This document shows positions 1-64,000 of a stretch of DNA of 64,000 nucleotides, one piece after another. Both the position numbers and the translations under genes were made by a program. A model generated the notes under the pieces. It made no database searches. It saw only the letters and a list, made by a program, of their open reading frames with translations, and had not been told where the DNA came from. Source of the stretch: Planctomycetota bacterium (GTDB taxonomy: Bacteria > Planctomycetota > UBA1135 > GCA-002686595); contig JAWKUH010000006.1 of NCBI GenBank assembly GCA_041398665.1, positions 130,596-194,595 on the forward strand, written 5' to 3'. Every line of letters begins with the position of its first letter. Positions within the stretch are counted from its first letter, which is position 1.

Positions 1-823
1 AGTCGAACGCGAAGACGCCGCGCACGACCGCCGCGGCGGGACCCTCGAAGCGCACCATCGCGTCGATCCACGCGCCGACGCCGGCCTCGCGCTTGAAGAA
101 GCGCGGGTCGACGAGGTTGCGACTGCCGGTGTAGGCGATGCGACCGTCGACCACGGCGATCTTGCGGTGGTTGCGCAGGTCCGCGCGCGCGAACACGCTG
201 CGCAGGAGCCCGGTCGGCAGCGCCGCGACGAGCCGCACGCCCGCCGCTCGAAGACGCCGCGCCGAGTCCGACGCGAGGAACGCCTCGCTCCCCGTCGAGT
301 CGGCGATGGCGCGACAGCGCACGCCGCGCCCCGCGGCTCGGACCAGCGCGTCGACGACGTCGGCGACGCGACCTCCCTCGCTCCAGATGTAGAAGCCGAG
401 GTCGCAGCTCTCGCGCGCTGCGTCGACGTCGGCGACGAGCCGGTCGAACGACGCGTCGTCGTCCGTCAGGAGCTCGACGCGGTGCGCGGCGACCGGCGGG
501 ATCCCGACCGTCACCTCGGCCTGACGCGCGAGGTCGGCCGAGGCGTCGCCGCCGACGCTCGCGCGGAACGCGAGGAGTTCCCGACACAGCCGCTCGACCT
601 CGCCGCGCCGCGCCTCGATCCGTCTCCGCCGACGCGGACCGACGCGGCGCTCGCCGAACATGAGGTAGAGCACCGCGCCGACGAACGGGAGGCTGAACGC
701 CACGGCGAGCCACGCCATCGACACCCCGACCGGCGAGCGGCGCGAGATCACGCGCAGCGACAGCGCGACCACGAGCACCCAGTGCGCGGCGAGCAGCGCG
801 GTGGAGGCGGCCGGTGCGCTCAT
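1..823 (-). CDS. cls: Cardiolipin synthase / phospholipase-D family protein; window holds the N-terminal ~270 aa, C-terminus lies before position 1
   Basis: Minus-strand translation starts MSAPAAST..., has two N-terminal TM helices then an HxKxxxxD motif (HRKIAVVDGRIAYTGSRN, reverse complement of nt ~150-200). ATGA overlap with upstream dedA stop. Confidence 0.75.
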   Translation of the reverse strand, partial: MSAPAASTALLAAHWVLVVALSLRVISRRSPVGVSMAWLAVAFSLPFVGAVLYLMFGERRVGPRRRRRIEARRGEVERLCRELLAFRASVGGDASADLARQAEVTVGIPPVAAHRVELLTDDDASFDRLVADVDAARESCDLGFYIWSEGGRVADVVDALVRAAGRGVRCRAIADSTGSEAFLASDSARRLRAAGVRLVAALPTGLLRSVFARADLRNHRKIAVVDGRIAYTGSRNLVDPRFFKREAGVGAWIDAMVRFEGPAAAVVRGVFAFD

Positions 824-1617
824 CCCGCTCGACCGCCCTCGTCGCGACCGCTCGACCCGAGCTCCTCCGCCTCGAGCTCCTCCTCGTCCTCCGCGCGTTC
901 CACCGCCGCCCGCGCGGCGCGCGCGACGAACAGCACGGCGACGAGCGCGGCGACCGCGCCGACGACGTAGAGCGCGTCCTCGAGTCCGGCGCTCTCGCGC
1001 GTCCGACCGACGACGCCGGCGGCTCGGTGACCGGCGACACCGACCCAGACCTCGACGCCGAGCGCGGGCAGGTGCGCGAGGCTCGCGACGAGGAACGGCG
1101 CGAAGCGCACGCCGGCTCCGGCCAGGGCGAAGCTCACCATCGCGACGTTGAGCGGCGCGAGTCGGATCACGGTCTGCAACCCGAGCCCGCGGTGGACGAC
1201 CGCGCGCTGCATCGCACCGAGCCTCGGCGCGTGCGCGACGAGTCGTTCGACCGGACCCGCGAGGACGCCGCGCGCGACCGCGAACTGCAGCGACACCGCC
1301 AAGAGGTGACCGATCGCGACCGCCGCCGCGCCGCGCGGGAAGCCGAGGAGCGCTCCGGCGGCGACCGTGAACACGCTGGCTGGCGCGAGCAGCGTCGTCG
1401 CGACGGTGTACGCGAGGGCGAAGACCGCGACCCCGATCGCGCCGTGCGCCGCGACCCAGGCGCGCCAGGCCTCGAGGTGCTGCACGAACTGGTCGCCGGC
1501 CCCGAACAGGAGCGCCGCGCCGACGACGAGGAGGAGCGCGACGAGCGCCGCGCGGACCCGATTGGTCCGGGGCGAACGTTCGTCGCCCGACCGAGCCGCT
1601 GCGCCGACGTCCGCCAT
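820..1617 (-). CDS. DedA / TVP38-TMEM64 family membrane protein
   Basis: 265-aa hydrophobic protein (MADVGAAARS...) with the typical DedA core LAYTVATTLLAPASVFTVAAGALLG. Real-looking part of minus ORF 820..2022. Confidence 0.7.
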   Translation of the reverse strand: MADVGAAARSGDERSPRTNRVRAALVALLLVVGAALLFGAGDQFVQHLEAWRAWVAAHGAIGVAVFALAYTVATTLLAPASVFTVAAGALLGFPRGAAAVAIGHLLAVSLQFAVARGVLAGPVERLVAHAPRLGAMQRAVVHRGLGLQTVIRLAPLNVAMVSFALAGAGVRFAPFLVASLAHLPALGVEVWVGVAGHRAAGVVGRTRESAGLEDALYVVGAVAALVAVLFVARAARAAVERAEDEEELEAEELGSSGRDEGGRAG

Positions 1618-1667
1618 CGCCTCCGACGATACCCCCGGAGCGACCCGGACCGGCGCGGCACGGCCCG

Positions 1668-4090
1668 GTGATCGAAGATCGGCGGGCGGACCGCAGAAAG
1701 GCTCGCGCCGATGCCGACAGAGGAGCGATGGGCTGGGCCCTCCTCGTCGGACTCGTGGCTGCGCTGGGTGCGGCGCTCCTCGGCGTCGCGCTGGTCCGTC
1801 GCAGTCGCCGCGAGCAGCACGGGACGCTGCACGAACGGCGCCGCGCGGAACGCACCGGTGCGGCGAGGGCGGAGCTCCAGCACCCCGTCGTCGACCTGAC
1901 GCGCTGCCTCGGGTGCGGCACGTGCGTGCGCGCGTGTCCCGAGGAGGGCGTGCTCGCGCTGCTGCACGGGCAGGCCGTCGTCGTGCGCGGCTCGGGCTGC
2001 GTCGGGACGGCGAGCTGTGCACGCGAGTGTCCGACCGGAGCGATCACGGTCACGCTCGCCGATCTCGCGACGCGGCGCGACGTGCCGGTGCTCGACGAGG
2101 GACTCGAAGCGGTGGGGCGCCCCGGTCTGTTCCTCGCGGGCGAGGTGACGGCGCACGCGCTCGTGAAGACCGCGGTCGACCACGGCACGCTGGTCGCCGC
2201 GACGGTGGCGGAGCGCGCGCAGCGCGAGGGCGCGGCGCGCGAGACCGGCGTGCTCGACCTCGCGATCGTCGGCGCGGGTCCGGGCGGACTCGCGTGCGCG
2301 CTGGAGGCGAAGCGTCTCGGGCTCGACTTCGTCCTGCTGGAGCGCGAGAGCGACCTCGGCGGCACGGTCGCGCGCTACCCGCGCCGCAAGCTCGTCGCGA
2401 CACGACCCATCGACCTCCCGCTGCACGGTCGGCTGCCCGAGCGCACCTACCTCAAGGAGGAGCTGATCGAGCTGTGGCGCGGGCTCGCCGCGGAGCACGA
2501 CCTGCCCGTCGTGTGCGACTCGACGTTCGAGTCGCTCGACCGGGACGACGCGGGCACCTACACCGTGCACGCGAGCACCGGCGAGGTGCGCGCACGCAAC
2601 GTGTGCCTCGCGATCGGGCGGCGCGGCGTGCCGAACCGGCTCGGCGTCCCGGGCGAGGACGCGCCGAACGTCGCGTACAGCCTGCTCGACGCGGACGCCT
2701 ACGAGGGCGAGCGCATCCTCGTCGTCGGCGGCGGCGACAGCGCGGTCGAGGCGGCGCTCGGTCTCACCGCGCGCGGTGCGAACGAGGTCACGCTGAGCTA
2801 CAGGCGCTCCGACTTCTTCAGGCTCGAGCCCTCGAACGAGCGCCGCATCCGCGAGGCGGCGGCGAGCGGGCGCGTCACGGTGCTGTTCGAGAGCGAGGTG
2901 CTCGAGATCGACGCGGGCGAAGTGCGCCTGCTCGCGCGTTCGGCGGACGTGGCGGGTCGCGGCACGGGCCGCACGAGCACCGACGGAGCCCCGAGCCTGG
3001 TGCCGGGCGGTCCGGGGCGCGTGCACCACGGCGCGTCGCACGAGACGCTCGAACGTCGCGTCGCCGTCTCGACCGAGGCGCGCGCCGAGCTCGTGCTGCC
3101 GTGCGACCGCGTGTTCGTGATGGTCGGCGGCACGCCGCCGATCGCACAGCTCGAGGCGGCGGGCGTCAGCTTCGACCCGACGCTGCGCCCGGCGGCGCCG
3201 GAGATCGGCGAGCAGGGCAGCGGCCTCGTCCGCGCGCTCGGCGCGGGCTTCGCCGTCGCGCTGTTCGGCCTCGCGTTCGCGCTGTGGCACCGCGACTACT
3301 ACCTCCTGCCGACGTTCGAGCGCGCGGCGTCGCCGAAGCACGACCTCCTGCGGCCCGGACTCGGACTCGGGCTGTGGCTCGGGGTCGGGTCGATCGCGCT
3401 CGTCGTCGCGAACCTCGCGTACGTGCTGCGCCGCTCGCCGCGCTCGCGCGTGCGCTTCGGGTCGCTCGCGAACTGGATGACGGTGCACGTCGCGACGGGC
3501 GTGCTCGCGCTGCTCACCGCACTCGTCCACTCCGGGATGGAGCCGCGCGACACGGTCGGGGGCCGAGCGCTGTGGGCCATGGTCGCGCTGTTCGCGACGG
3601 GAGCCGTCGGGCGCTACCTCTACGCCTACGTCCCGCGGGCGGCGAACGGGCGCGAACTCGAACTCGCCGAGATCCGCGGCCGACTCGCGCGTCTGGCGGA
3701 GGGCTTCGTCCGTGTCGACGCGCGACTCGCGGCGCTGGTGCGCGACGAGACGCTGGAGCTGGTCGAGCGGCGGCAGTGGAACACGTCGTTGCCGGCGCGC
3801 CTGCTCGCGCTCGTCGGCGCGGAGACCGGGCTGCGCCGACTTCTGCGCCGCGTGCGGACCGAGGGCGCCGCCGCCGGACTCGCGCAGGACCAGATCGACG
3901 AGGTGACGGAGCTCGCGCGCCGCGCGCACCGCTCGGCGCTCGCGACGGCGCACATCGACGACCTGCGCGGGATCATGGCGAGCTGGCGCTGGCTGCACCG
4001 CTGGGCGCGCTGCTCCTGCTCGTGCTCGTCGCGCTGCACGTGGTCTACGCGCTGGCGTACGGCGGCTACCTCGCGGGAGGCGCGCGGTGA
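1668..4090 (+). CDS. Membrane-bound fusion oxidoreductase: N-terminal TM helix, two 4Fe-4S ferredoxin-type CxxCxxCxxxCP motifs, FAD/NAD(P)-binding pyridine-nucleotide-disulfide-oxidoreductase-like domain, C-terminal 5-TM domain with conserved His. Apparent 1-nt frameshift near 4003-4008.
   Basis: Frame of ORF 1668..8069 gives CLGCGTCVRACPEEG and CVGTASCARECPTG, GAGPGG and GGGDSAVE dinucleotide-binding motifs, then TM helices (FALWHRDYY, WMTVHVATGVLALLTALVHSG). The last TM helix and stop are read in the frame of ORF 1367..4090 (LLLLVLVALHVVYALAYGGYL*). Start could alternatively be M at 1728. GTGA overlap with next gene. Confidence 0.65.
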
Positions 4091-6225
4091 ACGCCGACGA
4101 TCCGCCGCCGCCGTCCGTCGCGTGGTACCGCCGCCCGCAGTTGTGGGTCGCGGTCTGCAGCGCCGTGCTCGTCACGACGCTCGGCGTCGTCGGCAAGGAC
4201 CGCAAGTCGCCGGGTCCGCTCGCCGCGGCGCACGCGCGCGTCGCCGAGCTCGCGGGCGGTGCGAGCTGCTCGGAGTGCCACGGCGGCTGGTTCCAGGACA
4301 TGTCGAGCGCCTGTCTCGACTGTCACGAGGCGATCGAGTCGCAGATGGACGACGGGCGCGGCCTCCACGGGCGACTCGCCGAGGACCGGCGCGCGTGCGC
4401 GTCCTGCCACTCCGACCACCACGGCGCGAACTTCGCCATGGTGAACGACGTCTCGTTCCGCAAGGCGGGCGTGCCGAACGTCGACGCCTTCGACCACTCG
4501 CTCGTCGGCTTCGACATGGACGGGAAGCACGTCGAGCTGGCGTGCACGGACTGCCACGCGCACGCCTTCGACGAGGTCGTCCCGGAGGGCGTCACGCGCT
4601 TCACGGGACTCTCGCAGCGTTGCGCGGCGTGCCACGAGGACGAGCACCACGGCGCGTTCGGCCAGGACTGCGCGAGTTGCCACGTGCAGGAGAGCTTCAC
4701 CGAGCACGTCGCGACGTTCCACGACGACGTCCTCCCGCTGATCGGCGGGCACGGCGGCATGGACTGTCGCGCGTGCCACGCGGAGGGCGAGGTGCACAGC
4801 CTCGAGGTCGTCGCGGGCAACGGCTCGAAGCCGACGGCGCGCGCCTGTCTCGACTGCCACGACTCGCCGCACGGCGAGGCGTTCGTGACCCGCAACGCCC
4901 GCGACTCGCGCACCAGTCTCGAGGCGTCGTGCGTCGTCTGTCACGCCGCGGCGCACACGAGCTTCCGCGACGAGGCGCTCGAAATCACCGCGGAGCAGCA
5001 CGCGGCGTCGGGCTTCCCGCTCGCGCTGCCCCACGACGAGGTGACGTGCGACGGATGCCACGCGCCGGAGCCGGAGGACTTCGCCGCGCGCTACCCGGGT
5101 CGCGACGCCGATCGTTGCGCGGCGTGCCACGAGGACCCGCACGGCGGGCAGTTCGCGACGGGACCGTTCGCGCAAGAGGGCTGCGTCGCCTGCCACGGGC
5201 GCGAGCGCTTCGAACCGCACGGTTTCACCGCGGAACTGCACGCGCGGGCCGCCCTGCCGCTCGAGGGCGGTCACCTCGGGGCGGCGTGCGAGGACTGCCA
5301 CACCGTCGCCCACGACGGCGAACCGCGCACGTTCCGCGGCACGAGCGACACGTGCTCGGCGTGCCACGAGGACGCGCACAACGGGTTCTTCGACTCGCGC
5401 ACACAGGCGCTCGAACCGGTGGCGCACGGCGACTGCGCGCGCTGTCACGGCGCGACGGCGTTCGCGCAACTGGTGCCGGAGAGCTTCGACCACACGCGCT
5501 GGACGGGCTTCCCGGTCGACGGCGCGCACGAGGCGGAGGGCTGCGCGAGCTGTCACGCGAGCACGGCGGAGCCCGACGCCGCGGGCCGCACGTTCGGACG
5601 CGTCGCGCCCGAGCACGGCGAACTCGTCGCCATGCACGCCGGGCCCGAGGTCGGCCGCTCGTGCGCGGCCTGCCACGAGGACCCGCACGGCGGCCGCTTC
5701 GACGCGGAGGGACTGCCGGAGCGGTACGACGAGCGCGAGGGCTGCGCGCGCTGCCACACCGACGCGTCGTTCCGCGACCTCTCGCGCGGCTTCGACCACG
5801 GACTGTGGACCGGTTTCCCGCTCGACGGCGCGCACGGCGAACAGTCGTGCAGCACGTGCCACGCGCCGCTGCGCGCACCGACGACGGAGGGGCGCACGTG
5901 GGGCTTCGCGAAGGGCGCGGACTGCGCGTCGTGCCACGCCGACCCGCACGGCGGTCAGTTCCGCGAGCGCGACGCGCAGGGGACCCTCGGAGCGACGGAC
6001 TGCGCGCGCTGCCACCAGAACACGACGTCGTTCGCGAAGCTGCGCTTCCGCCACAACTGGGACTCGCGCTTCAAGCTCGACGAAACGCACGCGAAGGTGG
6101 ACTGCGCGCAGTGCCACCGCCCCGAGGTGATCTCGGGTGCGCCGACGTTCCACTACAAGCCGCTCGGAACGAATTGCACGGACTGCCACGGGGTGGGGGC
6201 GAGTTCGCTGAGGAAGGACGGGTAG
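4087..6225 (+). CDS. Periplasmic multiheme cytochrome c, about 23 CxxCH motifs, paired-CXXCH / cytochrome c7-like repeats, N-terminal signal anchor
   Basis: 712-aa ORF with roughly 23 CxxCH motifs (CSECH, CLDCH, CASCH ... CTDCH), many in CH..DxH / doubled arrangement. Hydrophobic N-terminus LWVAVCSAVLVTTLGVV without lipobox. Confidence 0.85.
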   Translation: MNADDPPPPSVAWYRRPQLWVAVCSAVLVTTLGVVGKDRKSPGPLAAAHARVAELAGGASCSECHGGWFQDMSSACLDCHEAIESQMDDGRGLHGRLAEDRRACASCHSDHHGANFAMVNDVSFRKAGVPNVDAFDHSLVGFDMDGKHVELACTDCHAHAFDEVVPEGVTRFTGLSQRCAACHEDEHHGAFGQDCASCHVQESFTEHVATFHDDVLPLIGGHGGMDCRACHAEGEVHSLEVVAGNGSKPTARACLDCHDSPHGEAFVTRNARDSRTSLEASCVVCHAAAHTSFRDEALEITAEQHAASGFPLALPHDEVTCDGCHAPEPEDFAARYPGRDADRCAACHEDPHGGQFATGPFAQEGCVACHGRERFEPHGFTAELHARAALPLEGGHLGAACEDCHTVAHDGEPRTFRGTSDTCSACHEDAHNGFFDSRTQALEPVAHGDCARCHGATAFAQLVPESFDHTRWTGFPVDGAHEAEGCASCHASTAEPDAAGRTFGRVAPEHGELVAMHAGPEVGRSCAACHEDPHGGRFDAEGLPERYDEREGCARCHTDASFRDLSRGFDHGLWTGFPLDGAHGEQSCSTCHAPLRAPTTEGRTWGFAKGADCASCHADPHGGQFRERDAQGTLGATDCARCHQNTTSFAKLRFRHNWDSRFKLDETHAKVDCAQCHRPEVISGAPTFHYKPLGTNCTDCHGVGASSLRKDG

Positions 6226-6305
6226 GTCCGAGCTCCGCAGACTTCCTCGAACTCCACTCCCGTCGCGCGGCGGAGGCGGCCGATCTGCTCCCTCCGGGGT
6301 CCTCC

Positions 6306-8069
6306 ATGCGAAGGAACGGGGCGGGGAGAGCGGCGGCGGCGTGGACCGCGGTGTGGGTGCTCGCGGGTGCGGCTTCGGCCGACGGCGCGACGGCTCCCGC
6401 CGTCGACGCGCAGGAGGAGGCGCAGGACGAGGTGCGCCTCGAGCTGCGCGTCACCGTCGTCCTCACCGAGCGGCGCGCGTCGGTCGACCGCGGCGCGAGC
6501 GACGGGCTCGCGGTCGGCGACGTCGTCTGGTTGCTTCCGCGCGAGGGCGGCCGGTTCCGCGCGTCGGTCGTCGCCGTCGAGGAGCGCTCCGCGGTGGTGG
6601 AGCTCGACGGCGCGGACGTCGCGCTGGCCGCGGGGCTGAAGGCCGAGGCGACGGTGCCGGCGTCGCGCTTCGAGAGCGAGGACGGCGCGAGCGAACCGAC
6701 GGGCGCGACCGACGCGCCGACTCCCGCCGCGAACGCTTCGAACGACGCGACCGGTGCGCGTCCAAGCCCGAACTCGATCTGGCGCGACCGCGACGAGGAG
6801 TTCGCGGACGGGATGCCGCTGCTCGCCGGCGTGGAGGCGGTGTCGCCCGGCGACCGCACGCCGTTCGTGCGCGGTCGCGTGTGGCTCTCCGTCGACGGGA
6901 CGTACACGGGACAGGACGGGCGCTCCGACCAGTTCGTGCGCGCGGGCACCGACGTCACGTACGAGAACCCGTTCGGACAGGGAGGCGTGCTCGACCTCGG
7001 CGTCGACTGGGAACGGTTGCGCTTCGACCGTCCCGAGCTCGACGACCTCGCCGACACCGAGCTCCGCTTCGAACGCCTCTCGTACGCCTTCGGCGGCACG
7101 CGCTTCGACGGCGACCGCTACCAGTTCGGGCGCTTCCTGCAACACGGCATGCCCGAGTTCGGCGTGCTCGACGGCGCGGAGTGGTCGCGGCGCACGGACG
7201 AGCACCACAGCTTCGGTGCGAGCGTCGGCTACATGCCCGAACCCGACGCGGAGTACGAGAGCGGACACGACTTCCAGCTCGCCGGCTGGTACCGCTGGAC
7301 GTCGGACGCGACGGAGCTCGCAGCGGCGAAGGTCGGCTTCCAGAAGACCTGGCACGACGGCGCGCCGGACCGCGACCTCGTCGTCCTCCAGGGCCACTAC
7401 CTCCCGCGCGACGGGTGGAGCACGCAGGCCTCGGTGTGGATCGACGCGACGGGCGGCGGCGAGATCGAGGGCTCGGGGCCGTCGGTGTCGCACGCCTACC
7501 TCTCGGCCTCGCCGTACACCGCGAGCCGCTTCGGGCTCGAACTCAACTACAGCTACCTCGACTTCCCGGAGCTCGAGCGCGACGAGTACCTGCCGACCCC
7601 GGCACCGATCGAGATCGCCGACCAGCGCGTCCACCGCCTCGGCGCGGACTGGTGGGTGCCGATGGGGGACGGCTCGCGTTTCACGGGTCGACTCGGCGGG
7701 TGGAGCGACGCGACGAACGACGGCGGCGACGTCGAGGTCGGCGTCGACGTCGTCGACATCGTGGGGCGCGGTTCGCACCTGCGGCCGCTCCTGTTCCTCG
7801 CGCGCGGCGCGGGCACGAGCGTGTGGGGCACGCGGCTCGGACTCTCGTTCGGCGGCGAGAAGGTGCGCTACGACCTCTTCTACGAGCTCGCCAACTACCG
7901 ACAGAACGGGTTCCCCGGGGGCAACGACGACTTCGTGCAGCACCGGCTGCGGACGAGCGTCTCGTGGTACCCGACGCCGCACTGGGCGCTCACCGCGCAC
8001 GTCGACGGCACGACCTACCACGAGGAACGCGGAGCGACGGCGGGGGTGTACGCGCAATGGAGTTTCTGA
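6306..8069 (+). CDS. Outer-membrane beta-barrel (porin-like) protein, putative porin component of a porin-cytochrome complex
   Basis: Signal peptide MRRNGAGRAAAAWTAVWVLAGAASA, acidic linker, then alternating hydrophobic/aromatic beta-strand pattern with many Gly/Asp/Tyr/Trp. C-terminal AQWSF (terminal Phe typical of OMPs). Lies between two cytochrome genes. Confidence 0.6.
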   Translation: MRRNGAGRAAAAWTAVWVLAGAASADGATAPAVDAQEEAQDEVRLELRVTVVLTERRASVDRGASDGLAVGDVVWLLPREGGRFRASVVAVEERSAVVELDGADVALAAGLKAEATVPASRFESEDGASEPTGATDAPTPAANASNDATGARPSPNSIWRDRDEEFADGMPLLAGVEAVSPGDRTPFVRGRVWLSVDGTYTGQDGRSDQFVRAGTDVTYENPFGQGGVLDLGVDWERLRFDRPELDDLADTELRFERLSYAFGGTRFDGDRYQFGRFLQHGMPEFGVLDGAEWSRRTDEHHSFGASVGYMPEPDAEYESGHDFQLAGWYRWTSDATELAAAKVGFQKTWHDGAPDRDLVVLQGHYLPRDGWSTQASVWIDATGGGEIEGSGPSVSHAYLSASPYTASRFGLELNYSYLDFPELERDEYLPTPAPIEIADQRVHRLGADWWVPMGDGSRFTGRLGGWSDATNDGGDVEVGVDVVDIVGRGSHLRPLLFLARGAGTSVWGTRLGLSFGGEKVRYDLFYELANYRQNGFPGGNDDFVQHRLRTSVSWYPTPHWALTAHVDGTTYHEERGATAGVYAQWSF

Positions 8070-8734
8070 AGAACGTGCTGCAGCGCCTCCGCCGCCTCGG
8101 CGTCCCCGCGCTCGGGACCGTCGTGCTCGGCGCGTCGCTCGTCGCGTGCGCGCTCCAGCGCACGGGCGGGCTCGAAGTGCACCGCTGGTGGGCCGGCCTC
8201 GGACCCGTCGTGCCGCACGAATCGTTCCCCGAGGACTGCTCGCTCTGCCACGTCGGCGACACCTGGAACACGCTGCGCGCCGACTTCGAGTTCGACCACG
8301 AGGAACGCACGGGCGTGCCGCTGCTCGGCGCGCACTCCGCGGCGCAGTGCCTGCGCTGCCACAACGACCGCGGTCCGGTGCAGACCTTCGTGCAGCGCGG
8401 CTGCGCGGGTTGCCACGAGGACGTCCACCAGGGGCACCTCGGCACGAACTGCTCGGAGTGCCACGAGCAGAACACCTGGCGCGCCGTCGGACAGGTCGAG
8501 CGGCACTCGCGCACGCGCTTCCCGCTGACCGGCGTGCACGCCGTCACGAGCTGCCAGCGCTGCCACCCCGGAGTCGACTCCGGCCGCGTCGCGCCGACGA
8601 GCACGGAGTGCGTCTCGTGCCACCTCGACAACCTGAACTCCGCCGTCGTGCCCGACCACTTCGCGTTCGGGTGGGTGAACGACTGCGGTCGCTGTCACCT
8701 GCCGACGACGTGGCAGGAAGCGGTCGGCTTCTGA
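8057..8734 (+). CDS. Lipoprotein heptaheme cytochrome c (outer-membrane cytochrome candidate)
   Basis: 225 aa with lipobox LVAC. 7 CxxCH motifs (CSLCH, CLRCH, CAGCH, CSECH, CQRCH, CVSCH, CGRCH). Start overlaps OMP stop by 13 nt. Confidence 0.8.
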   Translation: MEFLKNVLQRLRRLGVPALGTVVLGASLVACALQRTGGLEVHRWWAGLGPVVPHESFPEDCSLCHVGDTWNTLRADFEFDHEERTGVPLLGAHSAAQCLRCHNDRGPVQTFVQRGCAGCHEDVHQGHLGTNCSECHEQNTWRAVGQVERHSRTRFPLTGVHAVTSCQRCHPGVDSGRVAPTSTECVSCHLDNLNSAVVPDHFAFGWVNDCGRCHLPTTWQEAVGF

Positions 8735-8744
8735 CCGCGCGGGA

Positions 8745-10913
8745 TCAGCGCTCCGTCGGGTCCTGCGAGAGGTAGCCCAGACTCTCCAGTTCGTCGCGGA
8801 GGTCGCTCGCGAGGTTGCCGAGGTCGGCGGGTTCCCGGTCCGGCGCGACGGCTCCGTCGACGACGTCCGCGACGCGACGTGCGAGCGCGTCGGGCCAGGA
8901 CGCGTCGGCGCTCCGGATCGGACGGAGCTCGTCGGGATCGGTCGCGAGGTCGAACGCGCGCCGCGGTGAGAGCGCGACGGGGTCGAGCATCAGCTTCGTC
9001 GCGCCGTCCGTCGCCGTGAGGCGGGCGTCGCGCCTCGCGCGGGCGAACGGAGCCGCGTCGTCGCCCGACGTCCACGACGTGAAGGCCAGCGCGTCGTCGC
9101 GCTCCTCGGCGAGGTCGCGACCGCGGAAGCTCGGCGGCGCCGCGACGCCGGCCAGGCCGAGGAGCGTCGGCGCGAGGTCGATCGTCGACGTCGCGTCGCG
9201 CCGCACGCCCGGCTCGACACCGGGGCCGCTCCAGAGCAGCGGCACGCGCGTCTGCGACTCGTACGCCGGACCGATGTGGCGGAACCAGTCGTGGTCGCCG
9301 AAGGCCTCGCCGTGGTCGCTCGTGAACAGGAGGTGCGAGTTGGCGCGCCAGCCCTTCGCGTCGAAGTCGCGCAGCCAGTCGCCGAAGGCGGCGTCGAAGT
9401 CGAGCATCTGCGCGCGGTAGAGCGCGAGGATCTCGCGCATCTCGGGCCGCGCGTAGTCGCCCGACATGCGCTCGAGCAGTTCGCTCTCGCTCGGTCCGTC
9501 CGCCGGGAGTCCGACGGCGACGCGCGACGCGTCGGACGGCTCGAGCGGGTCGTGCGTGAAGTACGTCTGCACGAACAGGAACGTCGGCCGACCGTCGTGG
9601 GCGTCGAGCACGGCTTGCGCGCGCCGCAGGCCGCTCGTGCGGCTCCGCGAACCCTGGACGTACGACTCGAAGCCCTGCGCCAGCCCGAAGGCCGACGACG
9701 TGTACGCGCCGTCCGTGACCGCGACGGTGCGGTAGCCGGCGTCGCGCAGACTCTCGGCGAGCGTCTCGACGCTCGCCGGGAGCGCCTGCGTCGAACTCTC
9801 CACCCGGTGCCCGCGCGGCAGCTGACTCGCGAAGAGCGACGCGTGCGACGGCAGCGTCCACGTCGCCGCGGACCACGAGTTCGCGAACTCGATCGACCCG
9901 CGGCGGAGGCGCTCGAGGTTCGCGAGGTCGAGGTCCCGCGGCGAGTCGGCGTAGCGTCGCTGGGTCGAGAGTCCGTCCGCGCGGAAGGTGTCGGCGAGGA
10001 AGACGACGAGGTTCGGTCGGTCGGGGTCGGTCGGCGGCTCGTCCGACGGCACGGGGCCGAGCATCGGCGCGGCGAACCCCGTGAGGGCGAACGACCCGCT
10101 CGTCTCGAAGCGCAGCGTCGCGCGCTCCGCGATCGGCGGGAGGTCGACGGAAGCGAAGTGGAAGCTGCCCGTCGGCGAGTCGTCGCCGGGGTCGACGGTG
10201 CGCGACCACACCGGTCGGCCGTCGAGCAGCACGCGGAACCGGACCTCGCCCTCGGCGACGGGGAGCGTCGAGAAGCAGCCGAACGAGAGTCGTCGTTCGC
10301 CGCCGGGAGCGATCGTCCGCGCCGTGCTCGTCCCGGGCAGTACGAGCATCCCCTCGCCCGCGTAGGGGCCGACGTCGACGCGCCACACGTCGTCGTCCGG
10401 TTCGCCCACCGGGACGGGGACGAGGTGCTCGATGCGGACCGGTCGCGGCTCGCCCTCCTCGAGCCGCACGAACAGCGCGTCGTCGTTGAAGGAGAACGTG
10501 CCTCTCGGCGCCGACGCGGGGTCGAAGGCGACGTCGCCGATGGCGAGCTGTGTCAGCGGTCGACCGTCGACGACGACGACCTGCTCGATCGGGGCGACGG
10601 CGCTCGTGCTCAGGTTCGGCAGGTGCCGCGGCGCGTAGAACCCGCCCTCGAGGGGCAGCGGCATCCAGGCGTCGTCGTCGTAGGCGACCGAGATCCAGGG
10701 GCGACCGCCGACCTCGACGAGTCGCACGACCGAGCGGTCGTGGCGCGCGATCTCGAGCGGGTACTCGACCTCGCCGTCGTCGAAGTCGGTCGCGAGGTGC
10801 ACGCGACCGGCGTCCGCATCGGGGAGCGCGCGCGGCGCTCCGCCGCAGCCCGCGAGCGACAGCACGACGGCGGTCGCGGCGAGCCGCCGGGTCTGTCGAG
10901 AGGGGCGCGACAT
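8745..10913 (-). CDS. Sulfatase-family lipoprotein (arylsulfatase / alkaline-phosphatase superfamily)
   Basis: Lipobox LSLAGCGG. Sulfatase signatures TWTLPSHASLFASQLP and LLFTSDHGEAFGDHDWF. Confidence 0.75.
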   Translation of the reverse strand: MSRPSRQTRRLAATAVVLSLAGCGGAPRALPDADAGRVHLATDFDDGEVEYPLEIARHDRSVVRLVEVGGRPWISVAYDDDAWMPLPLEGGFYAPRHLPNLSTSAVAPIEQVVVVDGRPLTQLAIGDVAFDPASAPRGTFSFNDDALFVRLEEGEPRPVRIEHLVPVPVGEPDDDVWRVDVGPYAGEGMLVLPGTSTARTIAPGGERRLSFGCFSTLPVAEGEVRFRVLLDGRPVWSRTVDPGDDSPTGSFHFASVDLPPIAERATLRFETSGSFALTGFAAPMLGPVPSDEPPTDPDRPNLVVFLADTFRADGLSTQRRYADSPRDLDLANLERLRRGSIEFANSWSAATWTLPSHASLFASQLPRGHRVESSTQALPASVETLAESLRDAGYRTVAVTDGAYTSSAFGLAQGFESYVQGSRSRTSGLRRAQAVLDAHDGRPTFLFVQTYFTHDPLEPSDASRVAVGLPADGPSESELLERMSGDYARPEMREILALYRAQMLDFDAAFGDWLRDFDAKGWRANSHLLFTSDHGEAFGDHDWFRHIGPAYESQTRVPLLWSGPGVEPGVRRDATSTIDLAPTLLGLAGVAAPPSFRGRDLAEERDDALAFTSWTSGDDAAPFARARRDARLTATDGATKLMLDPVALSPRRAFDLATDPDELRPIRSADASWPDALARRVADVVDGAVAPDREPADLGNLASDLRDELESLGYLSQDPTER

Positions 10914-11115
10914 GGAACAGCGTCGGCTGCGCGCCAGGGTAGCAGCTCGCGTCCGACGATCGCGCGGCGTCACCGACTCGTCCGCGCGATCGACGTCGGC
11001 GCGCGACCGCTGCGCGGGCCGACGTGCGTCGGAGCGGCGACGGAGCGCATTCGCTCAGGACTCTCTCGGGGTTCCCTCCGCGAGCGCCGCGCCGCGTGCG
11101 ACGTAGGTTCGGGCC

Positions 11116-12540
11116 ATGCAGCTCGTCGATCGCCGCGCGTTCCTGGCCCGATCCTCCGTCCTCGTCGCGACGCTCGCCGCCGGACGGCACCTCGTCCCGC
11201 GCGTGCCGCGCGCCGACGTCGAGGCCTTCTTCCGCGCCGTCGCCGCGGGCGACCTCGCCGAGGTCCGCGCGAGGCTCGCGGCGGCACCGGAACTGCTTGC
11301 AGCCGTCGACGAGCTCGGTCGCAGCGGGTTCGCCGTCGCGCTGCTCCGCGGCCGCGTCGAGGTGGCGGCGCACCTGCGGGCCGCCGGTCACGCGCCGGAT
11401 CTGCACGAAGCGGCGCTCGCACTCGACTGGGACCTGTTCGAGCGTCTCGCGACGGCGTCCCCGGGACGAGCTGACGCGCTGCACCCGATCGGCGGGACCG
11501 CGATGCACGCGGCGGCACTCGGGGGAGCGGGTCCCGCCATCTGGCACGTCTACGCCGCGCCGGCGCACCCGAACCCCGACCGGCCGAGCGACCGCGTCCC
11601 CTCGCCGCTGCGCGCGGCGTTCGAGTACGGCGACCTCGAGGTGGCCGAGCTCACCGCCGCCGCGCTGCTCGCCAACGGCGCCGACCCGAACGCGCGCGAG
11701 CCGCGCGGGGACGGCGCGCTCCACGCCGCGGCGCGCCGCGGTTCGACCGAGCTCGTCGAGCTGCTCGTGCGCGTCGGAGCGGACACGCGAGCGCGCGACG
11801 AGGACGGACTCGACGCGAAGGAAGCCGCGGAGCGCGCGGGGGCGAGCGCCGTCGTCGCCCTCCTCGAGCGCGCCGACGAGCTGCCGCGCGACCGCTCGAC
11901 CTCGCGTCGCGCACGCACGGTCGACGGCGAGTCCTACGCGCCGCCCTCGATCGACGACCTGCCCCTCGCGGAGCGGGGCAGGGTCGTCGGGAACGCCCAC
12001 CGCGACCTCGACGCGGTCCGTTCGGCGGTCGAACGAGAGGAACGCTTCGTCCACTCCGTCGCGACGACGACGGAGGGCGCGGTCGAGGCGGCGGCGCACA
12101 TGGGGCGCCGCGACATCGCCGAGTACCTCCTCGAGCGCGGCGCGCCGTGCTCCCTCCCGACGGCTGCGTCGCTCGCTCTGCGGGACCGCGTCGACGCGCT
12201 CCTCGCCGAGGATCCGCTGCGCGTGCACGAGCACGGTGCGCACCGCTATCCGCTCCTCTGGTACGCGGCGATCGGCGACGGCGGCGTCGGACTCGCCGAG
12301 CGCCTCGTCGCGGCGGGTGCGGACGTCGAGAGCCAGCACCACCTCGGGACGACGGCGCTCCACCTGGCGGCGCGCGACGGTCTGACGGACCTCGTCGCGT
12401 TCCTCCTCGAGCACGGCGGCGACCCGACCCGCGTCGGGAGACAGTTCCAGGGTCGGCGCGAGACGCCGATCGACCTGGCGCGGGCGCGCGGGAACGAGCG
12501 CGAGCTCGAACTGCTGGAGCGCGCCGCACGCGCGCGGTGA
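11116..12540 (+). CDS. Tat-exported ankyrin-repeat protein
   Basis: Twin-arginine motif RRAFLARSSVLVATLAAG. Repeated G-x-T/A-LH-AA...G-x-x-x-V-x-LL motifs (GTAMHAAALGG, GDGALHAAARRGSTELVELLV, GTTALHLAARDGLTDLVAFLLEHGGDP). Confidence 0.65.
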   Translation: MQLVDRRAFLARSSVLVATLAAGRHLVPRVPRADVEAFFRAVAAGDLAEVRARLAAAPELLAAVDELGRSGFAVALLRGRVEVAAHLRAAGHAPDLHEAALALDWDLFERLATASPGRADALHPIGGTAMHAAALGGAGPAIWHVYAAPAHPNPDRPSDRVPSPLRAAFEYGDLEVAELTAAALLANGADPNAREPRGDGALHAAARRGSTELVELLVRVGADTRARDEDGLDAKEAAERAGASAVVALLERADELPRDRSTSRRARTVDGESYAPPSIDDLPLAERGRVVGNAHRDLDAVRSAVEREERFVHSVATTTEGAVEAAAHMGRRDIAEYLLERGAPCSLPTAASLALRDRVDALLAEDPLRVHEHGAHRYPLLWYAAIGDGGVGLAERLVAAGADVESQHHLGTTALHLAARDGLTDLVAFLLEHGGDPTRVGRQFQGRRETPIDLARARGNERELELLERAARAR

Positions 12541-12580
12541 CGTTCCGCCTCACCGAAGGGCGCGCGGCTATCCTCGGGCG

Positions 12581-13465
12581 ATGGTGAGGTACCGCTTCGA
12601 CGACTTCGCGTTCGACCCGACGACGGGCGAGATCACGCGCGGCTCGGAACACGTCGCGCGCCTCGCGCCGCAGCCCGCGCGGTTGCTCGAACTCCTCGTC
12701 GAGCGCCGCGGCGAACTCCTCGGACGCGACGAGATCCGCGCCGCCCTGTGGTCCGACGTGCAGGTCGAGTTCGATCAGAGCCTCCACTTCTGCGTGCGCC
12801 AGGCGCGACAGGCGCTCGGCGACTCGGGTCGCGAGCCGCGGTACGTGCTCACGCTGCCGCGCCGGGGCTACCGCTTCGGCGCCGAGGTGGTGATCGAGGA
12901 CGAGCGCGAGGGCGTCCGCGATCCGGCGCCGCCGTCCGCGCACGAAGTCGACGCGAGCCGGGAGACCGCGCCGCCCGCGTCGTCGCGTCGCTCCGCGCGA
13001 CGGCTCGTGCTCGTCGCCGTCCCGCTGCTCGTCGCCGTGCTCGCCGCGGCCGCGTACCTCGTCGGACGCGAGGACGACGTCGTGCTCGCGATCCTCCCGT
13101 TCGAGGTCCCGCAGGCGTTCGCCGCGACCTTCGCGCCGGGCGTCGCGGACGTACCGACGTTGCTCGTCGACCGACTCGTTCGCGAGGAGCGTCTCGCCGT
13201 CGTCGGTCCCACGACGACCGAGGGGCTCGCGGTCGGACCCGCGCCGATCGCCGCGGTCGCCGCCGCGACGGGCGCCGCGTTCGTCGTCAACGCGCGCTTC
13301 GTCCGCGACCCGGAGAGCGGCGGACTCCTCGCGGAAGTCGTGCGCTCGACCGACGGCGTCCACGTGTGGACGCAGCTGTTCGGCCGCGACGCGCGACCGG
13401 AGGAGATCGCCGATGCCGTGGCCGCGGGGCTGCGCTCCGAGCTCCTCCACGGGGATCGGCGCTGA
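12581..13465 (+). CDS. Membrane-anchored CadC/ToxR-like transcriptional activator (OmpR-type winged-helix N-terminus, single TM, periplasmic C-domain)
   Basis: N-terminal trans_reg_C-like region (ARLLELLVERRGELLGRDEIRAALW, YVLTLPRRGYRF) followed by TM helix LVLVAVPLLVAVLAAAAYLV. Confidence 0.7.
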   Translation: MVRYRFDDFAFDPTTGEITRGSEHVARLAPQPARLLELLVERRGELLGRDEIRAALWSDVQVEFDQSLHFCVRQARQALGDSGREPRYVLTLPRRGYRFGAEVVIEDEREGVRDPAPPSAHEVDASRETAPPASSRRSARRLVLVAVPLLVAVLAAAAYLVGREDDVVLAILPFEVPQAFAATFAPGVADVPTLLVDRLVREERLAVVGPTTTEGLAVGPAPIAAVAAATGAAFVVNARFVRDPESGGLLAEVVRSTDGVHVWTQLFGRDARPEEIADAVAAGLRSELLHGDRR

Positions 13466-13618
13466 CCGGATTCTGCGCCCGAGACCGTGCTGCCGACGGA
13501 GGTTGCAGTTCCGTCACGAGGGTCCGTCAAGCGGCCCGTCCCCGCGCTCCGATAGGACCGAGCGGGAAGGTCCGGATCGACGCGCACGAGGCACGCGCGG
13601 ACGATCCATCGCGAGCGG

Positions 13619-16501
13619 GTGACGGAGGGGAGCATGCACCGGACCGAGTCTTGTCTCGGGCGGTCGGAGGGGGCGGACGCGTTCCGTGAGGAGCGCGTCG
13701 GAACGAAGATCGAAGGTCCTGGACGCGGGCGCGCGGCGCGCGCACTGGGAGCGGTCGCGCTGGCTCTGGCCGGGATCGCGGCGACGCTCAGCGGTTGCGG
13801 CGGCGGAGGCGGCGACTCGGGCGCGCTCACGGCGCAGCTCACCTCGTCCTGCATGCTCTGCCACAACGGCGCCTCGTCCGCGCCCTACGCCGGACCGGGC
13901 ATCGAGAACCCGCACCACTTCCCGGGCGCGGAGGACCTCGACTGCGCGGTCTGCCACGGCGGAAACCCGCACGGCGAGTCGAAGGAGGAGTCGCACGTCC
14001 CTCCGCCGCCGCAGATCGGCGACCGCGCGTTCCAGGACACGAACGCGCTGGCGTACTTCAACGCGCTCACGCTGACCGGCATCGACAAGTTCCCGAACTA
14101 CACCGTCGACGGCGTCACGTACACCGGCATCGACTATCTGCAGTTCAAGAACCCCGGCGACCTGCGCGTGACGACCAGCGGTCGCGGCTGCGGACAGTGC
14201 CACGCTCCGCACTCCGACGCGGTGTCGCACTCGATGCTCGCATCGTCCGCGGGCATCTTCTCGGGCGCGTCGTTCGCGATCGGTGCGGACAACGTCGTGC
14301 CGTCGCAGGTCGGGCTGTGGGAAGACACGGCCGCCGACCTCGGTTGGCGCGCGGCGAACGACCCGGCCTTCGACGTCGGGACCGCGGCCGTCGGCGAGGT
14401 CGGGAGTCTCGAGGAGTTCCCGGTCTTCAGCGTGCGCAACAGCACGACGCCTGGCGACATCCACAACAACGACGACTACCTCGTCGACGAGCTGCTCGAC
14501 GACCAGTACGCGGACGGGCGCGTCATCACCGACTCGCCGCTGCACAAGCTCTTCATGGAGCAGGTCGCGTTCACCTGCGGCGACTGCCACCTCGGGAGCC
14601 GCGGCGCGAACAACCGCACGGGCGACTACCGCAGCTCGGGCTGCACGGCCTGCCACATGCCCTACAGCCTCGGCGGCCGGAGCGGGAGCAAGGACCCGCA
14701 CGTCGACAAGACGGAGCCGCTCGATCCCGACGACATCGACGACCCCGAACAGCCGCACGTCGCCGCGCACCGGATCGTCAGCGTCTCGAAGACGCTCTCG
14801 AACGGAACGGTCGTGCAGGGCATGGGCGACCTCACGTGCGCCGGTTGCCACCAGGGCAGCAACCGCACGGTGATGCAGTACTGGGGCATCCGGCTCGACC
14901 AGAACCGCGACGTCCAACGCCACCGCCAGTACCCGGCGAACCCCGTGACGTTCCAGACGACGCAGAACGACACCAGGCTCTTCGACCCGGTGCTCGGGAA
15001 CCACGAGTTCAACGGTCGCGACCATCGTCAGTACCTCGCGAAGGAGGACTACGACGGCGACGGTCGCGACGACACGCCGCCCGACGTGCACCACGAGGCC
15101 GGCATGGGCTGCATCGACTGCCACGGCAGCGTCGACCTGCACGGCGGCGAGGTCGGCGACGGGCGCAACGAGATCCGGTCGCGCCAGGAACAGGGCGTCG
15201 CGATCCGCTGCGAGAACTGCCACGGCACGGCGGACGCGTACGCGCCGACCGTCGCGGGGACGAACTACGCCGGAGCGAGCGGACAGCACGCCGTCGACTC
15301 GCGCGGCAACGTCCTGCGCCACGTCCGTCGCGAGGGCGACGGGAACATGTACCTCTACAGCCGTCTCGACGGCGTGAAGCACTTCGTGCCGCAGACGTTC
15401 GACACGATCGTCGACCACGGCGTCGTCGACCCGATCGGCGGCGGACCGGTCTACAGCGAGGCCGCGTCCTACGCGATGGGACGCATCGACGGCTCGCCGA
15501 GCACCGGTATCGGTCCGCAGCAGAAGAACCACGCGGCGAACGGCTTCAGCCACACCGACAGGCTGGACTGCGCGACGTGCCACGCGTCGTGGACGAACAC
15601 CTGCATGGGCTGCCACCTCGAGGGCGAGTACGACCTCGGCAACAACTTCTCGAACATCACGGGCGAGCGCATCGTGTTCAAGCAGAGGTTCGCCGACTTC
15701 GTCTACCAGTCGCCGCTGATGTTCCAGCTCGGCGTCGACCACAACGGCGAGATCGCGCAGTTCAGCGCGAACACGAAGACGTTCTTCCGCTGGGACGACA
15801 AGGCGGACGCGAGGAGCGAGGTCTTCGCCTTCTCGAACCGCAACGGCGGCGGCAACTCGCCCGTGGCGAGCTTCCCGGCCCTGTCGCACAACGCGATGAT
15901 GGCGCACTCCATCCGCGGGCGCGTCGACGCCCAGAACGAGGGGCCGCGCTACTGCGTGGCGTGCCACCTCACGGACGAGGGCATGACGAACTTCGGCGCG
16001 GACTACGCGGCGTTCCGGACCGCGATCCAGACCGGCGACTACGGCAGCCTCGACTGGACGCTGCTCCAGTCGCACATCGGCAAGAACCCCGGCAACCAGC
16101 TGAACTCGCCGATGTTCGTGCACATGGTGGCCGGACTCGGTTCGGGCATGTTCCTGTTCGACGCGGGCGGTGCGCCGATCAACGACCTCGACATCGACAC
16201 CGCGCGGAAGCCGAACAACGTCGCTCCGAAGACGGTGTACGACCCGACCAAGGTCGTCTACGACCTCGACCGCATCGTCGACGAGTCGGGCCTCTCGTTC
16301 GCGTCGAACAACCACATGCTGCTGTCGCCCGGCATGGCGAACGCGACGCGCGACGGAGCGACCGACACGAACATGGCGGGCCCGCTCGGCGTGACGCTGC
16401 TCACGCTCCTGGCGGACCCCACGGGCGGTCTCGTGCTCGACTCGTGGTACGACGCGGACGGCCTGCCGCGAGGCAATGCGTCGGACTACGTCGGTCCGTA
16501 G
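13619..16501 (+). CDS. Large lipoprotein multiheme cytochrome c (11 CxxCH), outer-membrane cytochrome candidate
   Basis: 960 aa with lipobox ATLSGCGGGGG. CxxCH motifs CMLCH, CAVCH, CGQCH, CGDCH, CTACH, CAGCH, CIDCH, CENCH, CATCH, CMGCH, CVACH. The N-region before the lipobox is unusually long, so the true start may be an internal non-ATG codon. Confidence 0.8.
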   Translation: MTEGSMHRTESCLGRSEGADAFREERVGTKIEGPGRGRAARALGAVALALAGIAATLSGCGGGGGDSGALTAQLTSSCMLCHNGASSAPYAGPGIENPHHFPGAEDLDCAVCHGGNPHGESKEESHVPPPPQIGDRAFQDTNALAYFNALTLTGIDKFPNYTVDGVTYTGIDYLQFKNPGDLRVTTSGRGCGQCHAPHSDAVSHSMLASSAGIFSGASFAIGADNVVPSQVGLWEDTAADLGWRAANDPAFDVGTAAVGEVGSLEEFPVFSVRNSTTPGDIHNNDDYLVDELLDDQYADGRVITDSPLHKLFMEQVAFTCGDCHLGSRGANNRTGDYRSSGCTACHMPYSLGGRSGSKDPHVDKTEPLDPDDIDDPEQPHVAAHRIVSVSKTLSNGTVVQGMGDLTCAGCHQGSNRTVMQYWGIRLDQNRDVQRHRQYPANPVTFQTTQNDTRLFDPVLGNHEFNGRDHRQYLAKEDYDGDGRDDTPPDVHHEAGMGCIDCHGSVDLHGGEVGDGRNEIRSRQEQGVAIRCENCHGTADAYAPTVAGTNYAGASGQHAVDSRGNVLRHVRREGDGNMYLYSRLDGVKHFVPQTFDTIVDHGVVDPIGGGPVYSEAASYAMGRIDGSPSTGIGPQQKNHAANGFSHTDRLDCATCHASWTNTCMGCHLEGEYDLGNNFSNITGERIVFKQRFADFVYQSPLMFQLGVDHNGEIAQFSANTKTFFRWDDKADARSEVFAFSNRNGGGNSPVASFPALSHNAMMAHSIRGRVDAQNEGPRYCVACHLTDEGMTNFGADYAAFRTAIQTGDYGSLDWTLLQSHIGKNPGNQLNSPMFVHMVAGLGSGMFLFDAGGAPINDLDIDTARKPNNVAPKTVYDPTKVVYDLDRIVDESGLSFASNNHMLLSPGMANATRDGATDTNMAGPLGVTLLTLLADPTGGLVLDSWYDADGLPRGNASDYVGP

Positions 16502-16504
16502 GTC

Positions 16505-16625
16505 GCGCGGGACGAATCACAGGGAGCCGGGGCGGGCGGGGAGACGCCACGCGATCCGTCGCGTTCGACGCTCCCCGGCCTCCCCGGCTCCCTGTGATTC
16601 GCGTGGTCCGGCGCCGCAGCCGACG
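16505..16625. repeat. Intergenic repeat element copy A: 30-bp imperfect inverted repeat (gaatcacagggagccggggcgggcggggag / ctccccggcctccccggctccctgtgattc) plus conserved tail gtggtccggcgccgcagccg. Between convergent genes; probable bidirectional terminator.
   Basis: Arms at ~16514-16543 and ~16571-16600 with a 27-bp spacer. Same modules recur at ~41045-41215. Confidence 0.6.
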
Positions 16626-16639
16626 GACCAGCGGCGGAC

Positions 16640-18184
16640 TCAGTTGTGCAGCGACTCCGTGCGCTTCACGAGCAGGCCCTTGAGCCGGCCCATGACGTTG
16701 CTGTGGATCTGGCAGACGCGGCTCTCCGTGAGCGCCAGCATCTCGCCGATCTCGCGCATCGTGTGGCCGTACTGGTAGTACTGCTCGATGATGAAGCGCT
16801 CCTTGTGCGTGAGGGAGCGCGTGATGAACTTCATCAGGTCGCGGCGGTTGAGCTCGTGGACGGGGTCCACCGCGTCGTGGTCCTCGAGGACCTCGACCTT
16901 CTCGACCGCGCCGTCCTCGTCGTCGTCCCACTTCTCCGAGAGGGAGAACATGGCCTTCGCCTGGGACTCGTTGAGCTCCTTCGCGAGCTCGTCGTGCGTC
17001 ATGCCGAGCACTTTCGCGAGCTCGGAGTGGGTCGGCTCGCGCCCGAACTCGCCGGTGAGCTGCTGGAGCGCGCGTTCGATCCGGCTCCACTTGATGCGCA
17101 CGAGGCGCGGCACCCAGTCCTGCGAGCGCAGTTGGTCGAGGATCGAGCCGCGGATGCGGGTCGAGCAGTAGGTCTTGAACTTGATGCCGCGGTCCGGGTC
17201 GAAGCCGCGGATCGCGTCCATCAGTCCGAACTGCCCCGCGCTGACGAGGTCGTCCAGCTCGATCGACTTGGGCAGCGTCTGGAGCAGGCGCTCCGCGATG
17301 TAGCGCACGAGCGGGTAGTGGCGCTCGATCAGCTCGTTGCGCAGTCGCTCCAGCTCGGGCGACGTGATCTCGCGCTTGCGCGACGTGACCTCGGGCGAGT
17401 CCTTGGTGACGCCGAGCTCCTCGGCCATCTCGACCATGAGCCGATCGCTCTCGACCCGGTAGGCGTCCCACAGGTCGTCCGTCGAGACGTCCGCCATCTC
17501 GTCGTCCGGCGGTTCGACGTCGACGGAGTCGTCCTCCTCCTCGATCTCCTCGGCCTCCGCCTCGGAAGCCTCGAGTTCCTGGTCGACGGCCGCCTCGGCG
17601 TCCTCGTCGGTGCGCATGAGTTCGGCCGGTTCCGTGCGCTCCTCCGACCGCGACCTGGACGGCAGCGCGGCCTTGGCCTCCTTCGCCGGCTTCGCCGCGG
17701 CCTTCTTCGACGAGCCGGCCGCCTTCGTGGCGGCCCCCGACTTCGACGAACCGGTGGCGCCGGCGGCCTTCGTCGACTTCGCGGCGGCTCGGCCGCGGGC
17801 GCGCTCGGGCACGATCTCGTTGGTCTCCGTCAACTCGACCTCGGTCCTGCTCTTCGACTTCGTGTTCTTGGAAGCGGCGCTCGCCGACTTCTTCTTCGAG
17901 GACCCGGTCTTCGCCTTCGGCGCCGGCTTCGCGGACCCGGCGGCAGCCGACTTCGCAGGCTTCGACGCCTTCGAAGTCGCTTTCGCGGGTGCCTTCGCGC
18001 CGGCCTTCTTCGCGCCGGCGGAGCTCTTCGCGACCTTGCTCGCGGACTTGCTCGCCGAGCCCTTCGACGCCGCGTTCGACCTCGTGGTCGAGCCGCGCGA
18101 CGCGGTGCTCGGGGAAGCTTTGGTCGACCGCTTCTTCGAGCGATCGGCGGACGTGCTGCGGGCGGAAGAGCGCTCGGCGGCCAT
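16640..18184 (-). CDS. FliA/WhiG-family (sigma-28-like) RNA polymerase sigma factor with ~280-aa Lys/Ala/Ser-rich histone-H1-like N-terminal extension and acidic linker
   Basis: C-terminal half has FliA-type regions 2 and 4 (DLVSAGQFGLMDAIRGFDPDRGIKFKTYCSTRIRGSILDQLRSQDWVPR, TMREIGEMLALTESRVCQIHS). N-terminus is AK(S/P)-rich low complexity (AKKAGAKAPAKATSKASKPAK...) then EEIEEEDD. Confidence 0.8.
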   Translation of the reverse strand: MAAERSSARSTSADRSKKRSTKASPSTASRGSTTRSNAASKGSASKSASKVAKSSAGAKKAGAKAPAKATSKASKPAKSAAAGSAKPAPKAKTGSSKKKSASAASKNTKSKSRTEVELTETNEIVPERARGRAAAKSTKAAGATGSSKSGAATKAAGSSKKAAAKPAKEAKAALPSRSRSEERTEPAELMRTDEDAEAAVDQELEASEAEAEEIEEEDDSVDVEPPDDEMADVSTDDLWDAYRVESDRLMVEMAEELGVTKDSPEVTSRKREITSPELERLRNELIERHYPLVRYIAERLLQTLPKSIELDDLVSAGQFGLMDAIRGFDPDRGIKFKTYCSTRIRGSILDQLRSQDWVPRLVRIKWSRIERALQQLTGEFGREPTHSELAKVLGMTHDELAKELNESQAKAMFSLSEKWDDDEDGAVEKVEVLEDHDAVDPVHELNRRDLMKFITRSLTHKERFIIEQYYQYGHTMREIGEMLALTESRVCQIHSNVMGRLKGLLVKRTESLHN

Positions 18185-18265
18185 GGTGGATCCCGTCCCT
18201 GCGCGTTCGACCCTGAACCCGCGGGGACGTCAAGGATCGGGCATCCGCCGGAAAAACCTTCGGCC

Positions 18266-18775
18266 CTATTCGACGCGCAGGAGCGAATGGACGGGAATCG
18301 CGCCCAGTTTCCCCCGGCCGGGAAGGAAGGCCAGCTCGATCACGAACGAGCAGGCGACCGGTTCACCGCCGACCCGGCGGACGAGTTTGAGGCCGGCTTC
18401 CATCGTCCCGCCCGTCGCGAGCAGGTCGTCGACCATGAGCACGCGCTTGCCCTCGCAGGCGTCGACGTGGATCTCGATCGTGTCGGTGCCGTACTCGAGT
18501 TCGTACGACTCCGCCGCCGTCTTCCAGGGCAGCTTGCCGGGCTTGCGGATCGGCACGAATCCCTTGTCGAGCTGGCGCGCCAACGCCGTTCCGAAGATGA
18601 AGCCGCGCGACTCGATCCCGCACACGATGTCGTACGACGCGGGGTCGACCGACCTGGCCATGAGGTCGATCGTCGTGCGCAGACCCTCGGCGCTCTGGAG
18701 GAGCGGCGTGATGTCCTTGAAGACGATGCCGGGCTTCGGGAAGTCGGGGACGTCGCGGATGAACTTCTCGATCAC
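18266..18775 (-). CDS. apt: Adenine phosphoribosyltransferase
   Basis: 169 aa. PRPP-binding motif [16 protein letters not shown], typical APRT length and N-terminus. Confidence 0.9.
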
Positions 18776-18940
18776 GATGGGGAGCTCGGTGGGGGGTCAG
18801 CGGGGAGCCGTCGCGGTCCGACGAGGGTAGCGGAAGCCGTCGTCCCGGGGCCCGACGAGCATCGGCTCGCGACGAGTCCGGACTCCACCGCCCCGGGCCC
18901 GCCGCCCTCGACGCGGCCCGGAGCGGGTCCGCCGACCGCG

Positions 18941-20707
18941 TCACATCGCGTCGACGGGCTCGACGCCGAGCGTGCGCAACCCCGCGCTCATCACCTGCTC
19001 CGTCGCGCGCACGAGCGCGAGCCGCGCGTCGCGCAGCGCCGGCTCGGCCTTGAGCACCGGGCAGTCGTGGTAGAAGCGGCTGAACGTCTTGGCGCCGTCG
19101 AACAGCCAGTTCGCGAGGTGCGACGGGTCGCAGGTCGACTCGACCTGAGCGAGCACGCGCGGGTAGCGCAGGAGGTGCCCGAGGAGGGCGCGCTCCGCGA
19201 GTTCGCCGAAGCCGGACTCCGCGCGCGCCGCCGCCGCGAGGTCGAGCGCCGCCGCGCCGTCCGCGCGACGGAAGATGCCGGAGATGCGCGCGAGGCTGTA
19301 GAGCAGGTACGCGCCCGACTCGCCCTCGAGGTTCGTCCAGGCGTCGACGTCGAAGATCACGCGCGTCGTGTTCGCGACCTGGAGCATGCCGTAGCGCAGA
19401 CACGCCACCGCGACGCGGTCGACGGTCTCGCTCCACTTCTCCTCGCTCCAGCCGGAGCGCGTGTCGCGCTCGTCCTCGCGCATCTTCGTCTCGATCGCCT
19501 CGCGCAGGACGCGGCGCAGCTCGAAGAACGGGATGACCTTGCCCTTGCGGCTCGACATCTTGCCCTCGGGCAGCATGACGAGCTCGTAGGCGACGTGGCG
19601 GCAGTCCTTGGCGCGCTCGTAGCCCATGCGCTCGAGCGTCGCGAAGAGTTGTTTGAAGTGGTAGGTCTGCTCCGAGCCGACGACGTAGAGCGAGCGCTCG
19701 ACGCCGAACTCGTCGAACTTGCGCCGCGCGAGCACGAGGTCCCAGGTCAGGTAGAGGCTCGTGCCGTCGGACTTGCGCACGAGCGCCGGTCCCAGGTCGT
19801 AGTCGTCGAGCATGCAGACGATCGCGCCCTGGCTGTGCTCGAACACGCCGCGCTCGAGGTACTCGTCGACGATCGCCTGACCGGGTTCCTCGAGCTCGGA
19901 CTCGTAGAAGTCGGTGTCGAAGCGGACGTCGAGCCAGCGGTACACCTCGGCGAACTCGTCGAGGCACCACTGCCGCGTCTCCTCGTAGAGGTCGGCGTAG
20001 CCCGGCTCGCCGCTCTTGATCTTCTCGAGGATCTCGCGCAGCTCGGTGTGCAGCGCCTCGAACGCGGGTCGGTCGTTCGCCTCGAGCTCCGCGAGGTGCG
20101 CCGTCGTGCTCGCGTAGGCCTTGCCGAGCCAGGCGCCGCGCTCCTCGGCGGGCGGGTCGCCGACGTCGCGGTGCTTCAGCCACCACAGACACTTCGCGAC
20201 GTCGACACCGAAGTCGCCGTAGTAGTTGGCGGCGACGACCTCGTGGCCGCGCGCGCGGAAGACGCGCTGCAGCGCGTCGCCGACCGCGACGTTGCGGAGG
20301 TGGCCGACGTGGAAGACCTTGTGCGTGTTCGGCTGCGAGAACTCGACCATGACCTTCTCGCGCGCGCCGCTGCGGCAGCTCTCCGCGAAGCTGCCGTCCT
20401 CGACCGACGCGAGCAGGTCGGCGAGCAGGACGCCGGGGTGCGCGAAGAAGTTGAGGTAGGGGCCGGCCGCCTCGACGCGCTGGATCGCGCCGCCGGTCGC
20501 GACCTTGGTCGCGAGATCCGCGGCGATCGCGGGCGGAGCCTTCCGAAGCGCCTTCGCGAGCGTGAAGACCGGGAACGCGAGGTCGCCCTTGCTCGGGTCC
20601 GGCGGGTGCGACAAGGCCTTCGACAGAGCGTCGCGGTCCGGCGCTCCGTCGAGGCCGGAGAGAGCGTTCGTGAGGGCGTCGAGCACCTCGTCGCGGAAGT
20701 CGATCAT
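18941..20707 (-). CDS. argS: Arginine--tRNA ligase
   Basis: 588 aa. Class-I HIGH-type motif SQPNTHKVFHVGHLRNVAVGD and C-terminal DALR-like anticodon-binding region. Confidence 0.9.
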   Translation of the reverse strand: MIDFRDEVLDALTNALSGLDGAPDRDALSKALSHPPDPSKGDLAFPVFTLAKALRKAPPAIAADLATKVATGGAIQRVEAAGPYLNFFAHPGVLLADLLASVEDGSFAESCRSGAREKVMVEFSQPNTHKVFHVGHLRNVAVGDALQRVFRARGHEVVAANYYGDFGVDVAKCLWWLKHRDVGDPPAEERGAWLGKAYASTTAHLAELEANDRPAFEALHTELREILEKIKSGEPGYADLYEETRQWCLDEFAEVYRWLDVRFDTDFYESELEEPGQAIVDEYLERGVFEHSQGAIVCMLDDYDLGPALVRKSDGTSLYLTWDLVLARRKFDEFGVERSLYVVGSEQTYHFKQLFATLERMGYERAKDCRHVAYELVMLPEGKMSSRKGKVIPFFELRRVLREAIETKMREDERDTRSGWSEEKWSETVDRVAVACLRYGMLQVANTTRVIFDVDAWTNLEGESGAYLLYSLARISGIFRRADGAAALDLAAAARAESGFGELAERALLGHLLRYPRVLAQVESTCDPSHLANWLFDGAKTFSRFYHDCPVLKAEPALRDARLALVRATEQVMSAGLRTLGVEPVDAM

Positions 20708-20744
20708 CGGGTGGAAGGTCGCGGAGGATTCGGGCGAACGATTT

Positions 20745-21128
20745 CAACACGTGTCGAGGCGCGGGTCACGTGTGGCGGCCCTTCGGGCCCCGGGAAACAC
20801 GAAGGACCGGAAGCACACGGAGCACACGGAGGAACACAGGACGCGCGATCCCAGCGCCGCGCAGCGGCGCCTCCGTGTGCTTCGTGTGCTCGGTGGTTCC
20901 CCACCGTGCGGCCGGCAGGCCGCACGAACAACCCGCCACACGGCGCGTCCTTCGGCCGCGCAGATCTCACAGGGAGGCACAGAGAACACAGAGGCGCCGC
21001 TTCGCGGCGCAACACCCGATCGTCCGGCTGTGCTTGCGGCGCCGAAGGCGCCGCTCGTGCTCCTCTGTGTCCTCTGTGTCTCCCTGTGAACCCTCCGGCG
21101 CCGCCGGCGCCGTTCGGGCAGCGCGCTG
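20745..21128. repeat. Intergenic repeat element copy B (~380 bp, mosaic of palindromic modules cacacggagcacacggagg / cctccgtgtgcttcgtgtg, tcacagggaggcacagagaacacagagg / cctctgtgtcctctgtgtctccctgtga, gcgccgcttcgcggcgc, ggcgccgttcgggc)
   Basis: No protein-like ORF. The antisense translations of copies B and C share the peptide HTEHTEEH, an artefact of the same repeat. Lies between argS and the ABC-F gene. Confidence 0.6.
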
Positions 21129-21130
21129 GA

Positions 21131-23119
21131 TCAGGACCAGTTCGCCCAGGTCTCGTTCTTCTCCTCGAGGTCGCGCTCGATCTCGGCCAGCCGGTACTGC
21201 CGCTCGACGAGGGCCTCGTGGTCGCGGTAGACCTCCTCGCTCTGCATCTCGCGGGTCAGGCGCTCCTTCTCCTCCTCGAGCGCCATGATCTCCTTCTCGA
21301 GCTTCTCGAAGAGGTAGGGATTGCGGACGCGCTGGCCGCCCTGGTTCTTGGGTTGGTTCTTTGCAGCCTTCGCCGGCGCAGCGGCGGCCTGCTGCGGCTT
21401 CGGCGCGGGTTGCGGCGCGGGCTTCGACTTCCTGGCCTGCTCGGGCTTCGGCGGCGCCGGCTGCGGCTTGCTCGCCTTCGCCGCGGCCGCGGCCCTGCGA
21501 TCCACCTCGGCCGCACGCTCCGCCTCGATGGCCGCGCGGTACTCCGAGTAGTTGCCCCGGAACTCGCGGAAGCCCTTCGGCCCGAGCTCCCACACCTTGT
21601 TGCAGAGGTTGTCCATGAACTCCCGGTCGTGGCTGATGCACAGCATCGCCCCCGGGAAGCCGGACAGCATCTCCTCGAGCGCGGTCCGCGCCGCGAGGTC
21701 GAGGTGGTTCGTCGGCTCGTCGAGCGCGAGCCACGTCGGCTTGGAACCGATCAGCCTGGCCAGCGCGACGCGCGCGCGCTCGCCGCCGGACAGGCGGCCG
21801 ATCTCCGCGTCCACGTCGTCGCCGCGGAACAGGAACAGCGCGAGGTGGCTGCGGATCTCCTCGTCCGTCGCCGTCGGCCAGTCCTTGCGCATCGTCGTGA
21901 ACGGCGTCGCCGCGGGATCGAGGTCGCCCGACTCCTGGTCGAAGTAGCCGACCTCGGCCTTGTGACCCTTCTTCACCTCGCCGGCGAGCGGCGCCTTCTT
22001 CTCGCACAGCGTGCGCATCAGCGTGGTCTTGCCCGCGCCGTTCGGACCGACCAGGGCGATGCGGTCGCCGCGAGCGATGCGCAGCTCGAGTCCCTTCGCT
22101 AGCACGTTGGCGCCGTGCCCGATCGAGAGGTCCTCGCAGGACACGATCGTCTCCCCCGAACGCTCGACCTGTGTGAGCCTCAGGATGGGCTTGCGCACGT
22201 CGTCGTAGGGCCGCTCGAGCCGTTCGACGCGCTGGAGCCGTTTCTGCCGGCCCTTCGCCTCGGACGTCCGCTGGCTGCCCATGTGCTTCTTGATGAACTG
22301 TTGTTCCTTGCGGATCTTGTCGCGCTGGATCTCCCAGGCGCGCAGTTCGCTCGCGAAGCGTTCCTGCCTCAGGTCGACGTACTTGTTGTAGTTGCCGGGG
22401 TAGCGGCGGAGCTGGCCCCACTCGAGCTCGACGATCACCGTCACCACGCGGTCGAGCATCCGACGGTCGTGGCTGATGAGCATCAGCGCGCCGCGGTACT
22501 CGCGCAGGTAGTTCTCGAGCCACTCGATGCCCTCGAGGTCGAGGTGGTTCGTCGGCTCGTCGAGCATCAGGAGGTCGGGCCGACGCACGAGTTCGCGCGC
22601 CATCGCGACGCGCGCCTTCTCGCCGCCCGAGAGCGTCCGCGCCTCGCGCTCCCACAGCTCGCGCGACAGCCCGATGCCGTCGAGGACGACCTCGGCCTGG
22701 CGCTCCGCGTTCCAGCCGTCGAGGAGGTCGATCTGCTCGGTGACGCGGCCGAAGCGCTCCACCGCGCGCTCGAGCGCCTCGCCCTCGTACTCCGCGAGGT
22801 GCGACTCGAGGTCCTTGGCCTCGGCCAGCAGGGTCTTCACCTCGTCGAGTCCGTGCTCGACATACTCGAACGCGCGCACGCCGGGCTCGAACTCGGGCCT
22901 CTGCGCGACGTAGCCGACGCGGGTGCCGCGCGGCACGGTCAGCTCGCCGCGCTCCGGCGGCTCGATGCCCGCGGCGATGCGCATCATCGTCGTCTTGCCG
23001 CCGCCGTTGCGACCGACGACGCCGACCTTCTCGCCCGCCTCGATGGCGAGGTCGAGGCCGCGCAGGACCTCGAGCGCCCCGAAGTGCTTCTCGAGGCCGC
23101 GGATGATGAGGACGCTCAC
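21131..23119 (-). CDS. ABC-F family ATPase (two ABC domains, no TM; Uup/EttA-like translation factor)
   Basis: Two Walker A (GRNGGGKTT, GPNGAGKTT), two signatures (LSGGEKARV, LSGGERARV), inter-domain linker, C-terminal coiled-coil with PAPKP-rich spacer. Confidence 0.9.
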   Translation of the reverse strand: MSVLIIRGLEKHFGALEVLRGLDLAIEAGEKVGVVGRNGGGKTTMMRIAAGIEPPERGELTVPRGTRVGYVAQRPEFEPGVRAFEYVEHGLDEVKTLLAEAKDLESHLAEYEGEALERAVERFGRVTEQIDLLDGWNAERQAEVVLDGIGLSRELWEREARTLSGGEKARVAMARELVRRPDLLMLDEPTNHLDLEGIEWLENYLREYRGALMLISHDRRMLDRVVTVIVELEWGQLRRYPGNYNKYVDLRQERFASELRAWEIQRDKIRKEQQFIKKHMGSQRTSEAKGRQKRLQRVERLERPYDDVRKPILRLTQVERSGETIVSCEDLSIGHGANVLAKGLELRIARGDRIALVGPNGAGKTTLMRTLCEKKAPLAGEVKKGHKAEVGYFDQESGDLDPAATPFTTMRKDWPTATDEEIRSHLALFLFRGDDVDAEIGRLSGGERARVALARLIGSKPTWLALDEPTNHLDLAARTALEEMLSGFPGAMLCISHDREFMDNLCNKVWELGPKGFREFRGNYSEYRAAIEAERAAEVDRRAAAAAKASKPQPAPPKPEQARKSKPAPQPAPKPQQAAAAPAKAAKNQPKNQGGQRVRNPYLFEKLEKEIMALEEEKERLTREMQSEEVYRDHEALVERQYRLAEIERDLEEKNETWANWS

Positions 23120-23244
23120 GGTCGTTCCTTGTCGTTCGTCGGTCCCGCCGCGAGCGTTCTCGCCGCCGAATCGGGCGGAAGAGGATAGCAGGGGACGCGA
23201 CCCGATCGCAGCGTCGCGCGCTCCCGGTCGCTATCCTGCGCGGC

Positions 23245-24099
23245 GTGCCCGCCCCCCCGAAGGACGCCAGGAGTCGAGTCGCCCGCGTCGTCTCCGTGCG
23301 CCCGTGCGGGAGCGATGCGATCGTGCTCCGCGTCGCGACCGACGAACCGGTCGGACCGGTGCGCGCGAGTCGCTTCTTCATGCTGCGGCGCGAGGACGGG
23401 ACCGCGCCCCTGATCCCGCGGCCCTACTCGATCTACCGTCAGGGCGACGACTGGATCGAGTTCCTCGTGAAGCGCATGGGGCGGGGCAGCCGGTCGCTGG
23501 CCGCCGCCGCGCCGGGCACCGAGCTCCGACTGATCGGCCCGCTCGGCAACGGGTGGCCGACGCTCGACGGCGACGGACCGCCGTGGGTCCTGCTCGCGGG
23601 CGGCGTCGGCTCCGCGCCGATCCCGATGGCGGTCGAGCAGGCGCTCGCGGGCATGGACGGAGCCCGACCGTGCCCGCCTTCGAAGCTGTTCGTGCTCTTC
23701 GGCGCGCGCGACGGTGGTCTGCTCTACGACCTCGACGCGCTGCGCGAGCTCGGCGTCCCGGTCCACGCGGCGACGCTCGACGGCTCCGTCGGCTTCCGCG
23801 GCAACGTCCTCGAGCTCCTCGACGACCTCGTGTCGCGCGGCGAGGTGCCCGCGCAGCACCGCCTGCTCGCCTGCGGCCCCGACCCGATGCTCGAGGCGGT
23901 GCACGCGCGCGCGCTCGAGCGCGGTGTCGACGCGTGGCTCAGCCTCGAGACCCTGATGGGGTGCGGCGTCGGCATCTGCAACGGCTGTCCCGTCGTGACG
24001 CGCGCCGAGGGCTCGCTCGCCGCCTGGTCGAACGCGAAGTGCTGCGTCGAGGGACCGGTGTTCGCGGCGCGCGACATCGTGCTCGCGCACGCGCACTGA
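23245..24099 (+). CDS. PyrK-like FAD/NAD(P)-binding oxidoreductase with C-terminal 2Fe-2S cluster (dihydroorotate-dehydrogenase electron-transfer-subunit family)
   Basis: RPYS FAD-binding motif (PRPYSIY), GGVGSAP NAD-binding motif, C-terminal CGVGICNGCPV...KCCVEGPVF cysteine cluster. No pyrD next to it. Confidence 0.7.
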   Translation: MPAPPKDARSRVARVVSVRPCGSDAIVLRVATDEPVGPVRASRFFMLRREDGTAPLIPRPYSIYRQGDDWIEFLVKRMGRGSRSLAAAAPGTELRLIGPLGNGWPTLDGDGPPWVLLAGGVGSAPIPMAVEQALAGMDGARPCPPSKLFVLFGARDGGLLYDLDALRELGVPVHAATLDGSVGFRGNVLELLDDLVSRGEVPAQHRLLACGPDPMLEAVHARALERGVDAWLSLETLMGCGVGICNGCPVVTRAEGSLAAWSNAKCCVEGPVFAARDIVLAHAH

Positions 24100-24150
24100 C
24101 CGGGCGCGGGCGCGACGGACCACCCGGCCGCTCGGCGGTCGGCGAAAGCC

Positions 24151-26900
24151 ATGAAGCACGTCCGCACCCGCGGTCGCGCGGCGCTCGTCGTCGCCGCCGC
24201 CCTCCTCGTCCCGCTCCTCGGTCCGGCCTCCGTCGCGCAGCAGGAGCGCTCGCCGTCGGGCGAGCAGCTCGTGCCGGGCGCGACGCTGCGCCTCTTCGAA
24301 CTCGCGACGAGCGTGTCCGAGCTGCCCGAGCTCGCGCCGGGTCAGACGCCCAACGTCGACAAGGTCGTCGAGCGCCTCGACCTCGACTCGCGCGAGGACT
24401 TCGGCGGACCCGAGGACGCCTTCTACTGCGAGGTGACGGGCTGGCTCGTCGTCGAGCGCCCGGGCGAGACCGCGTTCCGCCTCGAGAGCGACGACGGTTC
24501 GTCGCTCGAGGTCGACGGGAACCTCGTCGTCGACAACGACGGCGAGCACGCGCCGGAGTCGGTCGACGGGAGTGCGAAGCTCGAGCGCGGGCTCCACGGC
24601 TTCCGCGTGCGCTTCTTCGAGGCCGGCGGCGGTCAGGTGCTGCGGCTCTCGTGGAAGCCCGCCGGCGCCGACGAGTTCACGGTGCTCGGGCCACGCTCGC
24701 TCCGCACCGAGAAGAACGTGGTCCGCGTGACGTCGCCCGGTCCGAAGGTCCTGATGGGGCCCGGCGGTCCGATGCGTCCCGGTGCGGGCATGCCGCTCGA
24801 CCGCATGCACCCCTCGTTCCGCGTGGTCGACCTGCGACCCGAAGGCTTTCGCCCGCAGGTCGGCGGACTCGCGGTGCTGCCGGACGGCGACCTCGTCGTC
24901 GCGAGCTTCCGGCCGAACCAGGAGGGTTGGGCCGACGGCGTCGACACCGATCCCGACGGCGTGCTCTACCGCGTCTCGAACGCCGTCGCGGCCGAGGGAC
25001 CGGACGACGTGCGCGTGTCCGTGATGGCGGAGGGCTTCCACGAGCCGGCGGGGTTGCTCCTCCTCGACGGCGCGCTCTACGTCTCGCAGCGCGAGGAGAT
25101 CACGCGCCTGCGGGATCCCGAGGGCGACCTCTCGTTCTCCGACCGCGGGAAGCTCGCGGGCGGCTGGACCGCCGACAACTACCACCACTTCACGTTCGGG
25201 CTCGGCTACTCGCGCGGAACGCTCGGCGCGACGCTCTACGCGGCGCTCTCCACGTCGATCTACCTCGACGCGAGCGAGGGCGAGTTCCCCGGGCTCAACG
25301 GACCGAACCCGCCGAACCGCGGCACGCTCGTGGAGGTCTCGCTGTGGGACGGCAGCGTGCGCTACACGGCCGGCGGGTTCCGCACGCCCGACGGCGTGTG
25401 CGCCGCGGACGGAAGGGTGTACGTGACCGACAACCAGGGCGCGTGGAACCCGTCGAACAGCCTGTACGTGGTCCGTCCGGGCCGCTTCTACGGGCACTAC
25501 AACAGTACGCAGAAGAGTGAGCGTTACCCCGACGGCGGGTACGCCGGTCCGTTCGACGACCGACCGGTGTCGCCGCCGGCCGTGCACCTGCCCCAGAACG
25601 AGTGCGCGAACTCGCCGACGCAACCCGTCCCGATCGAGGGCGGCGAGTTCGCGGGGCAGTTGCTCGTCGGCGACCTCAAGGCCGGCGGCATCCGTCGCAT
25701 CTTCCTCGAGGAGGTCGGCGGCGAGGAGCAGGGCTGCGTGTTCCGCTTCGCGCAGGGACTCGAGTGCGGCGTGCACCGTCTCGCGTGGGGCCCGGACGGG
25801 AAGTTGTTCGTCGGCGGGACCGGCGCGTCGGACACGTGGAGCTGGAACGGCACGCGCTGGGGACTGCAGCGGCTCGACCCGACGGGCGAGACCGCGTTCG
25901 AGATGAAGGCGGTGCGTGCGACGCCCGACGGCTTCGTCGTCGAGTACACGCGGCCCGTCCCGTTCGACCAGCTCGTGGACACGGCGCGCTGGCACGTCTC
26001 GCAGTGGCGCTACGAACCGACGCCGGAGTACGGCGGCGAGAAGGTCGACCGCGAGGACCTCGCGGTGGCGTGGGCCGAGCCGTCGGAGGACGAGAGGAGC
26101 GTGCGCCTCGTGATCCCCGGGCTGCGCGAGGGTCGCGTCGTGCACCTCTACGGCGACGCGACCGACGAGTCGGGCGAGAGCCTCTGGTCGCCGGAGACCT
26201 GGTACACGCTCAACGCGCGTCCGCACGACCGGGTCGACGAGGAGGCGAAGCGCGCGCTCGTGTTCACGCGGACGACGGGCTTCCGCCACGGCTCGATCCC
26301 CGACGGCTGGCGCTGCATGGAGGAGCTCGCTCGCGAGAACGGCTTCACGGTGCGCATCACCGAGGACCCCGCGTGGTTCACGGACGACGTGCTCGCCGGC
26401 TTCGACGCCGTCGTCTTCCTCAACACGACGGGCGACGTGCTCGACGACGAGCAGCAGGCCGCGACGGAGCGCTTCGTCGCGAACGGCGGCGGCTACCTCG
26501 GCGTGCACAGCGCGTCGGACACCGAGTACGACTGGCCCTGGTACGGACGGCTCGTCGGTGCGTACTTCGCGAGCCACCCGCGCATCCAGGACGCCGTCGT
26601 CCGCGTCGTCGACGGCAGCCACCCCTCGACCGAGATGCTGCCCCTCGAGTGGAAGCGTCGCGACGAGTGGTACAACTTCCGCGCACCGGTCGGCGACGAC
26701 GTGCGCGTGCTGCTGTCGCTCGACCAGTCGAGCTACGAGGGCAGCGCGATGCCGCCGGGACGACACGCCACGGCGTGGTGCCACGAGTACGGCGGGGGGC
26801 GCGCGGTCTACACCGCGGGCGGTCACACCGAGGCCTCGTACACCGAGCCCTGTTCCGCGAGCACCTGCTCGGCGCGCTGCGTTGGGCCGCCGGATGGTGA
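24151..26900 (+). CDS. Secreted multidomain protein: signal peptide, PA14-like domain, central beta-propeller-like region, C-terminal ThuA-like (class-I glutamine-amidotransferase-like) domain. Apparent 1-nt frameshift at ~26848-26850.
   Basis: PA14-like GWLVVERPGETAFRLESDDGSSLEVDG. ThuA-like LVFTRTTGFRHGSIPDG...FDAVVFLNTTGDVLDDEQQ...GGGYLGVHSASDT. The conserved-looking C-terminus LFREHLLGALRWAAGW* is in the frame of ORF 25602..26900; one C missing in a ccc run joins the two frames. Confidence 0.6.
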
Positions 26901-27024
26901 GCCCGCGCGCGGCTCGACCGTTCGCGCACGCGAGCGGTGTCGCTCGCGCGGCGAGCGGTCGGGCGGGCGACCGATCGCCGGGTCACACTTCGTCCGGGAG
27001 TAGACTCCCGTCGAAGGACCACGC

Positions 27025-28500
27025 GTGAAGGGCGAGAACGGGAACGGCGAGGAGCGGATCGGCGGGGCGACCTCGCGCGCCGCCATGTCGGCGATCGAGC
27101 GGACGCTCGCGTCGCCGTGGCGGACGGCGGTCGTCGCGGCGCTCGCCGTCCTCGCACTGAGCTGGATCTCGACCGACCAGCAGCGCCGCTTCGCCGAGAC
27201 GCGGATGCTGAGTTCCGACACGTTCCGGCTGAACGTGTGGGCGCTGTTCCTGCCGGAGCTCGCGCACTTCGCCCTGTGGGCCGTGATCGCTCCGACGCTC
27301 CTCGCGTTCATGCTCTGGAGCTGGAACCGGCTCCATCCGCTCCTCTTCGCCGTCGCGCAGCTCGCGGCGTGCTTCGGCGCGGCCTGGAGCATGGGCTACC
27401 TCGAGTTCCACGTGTCGCGCGAGATCGTCCGCAACGTCACGGGCAGTCCGATCGTGCGCGTCGACGGGCGCGAGTCGGAGGACGTGCCGTTCATCGAGGG
27501 GGACGTCGAGCTCGACGGTCGCGACGCAGCGGTCGCGCCGAGCGACGAGCTCGAGGGTCCGCCGCCGGGCGGACCTCCGCCGCTCGGTCCCGACGGCGCG
27601 CCCCGGCCGCGACCCGGCGAGGCGCCGCCGCCGGACCGACAGCAGCGCCGTTTCGACCGCGGCGGCGACCGGGGCGGCGAACGCGGCGGGCGCTTCGACC
27701 CGCGTCGGTTCCGCGGGCGACCGGTCGACGGCGCGGACAACGCGAGTCGGCAGTTCGGCCGCGAGGTCCTGCTGTACCTGCTCGCGCTCGGGGTCTCGGG
27801 CTCCGCGTTCGCCTTCCTCCGTCAGCGCAAGGGCGAGCGCCGCGCGCACGAGCTCGAGCTCGAGACCGCGGCGCTCGAGGGGGAGCTCGCGCGCACGCAG
27901 CTCCGCTCTCTGCGCGCCCAGCTCCAGCCGCACTTCCTGTTCAACGCGTTGCACGGCATCGGCGGACTCGTGCGCGAGAAGCGCGACGGCGAGGCGCTGC
28001 GGACGCTCTCGGACCTCGGCGGGCTGCTGCGGCGCACGCTCGACGCGGACCGCGTGGACCGCTGGTCGCTCGACAGCGAGATCGCGCTCGTCGAGGAGTA
28101 CCTCTCCGTCGAGAGCGTGCGCCTCGGCGACCGCCTCGCGACGCACGTCGACGTCGAGGACGACGTACGCGGGGTGCAGCTCCCGCCGTTGCTGCTCCTG
28201 CCGATCGTCGAGAACTCGATCCGGCACGGCGTCGCGACCCAGGCGCGCGGCGGGAGCGTCGACGTGAGCTGCGCGCGGATCGGCGACCGGCTCCGCATCG
28301 AGGTCGCCGACACCGGCCCCGGTTTCGACGCGGCCGTGCTGCGCGCCGGGCGACACCCCGCCGACGACGAGGTGCACGTCGGCCTCCAGAACACGCGCGA
28401 GCGACTCGAGCGGCTCTTCCCGGGCCGCCACACGTTCGCGCTCTCGAACCGCCCGGGCGGCGGTGCGTCGGTCGTGATCGAGATCCCGTCGGAGGCGTGA
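27025..28500 (+). CDS. LytS-type (His_kinase PF06580-like) membrane sensor histidine kinase
   Basis: N-terminal TM helices, Pro/Gly/Arg-rich linker, then LRAQLQPHFLFNALHGI and an HATPase_c region (VENSIRHG...DTGPGF). Confidence 0.8.
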   Translation: MKGENGNGEERIGGATSRAAMSAIERTLASPWRTAVVAALAVLALSWISTDQQRRFAETRMLSSDTFRLNVWALFLPELAHFALWAVIAPTLLAFMLWSWNRLHPLLFAVAQLAACFGAAWSMGYLEFHVSREIVRNVTGSPIVRVDGRESEDVPFIEGDVELDGRDAAVAPSDELEGPPPGGPPPLGPDGAPRPRPGEAPPPDRQQRRFDRGGDRGGERGGRFDPRRFRGRPVDGADNASRQFGREVLLYLLALGVSGSAFAFLRQRKGERRAHELELETAALEGELARTQLRSLRAQLQPHFLFNALHGIGGLVREKRDGEALRTLSDLGGLLRRTLDADRVDRWSLDSEIALVEEYLSVESVRLGDRLATHVDVEDDVRGVQLPPLLLLPIVENSIRHGVATQARGGSVDVSCARIGDRLRIEVADTGPGFDAAVLRAGRHPADDEVHVGLQNTRERLERLFPGRHTFALSNRPGGGASVVIEIPSEA

Positions 28501-28505
28501 GACAC

Positions 28506-29330
28506 ATGAACCAGGAGCCCGTCGAACCGATCCGCTGCGCCATCGTCGACGACGAGCCGATGGGGCGCGCGAGTCTGCGCCACGTGCTGTCGGCCGATCC
28601 CGAGGTCGAGCTCGTCGGCGAGGCCGGCGACGGTGACGCCGCGCTCGAACTCATCCGTCGCGAGATGCCCGACGTCGTCTTCCTCGACGTGCACATGCCG
28701 GGTCGCTCCGGACTCCAGGTCGTCGAGGCCCTCTCCGAGGACGAGCGACCGCTCGTCGTGTTCGCGACCGCCTACGACCACTACGCCGTCGAGGCCTTCG
28801 AGAAGAGCGCGGTCGACTACCTGCTCAAGCCCTTCGACGACCGGCGGCTCGCGCAGGCGCTCGAGCGCGTGAAGGACCACCTGCGTCGCGAACAGGCGCT
28901 CGAGGCCAAGAACCGCCTGGCGGCGCTGCTCGACGAACTGCGGCCGGACGGCGCGTCCGCGGACGCGAGCACGGCGGCACCGGACGGGACCGACGACGAC
29001 GGACCGCTCGACCGCATCGTCATCCATCGCGAGAGCCAGGTGCAGATCGTCCCGGTCGACGACGTGCGCTTCATCCAGGCCGCCGACCAGTACGTGGAGA
29101 TCTTCACGGACAAGGGCCCGCAGCTCATGCGCGAGTCGATGGCGAACCTCGAGCAGCGGCTCGACAAGGAGCGCTTCATGCGCATCCACCGCTCCTACAT
29201 CGTCGCCATGGACCAGGTGCGGCTCATGGAGAGCCGGCCCGGCGGCACGGCTCGGGTGAAGCTGGTCGACGGCCGTTGGCTCCCCGTCGCGCGCACGCGC
29301 GTCCCGGCGCTGCGCCGTCGCCTGGGCTGA
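28506..29330 (+). CDS. LytTR-family response regulator (REC + LytTR DNA-binding domain)
   Basis: REC motifs CAIVDDEP...DVVFLDVHMPGRSG...YLLKPF. C-terminal LytTR fold (RFMRIHRSYIV). 6 nt downstream of the kinase. Confidence 0.85.
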   Translation: MNQEPVEPIRCAIVDDEPMGRASLRHVLSADPEVELVGEAGDGDAALELIRREMPDVVFLDVHMPGRSGLQVVEALSEDERPLVVFATAYDHYAVEAFEKSAVDYLLKPFDDRRLAQALERVKDHLRREQALEAKNRLAALLDELRPDGASADASTAAPDGTDDDGPLDRIVIHRESQVQIVPVDDVRFIQAADQYVEIFTDKGPQLMRESMANLEQRLDKERFMRIHRSYIVAMDQVRLMESRPGGTARVKLVDGRWLPVARTRVPALRRRLG

Positions 29331-29531
29331 ACCGGCGCCCGGCGACGGGACGGGAGGGCGCCCCAGGGACCGCCTTCGCAACCCCCGGGGCACCGCCGGC
29401 TCCACGGGGCTCCGGTGGATTCGCGCGAACCGTCGATCCCGGGCAAGATCGACCGTCCGGAAGCCCCGCGACGCGACTCCTCGCGACGCGCCGACCGGAC
29501 ACGAAGAGGACCGAACCACCTCGCACGCACC

Positions 29532-30374
29532 ATGAGCAGCATCCTTCCCGCCGCCGTCGTCGGTATCGCCAGCGGATCCCTCGCCGCCGTCGCCACGGTC
29601 TTCATCCTCGCGCCCACCCCCGGCGCGGCCCACGAGGCCGCTTCGATCTCGCCGAAGGGCGCCGAGGTCGAAGGTGACGTCCGGGACGTGCTCGCACGCC
29701 ACGACAAAGATATCCGCACCCTCCGCGACGACTTCCAGGTCGCGAACACGAGCCTCGACCAGAAGCTCGACGAGGTGCTCGCCCAGCTCAACCGCCGCTC
29801 GCTCCCCGTCGAGGGGACGACGACCGGCGGCTCCGACGTCGAACTCGCCGCCGCCGTGCGCGACGTCATGACGAACGACGGCGGCACGCTCCTCACGACG
29901 GACCCGACGTTCGACGCCGCGGTCGCGGACGCGATCACGCGGATCGAGGAGCAGAAGCGGGCGGACGAGGCCGAGGCGCGCCGTCAGCGCGAGCTCGACC
30001 AGATCGAGGACCGCCTCTCGAAGATGCGCGACGACCTCGGACTCGACCAGTACCAGGAGTCCGAGATGCGCACGATCATGATCGACAGTCTCGACCGCAT
30101 GACCGAGATCCGCGACCAGATGCGCAGCGGCGACTTCGGTCGCGACGACATGCGCACGCTGTTCTCCGACTTCCGCACCGAGGTCGACGGCAAGGTCCAG
30201 AAGGTCCTCGCGCCCGACCAGTACACGAAGTACCAGGAGTCGAACATGAGCTCCTTCGGCGGCTTCGGCGGCGGACGCACGCGCGGCGGCAACAACGGCG
30301 GGGGTCCGGGCGGTTTCGGCGGCGGAGGCTTCGGAGGCGGCGGCTTCGGCGGCGGCCCCGGCGGAGGGAATTGA
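29532..30374 (+). CDS. Hypothetical membrane-anchored protein with coiled-coil region and Gly-rich (GGFGGG) C-terminal tail
   Basis: Start MSSILPAAVVGIASGSLAAVATVFILAP (TM). Tail GGFGGGRTRGGNNGGGPGGFGGGGFGGGGFGGGPGGGN. Followed by a weak hairpin at ~30396-30413. Confidence 0.5.
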   Translation: MSSILPAAVVGIASGSLAAVATVFILAPTPGAAHEAASISPKGAEVEGDVRDVLARHDKDIRTLRDDFQVANTSLDQKLDEVLAQLNRRSLPVEGTTTGGSDVELAAAVRDVMTNDGGTLLTTDPTFDAAVADAITRIEEQKRADEAEARRQRELDQIEDRLSKMRDDLGLDQYQESEMRTIMIDSLDRMTEIRDQMRSGDFGRDDMRTLFSDFRTEVDGKVQKVLAPDQYTKYQESNMSSFGGFGGGRTRGGNNGGGPGGFGGGGFGGGGFGGGPGGGN

Positions 30375-30547
30375 CCGCTCCCCGGTGAGAACCGTCCCCG
30401 CGCGAATGCGGGGATGAAGAGCGGCGTAGGGCTCGCTACCCTGGCGCCGGCGCGACGACGCCCGACCCTCCGGTCGGGCGTTCGCATTGGAGGCGCGCTC
30501 TCCGCGCGTCGCCTCGCACGTCGCACCGCTGTCAGGAGGAGGTTCCC

Positions 30548-31171
30548 GTGTCGGCTCTCGCCCAGCTCTTCGCCTCGCCCTTCCTCTCGCTCGGGTGGTT
30601 GCCCGAGGAGTGGTCGATGTATGCGGCGTACTTCGTGTGCGCCGTCGTCGGCGGGACGATCCTCCTGCTCCAGATCGGACTCTCGCTCCTCGGTCTCGGC
30701 GACCACGACGTCGACGGCGACGGCATCGACGCCGACCACGACTTCGACCACGAGCACGGCGCCGGGCTGCCCGTGCTGTCGATCCGCGCGATCACGAGCG
30801 CCCTCCTGATGTTCGGGCTCGTCGGCATGATCGGGTCGACGGAGGAGTGGGGGACGGCTCCGACCATCGCCCTCTCGAGTCTGTCGGGGCTGACCGTGCT
30901 CCTGCTCGTGGCCTGGGTCATCAAGCTCCAGATGAAGCTGACCCAAAGCGGCTCCGAGGACCCGCGCCTCGCGGTCGGATCCGTCGCACGGGTCTACCTC
31001 CGGATCCCCGCGCGCAACGAGGGGCGCGGGAAGGTCACCGTCGAGATCCAGGGACGCAGCGTCGAGTACGACGCCTTCACCAACGGCGAGGCCATCCCCA
31101 CGGGAGCGCGCGTGCGCGTCGTCGCGCTCGCCGCTCCCGCCTACTTCGAAGTCGCCGCGCTCGAGGAGTAA
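30548..31171 (+). CDS. NfeD-family membrane protein (short form, C-terminal OB-fold)
   Basis: TM helices then OB-fold-like GSVARVYLRIPARNEGRGKVTVEIQGRSVEYDAFTNGEAIPTGARVRVVAL. Immediately upstream of the flotillin gene. Confidence 0.75.
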   Translation: MSALAQLFASPFLSLGWLPEEWSMYAAYFVCAVVGGTILLLQIGLSLLGLGDHDVDGDGIDADHDFDHEHGAGLPVLSIRAITSALLMFGLVGMIGSTEEWGTAPTIALSSLSGLTVLLLVAWVIKLQMKLTQSGSEDPRLAVGSVARVYLRIPARNEGRGKVTVEIQGRSVEYDAFTNGEAIPTGARVRVVALAAPAYFEVAALEE

Positions 31172-31177
31172 CTCGCC

Positions 31178-32824
31178 ATGAACGCTCTCTCCATGCCTTC
31201 CTTCGCAATGCTCGCACAGATCGACTCGGGCGCGCTGTGGGTCGTCCTCCCGGTGGCGTTGGTCGTCATCGCCGTCGGACTGATCCTCACCGTCGTCACG
31301 CGCTACAAGCGCTGCCCCTCGAACCGGATCCTCGTGATCTACGGTCGCACGGGCAAGGGGCGCAGTTCGCGCACGCTGCACGGCGGCGGTGCGTTCGTGC
31401 TGCCGCTGGTGCAGGACTACCAGTACCTGAACCTCGATCCGATGCAGATCGAGATCCCGCTCGAGAACGCGCTGTCCTCCGAGAACATCCGCATCTCGGT
31501 GCCGAGCGTGTTCACGGTCGCGATCGGGACCGAGCAGTCGCTCATGAACAACGCCGCGGTGCGTCTGCTCGGGCTCAAGACCCCCGAGATCATGAAGCAG
31601 GCCGAGGACATCATCTTCGGTCAGCTCCGCCAGGTCATCGCGGGCATGGGCATCCAGGACATCAACCGCGACCGCGACCTGTTCCTGACGAACGTGCAGG
31701 CGGGTCTCGAGCCCGAACTCGCGAAGATCGGCCTCGTCCTGATCAACGTCAACATCAAGGACATCACGGACGAGTCCGGCTACATCCGAGCCATCGGTCA
31801 GAAGGCCGCGGCCGAGGCCATCCAGTCCGCGCAGATCGACGTCGCCGACCAGGAGCGTCGCGGCGCGATCGGCGTGGCGGACGCCGAGAAGGAGCGCGCC
31901 ATCCAGGTCGCGAACGCCCAGAAGCTCCAGCTCATCGGCACCAAGGAGGCGGAGCGCGAGCAGATCGTGCGCGTCGCCGAGCTCTCCAAGGAGCAGACGG
32001 TCGGCGAGAAGACGGCCGAGTTCGAGCGCGACGTCCAGGTCACCGACGCGCAGCGCGAGATGCGTATCCGCGTGGCGGAGGCCAACGCGCGCGCCGTCGA
32101 GGGCGAGAACGAGTCGAAGGCGGCGATCGCGCGCACGAACGCCGACCTGCGCATCCAGGAGGCCGAGGCGTTCCAGCGCTCGGAGACGCGCAAGCGCGAG
32201 GCCGACGCCGCGGTGCGCGAGGCGCAGTACCTCGCCGAGGCCAAGGCGGCCGAGGCGCAGGCGAAGAAGCTCGAGGCCGAGAAGCGCGCCGAGCTCGAAG
32301 CCGTCGCGAAGGCCGAGAAGGCGCAGACGATCGTCGACGCGGAGGCCGAGGCGGCCAAGCGCAAGATCGCGGCCGAGGCCGACGCCGCGGCGATCTTCAT
32401 GCAGCTCGAGGCGGAGGCGCGCGGTCAGTACGAGATCCTCGCCAAGAAGGGCGAGGGTCTGAAGGCCATCGTGCAGAGCTGCGGCGGCGCCCAGCAGGCG
32501 TTCCAGATGCTCATGCTCGAGCACATCGAGGCGCTGTCGCGCAACGCCGCGCAGGCCATCAGCAACATCAAGTTCGACAAGGTCGTCGTCTGGGACGGCG
32601 GCACCAAGGACGGCAAGAGCGCCACGAGCAACTTCCTCCAGAACCTCGGCGCGACGATCCCGCCCGTTCTCCAGATGATGCGCGACATCGGCGGCGTCGA
32701 GATGCCGGAGCACTTCGGCAAGCTGATGGAGGACGAGATCGTGCCGAAGCGCCGCAAGGGCGGCTCGGACGAGAAGTCGGAGAAGTCGTCCGAGGCCTCC
32801 GCCGGGAGCGCCGGCGAGGCGTGA
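31178..32824 (+). CDS. Flotillin / SPFH (band-7) domain protein
   Basis: N-terminal TM, SPFH core, long EA-rich coiled coil (AEAKAAEAQAKKLEAEKRAELEAVAKAEKAQ), flotillin-like C-terminus. Confidence 0.85.
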   Translation: MNALSMPSFAMLAQIDSGALWVVLPVALVVIAVGLILTVVTRYKRCPSNRILVIYGRTGKGRSSRTLHGGGAFVLPLVQDYQYLNLDPMQIEIPLENALSSENIRISVPSVFTVAIGTEQSLMNNAAVRLLGLKTPEIMKQAEDIIFGQLRQVIAGMGIQDINRDRDLFLTNVQAGLEPELAKIGLVLINVNIKDITDESGYIRAIGQKAAAEAIQSAQIDVADQERRGAIGVADAEKERAIQVANAQKLQLIGTKEAEREQIVRVAELSKEQTVGEKTAEFERDVQVTDAQREMRIRVAEANARAVEGENESKAAIARTNADLRIQEAEAFQRSETRKREADAAVREAQYLAEAKAAEAQAKKLEAEKRAELEAVAKAEKAQTIVDAEAEAAKRKIAAEADAAAIFMQLEAEARGQYEILAKKGEGLKAIVQSCGGAQQAFQMLMLEHIEALSRNAAQAISNIKFDKVVVWDGGTKDGKSATSNFLQNLGATIPPVLQMMRDIGGVEMPEHFGKLMEDEIVPKRRKGGSDEKSEKSSEASAGSAGEA

Positions 32825-33789
32825 GGTCGTTCGCACAGTGGGCGGCGGCGATCGCACTGGCGGTCGCCGCCGCCTGTGCGCACACGCGACCCGCGGAGGA
32901 GCCTGCGATGGTGGAGTACGAGACTGCGTCCTGGCGTCCGCTCTGGGACTACGGCGATCCGGCGGGCAGCGAGGAGCGTCTCCGCGACGCCGCGGTGCGA
33001 GCGGGCGACACCGAGCTCCGGCTCGAGATCCGGACGCAGGTGGCTCGCGCCCTCGGGCTGCAGCGTCGCTTCGACGAGGCCTTCGCGGAGCTCGCGGCGG
33101 TGGAGTCCGAGGCGGCACCGGCGAGCGCGCGGCTCGAGTCGCTCCTGCACCTCGAACGCGGCCGCACGCTGCGGTCGAGCGGCGACGTCGACGCGGCCCG
33201 GCCCGAATTCGTCGCGGCCTTCGAGGCGGCGCACCGCGCGCACCTCGACTACCTCGCGGTCGACGCCGCGCACATGCTCGGGATCGTCGAGCCCGGGGAC
33301 GCGGGCCTCGACTGGAACGCGCGCGCGCTCGACGTCGCGGCGACGAGTCCGGACCCCGCGGTGCGCGGCTGGGCCGCCGTGATCGCGAACAACCGCGGTT
33401 GGACGCTGTTCGACCTCGGGCGCTACGAGGAGTCGCTCGCGAGTCTCGAACGCGCGCTCGTGCTCCGGCGCGAGCGGCCCGAGCAGGAGGAGCCGATCCG
33501 CATCGCGCGCTGGTGCGTCGCGCGCCTCCACCGAGCGCTCGGCCGGAACGAGGAGGCGCTCGCCGAACAGCGGGCGCTCCTCGCGGAGTACGAGGCGCTG
33601 GGCGAGCCGAGCGGCTACGTGCACGAGGAGCTCGGCGAGCTCCTGCTCCTCGCCGGGGACGTCGACGCCGCCCGGCCGCACCTCGCCGTGGCCCACGAGC
33701 TGCTCTCGCAGGATCCCTGGCTCGTCGAGAGCGAGCCCGCGCGCCTCGAGCGGTTGAGGTCGCTCGCGCGGGGGGAAGAAGGGAAGTAG
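32821..33789 (+). CDS. TPR-like repeat lipoprotein, hypothetical
   Basis: GTG start overlapping flotillin stop (GTGA). Lipobox LAVAAAC. Helical repeat-like composition. Confidence 0.5.
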   Translation: MRSFAQWAAAIALAVAAACAHTRPAEEPAMVEYETASWRPLWDYGDPAGSEERLRDAAVRAGDTELRLEIRTQVARALGLQRRFDEAFAELAAVESEAAPASARLESLLHLERGRTLRSSGDVDAARPEFVAAFEAAHRAHLDYLAVDAAHMLGIVEPGDAGLDWNARALDVAATSPDPAVRGWAAVIANNRGWTLFDLGRYEESLASLERALVLRRERPEQEEPIRIARWCVARLHRALGRNEEALAEQRALLAEYEALGEPSGYVHEELGELLLLAGDVDAARPHLAVAHELLSQDPWLVESEPARLERLRSLARGEEGK

Positions 33790-33794
33790 GCGAG

Positions 33795-34050
33795 GTCCGG
33801 TGTCGAGGGTGCGCGGCCTGCCGGCCGCGCGGGGAACGCGCGCCGCTTCGCGCCGCGCGGGAGAACACAGCGCGCCGCTTCGCGCCGCGCGGGAGAACAC
33901 AGCGCGCCGCTTCGCGCCGCGCGGAAGGAACCACCGAGCACACGGAGCACACGAAGAAGAGCCCTTCGTGTTCCTCCGTGTGCTCCGTGTTTCCGCGGCC
34001 CGCAGGGCCGCCGGGTCCGGCCTTCGTTCCGGTGTCGAGGCGTGCGCGCG
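33795..34050. repeat. Intergenic repeat element copy C: three tandem ~32-bp units (cgcgccgcttcgcgccgcgcgggagaacacag) followed by a ~54-bp palindrome (cacacggagcacacgaagaa...cttcgtgttcctccgtgtgctccgtgt), flanked by near-identical ~20-bp direct repeats tccggtgtcgagg(c)gtgcgcg
   Basis: Tandem units at ~33837-33934; palindrome ~33937-33990; flanking direct repeats at ~33795-33815 and ~34027-34050. Between convergent genes. Confidence 0.6.
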
Positions 34051-34066
34051 GTCGACCCACCGCACC

Positions 34067-35005
34067 TCACCGTCGCCGTTCGCGCGACGGTCGGCTCGAT
34101 CCGTTCGTCCCCACGAAGGTGAGCCACCGCCCGCGCCGCCGCGTCTCGCGGATCTCGAGACCGACGTGTTCGATCGCCCTCGCGGTGTCGGGGCCGTGCC
34201 GGTCGAGGCAGCCCGAGAACACGAAGGTGCCGCCGGGACGCAGGCGCGCGGCGAGGTTCGCGGCTTCCTGCTGGACGACGTCGGCGTAGATGTTCGCGAG
34301 GACGACGTCGAATTCGCGGTCGCCCTCGCCGAGGACGGAGAAGTCGCCCGTGAGGAACCGACAGCGTTCGGCGACGCCGTTCGCCGCCGCGAGCTCCGCG
34401 CCCTCGACCTCGCTCCTCGGGTCGACGTCGAAGCCCATGGCGCTCGCCGCTCCGAGCAGCGCCGACGCGACGGCGAGGATGCCCGTCCCCGTGCCCGCGT
34501 CGAGCACGCGAGCACCGTCGAGGTCGCGCTCCTCGAGCGCCATCAGACACTGGCGCGTCGTCGCGTGGCGCCCCGTGCCGAACGCGCCGGCCGGCTCGAG
34601 CGCGAGGCGCACGTCGCTCGCGCGCAACGGCCGCGCGAAGTCGTGCGTCACGACCGCGAGTCGTCCCACGCGGAACGGCTTCCACGTCTTGCGCCAGCTC
34701 GTCGCCCAGTCCTCGCGCGGGAGGGGGTGGAACGTCGGACGGAGCTCGGCGAGCGACGCGTCACCCGTCGTGTCGGCGAGCGACCGGAGCGCCGCCGCGA
34801 TTCGCTCGCGCAGCTCCGGACCGTCGTCGCCCGCGGAGTAGAAGGTGCGCACGTAGTCGCTCCCCTCCGGTGCCGCGTCGACCGCGAGGTTGGGGCGACC
34901 GAACGCCACCGACGTGCACGGTCCGAGCGCCAGCACCTCGGCCACGAGTTCGTGCCACGCGAGCGGCGCGACGACCCGCACCTCGACCCAGTCGGAATTC
35001 GTCAC
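34067..35005 (-). CDS. prmA: Ribosomal protein L11 methyltransferase
   Basis: GTG start. WRKTWKPFRVGRLAVV, GTGRHATTRQCL, SAM-binding VLDAGTGTGILAVAS. 312 aa. Confidence 0.85.
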   Translation of the reverse strand: MTNSDWVEVRVVAPLAWHELVAEVLALGPCTSVAFGRPNLAVDAAPEGSDYVRTFYSAGDDGPELRERIAAALRSLADTTGDASLAELRPTFHPLPREDWATSWRKTWKPFRVGRLAVVTHDFARPLRASDVRLALEPAGAFGTGRHATTRQCLMALEERDLDGARVLDAGTGTGILAVASALLGAASAMGFDVDPRSEVEGAELAAANGVAERCRFLTGDFSVLGEGDREFDVVLANIYADVVQQEAANLAARLRPGGTFVFSGCLDRHGPDTARAIEHVGLEIRETRRRGRWLTFVGTNGSSRPSRERRR

Positions 35006-38000
35006 AGCCAGGTCTCCGAGAAGTCGGTGTCGAGTCCCTCCGCGCGCACGCGCTCCTCGATCCCCATGTGCCGCAGGGCCTCGCGGATCGAGTCGTCCGT
35101 GCTCGTACGCGTACAACGCGCACCCGTCCTCTCGCCGTCCGCCGACGCGAGCGGGAGTTCGCGTCCGAACGCCTTGTGACGCGGCTCGGTGAAGCGGCGG
35201 TCCAGCACGAAGACGCAGCCCCGGTCGTCCACGCGCCGCATCAGTCGACCGAAGCCCTGGCGGAAACGCGCCAGCGCGCGCGGCTGGTAGATCGTTCGGC
35301 GCTGTTCCTCGCGACCCATCGCGGCGCACTGCGCGTGGTGGTAGCGGTCGGGCACGCCGTAGGGGAGCTTCGCGATGACGAGGTACTCGAGCGCCTCGCC
35401 CGGGAAGTCCGCGCCGAACCAGAAGCTGTCGACCCCGAGCAACACGGCGCGACCGTGGGTGCGGAAGCGATCGGCGAGGCGCTCCGCGCTCCAGCCCTGC
35501 GCGCCCTGCACGAGCGTCTCGACGCCGTGTTCGGCGAGGAAGGGTGCGATCGTCGCGCCGACGCGCGCGAGGTCGTCGAGGTTCGTGTAGAGCGCGAGCG
35601 TCCGGCCGCCCGTCCGAGCCGCGAGGTGCGCGACGAGACGAGCGCCGTGCTCGAGCCAGCCGCGCTTGTCGCTGCGGTAGTCCGGCACGTCGTCGGGCGC
35701 GAAGACGCGCACGCGGCCGTAGTCGAACGACTCCGGTGCCGCGTGGTCGGACACGCGCACCGGCTCGCGCTCCTCGTCCTCGTCCGGCGCGGCGGCGCGC
35801 GCGAGACCGAGGTAGCGGCGCGCGTCCTCGAAGCCCCCGCGCAGCAGCGTCGTCGCCGACAGGAGCACGCCGCCCGCGAGCTTCGGGTAATGGAAGCGAC
35901 CGAGGTACTCGTGCGGCAGGAGGACGCGCGTCTCGAGCGCGAGGTCGCCGTCGGGGCGCTCCTCGACGTCGTAGAAGGTGCCGCGGTCGAACGCGAGCGC
36001 ACCCTCCTTCAGCGGCAGCCACGGCGCGATCGCGTCGAGCAGCTCCTCCACGTCCGTGCGCGTGTCGTCGAGCTGGAAGCGAATGCGTTCGCGCCGCGGG
36101 ACGCGCACCTCGAACAGTCCCTCCGACAGCGCGCCGAGCGCGACGGAGAGTTCCTGCAGTGCGCGGCACAGTTCGCCGTGCCCGGAGAGGAGCTTCTCCG
36201 CCTGCTCGAGTCCGGCGTCGCCGCGTTCGCCGTCGACGCCGCTCTCCACGTACTCGCGCAACAGCCCGTGGTCGTCGCCGTCGCGCCGTTCGTGCTGACG
36301 CTCGCGCCGCCAGCGCGCGAACTCGCGGCACGCGCTCCCGAGTCGGGTCAACGCGCGGCTGCCGCGGGTACGCGCCTGGAACGCGCGGTCGAGCTCGGAC
36401 TCGGCGGAGCCGAACGCGAGCATCCCCGAGACGGACCGCCGCAGCGTGTCGAGCACGCCGCGCCCCCGGCGCGAACCGCTCAGGTCGTCGAGCAGACGCT
36501 TCGCGCGCGACAGCGAGACGGAGCGCGAGAACGCGCCGTGCGCCTGGTCGTGGAGGTGCTCGCACTCGTCGAAGACGACGTGCCGGAAGAACTCGGGGCG
36601 CGCGAGCGCGAAGGCGTGGTTCGTGACGACGCCGTGGCTGCGCTCCGCCTTCTTGCGCGCGGCCTCCGCCGCGCAGCGCAGGCGGTCGCCCGGTCGGTTG
36701 CAGCAGCTCGTCCGTGCGCCGAGCGAGCGGCGCAGGAGCTCCCACTCCACCTCGACGCCGTCGACGTCGGCGAACGGGTCGATGCCGTTGCGCGGCACGC
36801 GGTCGAGGTCGCCGTCGGGACTCGTCAGGGAGAAGGCGAGGAGGTTGCACCATGCGAGCCAGCGCGCCGCTCCGTCGGCCGGTCCCGGCGCGAGCGACAG
36901 CAGTGCGCGCCAGCACACGTAGTTCGCGCGCCCCTTCAGCACCGCGACCTTCGGCAGCGGGTCGACGCCCGTGCGCTGGAGCAGTTCGAGCGCGATCGGC
37001 AGGTCGCGGTCGAAGGCCTGGCGTTGGAGCGCCTTCGTGAACGTCGCGAACCCGAAGCGGATCCCGTTCCTCTGCGCGAACAAGAGTCCGGGCACGAGGT
37101 ACGCGAGCGTCTTGCCCGTCCCGGTCGGCGCGTGCAGCAGCAGCAGTTCGCCGGTGCCGAGCGACGCCGCCACGTGCTTCGCCACGTCGACCTGCGCGGG
37201 GCGCGCGGACATCGGACGGCCGCGCGCCGTCCGTCCGCCGCCCATGTTCGGCAGCACCTCGGCGAGCGCGCGCTCCACGCGATCGCGGTCGGCGTCGTCG
37301 AGAGGCACGACGTCCTTGTGGTCGGGCGGTATCGGCGCGCCCTGCGGGTCCTCGGCCCACGGCGGCGACGCTTCCGCGAGCGCCATGTCGAGGTCTCCGA
37401 ACTCGCCGCGCGCGCCGACCAGGCGACCGTCCACGACGTCGACGTCGGCGCCGAGCACGCTCTCGCCCGCACCGGCCCAACCGCTCGGACGGTCGACGAG
37501 TCGCGCGAGGAGCGTCAGGCGCCGCGCGACCTCGGGTGCCGAGGCGGCGAGTCGCGCACCGGCTTCCTCCCACGAGCGCGCGATGCAGCCCAGGCTCGCG
37601 AGCGGCAGCGACTGGATCTCCGCGACGAGGGCGCGCGTCGCGCGTTCGAGCGCGAGCGGTGCCGCGTCGTCGAGCCCGCCGCGCACGCCCGCGCGCTGCG
37701 TCAGGAGCCGTTCGAGGTCGCTGCCCAGTCCGCCGGGCGAGAGCCAGGCCGCGAGGTCGTCGAGTCCGACGACGACCTCCGCGGCGACGGCGACGCCGCG
37801 ACCCCCCAGTGCGCGCAGGAACGGCTCGCGCCGCGGGACGACCACGACGGCGCCGCGGAGCACCTCGGCGAGCTCCCCGGCCCCCTCACCGGTCGCGGTG
37901 CGGACGGCGGTGCCCGGCTCGAGCACCTCGAGCCCATCCGGCGTCGCCCGCGCGAACACGGTCGGGACGCCGCGCGCGCGACGTGCGGAGACGGGCTCCG

Positions 38001-38151
38001 TTCCTTCCTCCAGTCGTTCGATCAAGGCTGCCTCGGCTCCGTGCGACGGCGGAGGGTAGGTCCGAGGCGGCCCCGGCGCACCTCCGCGCGGGAGGAAGGA
38101 CCCCCCAGGTCGGCGCCGGTGTCGCTGCGGTTCCTCACGAGTCGTCGGCAA
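35002..38151 (-). CDS. DinG/Rad3-family ATP-dependent DNA helicase with ~330-aa N-terminal extension of unknown function (start uncertain)
   Basis: Walker A LLHAPTGTGKTLAYLVP, DEAH-like VVFDECEHLHD, helicase C-terminal motifs (LLSATT, FVLDRR). First ATG of ORF at 38151; an internal TTG near 38034 is an alternative start. Confidence 0.75.
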   Translation of the reverse strand: MPTTREEPQRHRRRPGGSFLPRGGAPGPPRTYPPPSHGAEAALIERLEEGTEPVSARRARGVPTVFARATPDGLEVLEPGTAVRTATGEGAGELAEVLRGAVVVVPRREPFLRALGGRGVAVAAEVVVGLDDLAAWLSPGGLGSDLERLLTQRAGVRGGLDDAAPLALERATRALVAEIQSLPLASLGCIARSWEEAGARLAASAPEVARRLTLLARLVDRPSGWAGAGESVLGADVDVVDGRLVGARGEFGDLDMALAEASPPWAEDPQGAPIPPDHKDVVPLDDADRDRVERALAEVLPNMGGGRTARGRPMSARPAQVDVAKHVAASLGTGELLLLHAPTGTGKTLAYLVPGLLFAQRNGIRFGFATFTKALQRQAFDRDLPIALELLQRTGVDPLPKVAVLKGRANYVCWRALLSLAPGPADGAARWLAWCNLLAFSLTSPDGDLDRVPRNGIDPFADVDGVEVEWELLRRSLGARTSCCNRPGDRLRCAAEAARKKAERSHGVVTNHAFALARPEFFRHVVFDECEHLHDQAHGAFSRSVSLSRAKRLLDDLSGSRRGRGVLDTLRRSVSGMLAFGSAESELDRAFQARTRGSRALTRLGSACREFARWRRERQHERRDGDDHGLLREYVESGVDGERGDAGLEQAEKLLSGHGELCRALQELSVALGALSEGLFEVRVPRRERIRFQLDDTRTDVEELLDAIAPWLPLKEGALAFDRGTFYDVEERPDGDLALETRVLLPHEYLGRFHYPKLAGGVLLSATTLLRGGFEDARRYLGLARAAAPDEDEEREPVRVSDHAAPESFDYGRVRVFAPDDVPDYRSDKRGWLEHGARLVAHLAARTGGRTLALYTNLDDLARVGATIAPFLAEHGVETLVQGAQGWSAERLADRFRTHGRAVLLGVDSFWFGADFPGEALEYLVIAKLPYGVPDRYHHAQCAAMGREEQRRTIYQPRALARFRQGFGRLMRRVDDRGCVFVLDRRFTEPRHKAFGRELPLASADGERTGARCTRTSTDDSIREALRHMGIEERVRAEGLDTDFSETWL

Positions 38152-38309
38152 TGCGACGCAAGTCGTTGCCCTGGCGTGGTTTGCATGGTGCTCGCCGGGC
38201 CGCCGTCGCGCGCGCGCGGCGCGGCGCCGACTTGGAACCCGCCGCCGCGATCTGGTAGCGGTGTACGGCTCGGTCCGCCGGACGAACGCCCAGAGAACCC
38301 CACCCGCAC

Positions 38310-40997
38310 GTGGTCAAGAAGAACGCAGACGGCATCACCCTCGTCATCGTCGAGTCGCCCACCAAGGCCAAGACGATCACGGGCTTCCTCCCCAAGGGGT
38401 ACGTGGTGGAGGCGTCCGTGGGCCACGTCCGCGACCTGCCCACCTCCGCCAAGGAGATCCCGGCCTCCCACAAGGGCGAGAAGTGGGCGCGCCTCGGCAT
38501 CGACATCGACAACGACTTCGCGCCGCTCTACGTGGTGCCGCAGTCGAAGAAGGAGCAGGTCCGGAAGCTCAAGGACCTCGTCAAGCAGGCGGACGAGATC
38601 TATCTCGCGACCGATGAGGACCGCGAGGGCGAGTCGATCTCGTGGCACCTCATGGAGGTGTTGCAGCCCAAGGTGAAGCCGAAGCGCCTCGTGTTCCACG
38701 AGATCACGCGCGAGGCCATCCACGAGGCGCTCGAGCACCCGCGCGACCTCCACGAGGGTCTGGTGCAGGCGCAGGAGACGCGGCGCCTGCTCGACCGCCT
38801 CTACGGCTACGAGGTGTCGCCGATCCTGTGGAAGAAGATCGGTCCCGGTCTCTCCGCGGGGCGCGTGCAGTCGGTCGCCGTGCGACTGATCGTGCAACGC
38901 GAGCGCGAGCGCAAGTCCTTCCGTCGCGCGACGTACTGGGACCTCGTCGGGAGCTTCGCGGCGCCGCAGGGGCGCTTCGACGCGACGCTCGTCACGGTCG
39001 ACGGCAAGCGCGTCGCGTCGGGTCGCGACTTCGACCCCGACACCGGACTCCTCTCGGCCGGTTCGAACGCGCTGTGGATCGACGAAGCGGGTGCCCAGTC
39101 GCTCATCGACGAACTGCGCGACGTCGCCTGGTCCGTCGAGTCGATCGAGAGCAAACCGTTCACCGAGCGGCCGAGCCCGCCGTTCACGACGTCGACGCTG
39201 CAGCAGGAGTCGAACCGCAAGTTGCGCCTCAGCGCGCGCGACACCATGCGGGCCGCGCAGCGACTCTACGAGAGCGGCTTCATCACCTACATGCGTACGG
39301 ACTCGACGACTCTCAGCGAGCAGGCCCTCGGCCACACGCGCGAGCAGATCGAACGGTTGTACGGCAAGGACTACCTGCCCGCCGAACCGCGCCGCTACAA
39401 GACGAAGGTCCAGAACGCGCAGGAGGCGCACGAGGCGATCCGTCCGGCCGGCGACTTCAGGACGCCCGACGACGTGCGCAAGCAGGTCGGTGCCGACGAG
39501 GCCCGCGTCTACGAGCTCATCTGGAAGCGCACGATGGCGTGCCAGATGGCCGACGCGAAGGGGCACCGCGTCACGCTCAAGGTGAAGGGCGGTCGCGCCG
39601 TCATGCAGACCTCGGGCAAGACCATCGACTTCCCGGGCTTCCTGCGCGCCTACGTCGAGGGCGCCGACGACCCGGAGGCGGAGCTCGCGGACAAGGAGAC
39701 CGTGCTGCCCGCCGTGACCGCGGGTCAGTCCGTCGACTGCGAGAAGCTGGTCGCCAAGGACCACACGACGCAGCCGCCAGCGCGCTACACCGAGGCGTCG
39801 CTCGTGAAGGAGCTCGAGTCGAACGGCGTGGGTCGCCCCAGCACGTACGCCTCGATCATCGACACGATCCTGAGGCGCGAGTACGTCGTGAAGCAGAGCA
39901 ACGCGCTCGTCCCGACGTTCACGGCGTTCGCCGTCGTCGGACTGCTCGAACGCCACTTCGAGAACCTCGTCGACGTCGAGTTCACGGCGCGCATGGAGAG
40001 CGACCTCGACCGCGTCTCGCTCGGCGAGATCGAGTCGACGCCGTACCTGCGCTCCTTCTACTTCGGGAACGGTCAGCCGGGCCTCAAGGACCTGCTCGTG
40101 CAGGAGATCGACCCGCGCGAGGCCTGCACGTTGCCGCTCGGCGAGGACGAGCAGGGCCGCACGATCAACGTGCGCGTCGGTCGTTACGGTCCGTACCTCG
40201 AGCGCGGCGACGAACGCGCGAGCATCCCGGAGGGGACGCCGCCCGACGAGATCACGCTCGAGCACGCGACGCTGCTGCTCGAGCGCGGCTCGGGACCGCA
40301 GGAGCTCGGGACGCATCCCGAGAGCGGCGAACCGGTGTTCCTGAAGTCCGGTCGCTTCGGCCCGTACGTCCAGCTCGGGACCGGCGACGACGGCGAGAAG
40401 CCGAAGATGAAGTCGCTCTTCCCCGGCATGGTGCCGGAGGAGGTCGACCTCGAGACCGCGCTCCGACTGCTGTCGATGCCGCGCACCGTCGGCACGCACC
40501 CGGAGAACGGCGAGCCGATCCTCGCCGACCTCGGTCGCTACGGTCCGTACCTGCGCTGCGGCAGCGAGACGCGCAGCCTCCAGACCCCCGAGCAGATCTT
40601 CGCGATCGACGTCGACGAGGCGCTGAAGATCCTCGCCACGGAGAAGCGCGGAGGTCGCCGCGGCACGCCCGAGGTGCTGAAGGACCTCGGTGCGGAGGAC
40701 GGCGGCGAGCCGGTGAAGCTGCTGAAGGGCCGCTACGGTCCCTACGTCACCGACGGCACGACGAACGCGTCGCTGCCGAAGGACCGCGAGCCGGACGGCG
40801 TGACGCTCGCCGAGGCGCGCGAGTGGCTGGCGGCCCGAGCCGCCGCCGGTCCGCGCAAGAAGAAGCGCTCGGCGAAGAAGACGTCGACCAAGAAGACCGC
40901 GAAGAAGGCGGCCAAGAAGGCGACGAAGAAGGCGGCCGGGAAGAAGACCGCCAAGAAGGCCGCGAAGAAGGCCGCCAACAAGTCGGCCGACGCGTAG
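38310..40997 (+). CDS. topA: DNA topoisomerase I with Lys/Ala-rich histone-H1-like C-terminal tail
   Basis: Toprim N-terminus (LVIVESPTKAKTI), active-site region GFITYMRTDS, C-terminal repeats, tail KKKRSAKKTSTKKTAKKAAKKATKKAAGKKTAKKAAKKAANK. Confidence 0.9.
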   Translation: MVKKNADGITLVIVESPTKAKTITGFLPKGYVVEASVGHVRDLPTSAKEIPASHKGEKWARLGIDIDNDFAPLYVVPQSKKEQVRKLKDLVKQADEIYLATDEDREGESISWHLMEVLQPKVKPKRLVFHEITREAIHEALEHPRDLHEGLVQAQETRRLLDRLYGYEVSPILWKKIGPGLSAGRVQSVAVRLIVQRERERKSFRRATYWDLVGSFAAPQGRFDATLVTVDGKRVASGRDFDPDTGLLSAGSNALWIDEAGAQSLIDELRDVAWSVESIESKPFTERPSPPFTTSTLQQESNRKLRLSARDTMRAAQRLYESGFITYMRTDSTTLSEQALGHTREQIERLYGKDYLPAEPRRYKTKVQNAQEAHEAIRPAGDFRTPDDVRKQVGADEARVYELIWKRTMACQMADAKGHRVTLKVKGGRAVMQTSGKTIDFPGFLRAYVEGADDPEAELADKETVLPAVTAGQSVDCEKLVAKDHTTQPPARYTEASLVKELESNGVGRPSTYASIIDTILRREYVVKQSNALVPTFTAFAVVGLLERHFENLVDVEFTARMESDLDRVSLGEIESTPYLRSFYFGNGQPGLKDLLVQEIDPREACTLPLGEDEQGRTINVRVGRYGPYLERGDERASIPEGTPPDEITLEHATLLLERGSGPQELGTHPESGEPVFLKSGRFGPYVQLGTGDDGEKPKMKSLFPGMVPEEVDLETALRLLSMPRTVGTHPENGEPILADLGRYGPYLRCGSETRSLQTPEQIFAIDVDEALKILATEKRGGRRGTPEVLKDLGAEDGGEPVKLLKGRYGPYVTDGTTNASLPKDREPDGVTLAEAREWLAARAAAGPRKKKRSAKKTSTKKTAKKAAKKATKKAAGKKTAKKAAKKAANKSADA

Positions 40998-41040
40998 CGC
41001 GCGAGCGCGTACGGCGCCGCTTCGCGGCGCGCGCCCCACG

Positions 41041-41235
41041 CAGGTTCACAGGGAGCCGGGGAGGACGGGGAGGAAGGCCCGTTCGTCGTTCCGCAACTCG
41101 ACGAATCCAGCGACTCGACGTCACCGCGCGCCGCAGCGGCTCATCGATCGCCGACAACGTTCGACCTCCCCGTCCTCCCCGCCTCCCTGTGATTCGTGTG
41201 GTCCGGCGCCGCAGGCGCCGTTCGGGCGGAGGAGG
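41041..41235. repeat. Intergenic repeat element copy D: 28-bp inverted repeat (tcacagggagccggggaggacggggagg / cctccccgtcctccccgcctccctgtga) separated by ~90 bp, plus tail gtggtccggcgccgcaggcgccgttcgggc
   Basis: Arms ~41045-41073 and ~41165-41195. Shares the modules of copy A and the ccgttcgggc module of copy B. Confidence 0.6.
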
Positions 41236-41416
41236 GCCGCGCGGAAGCCCGCGGCGCAGGAGACGGAGGGGCTCGCGGGCGCTACGATGGCCGGACTCGG
41301 GCGCGCGCACCAGGCTCGCTCGGAACCGCAACCACGCGAGCGCCGCGACCCCTCCGCGCGACTCGCGGATCGACACGGCGCGCGAAGCACGCCCTCACGA
41401 AGACGCCACCTCCCAC

Positions 41417-42478
41417 ATGGACATCACCGAGATCCCGGTCGACGGCTACGAGCGCGTCGCCCGCTGCCGCGACCAGGCCACGGGGCTCCACGCGATCATC
41501 GCGGTGCACGACACCACCCTCGGGCCCGCGCTCGGCGGCATGCGCATGCTGCCCTACGCGTCGGAGGACGAGGCGCTGTTCGACGTGAAGCGCCTCGCGC
41601 GCGGCATGACGTACAAGTCGGCGGTCGCGGAGACGGGTCTCGGCGGCGGCAAGTCCGTCGTGATCGGCGACCCCGGCGAGGTGAAGTCGCCCGAGCTCTT
41701 CCAGGCGATGGGTCGCTTCGTCGACAGCTTCGGCGGCAAGTACATCACCGCCGAGGACATGAACATCGGCATCGCGGACCTCGAAGAGGTGCGCAAGTCG
41801 ACGAAGTACGTCACCGGACTCTCGCGCGAGGCCGGCGGCTCGGGCAACCCGAGCCCCTACACCGCGCGCGGCGTGGTGCAGGGGATGCGCGCGGTGCTCC
41901 GCGAGGTGTTCGGCGACGAGTCGTTCACCGGCCGGTCCGTCCTGATCCAGGGCGTCGGCGCCGTCGGCGGTGCCATGGCGCGGATGCTCGTCGAGCGCGG
42001 TGCGAAGGTCCTCGTGTGCGACCTCAACGAGAAGCGCGCGAAGGACCTCGGGCGCGAGCTCGGCGTCGACGTCGTCGCCGACAAGGGCCACCACGCGCTC
42101 GAGGTCGACGTGTACGCGCCCTGCGCGCGCGGCGCCGGCGTCAACGACCAGACCATCGGCGAACTGCGCTGCAAGGCGATCGCGGGCTGCGCCAACAACG
42201 TGCTGCTCGAGGAGCGCCACGGCGACGAGCTCAAGGAGCGCGGGATCCTCTATGCCCCGGACTACGTGATCAACGCGGGCGGCATCATCAACGTGTCGGT
42301 CGAGGTCCAGCCCGGCGGCTACGACGAGAAGCGCGCGGTCGAGCGCATCGACCGGATCTACGACAACCTCCTCGAGGTCTTCGCCATCTCGCGCGGCGAG
42401 GGCATCTCGACCAACCTCGCGGCGGATCGCCTGGCCGAGCGCCGACTCGCCGAGGCGCGCCAGCAGCAGAACGTCTGA
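41417..42478 (+). CDS. Glu/Leu/Phe/Val dehydrogenase-family enzyme (leucine/valine dehydrogenase-like)
   Basis: 353 aa. Catalytic GGGK (ETGLGGGKSVVIGDP), Rossmann GVGAVGGAMARMLVERGAKVLVCD. Confidence 0.8.
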   Translation: MDITEIPVDGYERVARCRDQATGLHAIIAVHDTTLGPALGGMRMLPYASEDEALFDVKRLARGMTYKSAVAETGLGGGKSVVIGDPGEVKSPELFQAMGRFVDSFGGKYITAEDMNIGIADLEEVRKSTKYVTGLSREAGGSGNPSPYTARGVVQGMRAVLREVFGDESFTGRSVLIQGVGAVGGAMARMLVERGAKVLVCDLNEKRAKDLGRELGVDVVADKGHHALEVDVYAPCARGAGVNDQTIGELRCKAIAGCANNVLLEERHGDELKERGILYAPDYVINAGGIINVSVEVQPGGYDEKRAVERIDRIYDNLLEVFAISRGEGISTNLAADRLAERRLAEARQQQNV

Positions 42479-42499
42479 CACGTCCGGACGTCGAACGAA

Positions 42500-42542
42500 C
42501 CGCGGGAGACGGGCGAGCAGAGGGCTCGCCCGTCTCCCGCGG
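42500..42542 (+). terminator. GC-rich perfect hairpin (19-bp stem ccgcgggagacgggcgagc / gctcgcccgtctcccgcgg, loop agagg) downstream of the dehydrogenase gene; intrinsic-terminator candidate without a T-tract
   Basis: Perfect inverted repeat read directly from the sequence, 20 nt after the stop codon. Confidence 0.45.
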
Positions 42543-42685
42543 CTCCGTTCCCGCGCCGTCTCGACGCGAGGTCGCTCGATGCGCGCTGACCGCCGATTGA
42601 CCCGGACTTCACGCTCCCTTCGTCCGGCTTTGCGAGCGTGTTGACGTTCCGGCGCACCGCGCCGCCGTCCGAAGCCCCGAAGGTC

Positions 42686-43708
42686 ATGCGCCACCAACCG
42701 AGCCACCGCCTCGCCCTCGTCCTCGCCCTCGCGTCCGCTCTCGCGAGCTGCGGCACGCCGAACCTCTCCGGCGACCCGTCGACGGGCGCACAGCTCGCCC
42801 CGCAGGCTCGCGCGGAAGGGCCCGCCGCGAACGCACCGTCGACGCAGCCCGCCGCGGCGCGCGAGGAGACGGAGGACGACTCGCCAGCACCGCTGCCGCA
42901 CGCCGTCTACCGCAAGGACGGCTTCTTCGTGAGCGAGGCGTCGTCGAAGCGCGGTCGCCTGCTGTGGGTCTTCGCCGAGGGGTCGCAGGACCTCGCCGAG
43001 TGGCGCCGCGACGGCGAACTCGCGAAGAGCACGAGCCTGATCGGCGCGGGGCCCGCCGGAGCGACGCTGCGCTCGGGCGACCGCGACACGCTCCTCCGCT
43101 ACCTCGGTGCGAAGGACGGCTTCTGGGTCGACGTCGGCCACCTGGGTCGACGCGAGTTCCTGTGGGTGTTCCGCGAGGACTCGGACGAGCTGCGCGAGTA
43201 CGCCGCGAACGGCGAGCTCGGCAAGAACGTCACGCTCATCGGCGCGGGACCGCTCGGCGTCACGCTGCGCGGCGGCGATCGCGAGACGCTCCTCGAGTAC
43301 GCCGGCACCAAGCCGGGCTACGTCGTCTCGCTCGGCCACATCGGTTCGCGCGAGTTCCTGTGGGTCTTCGAGGAGGGCTCGGCGGCTCTCGACGAGTTCC
43401 GTGCGAAGGGCGAGCCCGCGCAGAGCGTCACGTTCGTCGGCGGCGGTCCGCAGGGACTGACGCTGCGCGGTGCGGATCGCGGAACGCTGCTGCTGTACGC
43501 GGCGCGCAAGCCGGGCTACCACGTCGAGCTCGGCCGCCTCGGGAACCGCGAGTTCGTCTGGGTCTTCGAGGAAGGCACGCCGGAGCTCGAGCGCTTCCTC
43601 GCGAGCGGCGACCCCACGCAGAACGTCACGCTCGTCGGAGAAGGTCCGATGGGGGCGACGCTGCGCGGGCCCGACCGCCGGACGCTGCAGCGCTACCGCG
43701 CGCTCTGA
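42686..43708 (+). CDS. Lipoprotein with four tandem ~60-aa internal repeats, hypothetical
   Basis: Lipobox LASALASC. Four repeats of pattern G..V.LG.LG.REFLWVF.E.S..L.E....GE....VTLIGAGP.G.TLRG.DR.TLL.Y...KPG. Confidence 0.6.
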   Translation: MRHQPSHRLALVLALASALASCGTPNLSGDPSTGAQLAPQARAEGPAANAPSTQPAAAREETEDDSPAPLPHAVYRKDGFFVSEASSKRGRLLWVFAEGSQDLAEWRRDGELAKSTSLIGAGPAGATLRSGDRDTLLRYLGAKDGFWVDVGHLGRREFLWVFREDSDELREYAANGELGKNVTLIGAGPLGVTLRGGDRETLLEYAGTKPGYVVSLGHIGSREFLWVFEEGSAALDEFRAKGEPAQSVTFVGGGPQGLTLRGADRGTLLLYAARKPGYHVELGRLGNREFVWVFEEGTPELERFLASGDPTQNVTLVGEGPMGATLRGPDRRTLQRYRAL

Positions 43709-43727
43709 GTCGACGTCGGAGCCGCAC

Positions 43728-43777
43728 GAACGCCGGGAGCCCGGTGCACCGCGAGGCGCACCGGGCTTCCGGCGTTC
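43728..43777. terminator. 20-bp near-perfect inverted repeat (gaacgccgggagcccggtgc / gcaccgggcttccggcgttc) between convergent genes; bidirectional terminator candidate
   Basis: Read directly; one mismatch. Confidence 0.4.
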
Positions 43778-43808
43778 GCGCGGGACGTCGTCCCGCACCG
43801 TGTCCCGT

Positions 43809-44735
43809 TCACTGCTTGCGCAGGAACGCGACGAGGTCCGCCTCGAGCTCCTCGAGGCCGTAGTCCGGCACCGTGAGGCACTTGTAGACGAGCTTCTCGA
43901 GCGCCGGCGGCGAGTTCGGGTTGAGCTCGGAGGGCGGCGTGTAGGAGAGGAAGTAGGACAGGCTGAGGCGTTCGACCTCGCCGCCCTGCTCGCGACCCGC
44001 GTACTTCCACGGCGCGTCCTCGAAGGGCAGCGCACCGGTGAGGATCTCGTAGAGCATCACGCCGATGCCCATGACGTCCGCCTTGCTCGTCATGAGCAGC
44101 AGCGGGTTGTAGTGCGGCGTCGTCGAGACCAGCGCGCGCTCGCCGTCGCGCATCGCGGGGTCGATCATCACGACCGAGCCCGACGGTTTGACGATGACGT
44201 TCTCCGGCTTGAGGTCGCCGTGGTAGGCGAGCGAGCCGCTCCGCTCGAGGCGCATGAGCGTGCGCACGATCGAGAGGAACCAGTTGAGGCGGATGCCTTC
44301 GAGCGCACGGATCTTCTCGCGCAGCGTCTTGCCCTGCACGTAGTCCATGACGAGGACAGGGCGTCCCTCGTGGTCGATGACGTCGCGCAGGCGAACCACG
44401 TTCTGGCTGCGGACGCTCTCGAGCAGCGAACCCTCGTGGCGCAGCAGCGAGTCGATCTCGTGCAGGTCGAGGAAGTCGATGCGCGCTCCGTCGTTGCGGA
44501 AGAACACGGCTTCGCCCGGCGACTCGTCCGGACTGATCCAGTCCGGCGAGCGACGGTTGGTGACCTCGAGGCAACGCGTCAGATAGCGACCGCCGCCGGC
44601 CATGTCGCCGACCTTGAGGGCGACGCGGTTCCCGCGCGGGTCCTCCGCCAGATAGACGCAGGAGAACGCGCCGCGGGCGAGGAAGTCGACGACTTGGTAG
44701 CGACCGATGGCGGCGCCGGTTTCGAGCCTGATCAT
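43809..44735 (-). CDS. Hanks-type serine/threonine protein kinase (kinase domain only)
   Basis: GRYQVVDFLARGAFSCVYLA...VALK. Catalytic loop HGDLKPENV; no obvious TM or sensor domain. Confidence 0.75.
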   Translation of the reverse strand: MIRLETGAAIGRYQVVDFLARGAFSCVYLAEDPRGNRVALKVGDMAGGGRYLTRCLEVTNRRSPDWISPDESPGEAVFFRNDGARIDFLDLHEIDSLLRHEGSLLESVRSQNVVRLRDVIDHEGRPVLVMDYVQGKTLREKIRALEGIRLNWFLSIVRTLMRLERSGSLAYHGDLKPENVIVKPSGSVVMIDPAMRDGERALVSTTPHYNPLLLMTSKADVMGIGVMLYEILTGALPFEDAPWKYAGREQGGEVERLSLSYFLSYTPPSELNPNSPPALEKLVYKCLTVPDYGLEELEADLVAFLRKQ

Positions 44736-44846
44736 GGGGCGGATGGGGGTGCCTGGTGATCCGCGACGCAGCGGTCGCACGCCCTCCTTCGACCCGCGCG
44801 CCCCCGCGCATTGAGTCCCCGCCGACCCCGATCCGCCCCGATGCCG

Positions 44847-45272
44847 TCAGCGCCCCCGGGAGGCCGCGATGTCGGGCGCGCGCTCGAGCCCGAGGAGCCG
44901 CATCACCCCCTCCTCGAGCGTCCCGCTCCCGATGTGTTCCGGCGTGTCCCGGTGGGGGCGGTGGGCCCAGAAGCGGCCGCGCTCGTCGACCATCCCGACC
45001 TCCTGGTCCCAGCGGTTCCTGACGGAGTAGTAGTGACCTTGGGGTGAAGTCGCGCTTCCGTACTCGTGAACATGGCCGACGACGGCCCCGTCGAGCCGGA
45101 CGTCGTACACCGCGCTCAGGCTGCGGTGCACGGCGGCTCCGCCGGGATCGGACGGCGACTCCCGCTCGGTGACGATGCAGCCTTGGAGCAGGGCGGCGAG
45201 GAGTGCGGACGCGAGTCCCATCGGCGCGACCCGTCGGGCCCGTTCGGAGCGGTGGTGGGAGGAGCGGTTCAT
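44847..45272 (-). CDS. Small lipoprotein, hypothetical
   Basis: Lipobox LLQGC. 141 aa, protein-like composition at the 3' end of the otherwise Arg-rich ORF 44847..46556. Start overlaps the yfhO-like stop. Confidence 0.45.
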   Translation of the reverse strand: MNRSSHHRSERARRVAPMGLASALLAALLQGCIVTERESPSDPGGAAVHRSLSAVYDVRLDGAVVGHVHEYGSATSPQGHYYSVRNRWDQEVGMVDERGRFWAHRPHRDTPEHIGSGTLEEGVMRLLGLERAPDIAASRGR

Positions 45273-47413
45273 CCCGGAGGGGCATCGGCGCGTCGGCGAC
45301 GCGGCAGGAGCAGGAAGGCGAGCGCGACCGCGCCCAGCCCCGCCAGCAGGAGGCCGGTCCGGAAGGACGCGGGCTCGTACCGCATCTCGACGCGGTGGTC
45401 GCCGCTCGTGAGCCACACGCCGCGCAGGGCGTGGTCGACGGCGACGATCTCCGACTCCTCGCCGTCGACCTCCGCGATCCAGCCCGGATAGTTCGCGTCG
45501 GCGACGACCAGGAGTGCCGGAGCGTCGGCGCGCACGTCGATCGCGAGGCGCCTCGGTTCGTCGACGACGAGCTCCGCGCGCCCCGGCGGCGCGTCGTGCG
45601 CGGCGACCTCGAAGGGAGGCGGCGCCTCCACGATCGCGACGAGCGGGTCGAAGTCCTCGGCGCCGAGCAGGGCGAGCCGCTGCTCGGCGTCCGACACGAC
45701 GCGGTGACCGCGCGCCAGGTACGCGCGGTCGAGCGCTCCCGGGTTCTCGTAGACGCGCAGCCCGCCGGGTCCCTCGAACGCGAGTGCGAAGGGCGGCGGC
45801 ATCGCCGAGCTCGTGACGACCCAGCGCAGCGCGAGCGCGTTCGCGAGCGGGATCGAGCGGTCGAAGTACGCCACGTACTTCAGGAACGTGCGCCGCGCCG
45901 GGTCGGTCGTGAGCAAACCGACGAGCTCGGTCACCCGGTCGAGCTCGATCGAGTCGTAGCCGTGGGGCACCGACACGTGGAACGGCAGGTTCGCGTTCGG
46001 GGCGAGCGTCATCGCGTCGGTCCCGATCGCGCGTCCCTCGACGCCGCCGAGGAACGACAGCGTCGGCGTCGGCGCGAACACGTCGTCCCGTGCACAGGTC
46101 GGGTTGATCCCGCGCCCGAACGCCACGAGCTCGATCGCGGCGACGGCGACGGCGACGGCCGCCGCGGCGGGGCGACCGCCGCGAGGGAGCCGCGCGAGCA
46201 CCGCGTCGAGCCCGTACGCCGCGAGACACGCGAGCCCGAACGCGAGCAGGAGCGCGAAGCGCATGACCTTGGTCGACGCGAGCACCGGCGTCGCGCGCGC
46301 GAGGTCGTAGATCGGCGGGACCTGCCACGCGAGGCACGCGGCGAGCGCCGTCCCGAGGAGCGCGAGCGTCCAACCGCGCGAGCGGCGCCGGATCGCGACC
46401 GCCGCTCCGACGAGGGCGAGGCCGAGCGCCACGAGGCCCACGTGACCGCCGACGACCTCGTTGAAGTTGAGGTGGCTCCCGTTCGGACCCGTGTAGCTCC
46501 CGTCGAGCGGACTGCCGTGGAACCACGGGTCGAGGAGGAGCACGGCGGCGCGCCACGGCTCGAGCGAGGACGTCACGTCGACGTCGGCGAAGAGCGAACT
46601 CGCGCGCGACAGGCCGAGGTACTCGACGAACGGGAGGACCTGCGGAGCGGCGAGCGCCGCTCCGATCGCGGCGCCGACGGCGAGTCGCGCGAGAGCCGAC
46701 GCTCCGACCCTCGGCGCTCCGACGACCGTCGCGCGGGCCGCGACGTACGCGGCCACGGCGACGCCGACGTGCAGCGCGGTCTGCACGTGTCCCCCGACGC
46801 CGGCGGCGGCGACCCAGAGTGCGACGACCGCGGTGCCGCGCGCGTCGGGGCGCGACGCGACGCGCTCAACGCTCCACAGGGCGAGCGGCAGGAGCAGCGC
46901 GACGTTCGTGTGCGGATGGCCGAGCCAGACGACCTGGAACCCGCACAGCGCGTACGCGACCGAGCCCAGCGTCGCCGCGGCCCGACCGAGTCCGATCCGC
47001 CGGAGGAACGCGCCGCAGAGCACGCCGGCGAGGACGAGCTTCGCCGCCGCGATCCACGCGAGGAGCGACCAGTTCCCCGTCGCGAGCAGCGGCCAGTCGA
47101 GCGGCCACAGCAGTCCGCCCGTCACCGCCGCGTGGACGGGCTGCCCGAGGTAGTCGTAGGGGTTCCAGAGCGGCACCTCGCCCGCCGCGAGCCGCTCGGC
47201 GAAGAAGGCCTTCCACGGCAGGGTCACGAGCGGCTGGTCGAGGAGCAGCTCGTTCGTCGGCGCGAGGGTCGTCTCGCTCCTCCACGGCTCGAACGGCGCG
47301 AGCGCGTCGTACGGCGCCAGCACACGACCGCCGAACAGGCTCTCGGAGAGGAGCGCCGCGACCGCGGCGAGCACCACGAGCGTCGGGAGGAGGGAGCGGA
47401 TCCGGTCGAACAT
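45269..47413 (-). CDS. YfhO-family polytopic membrane protein (putative membrane glycosyltransferase)
   Basis: ~715 aa, more than 10 TM helices; YfhO-like N-terminal region (PYDALAPFEPW, LWNPYDYLGQP) and C-terminal soluble domain. Confidence 0.65.
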   Translation of the reverse strand: MFDRIRSLLPTLVVLAAVAALLSESLFGGRVLAPYDALAPFEPWRSETTLAPTNELLLDQPLVTLPWKAFFAERLAAGEVPLWNPYDYLGQPVHAAVTGGLLWPLDWPLLATGNWSLLAWIAAAKLVLAGVLCGAFLRRIGLGRAAATLGSVAYALCGFQVVWLGHPHTNVALLLPLALWSVERVASRPDARGTAVVALWVAAAGVGGHVQTALHVGVAVAAYVAARATVVGAPRVGASALARLAVGAAIGAALAAPQVLPFVEYLGLSRASSLFADVDVTSSLEPWRAAVLLLDPWFHGSPLDGSYTGPNGSHLNFNEVVGGHVGLVALGLALVGAAVAIRRRSRGWTLALLGTALAACLAWQVPPIYDLARATPVLASTKVMRFALLLAFGLACLAAYGLDAVLARLPRGGRPAAAAVAVAVAAIELVAFGRGINPTCARDDVFAPTPTLSFLGGVEGRAIGTDAMTLAPNANLPFHVSVPHGYDSIELDRVTELVGLLTTDPARRTFLKYVAYFDRSIPLANALALRWVVTSSAMPPPFALAFEGPGGLRVYENPGALDRAYLARGHRVVSDAEQRLALLGAEDFDPLVAIVEAPPPFEVAAHDAPPGRAELVVDEPRRLAIDVRADAPALLVVADANYPGWIAEVDGEESEIVAVDHALRGVWLTSGDHRVEMRYEPASFRTGLLLAGLGAVALAFLLLPRRRRADAPPG

Positions 47414-47481
47414 CGCGATCGGCGGGCGGAAGCGGCCAGTCTCCTGGCCGTTCGCCTCCCGCGGCACTATCTTCTGCCCCG

Positions 47482-48381
47482 GTGGAGCCCCAAGGACTCG
47501 AGTGCTCGCGACGCGCGGGCCGCATCGCCGCCGAGTGCCGGGAATGGGCACGCAGCGCCATCGCGCCCGGAGTGCGCGTGCGCGCGGTGCTCGAAGGCGT
47601 CGAGGAGCGCATCCGCGCGGCGGGAGCGATTCCCGCCTTCCCCGCGCAGTCGAGCATCAACCACGTCGCGGCGCACTACTGCTCGCCCCCCGACGACGAG
47701 ACGACCTACTCCGAGGGCGACTGCGTCAAGGTCGACCTCGGCGTGTGCGTCGACGGCTGGATCGCCGACACCGCCTGCACGGTCGACCTCTCGACGGACG
47801 GACGCTGGGCGGAGCTGATCGGAGCCTCGCAGGCCGCGCTCGCCGCCGCGATCGCGCTGGTCGAGCCGGGCCGACCCGTGGCGGAGATCGGCGCGGCCGT
47901 GGAGCGCGCGATCACGTCGGCGGGCTTCCGCCCCGTGCGCAACCTCACGGGTCACGGTCTCGCGCGCTGGCAGGTCCACACGGCGCCGCAGATCCCCTCG
48001 GTCGACGACCGCAGTCGCGAGAAGCTCAAGGCTGGATCGGTCGTCGCGATCGAACCCTTCGCGTGCACGGGCGAGGGCTACACGCACGAGCGCGGCAAGG
48101 CCGAGGTCTTCATGATGATGCGACCGCCGCGCAACGCGAAGGGCATCGACCGCGACGTGCTGAGGGCGATCGACTCCTGGCGGGGACTGCCGATCGCGCG
48201 GCGCTACTTCGCGGACCTCGACCAGGAGGCCGTCGAGGGCGCGTTCGCGAAGCTCGCGCGCCAGGCCGTGCTCGTCCGCTTCCCTCCGCTCGTCGAGAAG
48301 GAGGGCGTCATGGTCGCGCAGACCGAGCACTCGCTCTACGTGGGGCCGGACGGCGTCGAGATCCTGACAGCGGCGAGCTGA
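47482..48381 (+). CDS. map: Methionine aminopeptidase (short archaeal/type-2-like pita-bread-fold peptidase)
   Basis: GTG start. AGAIPAFPAQSSINHVAAHY, metal-ligand context DCVKVDLGVCVDGWIADTA, VVAIEPFACTGEGY. Confidence 0.7.
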   Translation: MEPQGLECSRRAGRIAAECREWARSAIAPGVRVRAVLEGVEERIRAAGAIPAFPAQSSINHVAAHYCSPPDDETTYSEGDCVKVDLGVCVDGWIADTACTVDLSTDGRWAELIGASQAALAAAIALVEPGRPVAEIGAAVERAITSAGFRPVRNLTGHGLARWQVHTAPQIPSVDDRSREKLKAGSVVAIEPFACTGEGYTHERGKAEVFMMMRPPRNAKGIDRDVLRAIDSWRGLPIARRYFADLDQEAVEGAFAKLARQAVLVRFPPLVEKEGVMVAQTEHSLYVGPDGVEILTAAS

Positions 48382-48400
48382 GCCGACGGGAGTCGCTCCC

Positions 48401-50088
48401 ATGCGCATCGCCCTCGTCACGACGCCGCCCTCCGTCCGATCCGGCATCGGCGACTACACGCGCCACCTCGTTCCCTACGTGAGGGAGCACGCCGACGTCG
48501 ACGTCTACGTCGCGCCGCCGCTCGCGGGCGAGCCGCTCGACGAGGCGCTCGGCGGGGCGTCGCGCGCTCCGTCGACGATCTCGACCCGGTGCAGTACGAC
48601 CACGTCCTGTACCAGCTCGGCAACGAGTCGAACCACGCCTTCGTCGTGCGCGCGCTCCCGCGCCTCGGCGGGACCGTCGTGCTGCACGACTGGGTCCTGT
48701 TCGACATGGCGCTCGCCGCGTACCCGGCCATCGCCCGCGGAGGTCCGAAGGGCGCCGCGCTCGTCCTGCGCGAGGGCGGACTCGGTCAACTCGCACGCTA
48801 CGTCCGCAACTTCGCGGACCGCCGCGTGCAGAAGCGTCGTCCCGAGCGCGAGCCCGACCACACGTCCCTCGTGGGTGAGATCCTCGCGGGCTGGCACGCG
48901 CCCGAGGACCGCGGGCGCTGGACCTGCGACTTCGGCTCGTTCCGCGTGCCCGACCCGGACGCCGACGCGCTCGAGGTCGAGTTCCACGCGCCGCCGGGAC
49001 GCACCGTCACGCTCTGGCGCGACGGGGAGCGACTCGCCGGCTTCGTGACGACGCCGCAGTGCGCGGACACGACCTTCGAGATCGAGCTGCACCGTCCGAG
49101 CGACGCGCCGTTCGTGCTGCGGGCGGACCCCGTCGTCGTCACCGACGAGCAGCGGCGGTACGGCGACTCGCGGAGGCTCGGGACGTTCGTCAAGTCGATC
49201 CGCTACCGCAGCGGCGAGGCCTGGCGCGAGGTCGGTCTCGCGCTCCCGCCCGCCCACCACACGATCCCGGTCACGCTCTCGCGCGACCGCTTCGACCTCC
49301 CGCTCAACGGCTCCGTCCTCCGACACGCCGACTCGTTCATCGTGCACTCCGACTACGTCGGCGATCGCATCCGCGCGGAGCGCGGCGACCACGTGCAGGT
49401 GGGCCGCGTCTGGCACGGCGCCGAGGACCGCAGCGACGACCGCGACCGACGCGACGTCCGCTCGGCGCTCGGTCTGCCCGGAGCGTGGCGCGACGACTTC
49501 GTCGTCGTCAGCTTCGGCGGTGTGCAGCCGCACAAGCGGATCGACAAATTGCTCGACGGTCTGGTGCTCGCGCGCCGCGAACGCCCCGACATCCGACTGG
49601 TCCTCGCGGGCAAGGTCGCGGGCGACTTCTTCGACGCGGCGGACGAGGTCCGACGGCGTCACCTCGACGACGCGGTGCGCCTGACGGGGTTCGTGCCGGA
49701 GGAGATCGGCTGGGAGTGGCTGCGCGCCGGCGACCTCTCCGTGAACCTGCGCGGACCGACGTCGGGCGGCACGTCGGGCGGGATCTTCCAGAGCTTCGGG
49801 CTCGGTCGCGCCGTCATCGCGAGCGACGCCGCCGAGCAGCGCGAGCTGCCCGACGAGTGCACGCTCAAGGTGCCGCTCGGCGAGGGCGAGGTCGAAGCCA
49901 TCGCGCGCACGCTCGTCGACCTGCGCGACCACCCCGAGAAACGCGACGCGCTGGAGCGCGCCGTGCGCCGCTTCGTCGCGACGGAGTGCCACTGGCGGAT
50001 CCAGGCCGAGCACTACCTCGAGCTGCTCGAACGCTTCCGGCCCCCGAGGAGCTCGGGGCGGAGTCGGCCGCTCGTGGCGACGACGTGA
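48401..50088 (+). CDS. GT4-family (GT1-fold) glycosyltransferase; apparent 1-nt frameshift at ~48551-48570
   Basis: N-terminus MRIALVTTPPSVRSGIGDYTRHL in the frame of ORF 48401; the rest (DLDPVQYDHVLYQLGN...EX7E-like AEQRELPDE) in the frame of ORF 48589..50088. Frame change within ggcggggcgtcgcgcgc. Confidence 0.65.
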
Positions 50089-50097
50089 ACCTGCGCG

Positions 50098-50445
50098 TCA
50101 CCCGAGCCTGAGCCCGCACGACGGACAGCGCGTCGGCACGCCGCGGATCGGGTCGCCGCAGGCGGGACACGTGTTCTCGTCGGACTCGAGGTCGACGACG
50201 GTGGAGGCGCGCTCGCGCGCCTCCTCGGGGATCGCCGAGTCGAACTCCGCCTCGATCGCGGCGACCGCCGCTCGCGCCGAGCTGCCCGCGACCGCGAGCA
50301 GGTACTTGGTGCCTCAGGCGTTCGCGTTCTGGCCGGGCGGCTGGACGATCTCCGCGGGGATGCCGGTGGCCGCGAGGGTGCGGCGCATCTCGCGCAGTCG
50401 TTGGAAGCCGCCCTGCGCGACGAAGATCAGGTCGTCGCCGTTCAC
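50098..50445 (-). CDS. Small (115-codon) protein with C-terminal zinc-ribbon (CPACGDP...CPSCG) interrupted by an in-frame TGA at codon 44 (50314-50316); pseudogene, recoding or base-call error
   Basis: GTG start 9 nt inside the end of the upstream gene. Translation VNGDDLIFVAQGGFQRLREMRRTLAATGIPAEIVQPPGQNANA*GTKYLLAVAGSS...CPACGDPIRGVPTRCPSCGLRLG*. No start codon after the TGA. Confidence 0.4.
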
Positions 50446-51071
50446 GGTGCGATCCTAGCAAGCCTGCGTCCGCGGCGTCCGCTCCGCGCGGCCTCGTCCT
50501 CGGTCACGAAGTTGGCGATCAGCGGCGTGCCCCACACGTCGCACCCGAGCTCGCGCAACCAGGTCCGCGTGCGGTCGTTGCAGTGGTGGAGCACCGAGTA
50601 GGAGTTCGCGTCGTCGGGGACGAACTCGAGTCGGTAGAGCGTGCTGTAGAGGCGCTCGTCGCGCGCCTCCTCGAAGCGCGCGACGAGGCGCGACTCGAGG
50701 GCGGCCGCCGCACCGCGCTCGACGTCGAGCCCGATCACCTTCTCGGCCCAGAACGCGCGGGCGATCGCGTCCGCTTCGGGCGGCCCGTTCCAGGGCGCGC
50801 GACCGAGCGCCGCGCGCGTCGGCCAGAACAGCACGGCGGGCAGGCGCCACCAGTCCGTGTCGTCGAGCGCGAACCAGCGCCACTCGCCCCACGCCCACAG
50901 GTCGTGACCCGTGCCGTCCGAGCGCGGCAGCACGAGCGCGGAATGGCGACCCTGGTCGACGACGAAGACGCGAACGGGGTCGACGACGTCCCGCGGGGGG
51001 ACGACGACGGCGCGACAGCTCGCGAGCGTGAGCGCGGCGGCGAGCGCGAGGGCCCGCGCGTCGCGCTTCAC
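50442..51071 (-). CDS. Lipoprotein, DUF2459-like (conserved hypothetical)
   Basis: GTG start. Lipobox LTLASC. Conserved-looking HCNDRTRTWLRELGCDVWG. 4-nt overlap with the upstream His-rich lipoprotein gene. Confidence 0.5.
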   Translation of the reverse strand: MKRDARALALAAALTLASCRAVVVPPRDVVDPVRVFVVDQGRHSALVLPRSDGTGHDLWAWGEWRWFALDDTDWWRLPAVLFWPTRAALGRAPWNGPPEADAIARAFWAEKVIGLDVERGAAAALESRLVARFEEARDERLYSTLYRLEFVPDDANSYSVLHHCNDRTRTWLRELGCDVWGTPLIANFVTEDEAARSGRRGRRLARIAP

Positions 51072-51556
51072 GGGATCAGTCGGATCACGGCCGTCGCCTT
51101 CGTGCCGTCGGGTCCCTCGAGCTCGAGCGAGAGCGTCGCTCCGCTCTCGATCCCGGCGGGCAGCTCGCCGACGTGCAGGTCGAAGTCGGAGCCGTTCTCG
51201 GCCTTGGCGGAGGCGCGCAGCGACTTCGCGCCGGTCGCGTCGATCACCTCGCCGCGCACGATCGACACACCCTCCGCCTCGATCTCGAAGGCGAGCTCCT
51301 CGACCGGCGTCGTGCGCGGCCGGAACCACGTGACGTGGACGTCGGCGAAGTCGCCCATCGCGCCCTCGTGGACCGTGACGGGGTCGCCCAGGTCGGCGTG
51401 GTCGTGCGCGTGGTCGTGGTCGGCGTGGTCCTCCGCGCCGTGGTCGTGATCGGCGTGGTCGTCGGCATGGGTCGCAGCCTGACCGCCGTCGTTCGAGCCG
51501 CCGCCGCAGGACGGCAGGAACGCGAGGAGGGCGAGGAGGATCGTCGTCGAACGCAT
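51068..51556 (-). CDS. Lipoprotein with His/Asp-rich metal-binding-like tract
   Basis: Lipobox FLPSCGGG followed by HADDHADHDHGAEDHADHDHAHDHADLGD, then a beta-rich domain. Confidence 0.6.
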   Translation of the reverse strand: MRSTTILLALLAFLPSCGGGSNDGGQAATHADDHADHDHGAEDHADHDHAHDHADLGDPVTVHEGAMGDFADVHVTWFRPRTTPVEELAFEIEAEGVSIVRGEVIDATGAKSLRASAKAENGSDFDLHVGELPAGIESGATLSLELEGPDGTKATAVIRLIP

Positions 51557-51644
51557 GGTGGTGTCTCCGTGGGGTGCGTCGGTTCGGGTTCGTCTCGTCG
51601 AACGCCGCGGTGGCGCGTCGACATGGGCCGGGTCTCGGCGAACG

Positions 51645-54329
51645 TCAGCGACGCTCGAGGTCGTCGCGCCAGCGCTGGAGCAGCGTCAGCGCCTGGATCG
51701 GCGTCGTCCGATCGAGGTCGAGCGCGCGGATCTCGCGTTCGACCTCGCTCTCCGGTGCGTCGAAGAACGAGAGCTGGCGCGGTGCGCCGGGACGCCGCTC
51801 GGGACCGCCGGGTTCGAGGTACGCCGACTCGTCCTCGAGGCTCGCGAGGACCTGGCGCGCGCGTTCGAGCACGGGCGCCGGCACGCCGGCGAGTCGCGCG
51901 ACGTGGATGCCGTACGAGCGGTCGGTCCCGCCCTCCTGGATCGTGTGCAGGAACACGATCTCCTCGCCCCATTCGCGCACGGCGACGGAGAGGTTGAAGA
52001 CGCCGGCGAGGCGGTCCGCGAGATCCGTGAGCTGGTGGTAGTGCGTGGCGAACAGCCCGCGCGCACGGACGGCCTCGTGGAGGTGCTCCACGATCGCCCA
52101 GGCGAGTGCGAGGCCGTCGAACGTGCTCGTACCGCGCCCCACCTCGTCGAGCACGACGAGCGAGCGCTCCGTCGCGTTGTTGAGGATGTTCGCGATCTCG
52201 ACCATCTCGACCATGAAGGTCGACTCGCCGCGGCTGATGTCGTCGCCGCTCCCCACGCGCGTGAAGATGCGGTCGACGACGCCGACGCGCGCCGACTCGG
52301 CCGGGACGAAGCTCCCGATCTGCGCGAGCAACGCGATCAGTGCGGTCTGGCGGATGTAGGTCGACTTGCCCGCCATGTTCGGCCCCGTGAGGATGCCGAC
52401 GAGACGACCGTTCGACGCGTCGCCGTCGAGCCGCGTGTCGTTCGGCACGAACGTCTCGCAGGTCGGCGAGAGCTCGATCACGGGGTGCCTGCCGCCGACG
52501 ACCTCGAGGACCGTCGAGTCGTCGACCTCGGGGCGGACGTAGCGGTTCGTCGCGGCGCACTCCGCGAGCGAGACCAGGGCGTCGAGCGTCGCGACCGCGT
52601 CCGCCGTCTCGAGGATGCGGTCGGTGTGCTTCGCGATCTCGTCGCGGAGCGCCATGAAGATCTCGTACTCGAGCTCCTGCGCGCGCTCCTCGGCGGTGAG
52701 GACCTTGGTCTCGAACTCCTTGAGCTCCGACGTGATGTAGCGCTCGGCCGTCTTGACCGTCTGCTTGCGCACCCACTCCGGCGGCACGCGGTCGACCTGG
52801 CCGCGGGGCACCTCGATGAAGTAGCCGAAGACCGAGTTGAAGCCGACCTTGAGGCCGTTGATGCCGGTGCGCTCGGCCTCGTCGGCCTGCATGCGCGCCA
52901 TCCACGACTTGCCGTCGCCCGCGATGCTGCGCAGCTCGTCGAGCCTCTCGTCGAAGCCGTCGCGCACGAGTCCGCCCTCGCGCAGCGTCATCGGGGGCTC
53001 GTCGACGACCGTCGTGAGCACGCGCTCCGTGACGTCCGTGAGCGGGTCGAGCCGTGCCAGGAGTTCGACGAGCAACGGCGCGCCGCGATCCTCGAGGAGC
53101 TTGCGCAGTTCGGGCACACGTCGCGTCGACTCCGCGAGCGCGCGCACGTCGCGCCCGTTCGCTCGACCCGTCGACACCTTGGCGACGAGTCGTTCGAGGT
53201 CGCGCACGTCGGAGAGGACGCCGCGCAGGTCCTCGCGCACGAAGGACTCCTCGACGAGCTCGGCGACGGCCGTCTGGCGCGCGCGGATCGTCCCGACGTC
53301 GCGCAGCGGAGCGAGGACCCACTCGCGCAGCATCCTGCCGCCCATCGGCGTCGACGTCGCGTCGAGGACGTCGAGCAGCGTGCCTTCGCGCCGCGACCCG
53401 CGCTGCGTCTCGACCAGCTCGAGCGTCGAGCGCGTCGCGCGGTCGAGCACGAGGTGGCGCGAGGGGTCGACGGGCTCGATGCGTCGCACGTGCTGGCACG
53501 CCGCCTTCTGCGTCTCCTCGAGGTACTCGACGAGCGCTCCCGCGGCGGGCACGACGGCCGATCCGTCGTCGACGCCGAAGCCGCCGAGCGTGCGCACGCC
53601 GAAGTGGCGCTCGAGCACGCGACGCGCGGCGCTGCGGTCGAAGCGCCAGGCCTCGCGGTCGCTCGCGAGTTCGTGGTGGAGTCGCTGGAACTCGGTGTGG
53701 ACCTGCGAGTCCGGGTCGAGCGAGTCGAAGGGGACGAGGACCTCGGCCGGCGCGATGCGCGCGAAGAGGTCGAGCAGTCCGGCGTCGTCGGTCTCGCAGA
53801 CCTGGAAGCGTCCGGTCGAGACGTCGACCCAGGCCACGCCGTTCCTCGCTCCTTCTCCTTCGCGGGCCGCGGCCACAGTGCGACGAGGTAGTTCGACGCG
53901 CGCGCGTCGAGCGCGTCCTCCTCCGTCAGCGTCCCGGCGGTGACGACCCGGACGATGCCGCGGTCGACGATACCTTGGTCTTCTTCGGGTCGGCGAGCTG
54001 TTCGCAGATGGCGACCTTGAAGCCCTTGCGCACGAGGCGCAGCAGGTAGCCGTCCACCGACCGGACGGGCACGCCGCACATGGGCAGCGCGGCCTCGTCC
54101 TTGTCGCGCTTGGTGAGCGTGATCCCGAGCTCGCGCGACGCGGTGACCGCGTCGTCCCCGAACATCTCGTAGAAGTCGCCCATCCGGAAGAAGAGCAGTG
54201 CGTCGGGCTGCTCGTCCTTCGCCCGCACTGCTCCATCATCGGCGTCTGCTTGCCGTCGCGGGCACCCGGGCCGGGTGCCCGCCCCGGCCAACTTCCGTCC
54301 GGCGACGCGGGTGGTGCTGCGGGGGTCAT
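51645..54329 (-). CDS. mutS: DNA mismatch repair protein MutS; N-terminal mismatch-binding domain carries three apparent 1-nt frameshifts (~54223, ~53970, ~53849)
   Basis: ATPase/clamp/C-terminal domains intact in one frame ([29 protein letters not shown]). N-terminal TPMMEQ..., [41 protein letters not shown] are distributed over three reading frames. Gene length is a multiple of 3, so the shifts cancel. Confidence 0.85.
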
Positions 54330-54542
54330 GTGGGTCTTCCGGGAGATTCGGGCGGGCGGCAGCGTACTCTGAGCGGCCCGCGTCGCGACCCGCGACGCGC
54401 CGTTCGCGACCCGACGTCCGTGCTCGCCGCCGACTTCCGACCCGAGACGCTCCGCGCTCCCTCCGACCGTCGTCACGACGCTCGTCGAGGCGTCCCTCCC
54501 GCCGCACCGCGCCGACGGAGGACCGCTCTCGTCGTCGCGTCG

Positions 54543-55800
54543 ATGTTCCTCGCCGTCGCGGCGTCGGGATGCGCGGGGTACCCCGAGCGCGCGGGTCGCG
54601 CACTCGCGCAGTACCGCGCCGGCGCCCTCGACGAGGCCGCGACGAGCTTCGAGTCGGGCGACGTCACGGACAGCGCGTTCCTCTCCGGCGCCGAGGTCGG
54701 GATGATCCGCCTCTCGGCCGGTGAGTGGGAGGCGGCGCGCGACGCGCTGACCAGGGCCGCGGAAGCGGCGCGCGACGCCGAGGAGAAGTCGCTGCTCTCG
54801 GTGTCCGAGGGCGCGGAGTCGGTCGGCACGCTGCTCGTCAACGACACCGTGGCGGCGTACACGGGCGAGGGCTACGAGCGCGTGCTCGTCCACGCCGCGC
54901 TCGCGATCGCCTACCTCGCGCTCGGCGACGTCTCCGGCATGCGCGTCGAGACGCGGCGCGCGAACCAGGTCCTCGAGGGCGAGGAGGCGCTGTACGAGAC
55001 GAAGTACGGCGCGGGCGGGCTCGGGCACCTCCTGTCCGCGGTGAGCTACGAGATGGAGCGGCGCCTCGACGAGGCCCTGATCGACTACCGGCGGATGGTG
55101 GAGAAGGGGGTCGGCCTCGAGATCGCGGGGCCGAGGCTGCGCGAGCTCGCGGACTTCTTCGGACGCGACGACGTGGCCGAACTCGTCGCGGACTACGAGC
55201 CGGCGGTGTCCACCGACGAGCCGTACGCGACGGTGTGGGTCCTCGGCGCGATGGGGCTCGCGCCCCAGAAGGTCGAACGGAGCCTCAACCTCCCGACGCC
55301 CGTCGGCTTCGTGCGCATGACGGCGCCGGACTACGTGTCGAGCGGCGGCGCGCGGACGCTCACGCTCGTGCTCCCCGACGCGGGTGAGTCCGTGGCCTGC
55401 ACGGTCGTCGAGGACGTCGACGCCGTCTCGCGCGAGAACCTCTCGGACCGGCTCGCCTGGATCGCGGCGCGGACGGCCGTGCGCGCCGGCATCCGCGCCG
55501 GTGTGCACGAGTACGTCGAGAAGGAGCACGGCGCGCTCGCCGCGTTCGGCGTCGACGTCCTCGGCCTCGCGCTGGAGCGCGCGGATCTGCGCTCGTGGCT
55601 CACGCTCCCGCGCGAGTGGCAGGCGGCGCGCGCCGTCCTGCCCCCGGGGGGCCCACACCCTCGAACTGACCACCTCCGGCGGCGACAGCGTCCGACTCGG
55701 TCGCTACGAACTGGAGGAAGGAGAGACCATGCTGATCTTCGCGCGTAGCGTGGACGGCTGGCTCGAAGCACACCCGATCGGCGGCCTCCGGGTGGAATGA
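54543..55800 (+). CDS. Lipoprotein, hypothetical (helical repeat-like); apparent frameshift at ~55641-55650 in cccccgggggg
   Basis: Lipobox AVAASGC. C-terminal beta-like segment [49 protein letters not shown] in the frame of ORF 55384..55800. Confidence 0.5.
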
Positions 55801-55835
55801 GCCGCCCCTGTCGCACACCCTCGCCACGAACCACG

Positions 55836-56480
55836 ATGAAACTCCTCCAACGCACCACCGTCCTCGCCGCCGCCGCGCTCGCCGTCCTCGCGACGAGCTC
55901 GTGCAGCAGTACGCGCTACGGCGACGCCAAGGCCGTCGAGACCGTCACCGTCGACTGGGGCTCGACCGACCTCCAGACGCTCGCCGGCGGGATGTCGGAC
56001 TCGCTCGTCGACGAACCGAACCTCCAGTACCTCGACCACTCCGGCAAGGGCGACGACAAGCGCGTCATCGTCTACTTCGGCGGCATCGAGAACCGCACCT
56101 CCGAGCACATCGACACGATCGCGATCCGGGACGCGATCCAGTCGACCCTGTTCGACTCGCGCAAGTTCCGCTTCGTCGCGGACACGGCGGGGCAGGACGA
56201 GATCGGCGACCAGGTCCGCTTCCAACAGGGCTCGGGTCGCGTCGACGTCGACCAGGCCAAGGCCTTCGGCAAGCAGCTCGGCGCCGACGTGATCGTCTAC
56301 GGCCGCCTCTTCTCGATCGACAAGCGCAAGGGCGCGAGCGTCGAGAGCCTCGGCACCCGGACGCAGGACGTCTACTACCAGTTCTCGCTGCAGTGCGTGA
56401 ACATCGAGACGAGCGAGGTCCTGTGGACCGAGACCAAGGACATCCGCAAGACGAAGCGGACCGGGCTGTTCGGTAGCTGA
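55836..56480 (+). CDS. LpoB-like lipoprotein (penicillin-binding-protein activator family), tentative
   Basis: Lipobox LATSSC. Pattern resembling the LpoB C-terminal domain (ADVIVYGRLFSI...YQFSLQCVNIETSEVLW). Followed by the perfect palindrome gcgaaacgcggcgtttcgc. Confidence 0.45.
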   Translation: MKLLQRTTVLAAAALAVLATSSCSSTRYGDAKAVETVTVDWGSTDLQTLAGGMSDSLVDEPNLQYLDHSGKGDDKRVIVYFGGIENRTSEHIDTIAIRDAIQSTLFDSRKFRFVADTAGQDEIGDQVRFQQGSGRVDVDQAKAFGKQLGADVIVYGRLFSIDKRKGASVESLGTRTQDVYYQFSLQCVNIETSEVLWTETKDIRKTKRTGLFGS

Positions 56481-56488
56481 CGGCGCCG

Positions 56489-56507
56489 GCGAAACGCGGC
56501 GTTTCGC
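56489..56507 (+). terminator. Perfect 9-bp-stem palindrome gcgaaacgc-g-gcgtttcgc immediately after the lpoB-like stop; terminator candidate
   Basis: Read directly. Confidence 0.4.
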
Positions 56508-57009
56508 GAAGGCCCGCCCCTGGGAGCCGCTCCCGAGGCGGGGATCGTCGGTCGGGCCGCACCCTCCCGCGCGGCTCGACCGGCTGGTTCCCGTCAAGAG
56601 TCTCACAAGCTCCCAGCGACCTCCCACGGGCCACCTGGAGGCCGCTCGGCGGGGACTTCGGGGCCCGCAGAGGCCGCCGAAACCCGCGGAATTCCCGAAC
56701 CTCGCCGGTGCCTCGGCCGCGTAGACAAGGAGTCGAGGCGGCGGCCGGACCGCCTCGGAGCGCCGCCCGGCTCCCCCTGGGCGGTGACCGATGGGAAATA
56801 GGGGGTCTGTGAATGACCGGTGGGGCGTCGCTCTCGCGAGGGAGCGGCGCCCTTCTCGTTCGGGTGCGTTCCGCGCCGAGGGCGAGAGGCAGGGGGTACG
56901 GCTCGACGGCGGCGCCGCGTGCGGCCGATGGAGGGAGTCGGTGCGAAACCGGCCGCTCCCGCGGACCGAGCGCTCCGCCCCGTCGCGCGAACGCCTACCC
57001 TCCTCGCCC

Positions 57010-57984
57010 ATGTCCCTCCTGCACCTCGTGACCGGCGGCGCCGGCTTCGTCGGTTCGCACCTCGTCGCCGCGCTCGTCGCCCGCGGCGATCGGGTCCGGG
57101 TGCTCGACGACCTCTCCACCGGGCGCCCGACGAACCTCGAGGGCCTCGAGGTGGGGGAGCTCGGGAGCGGCGCGCCGGTCGAGTTCCAGGAGGGCTCGGT
57201 GACCGACGCCGAAGCCGTGGGCCGAGCGACCCTCGGTGTCACCGGCGTGCTCCACGAAGCCGCCCAGGTCTCGGTGCCGCTCAGCGTCGAGCGCCCCGTC
57301 CGGAGCGTCGAGATCAACGCGCTCGGCACGCTCACGGTCCTCGAGGCGGCGCGGCGCAACGGCGTGCGGCGGGTCGTCCTCGCCGCGTCGTCGGCGGCCT
57401 ACGGGAACAACGAGGTGCTCCCGAAGCACGAGGACATGCCGGTCGCCCCGCTCTCGCCGTACGCGGTCGGCAAGGTCGCGGCCGAACAGCTCATGACGGT
57501 CTACGCGGGGCTGCACGGTCTGCACACGACCTCGCTCCGCTACTTCAACGTGTTCGGTCCGCGGCAGGCCGACGACAGTCCCTACACGGGCGTCATCGCG
57601 ATCTTCGCCCGGCGGATCCTCTCGGGCCTGCCCGTCACGATCAACGGCGACGGCTCGCACAGCCGCGACTTCACCTACGTCGACGACGTCGTCCAGGCCA
57701 ACCTGCGAGCACTGGACGCGGACCACGCACCGGGGCGCGTCTACAACGTCGGCGCGGGCGCGAGCACGACCATCGAGCAGCTCTACCGCTCGATCGCCCG
57801 CCTGGCGGGCAGCGACGCCGAACCGAGTTTCGGCGTGGAGCGCGCGGGCGACGTGAAGCACAGCCTCGCGTCGCTCGACCGCATCCGCGCGGAACTCGGG
57901 TACGAGCCCGGCGTCACCTTCGAGGAAGGACTCCGGCGCACGTTCGAGTGGTACCGCTCGAACGCACCGGCGGGTTCCCGCTGA
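57010..57984 (+). CDS. NAD-dependent epimerase/dehydratase (UDP-glucose 4-epimerase family SDR)
   Basis: GGAGFVGSH Rossmann motif, catalytic YAVGK, 324 aa. Confidence 0.85.
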   Translation: MSLLHLVTGGAGFVGSHLVAALVARGDRVRVLDDLSTGRPTNLEGLEVGELGSGAPVEFQEGSVTDAEAVGRATLGVTGVLHEAAQVSVPLSVERPVRSVEINALGTLTVLEAARRNGVRRVVLAASSAAYGNNEVLPKHEDMPVAPLSPYAVGKVAAEQLMTVYAGLHGLHTTSLRYFNVFGPRQADDSPYTGVIAIFARRILSGLPVTINGDGSHSRDFTYVDDVVQANLRALDADHAPGRVYNVGAGASTTIEQLYRSIARLAGSDAEPSFGVERAGDVKHSLASLDRIRAELGYEPGVTFEEGLRRTFEWYRSNAPAGSR

Positions 57985-58043
57985 AACCCGCGGGGTCCGT
58001 CACCGGCCTCCTCCGACCCGCGCCGGAAGCGCGGAGTCGGACG

Positions 58044-58307
58044 TCACTTGTCCTGGTCGGCGAACCGGAAGCGCGGGTCGCGGGTCATCCTCGGATCGAG
58101 CACCACGTGCTCGCAGTAGGGCTCGGGACAGGTCCATCCGATGACGGAGCGTTCGCCTCCGTGCACCTTGTGGATCGGGACGAGTCGGTACCCGTGGTCC
58201 GGGCACGTCGACGTCCGCGCTTCGCGCTGCGGGTTCGAGTCGCCCCGTTGGATCGCCATCTGCATCGTCGTCTCCATCTCTCGGGGGCCCCCTGCCCCCT
58301 CTCGCAC
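58044..58307 (-). CDS. Small Cys/His-rich protein (possible zinc-binding), hypothetical
   Basis: CPDHGYRLVPIHKVHGGERSVIGWTCPEPYCEHV. Start ambiguous (METTMQMA). Confidence 0.4.
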   Translation of the reverse strand: MREGAGGPREMETTMQMAIQRGDSNPQREARTSTCPDHGYRLVPIHKVHGGERSVIGWTCPEPYCEHVVLDPRMTRDPRFRFADQDK

Positions 58308-58659
58308 CGGCCCCCTCGGCCGGTGACCCGGGCAGCACCGTTCCCGTGCGCCCGCCGTCGTTCCTCTTTCATCGGCCGAACGGCCGTTTTCCTCGACGGT
58401 CCCGGCCCCAGCCGGGGCTCGTCGCGGACCGTACGTCCCGAAAGCTAGCCTTCTGCCCGCAAGCCACCGTCAAGCTCCCGTGGAAGGACGGTGACGGCGC
58501 TCGACGACGAGCCGCCGTGTTCCTTGCCGGTGGGTCTCCCCAGGGGTACCTTGCCCGCTTCCGCGCCGTCCGGTGAAGGCTCCGCGAACCCTCGCAGCGA
58601 GCTCCCGGGGCGCCCTCGGAACCCAGACAACCGCGGCGGCTCCGGACCGCCGAAGCTCG

Positions 58660-60318
58660 ATGGACTACAGCGCCCACCTGAAGAGCCTCTTGGGCCTCGA
58701 CACCGTCCAGTACAAGTACGGTCTCTCCAAGGAGGAGCTCTTCCACGAAGCGATCGCGAACGACCGCGGCCGCGTCCGTGTGGGAGGAGCGTCCGACGAG
58801 CCGAAGGCCTTCGCGACGAGCCTCGGGGTCGCCGGTCCGCTCGTCTACTACACCGACCCCGACTGCACGGGTCGTCGGGTCAAGGACACCTACGCGGTGG
58901 CCTGGCCCGAGGTGGACGCGAACGTCTGGTGGAAGAACGACCTCCAGAAGTACGACCCCGCGAAGTACGAGGGTCTCCTGAAGCGGGTCGTCGAGCACCT
59001 GAACAAGAAGCGCGCGACGCTCTACGTCAAGGACGTCTACGTCGGCTCCGACCCGAGCTACGCGCTGCCCTACCGCTTCGTGGGCGAGTACGCGACGCAC
59101 GCGATGTTCGCGCACAACATGTTCCCGAAGGACCTGGCGGGGGTCGCGAACGAGGAGGGCAAGCGCTGGACGATGCTGAACTCGCCGTCGTTCGTGTGCG
59201 AACCCGAGCGCGACGGCTGTCGCGCCGAGGCGGCGATCGTCATCGACTTCAAGAACCGCATCTGCCTGGTCGCGGGGCGCGCCGACTACAACGGCGTCGT
59301 CAAGAAGACGATCTTCACCGTGATGAACTACGTCCTGCCGAACCAGGGCATCCTCTCGATGCACTGCTCGGCGAACGTCGGTTCGAACGACGACGCCGCG
59401 ATCTTGTTCGGCCTCTCGGGCACGGGCAAGACCACGCTCTCGGCCGATCCGGCGCGTCGGCTCGTCGGTGACGACGAGACGGCCTGGAACGAGCGCGGCA
59501 TCTCGAACCTCGAGGACGGCTGCTACGCCAAGCTGATCGACCTCGACAAGGCGGCGGAGCCGGTGATCGCGGAAGCGCTCAGCAAGCCCGGCACCATCGT
59601 CGAGAACGTGCCGCCGCTGCCCGGCAAGACGATGGCCCAGTGCCACCCGCAGGAGCTCGACCTCAACGATCGCTCGATCACCGAGAACACGCGCTTCTCG
59701 TACCCGCTGTCGGCGAACCCGAACGTGATGCCGGACGCCTGCGGTCCCGCGCCGCAGACGATCGTGCTGCTCACCGCCGACGCGTTCGGCGTGCTGCCCC
59801 CGATCGCGGTGCTCGAACCGAAGGACGTCATGTACCACTTCGTGAGCGGCTTCACGGCCAAGCTCGCGGGTACGGAGGTCGGCGTCACCGAACCGCAGGC
59901 CGCGTTCTCCGCCTGCTTCGGCGCGCCGTTCATGGCCCACAAGCCGTCGGTGTACGCCAAGCTGCTCGCCGAGAAGATGCAGAAGAACCACGCGCGCTGC
60001 ATCCTCCTCAACACCGGCTGGTCGGGCGGCGCCTACGGGACCGGCAAGCGGATCTCGATCAAGCACACGCGCGCGCTCCTCGACGCGGCGCTGGCGGGCG
60101 ACCTCGACGCCGACAAGGTGGACTACGAGGTGCACTCGACCTTCAACCTGCGCATGCCGAAGTCCTGCCCCGGCGTGCCCTCCGAGATCCTGAACCCGCG
60201 CAACACCTGGAGCGACAAGGCCGCCTACGACGCGGCCGCCACCAAGCTGCGCGACATGTTCCGGGCGAACTTCGAGACCAAGGGGTTCGGTCAGCTCGGG
60301 ATCGAACCCGTCATGTGA
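58660..60318 (+). CDS. pckA: Phosphoenolpyruvate carboxykinase (ATP)
   Basis: 552 aa. Kinase-1a GLSGTGKTT, PEPCK signatures (CYAKLIDL, NTGWSGG). Confidence 0.9.
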   Translation: MDYSAHLKSLLGLDTVQYKYGLSKEELFHEAIANDRGRVRVGGASDEPKAFATSLGVAGPLVYYTDPDCTGRRVKDTYAVAWPEVDANVWWKNDLQKYDPAKYEGLLKRVVEHLNKKRATLYVKDVYVGSDPSYALPYRFVGEYATHAMFAHNMFPKDLAGVANEEGKRWTMLNSPSFVCEPERDGCRAEAAIVIDFKNRICLVAGRADYNGVVKKTIFTVMNYVLPNQGILSMHCSANVGSNDDAAILFGLSGTGKTTLSADPARRLVGDDETAWNERGISNLEDGCYAKLIDLDKAAEPVIAEALSKPGTIVENVPPLPGKTMAQCHPQELDLNDRSITENTRFSYPLSANPNVMPDACGPAPQTIVLLTADAFGVLPPIAVLEPKDVMYHFVSGFTAKLAGTEVGVTEPQAAFSACFGAPFMAHKPSVYAKLLAEKMQKNHARCILLNTGWSGGAYGTGKRISIKHTRALLDAALAGDLDADKVDYEVHSTFNLRMPKSCPGVPSEILNPRNTWSDKAAYDAAATKLRDMFRANFETKGFGQLGIEPVM

Positions 60319-60366
60319 ACCGTCGGCGTGCCGCTCGGGTGCGCCGTACAACGACGACAGAGCGAG

Positions 60367-60744
60367 ATGGAACCCTGGGTCCAGGCCTACATGGCCGGAA
60401 TGAAGCGCTTCGGCGCGGACGACTACCCCGGCGCCGCGGTGCACTACCGCGAGTCGCTCGAGCTGCGTCCCGACAACACCGAGGTGCTGCACGCACTCGC
60501 CGCCGCGCTCATGTACGCCGGTGACCTCGACGAGGCCATCGCGACCGCGGACCGCATCGTCGAGCTCGACCCGACGGACCACCTCGTCCACACGAGCCTC
60601 TCGATGATGTACCAGCGCAAGGGCATGATCGACGAGGCCGAGGCGCAGGCCGCGAAGGCGCGCCTCAAGGCGTGGAAGGCCGAGCTCAAGCAGAACCCCA
60701 ATGCTCCGCCGCCCGACGACGGGCCGATGAACGTGATCCAGTGA
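60367..60744 (+). CDS. Small TPR-repeat protein
   Basis: 125 aa. TPR-like helices (AAVHYRESLELRPDNTEVLHALAAALMYAGDLDEAIATADRIVELDP). Confidence 0.55.
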   Translation: MEPWVQAYMAGMKRFGADDYPGAAVHYRESLELRPDNTEVLHALAAALMYAGDLDEAIATADRIVELDPTDHLVHTSLSMMYQRKGMIDEAEAQAAKARLKAWKAELKQNPNAPPPDDGPMNVIQ

Positions 60745-60838
60745 GGGTCACCGCGGCCGGGAACGCGAACGGGGCGCGCTGCACGAGCAGCGCGCCCCGT
60801 TCGCGTGTTCGGGCGCTCGCGCGCCGGCGTCTCGCTGG

Positions 60839-61165
60839 TCAGGCTTCGTCCTCGTCGATGCCGAGGATCTTGCGTCCCTCCTCGGAGATGCGGTGCGGTC
60901 CCCAGGCGGGCTCCCACACGATGTCGACGCGCGTGTCGTCGATCCCGGTGACGGAGTTCGCGCGGCGCTTCACCATGTCGGGGATCGTCCGCGCCTCGGG
61001 GCAGGCCTGCGACGTGAGCGTCATCGTCACCACGCAGTTCGGGCCCTCGACCTGGACCTCGTAGATCAGGCCGAGGTCGACGATGTTGACGGGGATCTCG
61101 GGGTCGAAGATCTGCCGGAGCTGGGAGTAGACGGCTTCGACGGGATCGGTGGTGGACTCGGTCAT
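60839..61165 (-). CDS. DUF59 / SufT-like Fe-S cluster assembly protein (MIP18 family)
   Basis: 108 aa. IFDPEIPVNIVDLGLIY...TLTSQACPEA motif. Confidence 0.7.
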   Translation of the reverse strand: MTESTTDPVEAVYSQLRQIFDPEIPVNIVDLGLIYEVQVEGPNCVVTMTLTSQACPEARTIPDMVKRRANSVTGIDDTRVDIVWEPAWGPHRISEEGRKILGIDEDEA

Positions 61166-61299
61166 CGCGATGTGGGGTGGCTTCGTCGTTCGGGCGGAGA
61201 AGGGTAGCGCAGCCGAGCCCTTCGGACACGGCGGACCCGGTTTCGAGTGTGTGCGGCGCCCGAGGGCCCCGGCCCGCAGCGGTTACGATCCGCGCCGAC

Positions 61300-62181
61300 A
61301 TGCTCCGCTACGAAGGCACGCTGTACCGCCCGCCGTCGGAGGCGGACTCCCTGATCCTCCAGGCGACGATCGGGTGTTCGTACAACCGCTGCACCTTCTG
61401 CGGGATGTACCGCGACAAGCGCTTCCGGGTCCGCCCGCTGGCCGAGGTCGTGGCCGAGATCGAGTGGGCGCGGGCCGAGTTCGGGCCCGACGTCGCCAAG
61501 GTGTTCCTCGCGGACGGCGACGCGCTCGTCGCGAAGGCCTCGTACCTCGAGAGCCTGTGCGGCGAGCTGAGGGACGCCTTCCCGACGCTGCGCCGGATCA
61601 GTTGCTACGCCTCTCCGCAGTCGCTCCAGGTGCGCAGCGTCGAGGAGATGGCGCGGCTGCGCGAGGCCGGGCTCACGCAGTACTACCTCGGCGTGGAGAG
61701 CGGCCACGACGCCGTGCTCGAGCGGCTCGAGAAGGGCGTGGACGCCGCCGAGATGGTCCGCGTCGCGAGCAAGGCGACCGAGGCCGGCGTGCGGCTCTCG
61801 ACCATGATCCTGCTCGGAGCCGGCGGGCGGGCGCTGTCGGAGGCGCACGCCCGGGAGTCCGCGCGCGTCGTCAACGCCATCGCCCCGCGCTTCGTCTCGA
61901 CCCTCGTCATGACGCCGGTCGAGGGCACGCCGCTCTTCGACGAGGACCTCCGAGGGGACGTCGAGCACCTCGACCCGATCGAACTCGCGCGCGAGCTCCG
62001 CACCTTCGTCGGCGCGCTCGAGCTGCGCGGCTCCGTCTTCCGCTCGAACCACGCGAGCAACTATCTCGCGCTCGGCGGCACGCTGCCGAAGGACAAGCCG
62101 GCGATCCTCGAGGCGCTCGATCGCGTGCTCGCGAACCCCGACGCGGTCCGGTTCCGTCCGGACTGGATGCGGGGGTTGTGA
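61300..62181 (+). CDS. Radical SAM domain protein
   Basis: CSYNRCTFC (Cx3Cx2C) motif, TIM-barrel-like succession. Confidence 0.7.
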   Translation: MLRYEGTLYRPPSEADSLILQATIGCSYNRCTFCGMYRDKRFRVRPLAEVVAEIEWARAEFGPDVAKVFLADGDALVAKASYLESLCGELRDAFPTLRRISCYASPQSLQVRSVEEMARLREAGLTQYYLGVESGHDAVLERLEKGVDAAEMVRVASKATEAGVRLSTMILLGAGGRALSEAHARESARVVNAIAPRFVSTLVMTPVEGTPLFDEDLRGDVEHLDPIELARELRTFVGALELRGSVFRSNHASNYLALGGTLPKDKPAILEALDRVLANPDAVRFRPDWMRGL

Positions 62182-62206
62182 GACGAGCGATCGACCCCGC
62201 GCCGGG

Positions 62207-63112
62207 TCAGATCTCGAACTCAACCGCGTCGCCGACGGACGCCGGTCCGGCGAGCACGAGTTCGTCCGGGCGCACCTCGACGCCGAGCACGCCGCCGCGT
62301 TGGCGGACCTCGACGGAAGGGTCGGTGAGTCCGAGCGCGTACGACACGAACGCCGAGGCGCACGCGGCCGTCCCGCAGGCCGCCGTCTCGCCCGATCCGC
62401 GCTCGTGCGTGCGCGTCGCGATCGCGTCGGCGGACACCCGACGCATCAGCGTCACGTTGACCCGAGCGGGGAACGCGGGGTGGCACTCGAGCCCCTCGAA
62501 TCCGAGCGGTTCGCCCTCGCGGAGGTCGTCGGTGGGGAGCACGAGGTGCGGATTGCCGACGGAGAGGACGTAGCCGGAGAACTCGCGCCCCGCGGCGACG
62601 AGCTCGAGTCGTTGGAGTCCCCGAGGTCCCGTGCTGCACGCTCCGGCGCGTCGCGCGTCGCACGGGACGGCGTCGAGCTCGACCCGCGGCGGCGGCAACG
62701 TGACGCGCACGCGCGGCTCGCTCCCGCTCACGACCACCTCGTACCGGTGCACGGCGGAGTCGCTCCGCAGCGCGCCCTCGGCGGAGCCGCGTCGCGTCCG
62801 CGCCAGCAGTGCCGCGGCGCGCAGGCCGTTCCCGCACACCTCGCCGCGCGACCCGTCCGCGTTCCACACCGTGAGGCGCCGTTCGCACGTCGCGTCGAGC
62901 TCGAGCAGGATCACGCCGTCGAGCCGCGCTCCACCGAGCGCGGAGAGCCAGCGTGGCGTCGCGTGCGGCGCGCAATCACGCAACCGCGCCGCGGCGTCGC
63001 TTCCGACGTCCTCCTCGTCGACGAAGACGTAGGCGTTCCCGCAGCCCTCGGCGCGCGTTCCCCGGACCTTCGTCACGACGCGAGCGTACCGCGACGCGAA
63101 CTCCCGCTCCAT
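62207..63112 (-). CDS. dapF: Diaminopimelate epimerase
   Basis: Two catalytic Cys contexts (EVCGNG and GSGETAACGTAACAS). 301 aa. Confidence 0.85.
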   Translation of the reverse strand: MEREFASRYARVVTKVRGTRAEGCGNAYVFVDEEDVGSDAAARLRDCAPHATPRWLSALGGARLDGVILLELDATCERRLTVWNADGSRGEVCGNGLRAAALLARTRRGSAEGALRSDSAVHRYEVVVSGSEPRVRVTLPPPRVELDAVPCDARRAGACSTGPRGLQRLELVAAGREFSGYVLSVGNPHLVLPTDDLREGEPLGFEGLECHPAFPARVNVTLMRRVSADAIATRTHERGSGETAACGTAACASAFVSYALGLTDPSVEVRQRGGVLGVEVRPDELVLAGPASVGDAVEFEI

Positions 63113-63126
63113 GCGTCCGCCGTCGC

Positions 63127-64000
63127 TCAGCGCGGGGCGCGTGCCAGGTCGCGCGCGAGGACCGGCGCGGGCTCGGCGGCGAGTTCGCCCTCGAGCCCCA
63201 GCCAGTCGCGTTCGATCGCGGCGTAGATCGAACGGAAGTCGACGCGGTGGGGGAGGTCGCCGTCGACGAGGTCGGTGAGGTCTGGCACTTCGCCGACGAA
63301 TCCGCCGCGCGTCGACGGTCCGAGCAGGAACACGGGCCCTGCCGCGCCGTGATCGGTGCCCAGCGACGCGTTCTCGCGGACGCGCCGTCCGAACTCGCTG
63401 AAGACGAGCGTGACGACGTCGCGATCGCGCCCCGCCGCCGCGAGTTCGCGGCGGAACGCCGCCAACGCTCCGTCGAGTCGGGCGAGGAGCGCTGCGTGCT
63501 GCACCGGTTGGTCGCGGTGCGTGTCGAAGCCGCCGAGCTCCACCTGGTAGATGCGCGCCCCGAGCCCCGAGCGGACGAGCTGCGAGACGAGCGCGAGGTG
63601 CTGGGCGAACCGGTCCTGCGGCCAGTCGGCCGAGGCGCCGCGCAACGACGCGCTCTCGAGCCGCCGCGAGAGCGCGACGGCCTCCCGCCCCGTGCGGCGC
63701 AGGAAGCCGAGCTCTCCCGCGGCGTCGTCCGAATAGGTCAGCTCGAGCGCGCGGCGCGTCGCGTCGCCGCCGGGGACGCGCAGTCGTTCGAGATCCTCGA
63801 TCGAGGGCGCCGGACCTTCGTCGCCGACGAGCGACCTCGGCAGGCTCCCGTCGCCGACGTACAGCGCGACCGGCCCCGAAGCGCCGCGACGTGCCGCGCG
63901 CTCCGCCATGCGCGCGAGCCAGCCCGAGCTCCGCGCTGCACCGTCCCGCGCCGCCGGATCGCCGGTGTGCCAGATGTCCATCGACCGGAAGTGCGATCGG
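63127..64000 (-). CDS. DUF1501 (sulfatase-like) family protein, 5' end beyond window
   Basis: C-terminal signature TLVFSEFGRRVRENASLGTDHGAAGPVFLLG. Reading frame continues past 63981 to the window edge. Confidence 0.6.
   Translation of the reverse strand, partial: RSHFRSMDIWHTGDPAARDGAARSSGWLARMAERAARRGASGPVALYVGDGSLPRSLVGDEGPAPSIEDLERLRVPGGDATRRALELTYSDDAAGELGFLRRTGREAVALSRRLESASLRGASADWPQDRFAQHLALVSQLVRSGLGARIYQVELGGFDTHRDQPVQHAALLARLDGALAAFRRELAAAGRDRDVVTLVFSEFGRRVRENASLGTDHGAAGPVFLLGPSTRGGFVGEVPDLTDLVDGDLPHRVDFRSIYAAIERDWLGLEGELAAEPAPVLARDLARAPR

Follow-up and report, generated by a model that had tools for sequence, protein, structure and literature searches.

The gene content of a short segment of a Planctomycetota genome raises the question of whether this bacterium can carry electrons from a cytoplasmic pyridine nucleotide to the cell exterior, and by which protein they would enter such a route. 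The original prediction, which we followed up in a 64-kb window (the whole stretch of 64,000 nucleotides analysed), had described four consecutive genes for a fused inner-membrane oxidoreductase, a periplasmic multiheme cytochrome, a porin-like outer-membrane protein (OMP) and a lipoprotein cytochrome. All four genes (g1 to g4) proved real, and every in silico check suggested along with the prediction came out in favour of this interpretation. With a probability of roughly 55%, the locus encodes a PCC3-like trans-envelope porin-cytochrome conduit with a NOX-like fusion protein as inner-membrane entry, possibly with quinone-independent input from NAD(P)H. The features are listed in Table 1.

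Table 1. Features of the electron conduit locus, numbered from the first nucleotide of the window.
Feature	Position	Strand	Properties and basis
g1, fused inner-membrane oxidoreductase	1728..4090	+	~787 aa after repair
g1, N-terminal transmembrane anchor	1728..1796	+	hydropathy scan; long helix in model
g1, ferredoxin-like dicluster domain	1884..2048	+	Pfam Fer4_10, E 2.6e-8
g1, thioredoxin-reductase-like FAD/NAD(P)H flavoprotein	2256..3167	+	Pfam Pyr_redox_3, E 1.6e-37
g1, five-helix membrane domain, putative di-heme b	3216..4087	+	C-terminal 291 aa
g1, 1-nt frameshift	4002..4009, ~4004-4007 (tgg g.c gcg, G run)	+	three-frame translation, homologue C-termini
g2, 23-heme c-type cytochrome	4087..6225	+	712 aa, Pfam Cytochrome_C7 E 4.8e-29
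g3, outer-membrane protein	6306..8069	+	signal peptide, beta domain, linker, barrel
g4, heptaheme lipoprotein cytochrome	8057..8734	+	225 aa, lipobox LVAC, Cys31
g5, 11-heme lipoprotein cytochrome	13619..16501	+	~900-960 aa, 11 CXXCH, lipobox LSGC

The spacing of the genes was as described before, with a GTGA at 4087-4090 in which the stop of g1 overlaps the start of g2, a gap of 80 nt between g2 and g3 (6226-6305) and a 13-nt overlap of g3 and g4 (8057-8069); the 4-nt and 13-nt overlaps were also seen in Engelhardtia. Third-position GC (GC3) was 0.93-0.94 across every gene. Six-frame translation of the 64-kb window yielded 41 CXXCH motifs. All of them are read in frame within g2, g4 or g5, and none lies outside these three cytochrome genes, a confinement far beyond chance. 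The unit had been drawn too small, as it includes a fifth member, the 11-heme lipoprotein gene g5. A g5 homologue lies immediately 3' of g4 in 33 of 56 related loci, with 11 hemes each time. Here g5, whose exact start is uncertain, is found ~5 kb from g4, with three genes inserted between them. It is the displaced fifth member of the system, and its lipobox is conserved.

The gene model of g1 had to be revised at both ends. As a single open reading frame from 1668 to 4090, as first proposed, g1 would span 2423 nt, which is no multiple of three; the frame opening at 1668 runs stop-free to 8069, and the TGA at 4088-4090 lies in a different frame. The coding signal changes frame at the frameshift, which severs the last membrane helix, and the reading frame downstream is the one that closes at this TGA. 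The C-termini of g1 homologues (WRWLHRW[G/A]A.LL...LHV.YALAYG) continue in the shifted frame, and g1 therefore needs a correction of 1 nt. At the other end, the proposed start GTG 1668 is in frame 60 nt upstream of ATG 1728, and the latter is the likelier start because the homologue consensus MSWxLL matches MGWALL. Homologues of 735-800 aa align at 51-76% identity across 97% of the length, and the AF2 model of g1 reached a mean pLDDT of 81.

The frameshift is probably an assembly error. Were it real, helix 5 and two of the four heme ligands would be lost and the cluster would be a remnant, which we consider unlikely. The 1-nt shift itself fits such decay, as do the rearranged flanks on both sides of the locus relative to related loci. 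In addition, the g1 search returned 76% identity at best and no identical match, whereas g3 has a full-length match of 100% identity among NCBI-annotated proteins, from a Planctomycetota MAG, a difference that fits a pseudogene annotation of g1. Against decay, GC3 is still 0.93 in the 28 codons past the frameshift, every conserved residue is in place there, H791 included, and g2 to g5 are intact. Moreover, the indel falls in a G run of a 73% GC genome, on a 215-kb contig, and would be a typical long-read homopolymer error. Two neighbours present in relatives, DUF2959 and ResB/CcsA, are missing from the window; taken with the frameshift and the displaced g5, this means that the copy studied here may be impaired.

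The organization of the cluster was conserved well beyond this genome. The order g1-g2-g3-g4 was found in 62 of 63 related Planctomycetota loci, in agreement with the proposed four-gene block, so that the OMP is co-conserved with the cytochromes and a g1 without cytochrome neighbours is not the rule. At least 570 genome stretches encode a fused g1 relative, that of the cultured Engelhardtia mirabilis among them, and System II cytochrome c biogenesis genes lie near the cluster in 23 loci. The two halves of g1 also occur as separate adjoining genes, encoding a flavoprotein of 439-443 aa and a membrane protein of 289-300 aa; this split form was seen in one MAG each of Saprospiraceae and Bacteroidales, in one further Planctomycetota MAG and in one metagenome contig of an Ignavibacteria-like bacterium. 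The split genes adjoin a g2 homologue with 20-32 hemes and the same N-terminal motif as g2; a g4-like cytochrome is also encoded, as is a putative OMP in those loci that are long enough to show it. The split genes strengthen the link between flavoprotein, His-bearing membrane domain and cytochrome beyond what the original prediction had envisaged.

Domain searches resolved g1 into Fer4, Pyr_redox_3 and bis-His membrane domains, consistent with its proposed composition. The N-terminal anchor is followed by RRSRRE, and the positive-inside rule predicts an N-out, C-in orientation with cytoplasmic redox domains. In an alignment of 58 homologues, C80, C83, C86, C90, C111, C117 and C121 as well as H100 of the Fer4 domain were invariant; the domain was poorly modelled (pLDDT <50). 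The flavoprotein part scored 129.9 bits with Pyr_redox_3 (cut-off 30) and carries the motifs GxGxxG and GGGDSA, with G202/G204/G207 and G354-G356/A359 invariant; its model contains a low-confidence insert (aa 433-466). Foldseek returned YpdA/Bdr, thioredoxin reductase (TrxR)-type ferredoxin-NADP reductases and TrxR as top matches (E 3e-15 to 1e-11), and g1 shares with TrxR-like two-dinucleotide-binding flavoproteins the fold, the FAD motif GxGxxG and the NAD(P)H motif GGGxxA. It is neither a YpdA equivalog (TIGR04018, 125.9 bits versus 339.9) nor a TrxR equivalog (TIGR01292, 59.3 bits versus 343.45), and the redox-active CxxC of TrxR is absent, with no CxxC found within aa 197-510.

The membrane domain is of the inner-membrane protein (IMP) type. 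Helices 3 and 5 contain invariant W603-x3-H607-x13-H621 and W773-x3-H777-x13-H791, and helix 4 invariant T644-G-x-x-G648; the four His in two H-x13-H pairs, the W-x3 ahead of each pair and the GxxG showed no exception among 58 homologues of the fused form and 48 that stand alone. Homologues of the latter kind, found elsewhere, have 280-300 aa. Pfam matches to Ferric_reduct (19.6 bits, cut-off 28), Ni_hydr_CYTB and DUF4405 (17.1 bits, cut-off 26.7) were weak and all below the curated cut-offs, and g1 was thus not assigned to the Ferric_reduct family. A precomputed PF14358 match is present on several stand-alone and fused homologues of the domain, and a DUF4405 protein binds heme b by experiment (PMC11334425). 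The His pair of helix 5 aligned to His86/His100 on the heme-ligand helix B of cytochrome b6, albeit marginally (E 0.05). The loops 589-600 and 656-770 are positively charged, which would leave the first His of either pair facing the cytoplasm, together with the flavin and FeS modules.

Such a domain might instead be a quinone-reactive cytochrome b, in which case the conduit would be fed by the quinone pool, as in systems with CymA, ImcH or CbcL, and the fused flavoprotein would act as NAD(P)H:quinone reductase or as a regulatory module. Cytochrome b6 is, though marginally, the best PDB sequence match of the domain, and Ni_hydr_CYTB, to which it weakly matches, is a family of quinone-reducing hydrogenase cytochromes b. 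NOX, FRE and MsrQ share the His pattern and need no quinones, and no quinone-site motif was noticed among the motifs read here. Furthermore, the flavoprotein-FeS module is fused or adjacent to the IMP in three phyla, the arrangement that a direct hand-over of electrons would be expected to leave. Quinone feeding is quite improbable in our judgement, even though the same motifs led He et al. to propose that the IMP is a quinone-active cytochrome b (PMC5566968).

The count of 23 CXXCH in g2 was exact, at 31 aa per heme. The paired-CXXCH repeats described earlier turned out to be mostly triheme c7-type modules, with seven Cytochrome_C7 stretches and a single Paired_CXXCH_1 match. A hydrophobic segment at the N-terminus is followed by a conserved SPGPLxxxH. 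All 23 motifs are kept in 55 of 73 relatives, and heme numbers among relatives are 20, 22, 23 or 26; a search for significant PDB sequence relatives found none. The assignment of g4 as a heptaheme lipoprotein held, with exactly seven CXXCH and a lipobox whose Cys was kept in the relatives inspected; homologues of g4 in a sister subtype carry 13-28 hemes. Like g2, g4 is built of c7-like triheme modules, as are 'nanowire' cytochromes of the GSU1996 type, and it weakly matches this Geobacter dodecaheme protein (PDB 3OV0, E 1e-4), which differs from g2 in its 12 hemes and from the cluster in its genomic context. The g3 product, expected to fold as a barrel of at least 16 strands, was confidently modelled with 22 (aa 187-586), preceded by a small beta domain (aa 42-118) and a disordered linker.

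Next, we compared the locus with known systems. The likeness to Geobacter Pcc put forward by the original prediction applies to the gene triad: in Pcc of Geobacter sulfurreducens (OmaB-OmbB-OmcB) and in Shewanella MtrCAB, as here, genes for a periplasmic cytochrome, a barrel and a lipoprotein cytochrome lie side by side. There are also differences: the periplasmic cytochromes of Pcc/Mtr have 8 or 10 hemes versus 23 in g2, the MtrB barrel has 26 strands versus 22 in g3, and these systems are fed by the quinol oxidases CymA, ImcH and CbcL in place of a predicted NAD(P)H flavoprotein. No curated Pcc or Mtr family model gave a match above its cut-off: the GSU2203 decaheme model gave 23.7 bits versus 325, MtrA/DmsE decaheme membership was rejected (TIGR03508, 63.9 bits versus 192.2; 23 hemes, not 10), and g3 had no Pfam or NCBIfam match and thus none to an MtrB/PioB-type model, so that membership in this barrel family was likewise rejected.

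A better comparator than Geobacter Pcc is the PCC3/PCC4 type, whose existence in Fe(II) oxidisers of neutrophilic habit has been predicted (He et al. 2017, PMC5566968; Hoover et al. 2023, PMC9900912). PCC3/PCC4 clusters combine an IMP, a very long periplasmic multiheme cytochrome, a beta-barrel porin (the counterpart of g3) and, on the outside, a multiheme cytochrome whose length varies, a set of components matched here by g1 to g3 and putative outer cytochromes. Their IMP, which has been likened to NOX/FRE and to cytochrome b (PMC5566968), has five helices, of which the third and fifth carry W-x3-H-x13-H and the fourth (S/T)GxxG, a motif set identical to that of g1 with Thr for Ser, and the periplasmic cytochrome of PCC3 has 21, 24 or 27 hemes at a similarly low number of residues per heme as g2. 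In contrast, the PCC3/PCC4 IMP stands alone with ~300 aa, whereas here it forms the C-terminal part of a fusion protein; a FeS and NAD(P)H flavoprotein module, fused or adjacent to the IMP here, goes without mention in the main text of the PCC3/PCC4 papers. Their extracellular cytochrome has 10-35 hemes; its counterpart here would be the lipoprotein g4 with 7 hemes together with the lipoprotein g5, which adds 11. Their hosts are Proteobacteria, in contrast to the Planctomycetota, Bacteroidota and Ignavibacteria-like lineage identified here.

For PCC3/PCC4 an inward flow of electrons to quinones was proposed, with PCC3 serving Fe(II) oxidation (PMC5566968). By analogy, g1 of the present locus might pass on to NAD(P)+ or ferredoxin electrons that come from an external donor, for instance a cathode, reduced humics, Fe(II) or Mn(II). 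It was indeed in Fe(II) oxidisers that the IMP motif was described, along with a cluster layout of a periplasmic cytochrome with 21-27 hemes, a porin and an outer cytochrome. This direction is nevertheless very unlikely: NAD(P)+ (about -320 mV) lies uphill from Fe(II)-type donors, the membrane potential opposes electron entry into a negative-inside cell, and a proton- or ion-coupling module was not seen in g1. The hosts (Engelhardtia clade, Saprospiraceae, Bacteroidales) belong to heterotroph lineages, which also argues against it; TrxR-type ferredoxin-NADP reductases are reversible and multiheme chains conduct both ways, which would permit it.

The entry step of an outward conduit resembles in principle NOX, FRE and MsrQ-Fre, in which electrons pass from cytoplasmic NAD(P)H via flavin and two stacked hemes b to an acceptor on the far side. 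In NOX/FRE, two His pairs are located on two parallel helices with a spacing of 12 or 13 residues, a pattern to which the putative ligands H607/H621 and H777/H791 conform at the sequence level. Unlike g1, NOX/FRE have a membrane domain of six helices, not five, and a C-terminal flavoprotein of the plant FNR type (FAD_binding_8/NAD_binding_6), that of g1 being N-terminal and of the TrxR/YpdA type; the proposed g1 route further differs by two FeS clusters between flavin and hemes and by a multiheme cytochrome wire as acceptor, in place of O2, a Fe(III) chelate or MsrP. The Hmc/Tmc complexes of sulfate reducers similarly connect a large periplasmic multiheme cytochrome to cytoplasmic FeS proteins via a membrane cytochrome b with no obligatory quinone step. 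Their cytochrome b is of the NarI/HdrE type and their FeS subunit is HdrD-like; they lack an NAD(P)H flavoprotein and an outer-membrane module, and consist of several subunits where g1 is a single fused polypeptide.

The resemblance to NOX, FRE and MsrQ-Fre, the nearest mechanistic analogues, also bears on function, as these enzymes do assimilatory or protective work. The system could accordingly be an outward but non-respiratory surface reductase, for reductive iron uptake like that of eukaryotic FRE/FRO, for an MsrQ-MsrP-like delivery of reducing power to repair enzymes in the periplasm or at the surface, or for detoxification of oxidants or metals. The TrxR-like GGGDSA and S-Y-R-R of g1 may indicate NADPH, the anabolic and antioxidant carrier, and no energy is conserved along the electron path. 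However, 41 c-type hemes and a dedicated barrel are costly for a low-flux assimilatory task, a second, paralogous cluster is often present in related MAGs, and no iron-uptake or repair-enzyme genes were found conserved beside the cluster in related loci. We thus regard such a role as doubtful.

From the observed gene, domain and motif content, the barrel fold, the synteny and the fused and split forms, we infer the binding of heme b and the other cofactors, the protein contacts, NAD(P)H as donor, the bypass of quinones, the outward direction and the physiological acceptor of the following path through the PCC3-like conduit. Cytoplasmic NAD(P)H would reduce the FAD of the thioredoxin-reductase-like domain of g1, from which two FeS clusters would pass electrons to a heme b on the cytoplasmic side (His607/His777). 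A second heme b, on the periplasmic side (His621/His791), would take them across the membrane, and from there they could enter g2, whose chain of triheme modules would have the length to bridge the periplasm. The outer membrane might be crossed via the g3 barrel holding heptaheme g4, and g4 together with g5 would release the electrons to an external acceptor, for instance a partner cell, humic material, Fe(III) or Mn(IV). As charge would move outward without proton pumping, such a system would serve as an electron sink or redox valve, not as a respiratory chain that conserves energy.

Against this path, planctomycetes of the lineage that hosts g1 are known as aerobic heterotrophs, and are not known to use an extracellular acceptor. 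The kind of conduit is itself known; what is new is the g1-type input protein, undescribed for porin-cytochrome systems. Tentatively, and at somewhat less than even odds, we propose that g1 represents an unrecognised quinone-independent entry module, in which a membrane-anchored NAD(P)H-FAD-FeS protein and a NOX-like di-heme b domain directly feed a periplasm-spanning 23-heme wire and a barrel. The two parts are fused in this clade of planctomycetes but encoded separately in Bacteroidota and in Ignavibacteria-like bacteria. If the proposal is true, the IMP family of PCC3/PCC4 would be a transmembrane electron shuttle, not a quinol oxidase. Large groups of 'aerobic heterotrophs' would then possess a valve that passes electrons to external acceptors without conserving energy.

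The window has a GC content of 68-76% (2-kb windows) and contains long open frames on every strand and in every frame, so that ORF length alone is uninformative here. One forward frame is open from 1668 to 8069 (2133 codons), spanning g1, the gene of the inner-membrane oxidoreductase, the antiframe of g2, which encodes a 23-heme cytochrome, and g3, which encodes an outer membrane protein (OMP); this frame is a high-GC artefact and could lead ORF callers to one giant protein. The six frames of the 64-kb window hold 41 CXXCH motifs, 23 of them in g2, 7 in the heptaheme lipoprotein gene g4 and 11 in g5, the gene of an 11-heme lipoprotein, with none outside the frames of these three genes. Given this confinement, a third-position GC content of 0.93-0.94 per gene and the numerous homologues of each protein, the genes are not chance ORFs, and on the same three grounds the explanation of the long ORFs as mere high-GC artefacts was rejected.

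The original prediction, a four-gene electron-export conduit (1668-8734) fed by NAD(P)H, was confirmed as an observation with four corrections, concerning the frame of g1, its start, the repeat type of g2 and the number of genes. The GTGA overlap at 4087-4090 and the 13-nt overlap at 8057-8069 were found exactly as described, an 80-nt gap lies at 6226-6305, and the heme motif counts of g2 and g4 as well as the lipobox of g4 agreed. The four genes are thus real, and g5 belongs to the same unit as a fifth.

Features of the cytochrome cluster and its surroundings (window positions).
Feature	Positions	Strand	Remarks
VTT-domain membrane protein gene	~820-1620	-	upstream of and divergent from g1, <110 bp between
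g1 ferredoxin-like dicluster domain	1884-2048	+	residues 73-127; Fer4_10, E 2.6e-8
g1 frameshift site	4002-4009		one base missing in run tgGGc, ~4003-4006
g2	4087-6225		23 CXXCH
g2 N-terminus	4087-4260		hydrophobic segment, then conserved SPGPLxxxH
g3 small beta domain	6429-6659		residues 42-118; conserved VDRG..DGL..GD
g3 linker	6690-6830		~50 residues, disordered
g4	8057-8734		7 CXXCH, lipobox
Sulfatase gene	8745-10973	-	between g4 and g5
Ankyrin-repeat gene	11116-12540		between g4 and g5
Winged-helix Trans_reg_C regulator gene	12581-13465		between g4 and g5
g5	13619-16501	+	11-heme lipoprotein, ~900-960 aa; lipobox LSGC; 87 aa per heme

Predicted as a single ORF, g1 (1668-4090) spans 2423 nt that do not form a single reading frame. 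Frame 0 runs to W-R-W-L-H-R-W (to 4004), while the 28 final codons, with the TGA at 4088-4090, lie in the next frame; the joined reading is that of the homologue C-termini (...WRWLHRW[G/A]A.LL...LHV.YALAYG...), and the coding signature changes frame at the shift point. The shift separates the last transmembrane helix, which bears two of the four putative heme ligands. A true and recent pseudogenisation could account for it, and the protein search returned no protein identical to the window's g1, whereas the g3 product is 100% identical over its full length to the hypothetical protein R3F34_03570 (NCBI Planctomycetota MAG; contig of 214,796 bp), a result that fits annotation of g1 as a pseudogene. 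An assembly error is nevertheless more likely, because the tail is perfectly conserved, the indel falls in a homopolymer and the contig is long, suggesting long reads. The predicted GTG start at 1668 is better replaced by ATG 1728, since the homologue consensus opens with MSWxLL, matching MGWALL. Residue numbers of g1 are counted here from GTG 1668 (minus 20 for a count from ATG 1728).

The g1 protein begins with a membrane helix followed by RRSRRE and the ferredoxin-like dicluster domain. Invariant in this domain are seven cysteines only (CxxCxxCxxxCP plus Cx5Cx3CP) and His100, and one of its FeS clusters may be of the 3Fe-4S type or His-ligated; the AF2 model has a pLDDT below 50 here. A two-dinucleotide-binding flavoprotein follows (Pyr_redox_3, E 1.6e-37), whose model matches the bacillithiol-disulfide reductase YpdA, TrxR-type ferredoxin-NADP+ reductases and thioredoxin reductases (Foldseek E 3e-15 to 1e-11); inspection of its sequence revealed no redox-active CxxC. 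The C-terminal domain of 291 residues was modelled as five helices, helices 4 and 5 being separated by a helical insert of some 115 residues. Across 58 homologues, W603-x3-H607-x13-H621 in helix 3, W773-x3-H777-x13-H791 in helix 5 and G645-x-x-G648 in helix 4 are invariant, the preceding T644 being nearly so. By the positive-inside rule, the loops 589-600 and 656-770, the latter with the insert, as well as the FeS and flavin modules would be cytoplasmic, and with this topology helices 3 and 5 run parallel from inside to outside. H607 and H777 would then ligate a heme near the cytoplasm, and H621 and H791 a heme near the periplasm.

Assignment of this domain to a cytochrome b draws on weak but consistent family-level evidence. 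Sub-threshold Pfam matches to Ferric_reduct, Ni_hydr_CYTB and DUF4405 were obtained, and in a marginal profile match (E 0.05) the two histidines of helix 5 align with His86/His100 of cytochrome b6 helix B. Heme b binding has been demonstrated for a purified DUF4405 protein (PMC11334425). A Foldseek search with the whole g1 model recovered the flavoprotein part alone.

A profile search with the membrane domain identified 2279 relatives at E up to 1e-3, counted as representative clusters at 50% identity in a library of 1.84 billion representative proteins. Besides fused forms of 730-850 aa, these include many stand-alone membrane proteins of 280-300 aa that align over their full length (E 1e-55 to 1e-29), retain the invariant W-x3-H-x13-H pairs and GxxG, and are all annotated as hypothetical; their hosts are Saprospiraceae, Lewinellaceae, Bacteroidales, an Ignavibacteria-like vent contig and Planctomycetota. 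In all four split contexts inspected, a membrane protein of 289-300 aa adjoins a separate Fer4 plus Pyr_redox_3 protein of 439-443 aa, a homologue of g1's N-terminal part (BLASTP E 1e-77 to 1e-96). Before or after the pair comes a g2 homologue (20, 23 or 32 hemes; E 1e-67 to 1e-83) with the same SPGxLxxxH N-terminus, and the loci carry a g4-like cytochrome with 9-58 hemes. At the position of g3, the three split loci that extend far enough encode a protein of about 533-547 aa lacking a Pfam match, which in the planctomycete locus shows full-length homology to g3 (hhalign probability 96.9%, E 1.7e-10) and in the Bacteroidales locus matches it weakly (56%). Split forms thus occur in Saprospiraceae, Bacteroidales, the Ignavibacteria-like contig and Planctomycetota, and the fusion in one clade. 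That the two halves make up one protein in one clade and are encoded by separate neighbouring genes elsewhere, always in the same kind of cluster, is a classical signature of joint function, and this co-clustering is the strongest available support for the predicted feeding of a cytochrome chain by an NAD(P)H flavoprotein, as far as sequence goes. Proteins of 380-450 aa and 530-700 aa (P0281, P0292, P0320, P0325 and others from the profile search) carry the domain as well; their N-terminal extensions differ in length from that of g1 and may represent other fusion partners.

A scan of one genome per species revealed at least 570 genome stretches encoding a relative of the fused protein; the best 80 of these are all from MAGs, and wherever a title names a phylum it is Planctomycetota. 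Where at least 5 kb follow g1 (63 distinct loci), g2, g3 and g4 come next in this order in 62 loci, which upholds the block as a syntenic unit. Two subtypes were distinguished. Type A, to which the window belongs, has 23, 7 and 11 hemes in g2, g4 and g5, respectively; type B (L038, L039, L047, L054, L057, L058, L065-L067, L075-L077, L079 and L080) has mostly 26 hemes in g2, an enlarged g4 homologue (13-28 hemes, 360-730 aa) and no g5. Several MAGs hold both types, on different contigs. Upstream neighbours were compared between the window (1-1667) and related loci, L001 and L002 among them: in 52 of 82 loci g1 comes after a DUF2959 gene, and in 23 loci ResB/CcsA cytochrome c biogenesis genes are found close by; neither is present in the window. 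The cultured strains nearest to the window's locus are Engelhardtia mirabilis (Planctomycetia incertae sedis; Pla133/Pla86) and strain Pla163. Both carry the cluster, and the 4-nt and 13-nt overlaps are present in Engelhardtia too, where the g1 homologue is at about 4,618,753-4,620,981 (CP036287, reverse strand).

The paired-CXXCH repeats predicted for g2 are represented by one Paired_CXXCH_1 match, the repeats being mainly of the triheme c7 type (seven Cytochrome_C7 stretches). The protein has 31 residues per heme and, beyond the 23 in CXXCH motifs, 35 histidines, enough for bis-His ligation; its N-terminal hydrophobic segment is either cleaved or a membrane anchor. Twenty-three hemes are present in 55 of 73 g2 relatives, the rest having 20, 22 or 26. 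The rise of these counts in threes (20/23/26) echoes the 21/24/27 of the periplasmic cytochromes of PCC3, a predicted porin-cytochrome cluster, and SPG(P)LxxxH is kept from Planctomycetota to Bacteroidota (L083, L085, L086). PDB sequence searches with g2 and g5 gave no match at E up to 0.01, nor did g3 match a family in Pfam or NCBIfam. Expected to be a barrel of at least 16 strands, g3 was confidently modelled as a 22-strand barrel (residues 187-586; pLDDT 85.4, pTM 0.79), preceded by a signal peptide, the small beta domain and the linker. The small beta domain, a possible plug or docking site for g2 if it has no other role, is retained also by the OMP of L084, a planctomycete cluster of the split type. 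The lipobox cysteine of g4 is kept in the relatives inspected. In 33 of 56 related loci, as in Engelhardtia, g4 is directly followed by a g5 homologue, always with 11 hemes; in the window g5 lies 5 kb downstream of g4, and the families of the three genes in between were not seen at this position in the two related loci for which gene tables were inspected.

Of the architectures described, that of PCC3 (and PCC4) comes closest; these predicted clusters of Fe(II) oxidisers combine an inner-membrane protein (IMP) of about 300 aa bearing exactly the motif set of g1, a porin and two cytochromes, a periplasmic one with 21, 24 or 27 hemes and an outer one with 10-35 (PMC5566968, PMC9900912). The likeness is one of motifs and architecture to a system that is itself only predicted. 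New relative to PCC3/PCC4 are the host phyla, the lipoprotein outer cytochromes and an FeS-flavoprotein that is partnered with or fused to the IMP. The Pcc architecture originally ascribed to g2-g4 holds for the outer-membrane logic, which they have in common with Geobacter Pcc and Shewanella Mtr, whose curated models were not reached. With NOX/FRE and MsrQ-Fre, g1 shares the working principle, but the domain families differ. Membership tests rejected both the Mtr and the NOX family. In ANME partner bacteria, the operon with a 26-heme cytochrome has another context, with a PPIase and a beta-propeller protein, and the periplasmic cytochrome of the Verrucomicrobia porin-MHC cluster has 8 hemes. 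No published cluster of FeS-flavoprotein, IMP and multiheme cytochromes was found in the literature covered, which leaves out most subscription journals.

Within the reach of sequence analysis, the predicted conduit is supported, and the data suggest that electrons enter a trans-envelope cytochrome wire independently of quinones, driven by NAD(P)H. NAD(P)H would reduce the FAD of g1, from which electrons would pass over two FeS clusters to the cytoplasm-side heme b, on to the periplasm-side heme b and along the 23-heme wire g2 to g4, held in or at the 22-strand barrel of g3; they would leave for an external acceptor via g5 or, in type B, via the elongated g4. A possible alternative is the involvement of quinone in the IMP, as proposed by He et al. 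(2017; PMC5566968). We infer that electrons flow outward: by established thermodynamics, electrons at about -320 mV would pass exergonically to any plausible external acceptor, and the membrane potential would assist outward electron movement, whereas inward flow would be doubly uphill and no coupling module was seen in g1. Since charge would be moved without proton pumping, as in NOX, the system would serve as an electron sink or redox valve, not in energy conservation. Physiologically, it could act as a dissimilatory sink when oxygen is limiting, acquire iron by reduction, or be protective.

Among the host phyla are some that are seldom considered electroactive, for instance Planctomycetota other than the anammox lineages, and in which dissimilatory metal reduction has been little examined; the system is widespread in lineages not regarded as electroactive, and its presence in cultured strains makes the hypothesis directly testable. 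To our knowledge, extracellular electron transfer in Gram-negative bacteria begins at the quinone pool in every chain characterised so far (CymA, ImcH, CbcL, CbcBA). A start at NAD(P)H through a NOX-like fusion would, if true, be a different bioenergetic design, a redox valve and not a respiratory chain, and would give the first functional clue for the uncharacterised inner-membrane protein family of PCC3/PCC4.

Follow-up and report, generated by a model that had tools for sequence, protein, structure and literature searches.

A membrane-anchored iron–sulfur flavoprotein fused to a putative di-haem cytochrome b domain at the head of a planctomycete multihaem cytochrome operon

To our knowledge, in every Gram-negative route of extracellular electron transfer characterised so far, a quinol dehydrogenase is the first step. 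The locus described here raises the question of whether such a route could instead start at NAD(P)H, as the first gene of its multihaem cytochrome operon encodes a membrane anchor, a ferredoxin domain, an FAD/NAD(P)-binding domain and a five-helix membrane domain in a single polypeptide. It lies in a stretch of 64,000 nucleotides from a Planctomycetota bacterium (assembly GCA_041398665.1, contig JAWKUH010000006.1, positions 130,596 to 194,595), referred to below as the window and used for all numbering. The features considered are collected in Table 1.

Table 1. Positions of the fusion gene, its domains and the downstream operon in the window (aa, residues of the fusion protein)
Feature	aa	Positions	Strand	Description	Evidence
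Membrane Fe-S flavocytochrome-like fusion gene	1-787	1728..4090	+	787 aa once one G is restored at 4003-4005	Translations, homologues
N-terminal TM anchor	2-23	1731..1796	+	Followed by RRSRRE	Hydropathy, AF2, kept in split homologues
Ferredoxin-type dicluster domain	53-110	1884..2057	+		Pfam Fer4_10/Fer4_21/Fer4_7
Flavoprotein domain	175-480	2250..3167	+	FAD/NAD(P)-binding, two Rossmann folds	Pfam, PDB relatives
C-terminal 5-TM domain	497-787	3216..4090	+	Putative di-haem cytochrome b	AF2, hydropathy, profile
TM1	499-520				AF2, hydropathy
TM2	546-568				AF2, hydropathy
TM3	581-602				AF2, hydropathy
TM3 motif		3468..3533	+	W-x3-H-x13-H (W583-H587-H601)	Invariant across all alignments
TM4	612-634			TGAVGRY	AF2, hydropathy
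Helical bundle of membrane domain	635-755			Cytoplasmic
TM5	756-778				AF2, hydropathy
TM5 motif		3993..4060	+	W-x3-H-x13-H (W753-H757-H771), frameshift inside helix	Invariant
GGG run		4003..4005	+	-1 frameshift; one base below in-frame GGGG	Expected from homologues (..HRW/GAL..)
Cytochrome c, 712 aa		4087..6225	+	23 CxxCH, N-terminal hydrophobic anchor or signal; putative periplasm-spanning wire
Secreted protein, 588 aa		6303..8069	+	Signal-like N-terminus, C-terminal ...GVYAQWSF
Cytochrome c, 225 aa		8057..8734	+	7 haem motifs, lipobox (LVAC)	Kept in L001, L002
Lipoprotein cytochrome c, 960 aa		13619..16501	+	11 CxxCH	tblastx synteny

The fusion gene likely starts at the ATG at 1728 (MGWALL..., as in homologues) rather than at the GTG at 1668, and its TGA stop codon (4088-4090) shares bases with the GTG (4087) that opens the next gene. 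Translation places the last helix and the stop codon in the -1 frame relative to frame 3 of the forward strand, in agreement with a reading made earlier from the sequence alone (the sequence-only reading), which had suspected an indel near 4003-4008. Comparison with relatives narrows the position: homologues read ...WRWLHRWGA(L/V)LL..., and one G is therefore missing from the GGG run at 4003-4005. The frameshift is either an assembly or sequencing error or a recent inactivating mutation. Programmed frameshifting at this site was considered and rejected, as there is no slippery heptamer and the relatives are in frame.

All of the motifs that the sequence-only reading had quoted for the ferredoxin, Rossmann and C-terminal regions are present in frame 3 of the forward strand. 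The N-terminal helix reaches a Kyte-Doolittle peak of 2.69, the 17 residues that follow it carry seven K/R, and AF2 models a helix over residues 2-44 (pLDDT 93-95); the RRSRRE directly after the membrane segment indicates that the subsequent domains are cytoplasmic. Pfam recognises a Fer4 dicluster domain at residues 53-107. Its first motif, CxxCxxCxxxCP (CLGCGTCVRACP, nt 1905-1940, forward strand), is followed by a second, CxxTxxCxxxCP (CVGTASCARECP, nt 1998-2033, forward strand), from which the second Cys is absent, that position being T in the window and variable among homologues. Across 53 homologues, the only invariant Cys residues of the domain are C60, C63, C66, C70, C91, C97 and C101, so that the pattern is a 7-Cys one and not the canonical 2x[4Fe-4S]. 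The proposal of a 2x[4Fe-4S] ferredoxin thus stands as regards the dicluster domain and falls as regards its second motif, which is one Cys short and brings the count to seven, not eight. By likeness to the established 7Fe-ferredoxin motif, the domain would hold one [4Fe-4S] and one [3Fe-4S]-type cluster; it was modelled by AF2 at low confidence (pLDDT 43-51).

The flavoprotein domain is matched by Pyr_redox_3 at residues 180-400 (Pfam, E 1.7e-37) and contains GAGPGG (nt 2271-2288), GGGDSAVE (nt 2727-2750) and an SYRR..F.R motif, together with a disordered, lineage-specific insert at residues 412-448 (nt 2961-3071, pLDDT <50). Its nearest solved relatives are the TrxR-type FNR 3ab1 (9e-17) and YpdA 7a7b (1.5e-15), with 6gar, 3lzw and 5ygq also among the fold matches. 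No CxxC was found in residues 175-480, where the only conserved Cys residues are C190 (at least 90% of homologues) and C293 (invariant). An assignment as thioredoxin reductase was accordingly rejected (no CxxC; TIGR01292 score of 59 against a cut-off of 343), as was one as YpdA/Bdr disulfide reductase, for which TIGR04018 gave 126 bits against a cut-off of 339.9 (NCBIfam) and the 7a7b alignment puts the Gly of GAGPGG where Cys14 of GGGPCG stands. The two-Rossmann fold, the lack of CxxC and the ferredoxin fused in cis point instead to a TrxR-type ferredoxin-NAD(P)+ reductase.

The five-TM domain was modelled by AF2 with a pLDDT of ~81. In the topology check, TM3 and TM5 run parallel, both in-to-out, with H587 (codon 3486-3488) on the cytoplasmic side and H601 (codon 3528-3530) on the periplasmic side; the corresponding residues of TM5 are H757 (codon 3996-3998) and H771 (codon 4037-4039). 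Both His pairs are invariant in 53 full-length fused homologues and remain so in relatives whose identity drops to 24-27%; with stand-alone relatives in the alignment, the W-x3-H-x13-H pairs of TM3 and TM5 are kept from 75% down to 24% identity. In TM4, G625, G628, R629 and Y630 are invariant (stand-alone consensus SGxxGRYIY, against TGAVG(RY) here), and conservation is also strong in the periplasmic loop between TM1 and TM2 (YY..LP..ER..H.KH..LRPG). In a hydropathy and positive-inside check, TM0, TM2 and TM4 are each followed by a K/R-rich loop, which likewise indicates that the Fe-S and FAD domains are cytoplasmic. The C-terminal His motifs quoted in the sequence-only reading (WMTVHVATGVLALLTALVHSG, ALHVVYALAYGG and FALWH) were found in frame 3 of the forward strand, and its count of four conserved membrane His holds, although the set itself does not: H521 of FALWH, conserved in <90% of homologues, had been included by mistake, and H757 (WRWLH, at the frameshift) had been missed.

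No Pfam model exceeded its threshold for the five-TM domain, and the sub-threshold matches fall in two-haem cytochrome families only (Ferric_reduct, DUF4405 and Ni_hydr_CYTB). The domain profile has a single sequence match in the PDB, local and marginal, in which TM5 aligns to helix B of cytochrome b6 (E 0.003) with both haem-ligand His in register; no solved relative of the whole domain was found there. Together with the invariant His pairs, these matches support the earlier proposal of bis-haem b ligation, and we infer that the domain ligates two b-type haems. A non-redox domain, in which the conserved His coordinate a metal or form part of a transport route, is very improbable. The refuting case named in the sequence-only reading, a match to a non-redox transporter family with unconserved His, does not hold, as the His are conserved.

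The fusion is not an artefact of the frameshift or of assembly, a concern that had been raised from the sequence, as the closest 120 homologues are all fused (51-75% identity, 94-100% coverage). In more distant relatives, the two halves are adjacent genes. Full-length homologues of ~740 aa number more than 100 in Planctomycetota, and the same architecture occurs in thousands of database proteins, a recurrence far beyond chance. Among 70 loci drawn from Planctomycetota, Kiritimatiellota, Verrucomicrobiota, Elusimicrobiota and Myxococcota, the flavoprotein is fused in 23, encoded immediately upstream in 31 and found elsewhere in the cluster in 11; split flavoproteins stop exactly at the fusion junction and retain the TM anchor. 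A profile search with the five-TM domain returned 4414 clusters at 50% identity, including many stand-alone proteins of 290-300 aa, and for ten stand-alone representatives (Planctomycetes, KSB1/Deferribacteres) the cluster members are named "hypothetical protein" only. Searching plasmids with the membrane domain by tblastn gave no match. The domain order is indeed unnamed, as had been suspected, since no Pfam or NCBIfam model spans the fusion, and in the literature searched we found no description of a flavoprotein-membrane fusion of this kind or of a path from NAD(P)H to multihaem cytochromes that does without quinones.

Both Engelhardtia mirabilis and a relative with 54% identity have exactly this gene order downstream. 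The 23-haem cytochrome matches the Pfam Cytochrome_C7, Cytochrom_c3_2 and MtrC/MtrF domains and, weakly, DmsE/MtrA-like proteins; its gene lies 3' of the fusion in loci L001-L004 and in most of L005-L084, and a cytochrome of 17-26 haems follows the membrane domain at nearly every locus. The 588-aa protein has no family match in Pfam, NCBIfam or the PDB, contains 13 amphipathic β 9-mers (6.1±2.0 in shuffles) and has a conserved counterpart of 574-582 aa in the same position in L001 and L002; by these weak heuristics, it is probably an outer-membrane β-barrel, the porin of the conduit. The 960-aa cytochrome, which shows a weak ExtM-like match, is a homologue of the cytochrome of 922-955 aa whose gene, in relatives, comes immediately after that of the 7-haem protein; here the two are parted by an insertion of ~4.9 kb.

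By motifs and context, the C-terminal domain matches the conserved inner-membrane protein (IMP) of the putative PCC3 and PCC4 porin-cytochrome c clusters. These IMPs are stand-alone proteins of ~300 aa from Proteobacteria, with untested function (He et al. 2017, PMC5566968), and have five TM helices, W-x3-H-x13-H on TM3 and TM5 and (S/T)GxxG on TM4 (PMC5566968); the five helices, both His motifs and TGAVG for SGxxG on TM4 are all found here. The PCC3 and PCC4 IMPs show no significant similarity to each other (PMC5566968). Their genes sit beside those for a periplasmic cytochrome of 21-27 haems, a porin and multihaem cytochromes outside the cell (PMC5566968), to which the 23-, 7- and 11-haem cytochromes nearby correspond, the porin of the present locus being a candidate only. 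He et al. suggested that the IMP contains two b haems and moves electrons across the inner membrane, in a model that links it to quinones and runs inward, for Fe(II) oxidation (PMC5566968). In contrast to the stand-alone proteins, the domain here forms the C-terminal 291 residues of a 787-aa fusion, and association with an NAD(P)H-type Fe-S flavoprotein is absent from that description (PMC5566968).

Because the flavoprotein and the probable two-haem domain are fused and stand first in a multihaem operon, electrons probably exit the cell without quinones. We propose, with moderate confidence, a quinone-independent export of electrons through the inner membrane, from NAD(P)H via FAD, Fe-S clusters and two b haems to a multihaem wire. 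The thioredoxin-reductase-like FAD domain would oxidise NAD(P)H, presumably with a preference for NADPH, at the cytoplasmic face, and electrons would then pass through the fused 7-Cys ferredoxin domain, by way of the [4Fe-4S] and next the [3Fe-4S]-type cluster, while the N-terminal helix holds that domain at the membrane surface. Direct transfer from the Fe-S clusters to the membrane domain would follow, and the two b haems would carry electrons across, one on the cytoplasmic side with H587 and H757 as predicted ligands and one on the periplasmic side with H601 and H771, each haem bridging TM3 and TM5. From there, electrons may enter a PCC3-like porin-cytochrome conduit, being handed to the translationally coupled 23-haem cytochrome c and onward, via the probable outer-membrane β-barrel, to the surface 7- and 11-haem lipoprotein cytochromes and finally to an acceptor outside the cell, for instance Fe(III)/Mn(IV) minerals or humics. 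Electrons leaving NAD(P)H (-320 mV) for the outside run downhill, with help from the membrane potential. Such export conserves no energy and dissipates the membrane potential, which counts against this proposal. Also against it, the cytoplasmic bundle of ~120 residues that the AF2 models show under the membrane domain could set the Fe-S clusters apart from the inner haem.

The quinone pool may instead lie between the two halves, with the membrane domain acting as a quinol:cytochrome c (or cytochrome c:quinone) oxidoreductase and the flavoprotein as a tethered NAD(P)H:quinone reductase. This is how the stand-alone protein has been modelled, and that model, being quinone-linked and inward, counts against export (He et al. 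2017, PMC5566968). The conserved periplasmic TM1-TM2 loop could accommodate a quinone. Among solved two-haem b proteins of this kind, the majority bind quinones, NarI, FdnI and CybB included. However, a ferredoxin domain between the flavin and the membrane part is needless for NAD(P)H:quinone reduction, the halves are fused or adjacent at the exact domain junction in 54 of the 70 loci, which argues for direct, protein-internal transfer, and the membrane domain matched no quinone-binding family in Pfam; we regard a quinone-linked arrangement as unlikely. Flow could also run inward: the conduit would collect electrons from a donor outside the cell, be it Fe(II), a cathode or a syntrophic partner, and the flavoprotein would use them to reduce NAD(P)+ in the cytoplasm for biosynthesis. 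PCC3 came to light in Fe(II) oxidisers and has been considered a candidate iron oxidase. Multihaem conduits can in principle work in either direction, and TrxR-type FNRs are reversible enzymes. Uptake is nonetheless improbable, as movement from the outside to the cytoplasmic side runs against the membrane potential, reduction of NAD(P)+ (-320 mV) by Fe(II)-type donors is strongly uphill with no proton-coupling element evident, and the flavoprotein-linked variant occurs in PVC, Myxococcota and Elusimicrobiota rather than in the classical iron oxidisers.

Whichever way electrons flow in the family, the missing G could be a true mutation that cuts TM5 short ahead of its second His, making this copy a pseudogene, a reading to which we give a minor but real share of belief. 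The frameshift is present in the sequence as given, frame 3 stays open as far as 8069, so that a truncated product would read on into the cytochrome gene in the wrong frame, and the ~4.9-kb insertion (a sulfatase, an ankyrin protein and a regulator) also breaks the cluster relative to Engelhardtia. Yet a single-base indel in a G homopolymer of a sequence with 72% G+C is a typical sequencing error, the 28 codons 3' of it retain the conserved helix, H771 and a stop at the homologous position that overlaps the next start, and every neighbouring gene of the cluster is intact. A GC-frame scan saw no mid-gene frame change elsewhere; the plot flagged ordinary gene boundaries only, at a resolution too coarse for the 90-nt tail. 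Were the frameshift genuine, H771 would be lost from this copy.

Returning to export from NAD(P)H, the fusion and its split relatives name a partner, an NAD(P)H-type Fe-S flavoprotein, for the hypothetical PCC3 inner-membrane protein. More tentatively, and with rather less than even confidence, the fusion may be the first recognised quinone-independent inner-membrane entry to extracellular electron transfer and a bacterial functional analogue of NADPH oxidase, built from a TrxR-like flavoprotein, a 7Fe ferredoxin and a new five-TM di-haem b fold. The same tentative reading, taken as a whole, would make the PCC3/PCC4 IMPs pure haem wires and not quinone enzymes, and the module one that is kept, fused or split, in Planctomycetota, Verrucomicrobiota/Kiritimatiellota, Elusimicrobiota and Myxococcota. 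If true, PVC, Myxococcota and Elusimicrobiota could dump cytoplasmic reducing power on minerals or humics without the quinone pool, the scoring of metagenomes for metal and humic reduction would be affected, and a compact, single-gene part would be available for engineering connections between cells and electrodes.

Several known systems share part of this design. Among membrane cytochromes, the matches to helix B of cytochrome b6/cytochrome b (E ~0.003) and to prokaryotic cytochrome b561 (CybB; PF01292, Ni_hydr_CYTB, 16.9 bits against a cut-off of 30.1) are local or marginal, and helix count, connectivity and the cytoplasmic insert differ here. The TrxR-type FNRs (Chlorobaculum tepidum 3ab1, Bacillus YumC 3lzw) and YpdA/Bdr resemble the flavoprotein domain in their two Rossmann motifs and lack of a redox-active CxxC, and the natural partner of the FNRs, ferredoxin, is here fused in cis; those enzymes are soluble homodimers of ~330 aa, whereas the present protein is a membrane-anchored ferredoxin/haem fusion. 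The Ndh2-DMK-EetAB-PplA system of Listeria combines an NADH-oxidising flavoprotein, a special quinone and a flavinylated lipoprotein in a Gram-positive envelope. It likewise uses a dedicated NADH-oxidising flavoprotein to route cytoplasmic reducing power outward for redox balance, but is not known to contain haems, an Fe-S domain or a transmembrane haem pair. CymA, ImcH, CbcL and CbcBA are the quinol-oxidising inner-membrane starts of multihaem pathways to the cell surface; they occupy the same starting position, and CbcL also joins a di-haem b domain to c haems, yet none is known to carry a flavoprotein that binds NAD(P)H or an Fe-S domain on the cytoplasmic side. The NOX/FRE enzymes share the overall course from NADPH through flavin and two stacked bis-His haems on TM3 and TM5, with 13-residue His spacing, to an outside acceptor. 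PF01794 scores 16.0 bits here, below its cut-off of 28 (E 0.013), a few homologues carry weak precomputed matches, and the C-terminal dehydrogenase module PF08022 + PF08030 is absent, Pyr_redox_3/Pyr_redox_2 lying N-terminal instead. The parts used here are unrelated to those of NOX/FRE and stand in reverse order. In contrast to NOX/FRE, the dehydrogenase is thus N-terminal and TrxR-like rather than FNR-type, an Fe-S domain is added, five TM helices with a cytoplasmic insert of ~120 aa replace six, and the predicted acceptor is a multihaem cytochrome rather than O2 or Fe(III) directly.

The fusion of ferredoxin, flavoprotein and membrane domains recognized in the sequence-only reading is confirmed, with corrections to its Fe–S pattern and its His assignment, and represents a conserved protein family that has neither a name nor a characterization. 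Translation of + strand frame 3 from 1668/1728 yields the protein described, and the predicted start is the ATG at 1728 because homologues open with MGW/MSW.... Near 4000, the conserved reading shifts to the −1 frame and runs to a TGA at 4088–4090. At this site homologues read ...SWRWLHRWGA(L/V)LL... and the window reads cgc-tgg-g|gc-gcg, so the GGG run at 4003–4005 is one G short, where an indel had been placed; with the missing base put back, the product is 787 aa. The copy in the window may be inactivated by this frameshift. An open frame of 2133 codons in + strand frame 3, spanning four real genes read in other frames, is an artefact of the 72% G+C, and ORF length is a weak guide in the window.

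A database search with the fusion returned 5872 matches. The best 120 of these share 51–75% identity at 94–100% query coverage, are nearly all about 735–800 aa long and, where the source is named, come almost exclusively from Planctomycetota (e.g. Engelhardtia mirabilis at 75%); source names of homologues include "NAD(P)-binding domain-containing protein", "Ferredoxin--NADP reductase" and "thioredoxin reductase". With clustering at 50% identity, a profile built on the C-terminal domain alone retrieved 4414 clusters, 2486 of them at E ≤ 1e-10; they are mostly stand-alone proteins of 290–300 aa, with fusions of 730–850 aa in the minority. Scanning genomes with the stand-alone members as queries identified 80 loci, spread over Planctomycetota, Kiritimatiellales/Pontiella, Verrucomicrobiota, Elusimicrobiota, Myxococcota and Acidobacteriota, 70 of them with a detectable domain copy. 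The Fe–S flavoprotein shares an ORF with the membrane domain in 23 of these 70 and is a separate gene directly upstream in 31; elsewhere it lies downstream on the same strand (4), is divergent on the opposite strand (7) or is not found (5, some at contig ends). The fused loci and the nearly uniform full length of the best 120 of the 5872 matches show the fusion to be real and widespread, not an artefact. The separate flavoproteins retain both the N-terminal TM helix and a 7-Cys ferredoxin; their C-terminal end falls exactly at the fusion junction, a Rosetta-stone pattern which argues that the two halves act as a single unit. In one database protein, P0184 (838 aa), a single ORF runs from the flavoprotein end through the membrane domain into a multihaem cytochrome c region; either the downstream cytochrome has been fused as well, or a frameshift is being read through, as is possible in the window.

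Pfam places a ferredoxin dicluster domain at aa 53–107, in which only seven Cys are invariant across 53 full-length homologues (C60, C63, C66, C70, C91, C97 and C101), the second motif being CxxXxxCxxxCP. Seven Cys form the classical pattern for [4Fe–4S]+[3Fe–4S] proteins, and the earlier assignment of two [4Fe–4S] clusters is corrected to this pattern. For the flavoprotein domain, Pyr_redox_3 is matched at aa 180–400 (Pfam, E 1.7e-37), the top NCBIfam model is YpdA (126 bits, far under the cut-off of 339.9), and the closest solved proteins are the Chlorobaculum tepidum thioredoxin-reductase-type ferredoxin–NADP+ reductase (3ab1, 9e-17), YpdA/Bdr (7a7b) and related FNRs. The domain lacks a CxxC and has Gly at the YpdA cysteine position, which excludes a disulfide reductase and identifies it, as judged from sequence, as an FNR-like NAD(P)H flavoprotein. 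The stretch SYRR..F.R resembles the 2'-phosphate site (HRR) found in thioredoxin reductases and may point to NADPH. Within the NAD(P) domain, a disordered insert rich in Gly, Arg and Thr (pLDDT <50) is confined, in variable form, to the closest relatives (P0001, P0006 and P0010) and is missing in E. mirabilis and most family members.

AlphaFold2 predictions for the full-length protein (pLDDT 80.5) and for its C-terminal 294 aa (pLDDT 80.9) contain five TM helices, with a cytoplasmic helical bundle of ~120 residues between TM4 and TM5. Hydropathy and K/R counts assign the ferredoxin and flavin domains to the cytoplasmic side and an inside-to-outside direction to both TM3 and TM5. Four membrane His are invariant in the 53 homologues, two per helix (H587 and H601 in TM3, H757 and H771 in TM5) and each time within a W-x3-H-x13-H motif; all four persist at 24–27% identity, stand-alone proteins included. 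The interpretation of four His ligating two haems is supported, with a different membership: H521 (FALWH) is not conserved, and H757, at the frameshift, had been overlooked. No Pfam model covers the domain; its only matches, all sub-threshold, are to three families of two-haem cytochromes (Ni_hydr_CYTB, Ferric_reduct and DUF4405). The only match of its profile to PDB sequences is cytochrome b6 (local, E about 0.003), in which TM5 aligns to helix B and both of the haem-ligand His line up. Together, the invariant pairs, family signals and helix B alignment make a transmembrane stack of two bis-His b haems a well-supported, if unproven, reading. The periplasmic TM1–TM2 loop (YY.LP..ER..H.KH..LRPG.G) ranks with the best-conserved parts of the whole domain family and is a candidate cytochrome docking site or quinone site.

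The TGA stop of the fusion and the GTG start of the 23-haem cytochrome gene overlap as GTGA at 4087–4090, which suggests translational coupling; E. mirabilis has an identical 4-nt overlap (L001, 12226/12229). In nearly all of the 80 loci, the membrane domain is followed by a cytochrome with 17–26 haems. The 588-aa protein has the C-terminus ...YAQWSF and is enriched in amphipathic β-segments (13 vs 6.1 ± 2.0 in shuffles), and is probably an outer-membrane barrel. E. mirabilis and one relative at 54% identity have matching gene order without the insertion of about 4.9 kb (8745–13465), whose Trans_reg_C regulator might control the 11-haem cytochrome. Sub-threshold similarities, of the 23-haem cytochrome to the DmsE/MtrA decahaem family (TIGR03508, 1.6e-17, repeated four-fold) and of the 11-haem cytochrome to Geobacter ExtM (1.5e-19), hint at a remote relationship to conduit cytochromes already known. 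Upstream, relatives carry a DUF2959 gene in place of the VTT/DedA-like protein. The small lipoprotein may bind metal.

Features of the window discussed in the text
Feature	Position	Strand	Remarks
VTT/DedA-like membrane protein	820-1616	-	Divergent, upstream of fusion; VTT_dom 30.4 bits, just under cut-off
2133-codon open frame	1668-8069	+	Frame 3
Fusion	1728-4090	+
NAD(P)-domain insert	2961-3071		aa 412-448
TM1-TM2 loop	3288-3365		aa 521-546
23-haem cytochrome c	4087-6225	+	712 aa, 23 CxxCH; next gene after fusion
Putative barrel	6303-8069	+	588 aa, secreted, no family match; after 23-haem cytochrome
7-haem lipoprotein cytochrome			After 588-aa protein
Sulfatase	8745-10973	-	Within insertion
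Ankyrin-repeat protein	11116-12540	+	Within insertion
Trans_reg_C regulator	12581-13465	+	Within insertion; membrane-anchored, winged-helix; directly upstream of 11-haem cytochrome
11-haem lipoprotein cytochrome	13619-16501		960 aa; beyond insertion, which separates it from 7-haem gene
Sigma-70 family factor	16640-18184	-	Regions 2, 3 and 4; ~270-aa Lys/Ala/Ser-rich low-complexity N-terminal extension; directly after 11-haem gene
Small lipoprotein	51068-51556	-	His/Asp-rich tract (HADDHADHDHGAEDHADHDHAHDHAD); no Pfam match

The most economical reading is an electron path from NAD(P)H to the outside. Electrons would pass from NAD(P)H through FAD to the [4Fe–4S] and [3Fe–4S] clusters of the fusion, on to the inner and then the outer haem b and the 23-haem cytochrome, and from there through the barrel and surface cytochromes to an extracellular acceptor. 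Outward flow would be thermodynamically downhill, with the membrane potential assisting; electron transfer in the opposite direction, from an outside donor to NAD(P)+, would run uphill in potential and against the field, with no coupling device visible. As the outward route would conserve no energy, its role is likely redox balancing or extracellular reduction of Fe(III)/Mn(IV)/humics, not that of a coupling site. The main rival is that quinones remain in the electron path. It agrees with the quinone-linked model published for the inner-membrane protein of the porin–cytochrome clusters PCC3/PCC4 (He et al. 2017, PMC5566968). Being joined to an NAD(P)H flavoprotein changes the function proposed for that class of protein.

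The conserved inner-membrane protein of the putative PCC3/PCC4 clusters measures about 300 aa and spans the membrane with five TM helices, of which TM3 and TM5 each carry W-x3-H-x13-H and TM4 carries SGxxG; it was proposed to bind two b haems (PMC5566968). Papers from 2023 and 2025 still regard PCC3 and this protein as untested. The C-terminal domain of the fusion shares all of these motifs and the context, with TGAVG on TM4 for SGxxG and a 23-haem partner cytochrome beside the 21–27 haems of PCC3, and on these grounds belongs to a class that earlier literature has noted. The link with the flavoprotein appears undescribed: the literature searched contains no account of the membrane domain linked or fused to an NAD(P)H-type Fe–S flavoprotein, which is weak evidence, most subscription journals lying outside the search. 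By Pfam scores, the fusion falls outside the NOX/FRE ferric-reductase superfamily, and with a dehydrogenase of another class and order it resembles those enzymes in its way of working only.

Follow-up and report, generated by a model that had tools for sequence, protein, structure and literature searches.

Seven small frame-breaking indels in five conserved genes, including mutS, in a 64-kb stretch of a Planctomycetota MAG: probable errors of the consensus sequence

Seven small indels break the reading frames of five otherwise conserved genes, mutS included, in the window, i.e., the 64-kb stretch of DNA from the metagenome-assembled genome (MAG) of an uncultured Planctomycetota bacterium that was analyzed as a whole. 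Correcting one base or a few restores the frame at each of the seven sites, and tblastn with orthologues as well as repair scans revealed that the same protein resumes in another frame. Five of the breaks correspond to one missing base, one (site S4) to one extra G, and one (mutS break (a)) to four missing nucleotides. The frame breaks exist, and fully conserved protein is found on either side of them. With a probability of roughly 0.7, the best explanation is that all seven are indel errors in the consensus sequence of the MAG; we infer that the actual organism has intact genes. The window was covered by a codon-usage frame scan together with orthologue checks, and repairs were located with scans of the summed alignment score. 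The following features are concerned:

S1, 4003 to 4008, plus strand: net -1, context ctgggcgcgc, relative position 0.965 in a Fer4, FAD/NAD oxidoreductase and cytochrome-b-like membrane fusion gene (1668 to 4090)
S2, 26849 to 26853, plus strand: net -1, context gagccctgtt, 16 codons from the end (relative position 0.982) of a PA14/ThuA gene (24151 to 26900)
S3, 48554 to 48560, plus strand: net -1, context ggcggggcg, codon 52 (relative position 0.092) of a GT4 glycosyltransferase gene (48401 to 50088)
mutS, 51645 to 54239, minus strand: body (domains II to V) intact in one frame, domain I spread over three frames
mutS break (a), 54224 to 54227, minus strand: net -1, codon 5
mutS break (b), 53972 to 53976, minus strand: net -1, codon ~89, context ccaaggtatc
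mutS break (c), 53848 to 53854, minus strand: net -1, codon ~131, within the purine-rich repeat aaggagaaggagcg
Lipoprotein gene, about 54198/54240 to 55800, plus strand: start uncertain, carries S4
S4, 55646 to 55651, plus strand: net +1 (the G6 run has one G too many), context cccccgggggg, relative position 0.903 in this conserved lipoprotein gene upstream of LpoB

The broken genes are 5 of the 45 genes in the window (11%), and there is about one event per 9 kb, which is a high load for a free-living, densely coding genome. An earlier note on this DNA had named breaks at four places and in mutS, and all of these were present, as Pfam and orthologue alignments revealed that the protein continues in a different frame past each of S1 to S4 and the mutS breaks. 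The note had counted eight events; the frame scan and the orthologue checks yielded seven and no further frame break in the 64-kb window. Compensated double frameshifts were searched for within the orthologue alignments, and none were found. The tRNA and Rfam scans of the window gave no RNA genes, and thus no RNA gene with a diagnostic indel. Some frame switches were rejected as breaks. The one at 45269-45304 is the ordinary junction between a YfhO gene and a gene for a small secreted protein, those at 6195-6225 and 8066 are normal gene junctions with signal-peptide starts, and at 60316 a PEPCK stop codon is followed by a separate TPR gene. The switch at 50098-50454 reflects two genuine small genes, of 49 aa and 67 aa, which the relative L004 has conserved. 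At 10885-11421 and 17646-18188 the scan gave antisense artefacts, in ankyrin-repeat and sigma-factor genes.

At S1, the frame-3 alignment of ten homologues stops at 4004-4007, 20-30 residues before their own ends, and the lost conserved tail (GALLLLVLVALHVVYALAYGG) is encoded in frame 2. The junction reads ...SWRWLHRW and then GALLLLVLVALHVVYAL in frame 2, up to a stop at 4090 that overlaps the GTG start (4087) of the next gene. The summed alignment score was 711 without repair and reached 985-1004 with any single base added at 4003-4008. At S2, tblastn of homologues halts at 26847-26850 and picks up again in frame 3. Most genome loci among the matches listed span the junction (residue 900), with alignments ending at query residues 907-916, and the repaired protein matches Pfam ThuA at positions 1-209 of 209 (E 6.7e-73). 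The gene is present in NCBI as the unrepaired read-through of 950 aa with a wrong C-terminus (MEZ5977289.1), in which a false tail of 51 residues replaces the true C-terminus of 16 residues.

At S3, the counterpart of residues 1-52 of the syntenic L004 orthologue (555 aa) is encoded by frame 2 of 48401-48556 (73% identity, E 3e-19), and that of residues 53-554 by frame 1 of 48556-50052 (68% identity). The site reads ggc ggc ggc (GGG) in the orthologue DNA. At S4, the alignments of three orthologues (L001, L003 and L004) leave frame 3 at 55648-55649 and continue in frame 1. The best repair was the removal of one G from 55646-55651, with a score of 1068 versus 524 without repair. The repaired gene and LpoB (start at 55797) then overlap through a terminal ATGA, an arrangement that L003 and L004 share. 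The genes at S1, S2, S3 and S4 align to their orthologues over the full length, and no other lesion was seen in these alignments.

The mutS gene was hit three times. Break (a) is, from the aligned sequences, most parsimoniously a 4-nt deletion (TCTG) outside any homopolymer. The L001 orthologue has cagTTCTGGcgg opposite cagTGcgg in the window (atg atg gag cag ttc tgg cgg gcg aag versus atg atg gag cag tg cgg gcg aag), and all close orthologues show MMEQ[FW]W[RKSA]AK[DE]E. The 4-nt repair scored 1992, in comparison to 1907 for the best 1-nt repair. Around break (b), orthologue residues 7-90 lie in frame -2 and residues 86-139 in frame -1. An added G and an added A scored equally (both 1681) and gave ...DPKKTKGIVDRG..., so the lost base may have been G or A. 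For break (c), the orthologues leave frame -1 and resume in frame -3 between 53864 and 53834, many options at 53848-53854 were equal (scores 1822-1827), and after repair a stretch of 19 residues agrees with WPRPRKEREARNGLAWVDV of the homologue P0006. Without repair, Pfam detected MutS_I positions 10-93 of 113 in one piece, and MutS_II (16-132), MutS_III, MutS_IV and MutS_V in a piece of 730 aa. This MutS piece is identical (100%) to the public protein MEZ5977309.1 (MAG: Planctomycetota bacterium; locus-tag prefix R3F34), which lies on one contig of 214,796 bp, and six more proteins of the window match public proteins exactly. In protein searches, the mutS N-terminus had no match above 64% identity, and matches to the full-length protein, the MAG's own entry aside, did not exceed 76%; a second assembly of the organism did not emerge from these searches.

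The conservation of MutS limits the age of the breaks. The segment between the breaks is 86-90% identical to its five closest orthologues, and those clades are 83-86% identical to one another over the same columns. The repaired protein retains all 198 columns that are invariant among 119 homologues. Because the out-of-frame segment is as conserved as the intact orthologues and the 198 invariant residues have been kept, the breaks are either artefacts or very recent.

The sequence context was only partly as the earlier note had described it, i.e., single lost G or C bases in homopolymeric GC context throughout. G/C runs are enriched, with a mean longest run of 3.29 at the seven tolerance intervals versus 2.01 in random 6-nt intervals (Monte Carlo p = 5.6e-4), an enrichment that is driven by S3 (G4) and S4 (G6). 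The apparent hit rate climbs with the length of the G/C run: about 1 in 6908 runs of 2 is hit and, at the upper end, 2 in 49 runs of 5. The G6 run of S4 is one of only nine G/C runs of at least 6 in the 64 kb, and the other eight are unbroken. Most hits are at runs of 2-4 nt, and runs no longer than 3 account for half of the events. One added base does repair S1, S2, S3 and mutS breaks (b) and (c), but G or C is not preferred there: repairs that extend the G/C run score equal to or slightly under those with other bases or at neighboring positions, and therefore the placement of the lost base in a homopolymer is an assumption at these five sites. S4 requires the removal of a G, and mutS break (a) requires 4 nt and lies outside any homopolymer. 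Neither a dip nor a peak of local G+C marks the break sites, and thus a GC-dependent drop in coverage is not supported.

The distribution of the events is also uneven. Three lie within 380 nt (p = 0.004) and five within 7.1 kb (p = 0.01), and all seven are located in the outer 15% of their gene, for which a post hoc test with a five-locus null gave 0.0024 under uniform placement and 0.0045-0.03 when weighted by the location of G/C runs.

The interpretation of the breaks as consensus errors is the one best supported by these results. Short indels, mainly of one lost base, would arise as reads are collapsed into a contig, and such errors would favor G/C runs and, in this case, the 5' end of mutS, where the sequence would be locally poor. 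Such a mechanism may fit a consensus from long reads or flow chemistry, or else coverage that was low or came from mixed strains. Indels in the consensus that disrupt gene calls have been documented in unpolished long-read assemblies (Sereika et al. 2022, PMC9262707). The events resemble consensus errors of long-read (Nanopore R9-type, PacBio CLR) or flow-chemistry (454, Ion Torrent) sequencing in several respects: breaks of one or a few bases lie in conserved genes that are otherwise intact, most of the breaks are deletions, G/C runs are overrepresented, the genome is a MAG, and its public proteins include truncated or mis-extended ones. The systematic consensus error that had been proposed from the sequence is further favored by the lack of decay and by the fraction of about 11% of the genes that are hit. 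It fits less well in that one event is an insertion and another a 4-nt deletion outside a homopolymer, and in that simple homopolymer miscalling would predict neither the clustering nor the location at gene ends; most of the runs are also short (2-4 nt). For the three lesions in 380 nt of one gene, a local patch of low quality fits better than independent mutations. Two further observations speak against an artefact. The outer-15% pattern is not predicted by random error and is unexplained, and the gene that was hit most is mutS, whose loss would itself yield such mutations.

The strongest alternative is that the indels are real and that the organism belongs to a mismatch-repair-deficient (mutS-null) mutator lineage with recent slippage indels, the worst of which were purged by selection. 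We regard this as unlikely, and the narrower version, in which genuine frameshifts were caught shortly after the loss of mismatch repair in a natural hypermutator, with the surviving slippage indels filtered toward the gene termini, as slightly more doubtful still. In its favor, mutS is broken and its mismatch-binding domain I is out of frame, the indels are enriched in G/C runs with a rate that grows with run length, and the restriction to the outer 15% of the genes would be expected if mid-gene knock-outs had been purged, while the essential genes of the window (argS, topA, the sigma-70 gene and the M24 peptidase gene) are intact. In this respect the window is similar to mutS/mutL-null mutators from long-term evolution lines and clinical isolates, which have a disrupted mutS and frameshifts at mononucleotide runs in several non-essential genes. 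However, 11% broken genes without other decay would require a very recent origin. In mutS, three hits lie within 380 nt and the other 2.2 kb has none, a pattern that is unlikely for the neutral decay of a dead gene, and the S1 break would lead to a read-through of about 1350 codons across the downstream cytochrome genes, which is hardly mild. Slippage at runs as short as 2-4 nt, where most of the hits are found, is rare even without mismatch repair, as seen in mutation-accumulation studies. In contrast to the known mutators, the mutS lesion is seen here in a consensus sequence, its three parts are packed in domain I, the genome is an environmental consensus, and no substitution load is detectable; the nearest relative is only about 76% identical at the protein level, and therefore synonymous sites are saturated. 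In addition, we judge the prior for an environmental consensus MAG to represent a mutator clone to be low.

Improbable to a higher degree is a consensus of mixed strains, in which the contig would be a mosaic with indels where divergent haplotypes were merged or polished, and some broken alleles might exist in minority strains. The clustering of five events within 7.1 kb, three of them within 380 nt, would fit such a mosaic, as would the variability of the mutS neighborhood among relatives (a block of about 7 kb with efflux-pump genes is found downstream of mutS in L001, L003 and L004 and is missing in the window) and the 4-nt deletion, which is unlike a homopolymer error. Heterogeneity is not directly visible in a single consensus sequence, and the enrichment in G/C runs would be left unexplained. 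In practice, this reading amounts to one form of the artefact explanation.

Programmed events such as ribosomal frameshifting, transcriptional slippage or phase-variable tracts in the surface-related GT4 glycosyltransferase and lipoprotein genes are effectively refuted by the orthologue DNA, which has a single frame at the same codons, with ggc ggc ggc, ccc ggg gag or gcc ggg acc, and therefore neither a conserved tract nor a slippery site. Glycosyltransferase and lipoprotein genes are two classes in which phase variation is common in some pathogens, and S3 and S4 resemble contingency loci with slipped-strand mispairing in that they lie within G4-G6 runs in genes of these two classes. Yet phase-variable tracts are typically 7-8 nt or more, whereas the runs at the breaks are 3-6 nt and are not kept in the orthologues; moreover, the same type of break occurs in unrelated housekeeping-type genes, the five genes share no motif, and mutS is broken three times.

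Taken together, consensus error is the preferred reading, and the chief use of the finding is that of a quality flag, because about one in nine genes of the window is mis-called in the public record. Fragmentation of gene calls by such indels is what the IDEEL test measures. Claims of pseudogenes, gene loss or truncation from this MAG, including the claim that mutS is defective, are untrustworthy without read support. Gene prediction on this MAG should be frameshift-aware, and the earlier advice that gene calls tolerate frameshifts holds irrespective of whether the breaks are real or artefacts, as the public MutS stub and the wrong ThuA C-terminus illustrate. If the breaks were real, an uncultured phylum would provide an example of a natural mutator lineage and, with it, a rare view of the dynamics of environmental mutators.

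True coding frames were located by a codon-usage Viterbi scan, and each same-strand frame switch flagged by the scan was checked against three-frame translations, Pfam and orthologues. The G+C content is 68-76% across the whole window and, therefore, long ORFs occur in every frame. One plus-strand frame is open for 2133 codons over three separate genes (1668-8069), the third of which (6306-8069) lies in that frame by chance. ORF length alone is uninformative on coding status at 72% G+C. Orthologues for 48-63 kb were taken from three syntenic contigs of relatives, L001 and L003 (JGI) and L004 (Logan), homologues of the first gene from a representative-protein search, and ThuA homologues from a genome scan. 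The comparison located the following breaks, at which the same protein resumes in another frame:

4003-4008, plus strand: S1, Fer4/FAD oxidoreductase-membrane fusion gene (homologue alignments, repair scan)
26849-26853, plus strand: S2, PA14/ThuA gene (Pfam, genome loci, homologue alignments)
48554-48560, plus strand: S3, GT4 glycosyltransferase gene (L004 orthologue alignment)
55646-55651, plus strand: S4, lipoprotein gene (three orthologues, repair scan)
54224-54227, minus strand: mutS break (a), codon 5 (orthologue DNA)
53972-53976, minus strand: mutS break (b), in ccaaggtat (repair scan)
53848-53854, minus strand: mutS break (c), within the purine repeat aaggagaaggag (repair scan)

The breaks proposed earlier at four places and in mutS were thus borne out by the orthologue and homologue alignments, and S2 also by Pfam. 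The orthologue alignment places mutS in a single frame from 53843 to the stop and, therefore, mutS holds three events and the window seven, not the eight claimed. The remaining flagged switches were dismissed: they are normal boundaries between genes, small genes that are conserved, or artefacts of the scan on the antisense strand. No compensated double shifts were found inside the orthologue alignments. Broken genes make up 5 of the 45 in the window (11%). The scan missed a small ORF (58074-58277, minus strand) between the epimerase and PEPCK genes, which is conserved in L001 and L003 (41-56% identity).

In mutS, domain I is spread over three frames. At break (a) the orthologue reads cag TTC TGG cgg and the window cag TG cgg, with identical DNA on either side, and a 4-nt deletion would best explain the difference. 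Break (b) is repaired equally by an extra G or an extra A. The deletions (-4, -1, -1) total -6, and thus the ORF is open through the garbled region; the minus-strand frame across it is open for 1342 codons (51645-55673), from which a scrambled full-length MutS could in principle be translated. The would-be out-of-frame segment shows 86-90% identity to the closest orthologues, and the same columns 83-86% between those orthologue clades; the segment is at least as conserved as the clades are among themselves. Repaired MutS retains 198 of the 198 columns invariant in 119 homologues, and the other four broken genes align end to end with their orthologues. Because of this conservation, the lesions are either absent from the organism or very recent.

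The surroundings of mutS differ from those in all three relatives, in which the genes of an efflux system (outer-membrane factor, membrane-fusion protein, RND pump) occupy about 7 kb downstream:

L001, 12722-19626: efflux block region
L003, 12632-20462: efflux block region
L004, 5788-12782: efflux block region

The window lacks this block and has, in the corresponding region (50445-51645), a 209-aa protein instead, a rearrangement adjoining mutS. At 54198-54330, mutS and the lipoprotein gene, which diverge, seemingly abut or overlap at their 5' ends; in L004 the two are 64 bp apart. The apparent MutS N-terminal extension, common to the homologue P0002, may simply be opposite-strand coding, and the start codons are putative.

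For S1, ten homologues align in a single frame from about 1728 to 4004-4007, and these alignments end 20-30 residues short of the homologues' own C-termini. The missing conserved helix (homologue P0151: ...SWRWLHRWGALLLVLLLVLHVVYAL) is present in the neighbouring frame, up to the stop at 4090. A single base inserted at any position in 4003-4008 suffices. It raises the score from 711 to 985 if it lengthens the GGG run, and to 991-1004 otherwise. The neighbourhood (1668-8734 and 13634-16501) resembles a respiratory or extracellular electron-transfer cluster, in which the 4Fe-4S and FAD/NAD oxidoreductase is fused to a cytochrome-b-like membrane domain (weak DUF4405). Further members or neighbours are:

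4087-6225 and 8075-8734: multihaem c-type cytochrome genes, downstream of the oxidoreductase fusion
6306-8069, plus strand: 631-aa secreted protein without a Pfam hit, between the two cytochrome genes
13634-16501: 955-aa multihaem protein, a further member of the apparent cluster

At S2, one added base lets Pfam ThuA match over all 209 positions, and the repaired protein aligns over the junction, to a few residues from the C-terminus, in most of the 80 genome loci listed. Unrepaired, the homologue alignments end at 26847-26850, and the NCBI gene call is a wrong-frame read-through of 950 aa. At S3, the L004 orthologue matches with residues 1-52 in one frame and 53-554 in the next, the alignments meeting at base 48556; G-G-G at these codons is encoded ggc ggc ggc in the orthologue, and the lost base need not be a G. 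Two tiny neighbouring ORFs of about 49 and 67 aa (50104-50454, minus strand), without Pfam assignment, are kept in L004 (13273-13638; 49-55% identity) beside the same GT4 and M24-peptidase genes.

The frame switch at S4 was seen against three orthologues, and its direction demands removal of a base. With the G6 run shortened by one G, the score rises from 524 to 1068 and the length equals that of the orthologues (LPPGAHTLEL versus LVPGEHTLEL), and thus the earlier proposal of an added G or C is wrong here. Addition of one base does suffice at S1 and S2, but it need not extend a run at S1, where other insertions score higher, nor be a G at break (b).

As to the postulated homopolymer context, G/C runs are enriched at the breaks overall: the longest G/C run per tolerance interval, the range within which a break can be placed, averages 3.29 versus 2.01 in random 6-nt intervals (p = 5.6e-4). 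The 4-nt deletion is not in a homopolymer, and break (c) lies in a purine repeat. G/C runs in the window number 49 at length 5, eight at length 6 and one at length 7. A/T runs of at least 3 are nearly absent (48 in 64 kb). Local G+C at the breaks is not unusual. The breaks lie closer together than expected by chance: a stretch of 380 nt holds three of them (p = 0.004), and one of 7.1 kb holds five (p = 0.01). All seven lie in the outer 15% of their genes (0.965, 0.982, 0.092, 0.903, 0.005, 0.102, 0.150); for the five loci the post hoc probability is 0.0024 under a uniform null and 0.0045-0.03 under a null weighted by G/C-run position. G/C runs of at least 5 are themselves enriched there (50% within 15% of an end versus 30% expected).

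A single public protein, MEZ5977309.1, shares 100% identity with the 730 aa of MutS that are intact; it is annotated 'MAG: DNA mismatch repair protein MutS [Planctomycetota bacterium]' and located on one 214,796-bp contig. Six more window proteins match neighbouring accessions exactly (MEZ5977286-318, locus-tag prefix R3F34), and the window therefore belongs to a metagenome-assembled genome (MAG). After this protein, the best MutS match in the protein search has only 76% identity, the N-terminus query gave no match above 64%, and neither search, full-length or N-terminal, found a second assembly of the same organism.

That consensus sequences from unpolished long reads or low coverage suffer indel breakage is well documented (PMC9262707). 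Because the 11% broken genes, the MAG source and the run-associated indels match this pattern, we regard the breaks as consensus errors of this type, with a probability of roughly 0.7. The gene-end bias, a post hoc observation, is not explained by random consensus error. Both this bias and the fact that mutS, the mismatch-repair gene, takes the most hits would be expected if the indels were real and the population were a mutator lineage that had recently lost mutS and was subject to purifying selection; such a lineage is nevertheless unlikely, as three breaks fall in 380 nt of mutS and none in the remaining 2.2 kb, the S1 break would give a read-through of about 1350 codons, and very short runs account for the majority of breaks. 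A mixed-strain consensus artefact, which would account for the clustering and the 4-nt mutS deletion, is more improbable still. Programmed frameshifting and phase variation were excluded, since the orthologues are single-frame and no tract exists at these codons.

Taken together, the earlier observation was largely right, with corrections in four details, and its interpretation as systematic consensus error is, judged from the sequence, probably right as well. The result is a finding about data quality and of low biological interest.
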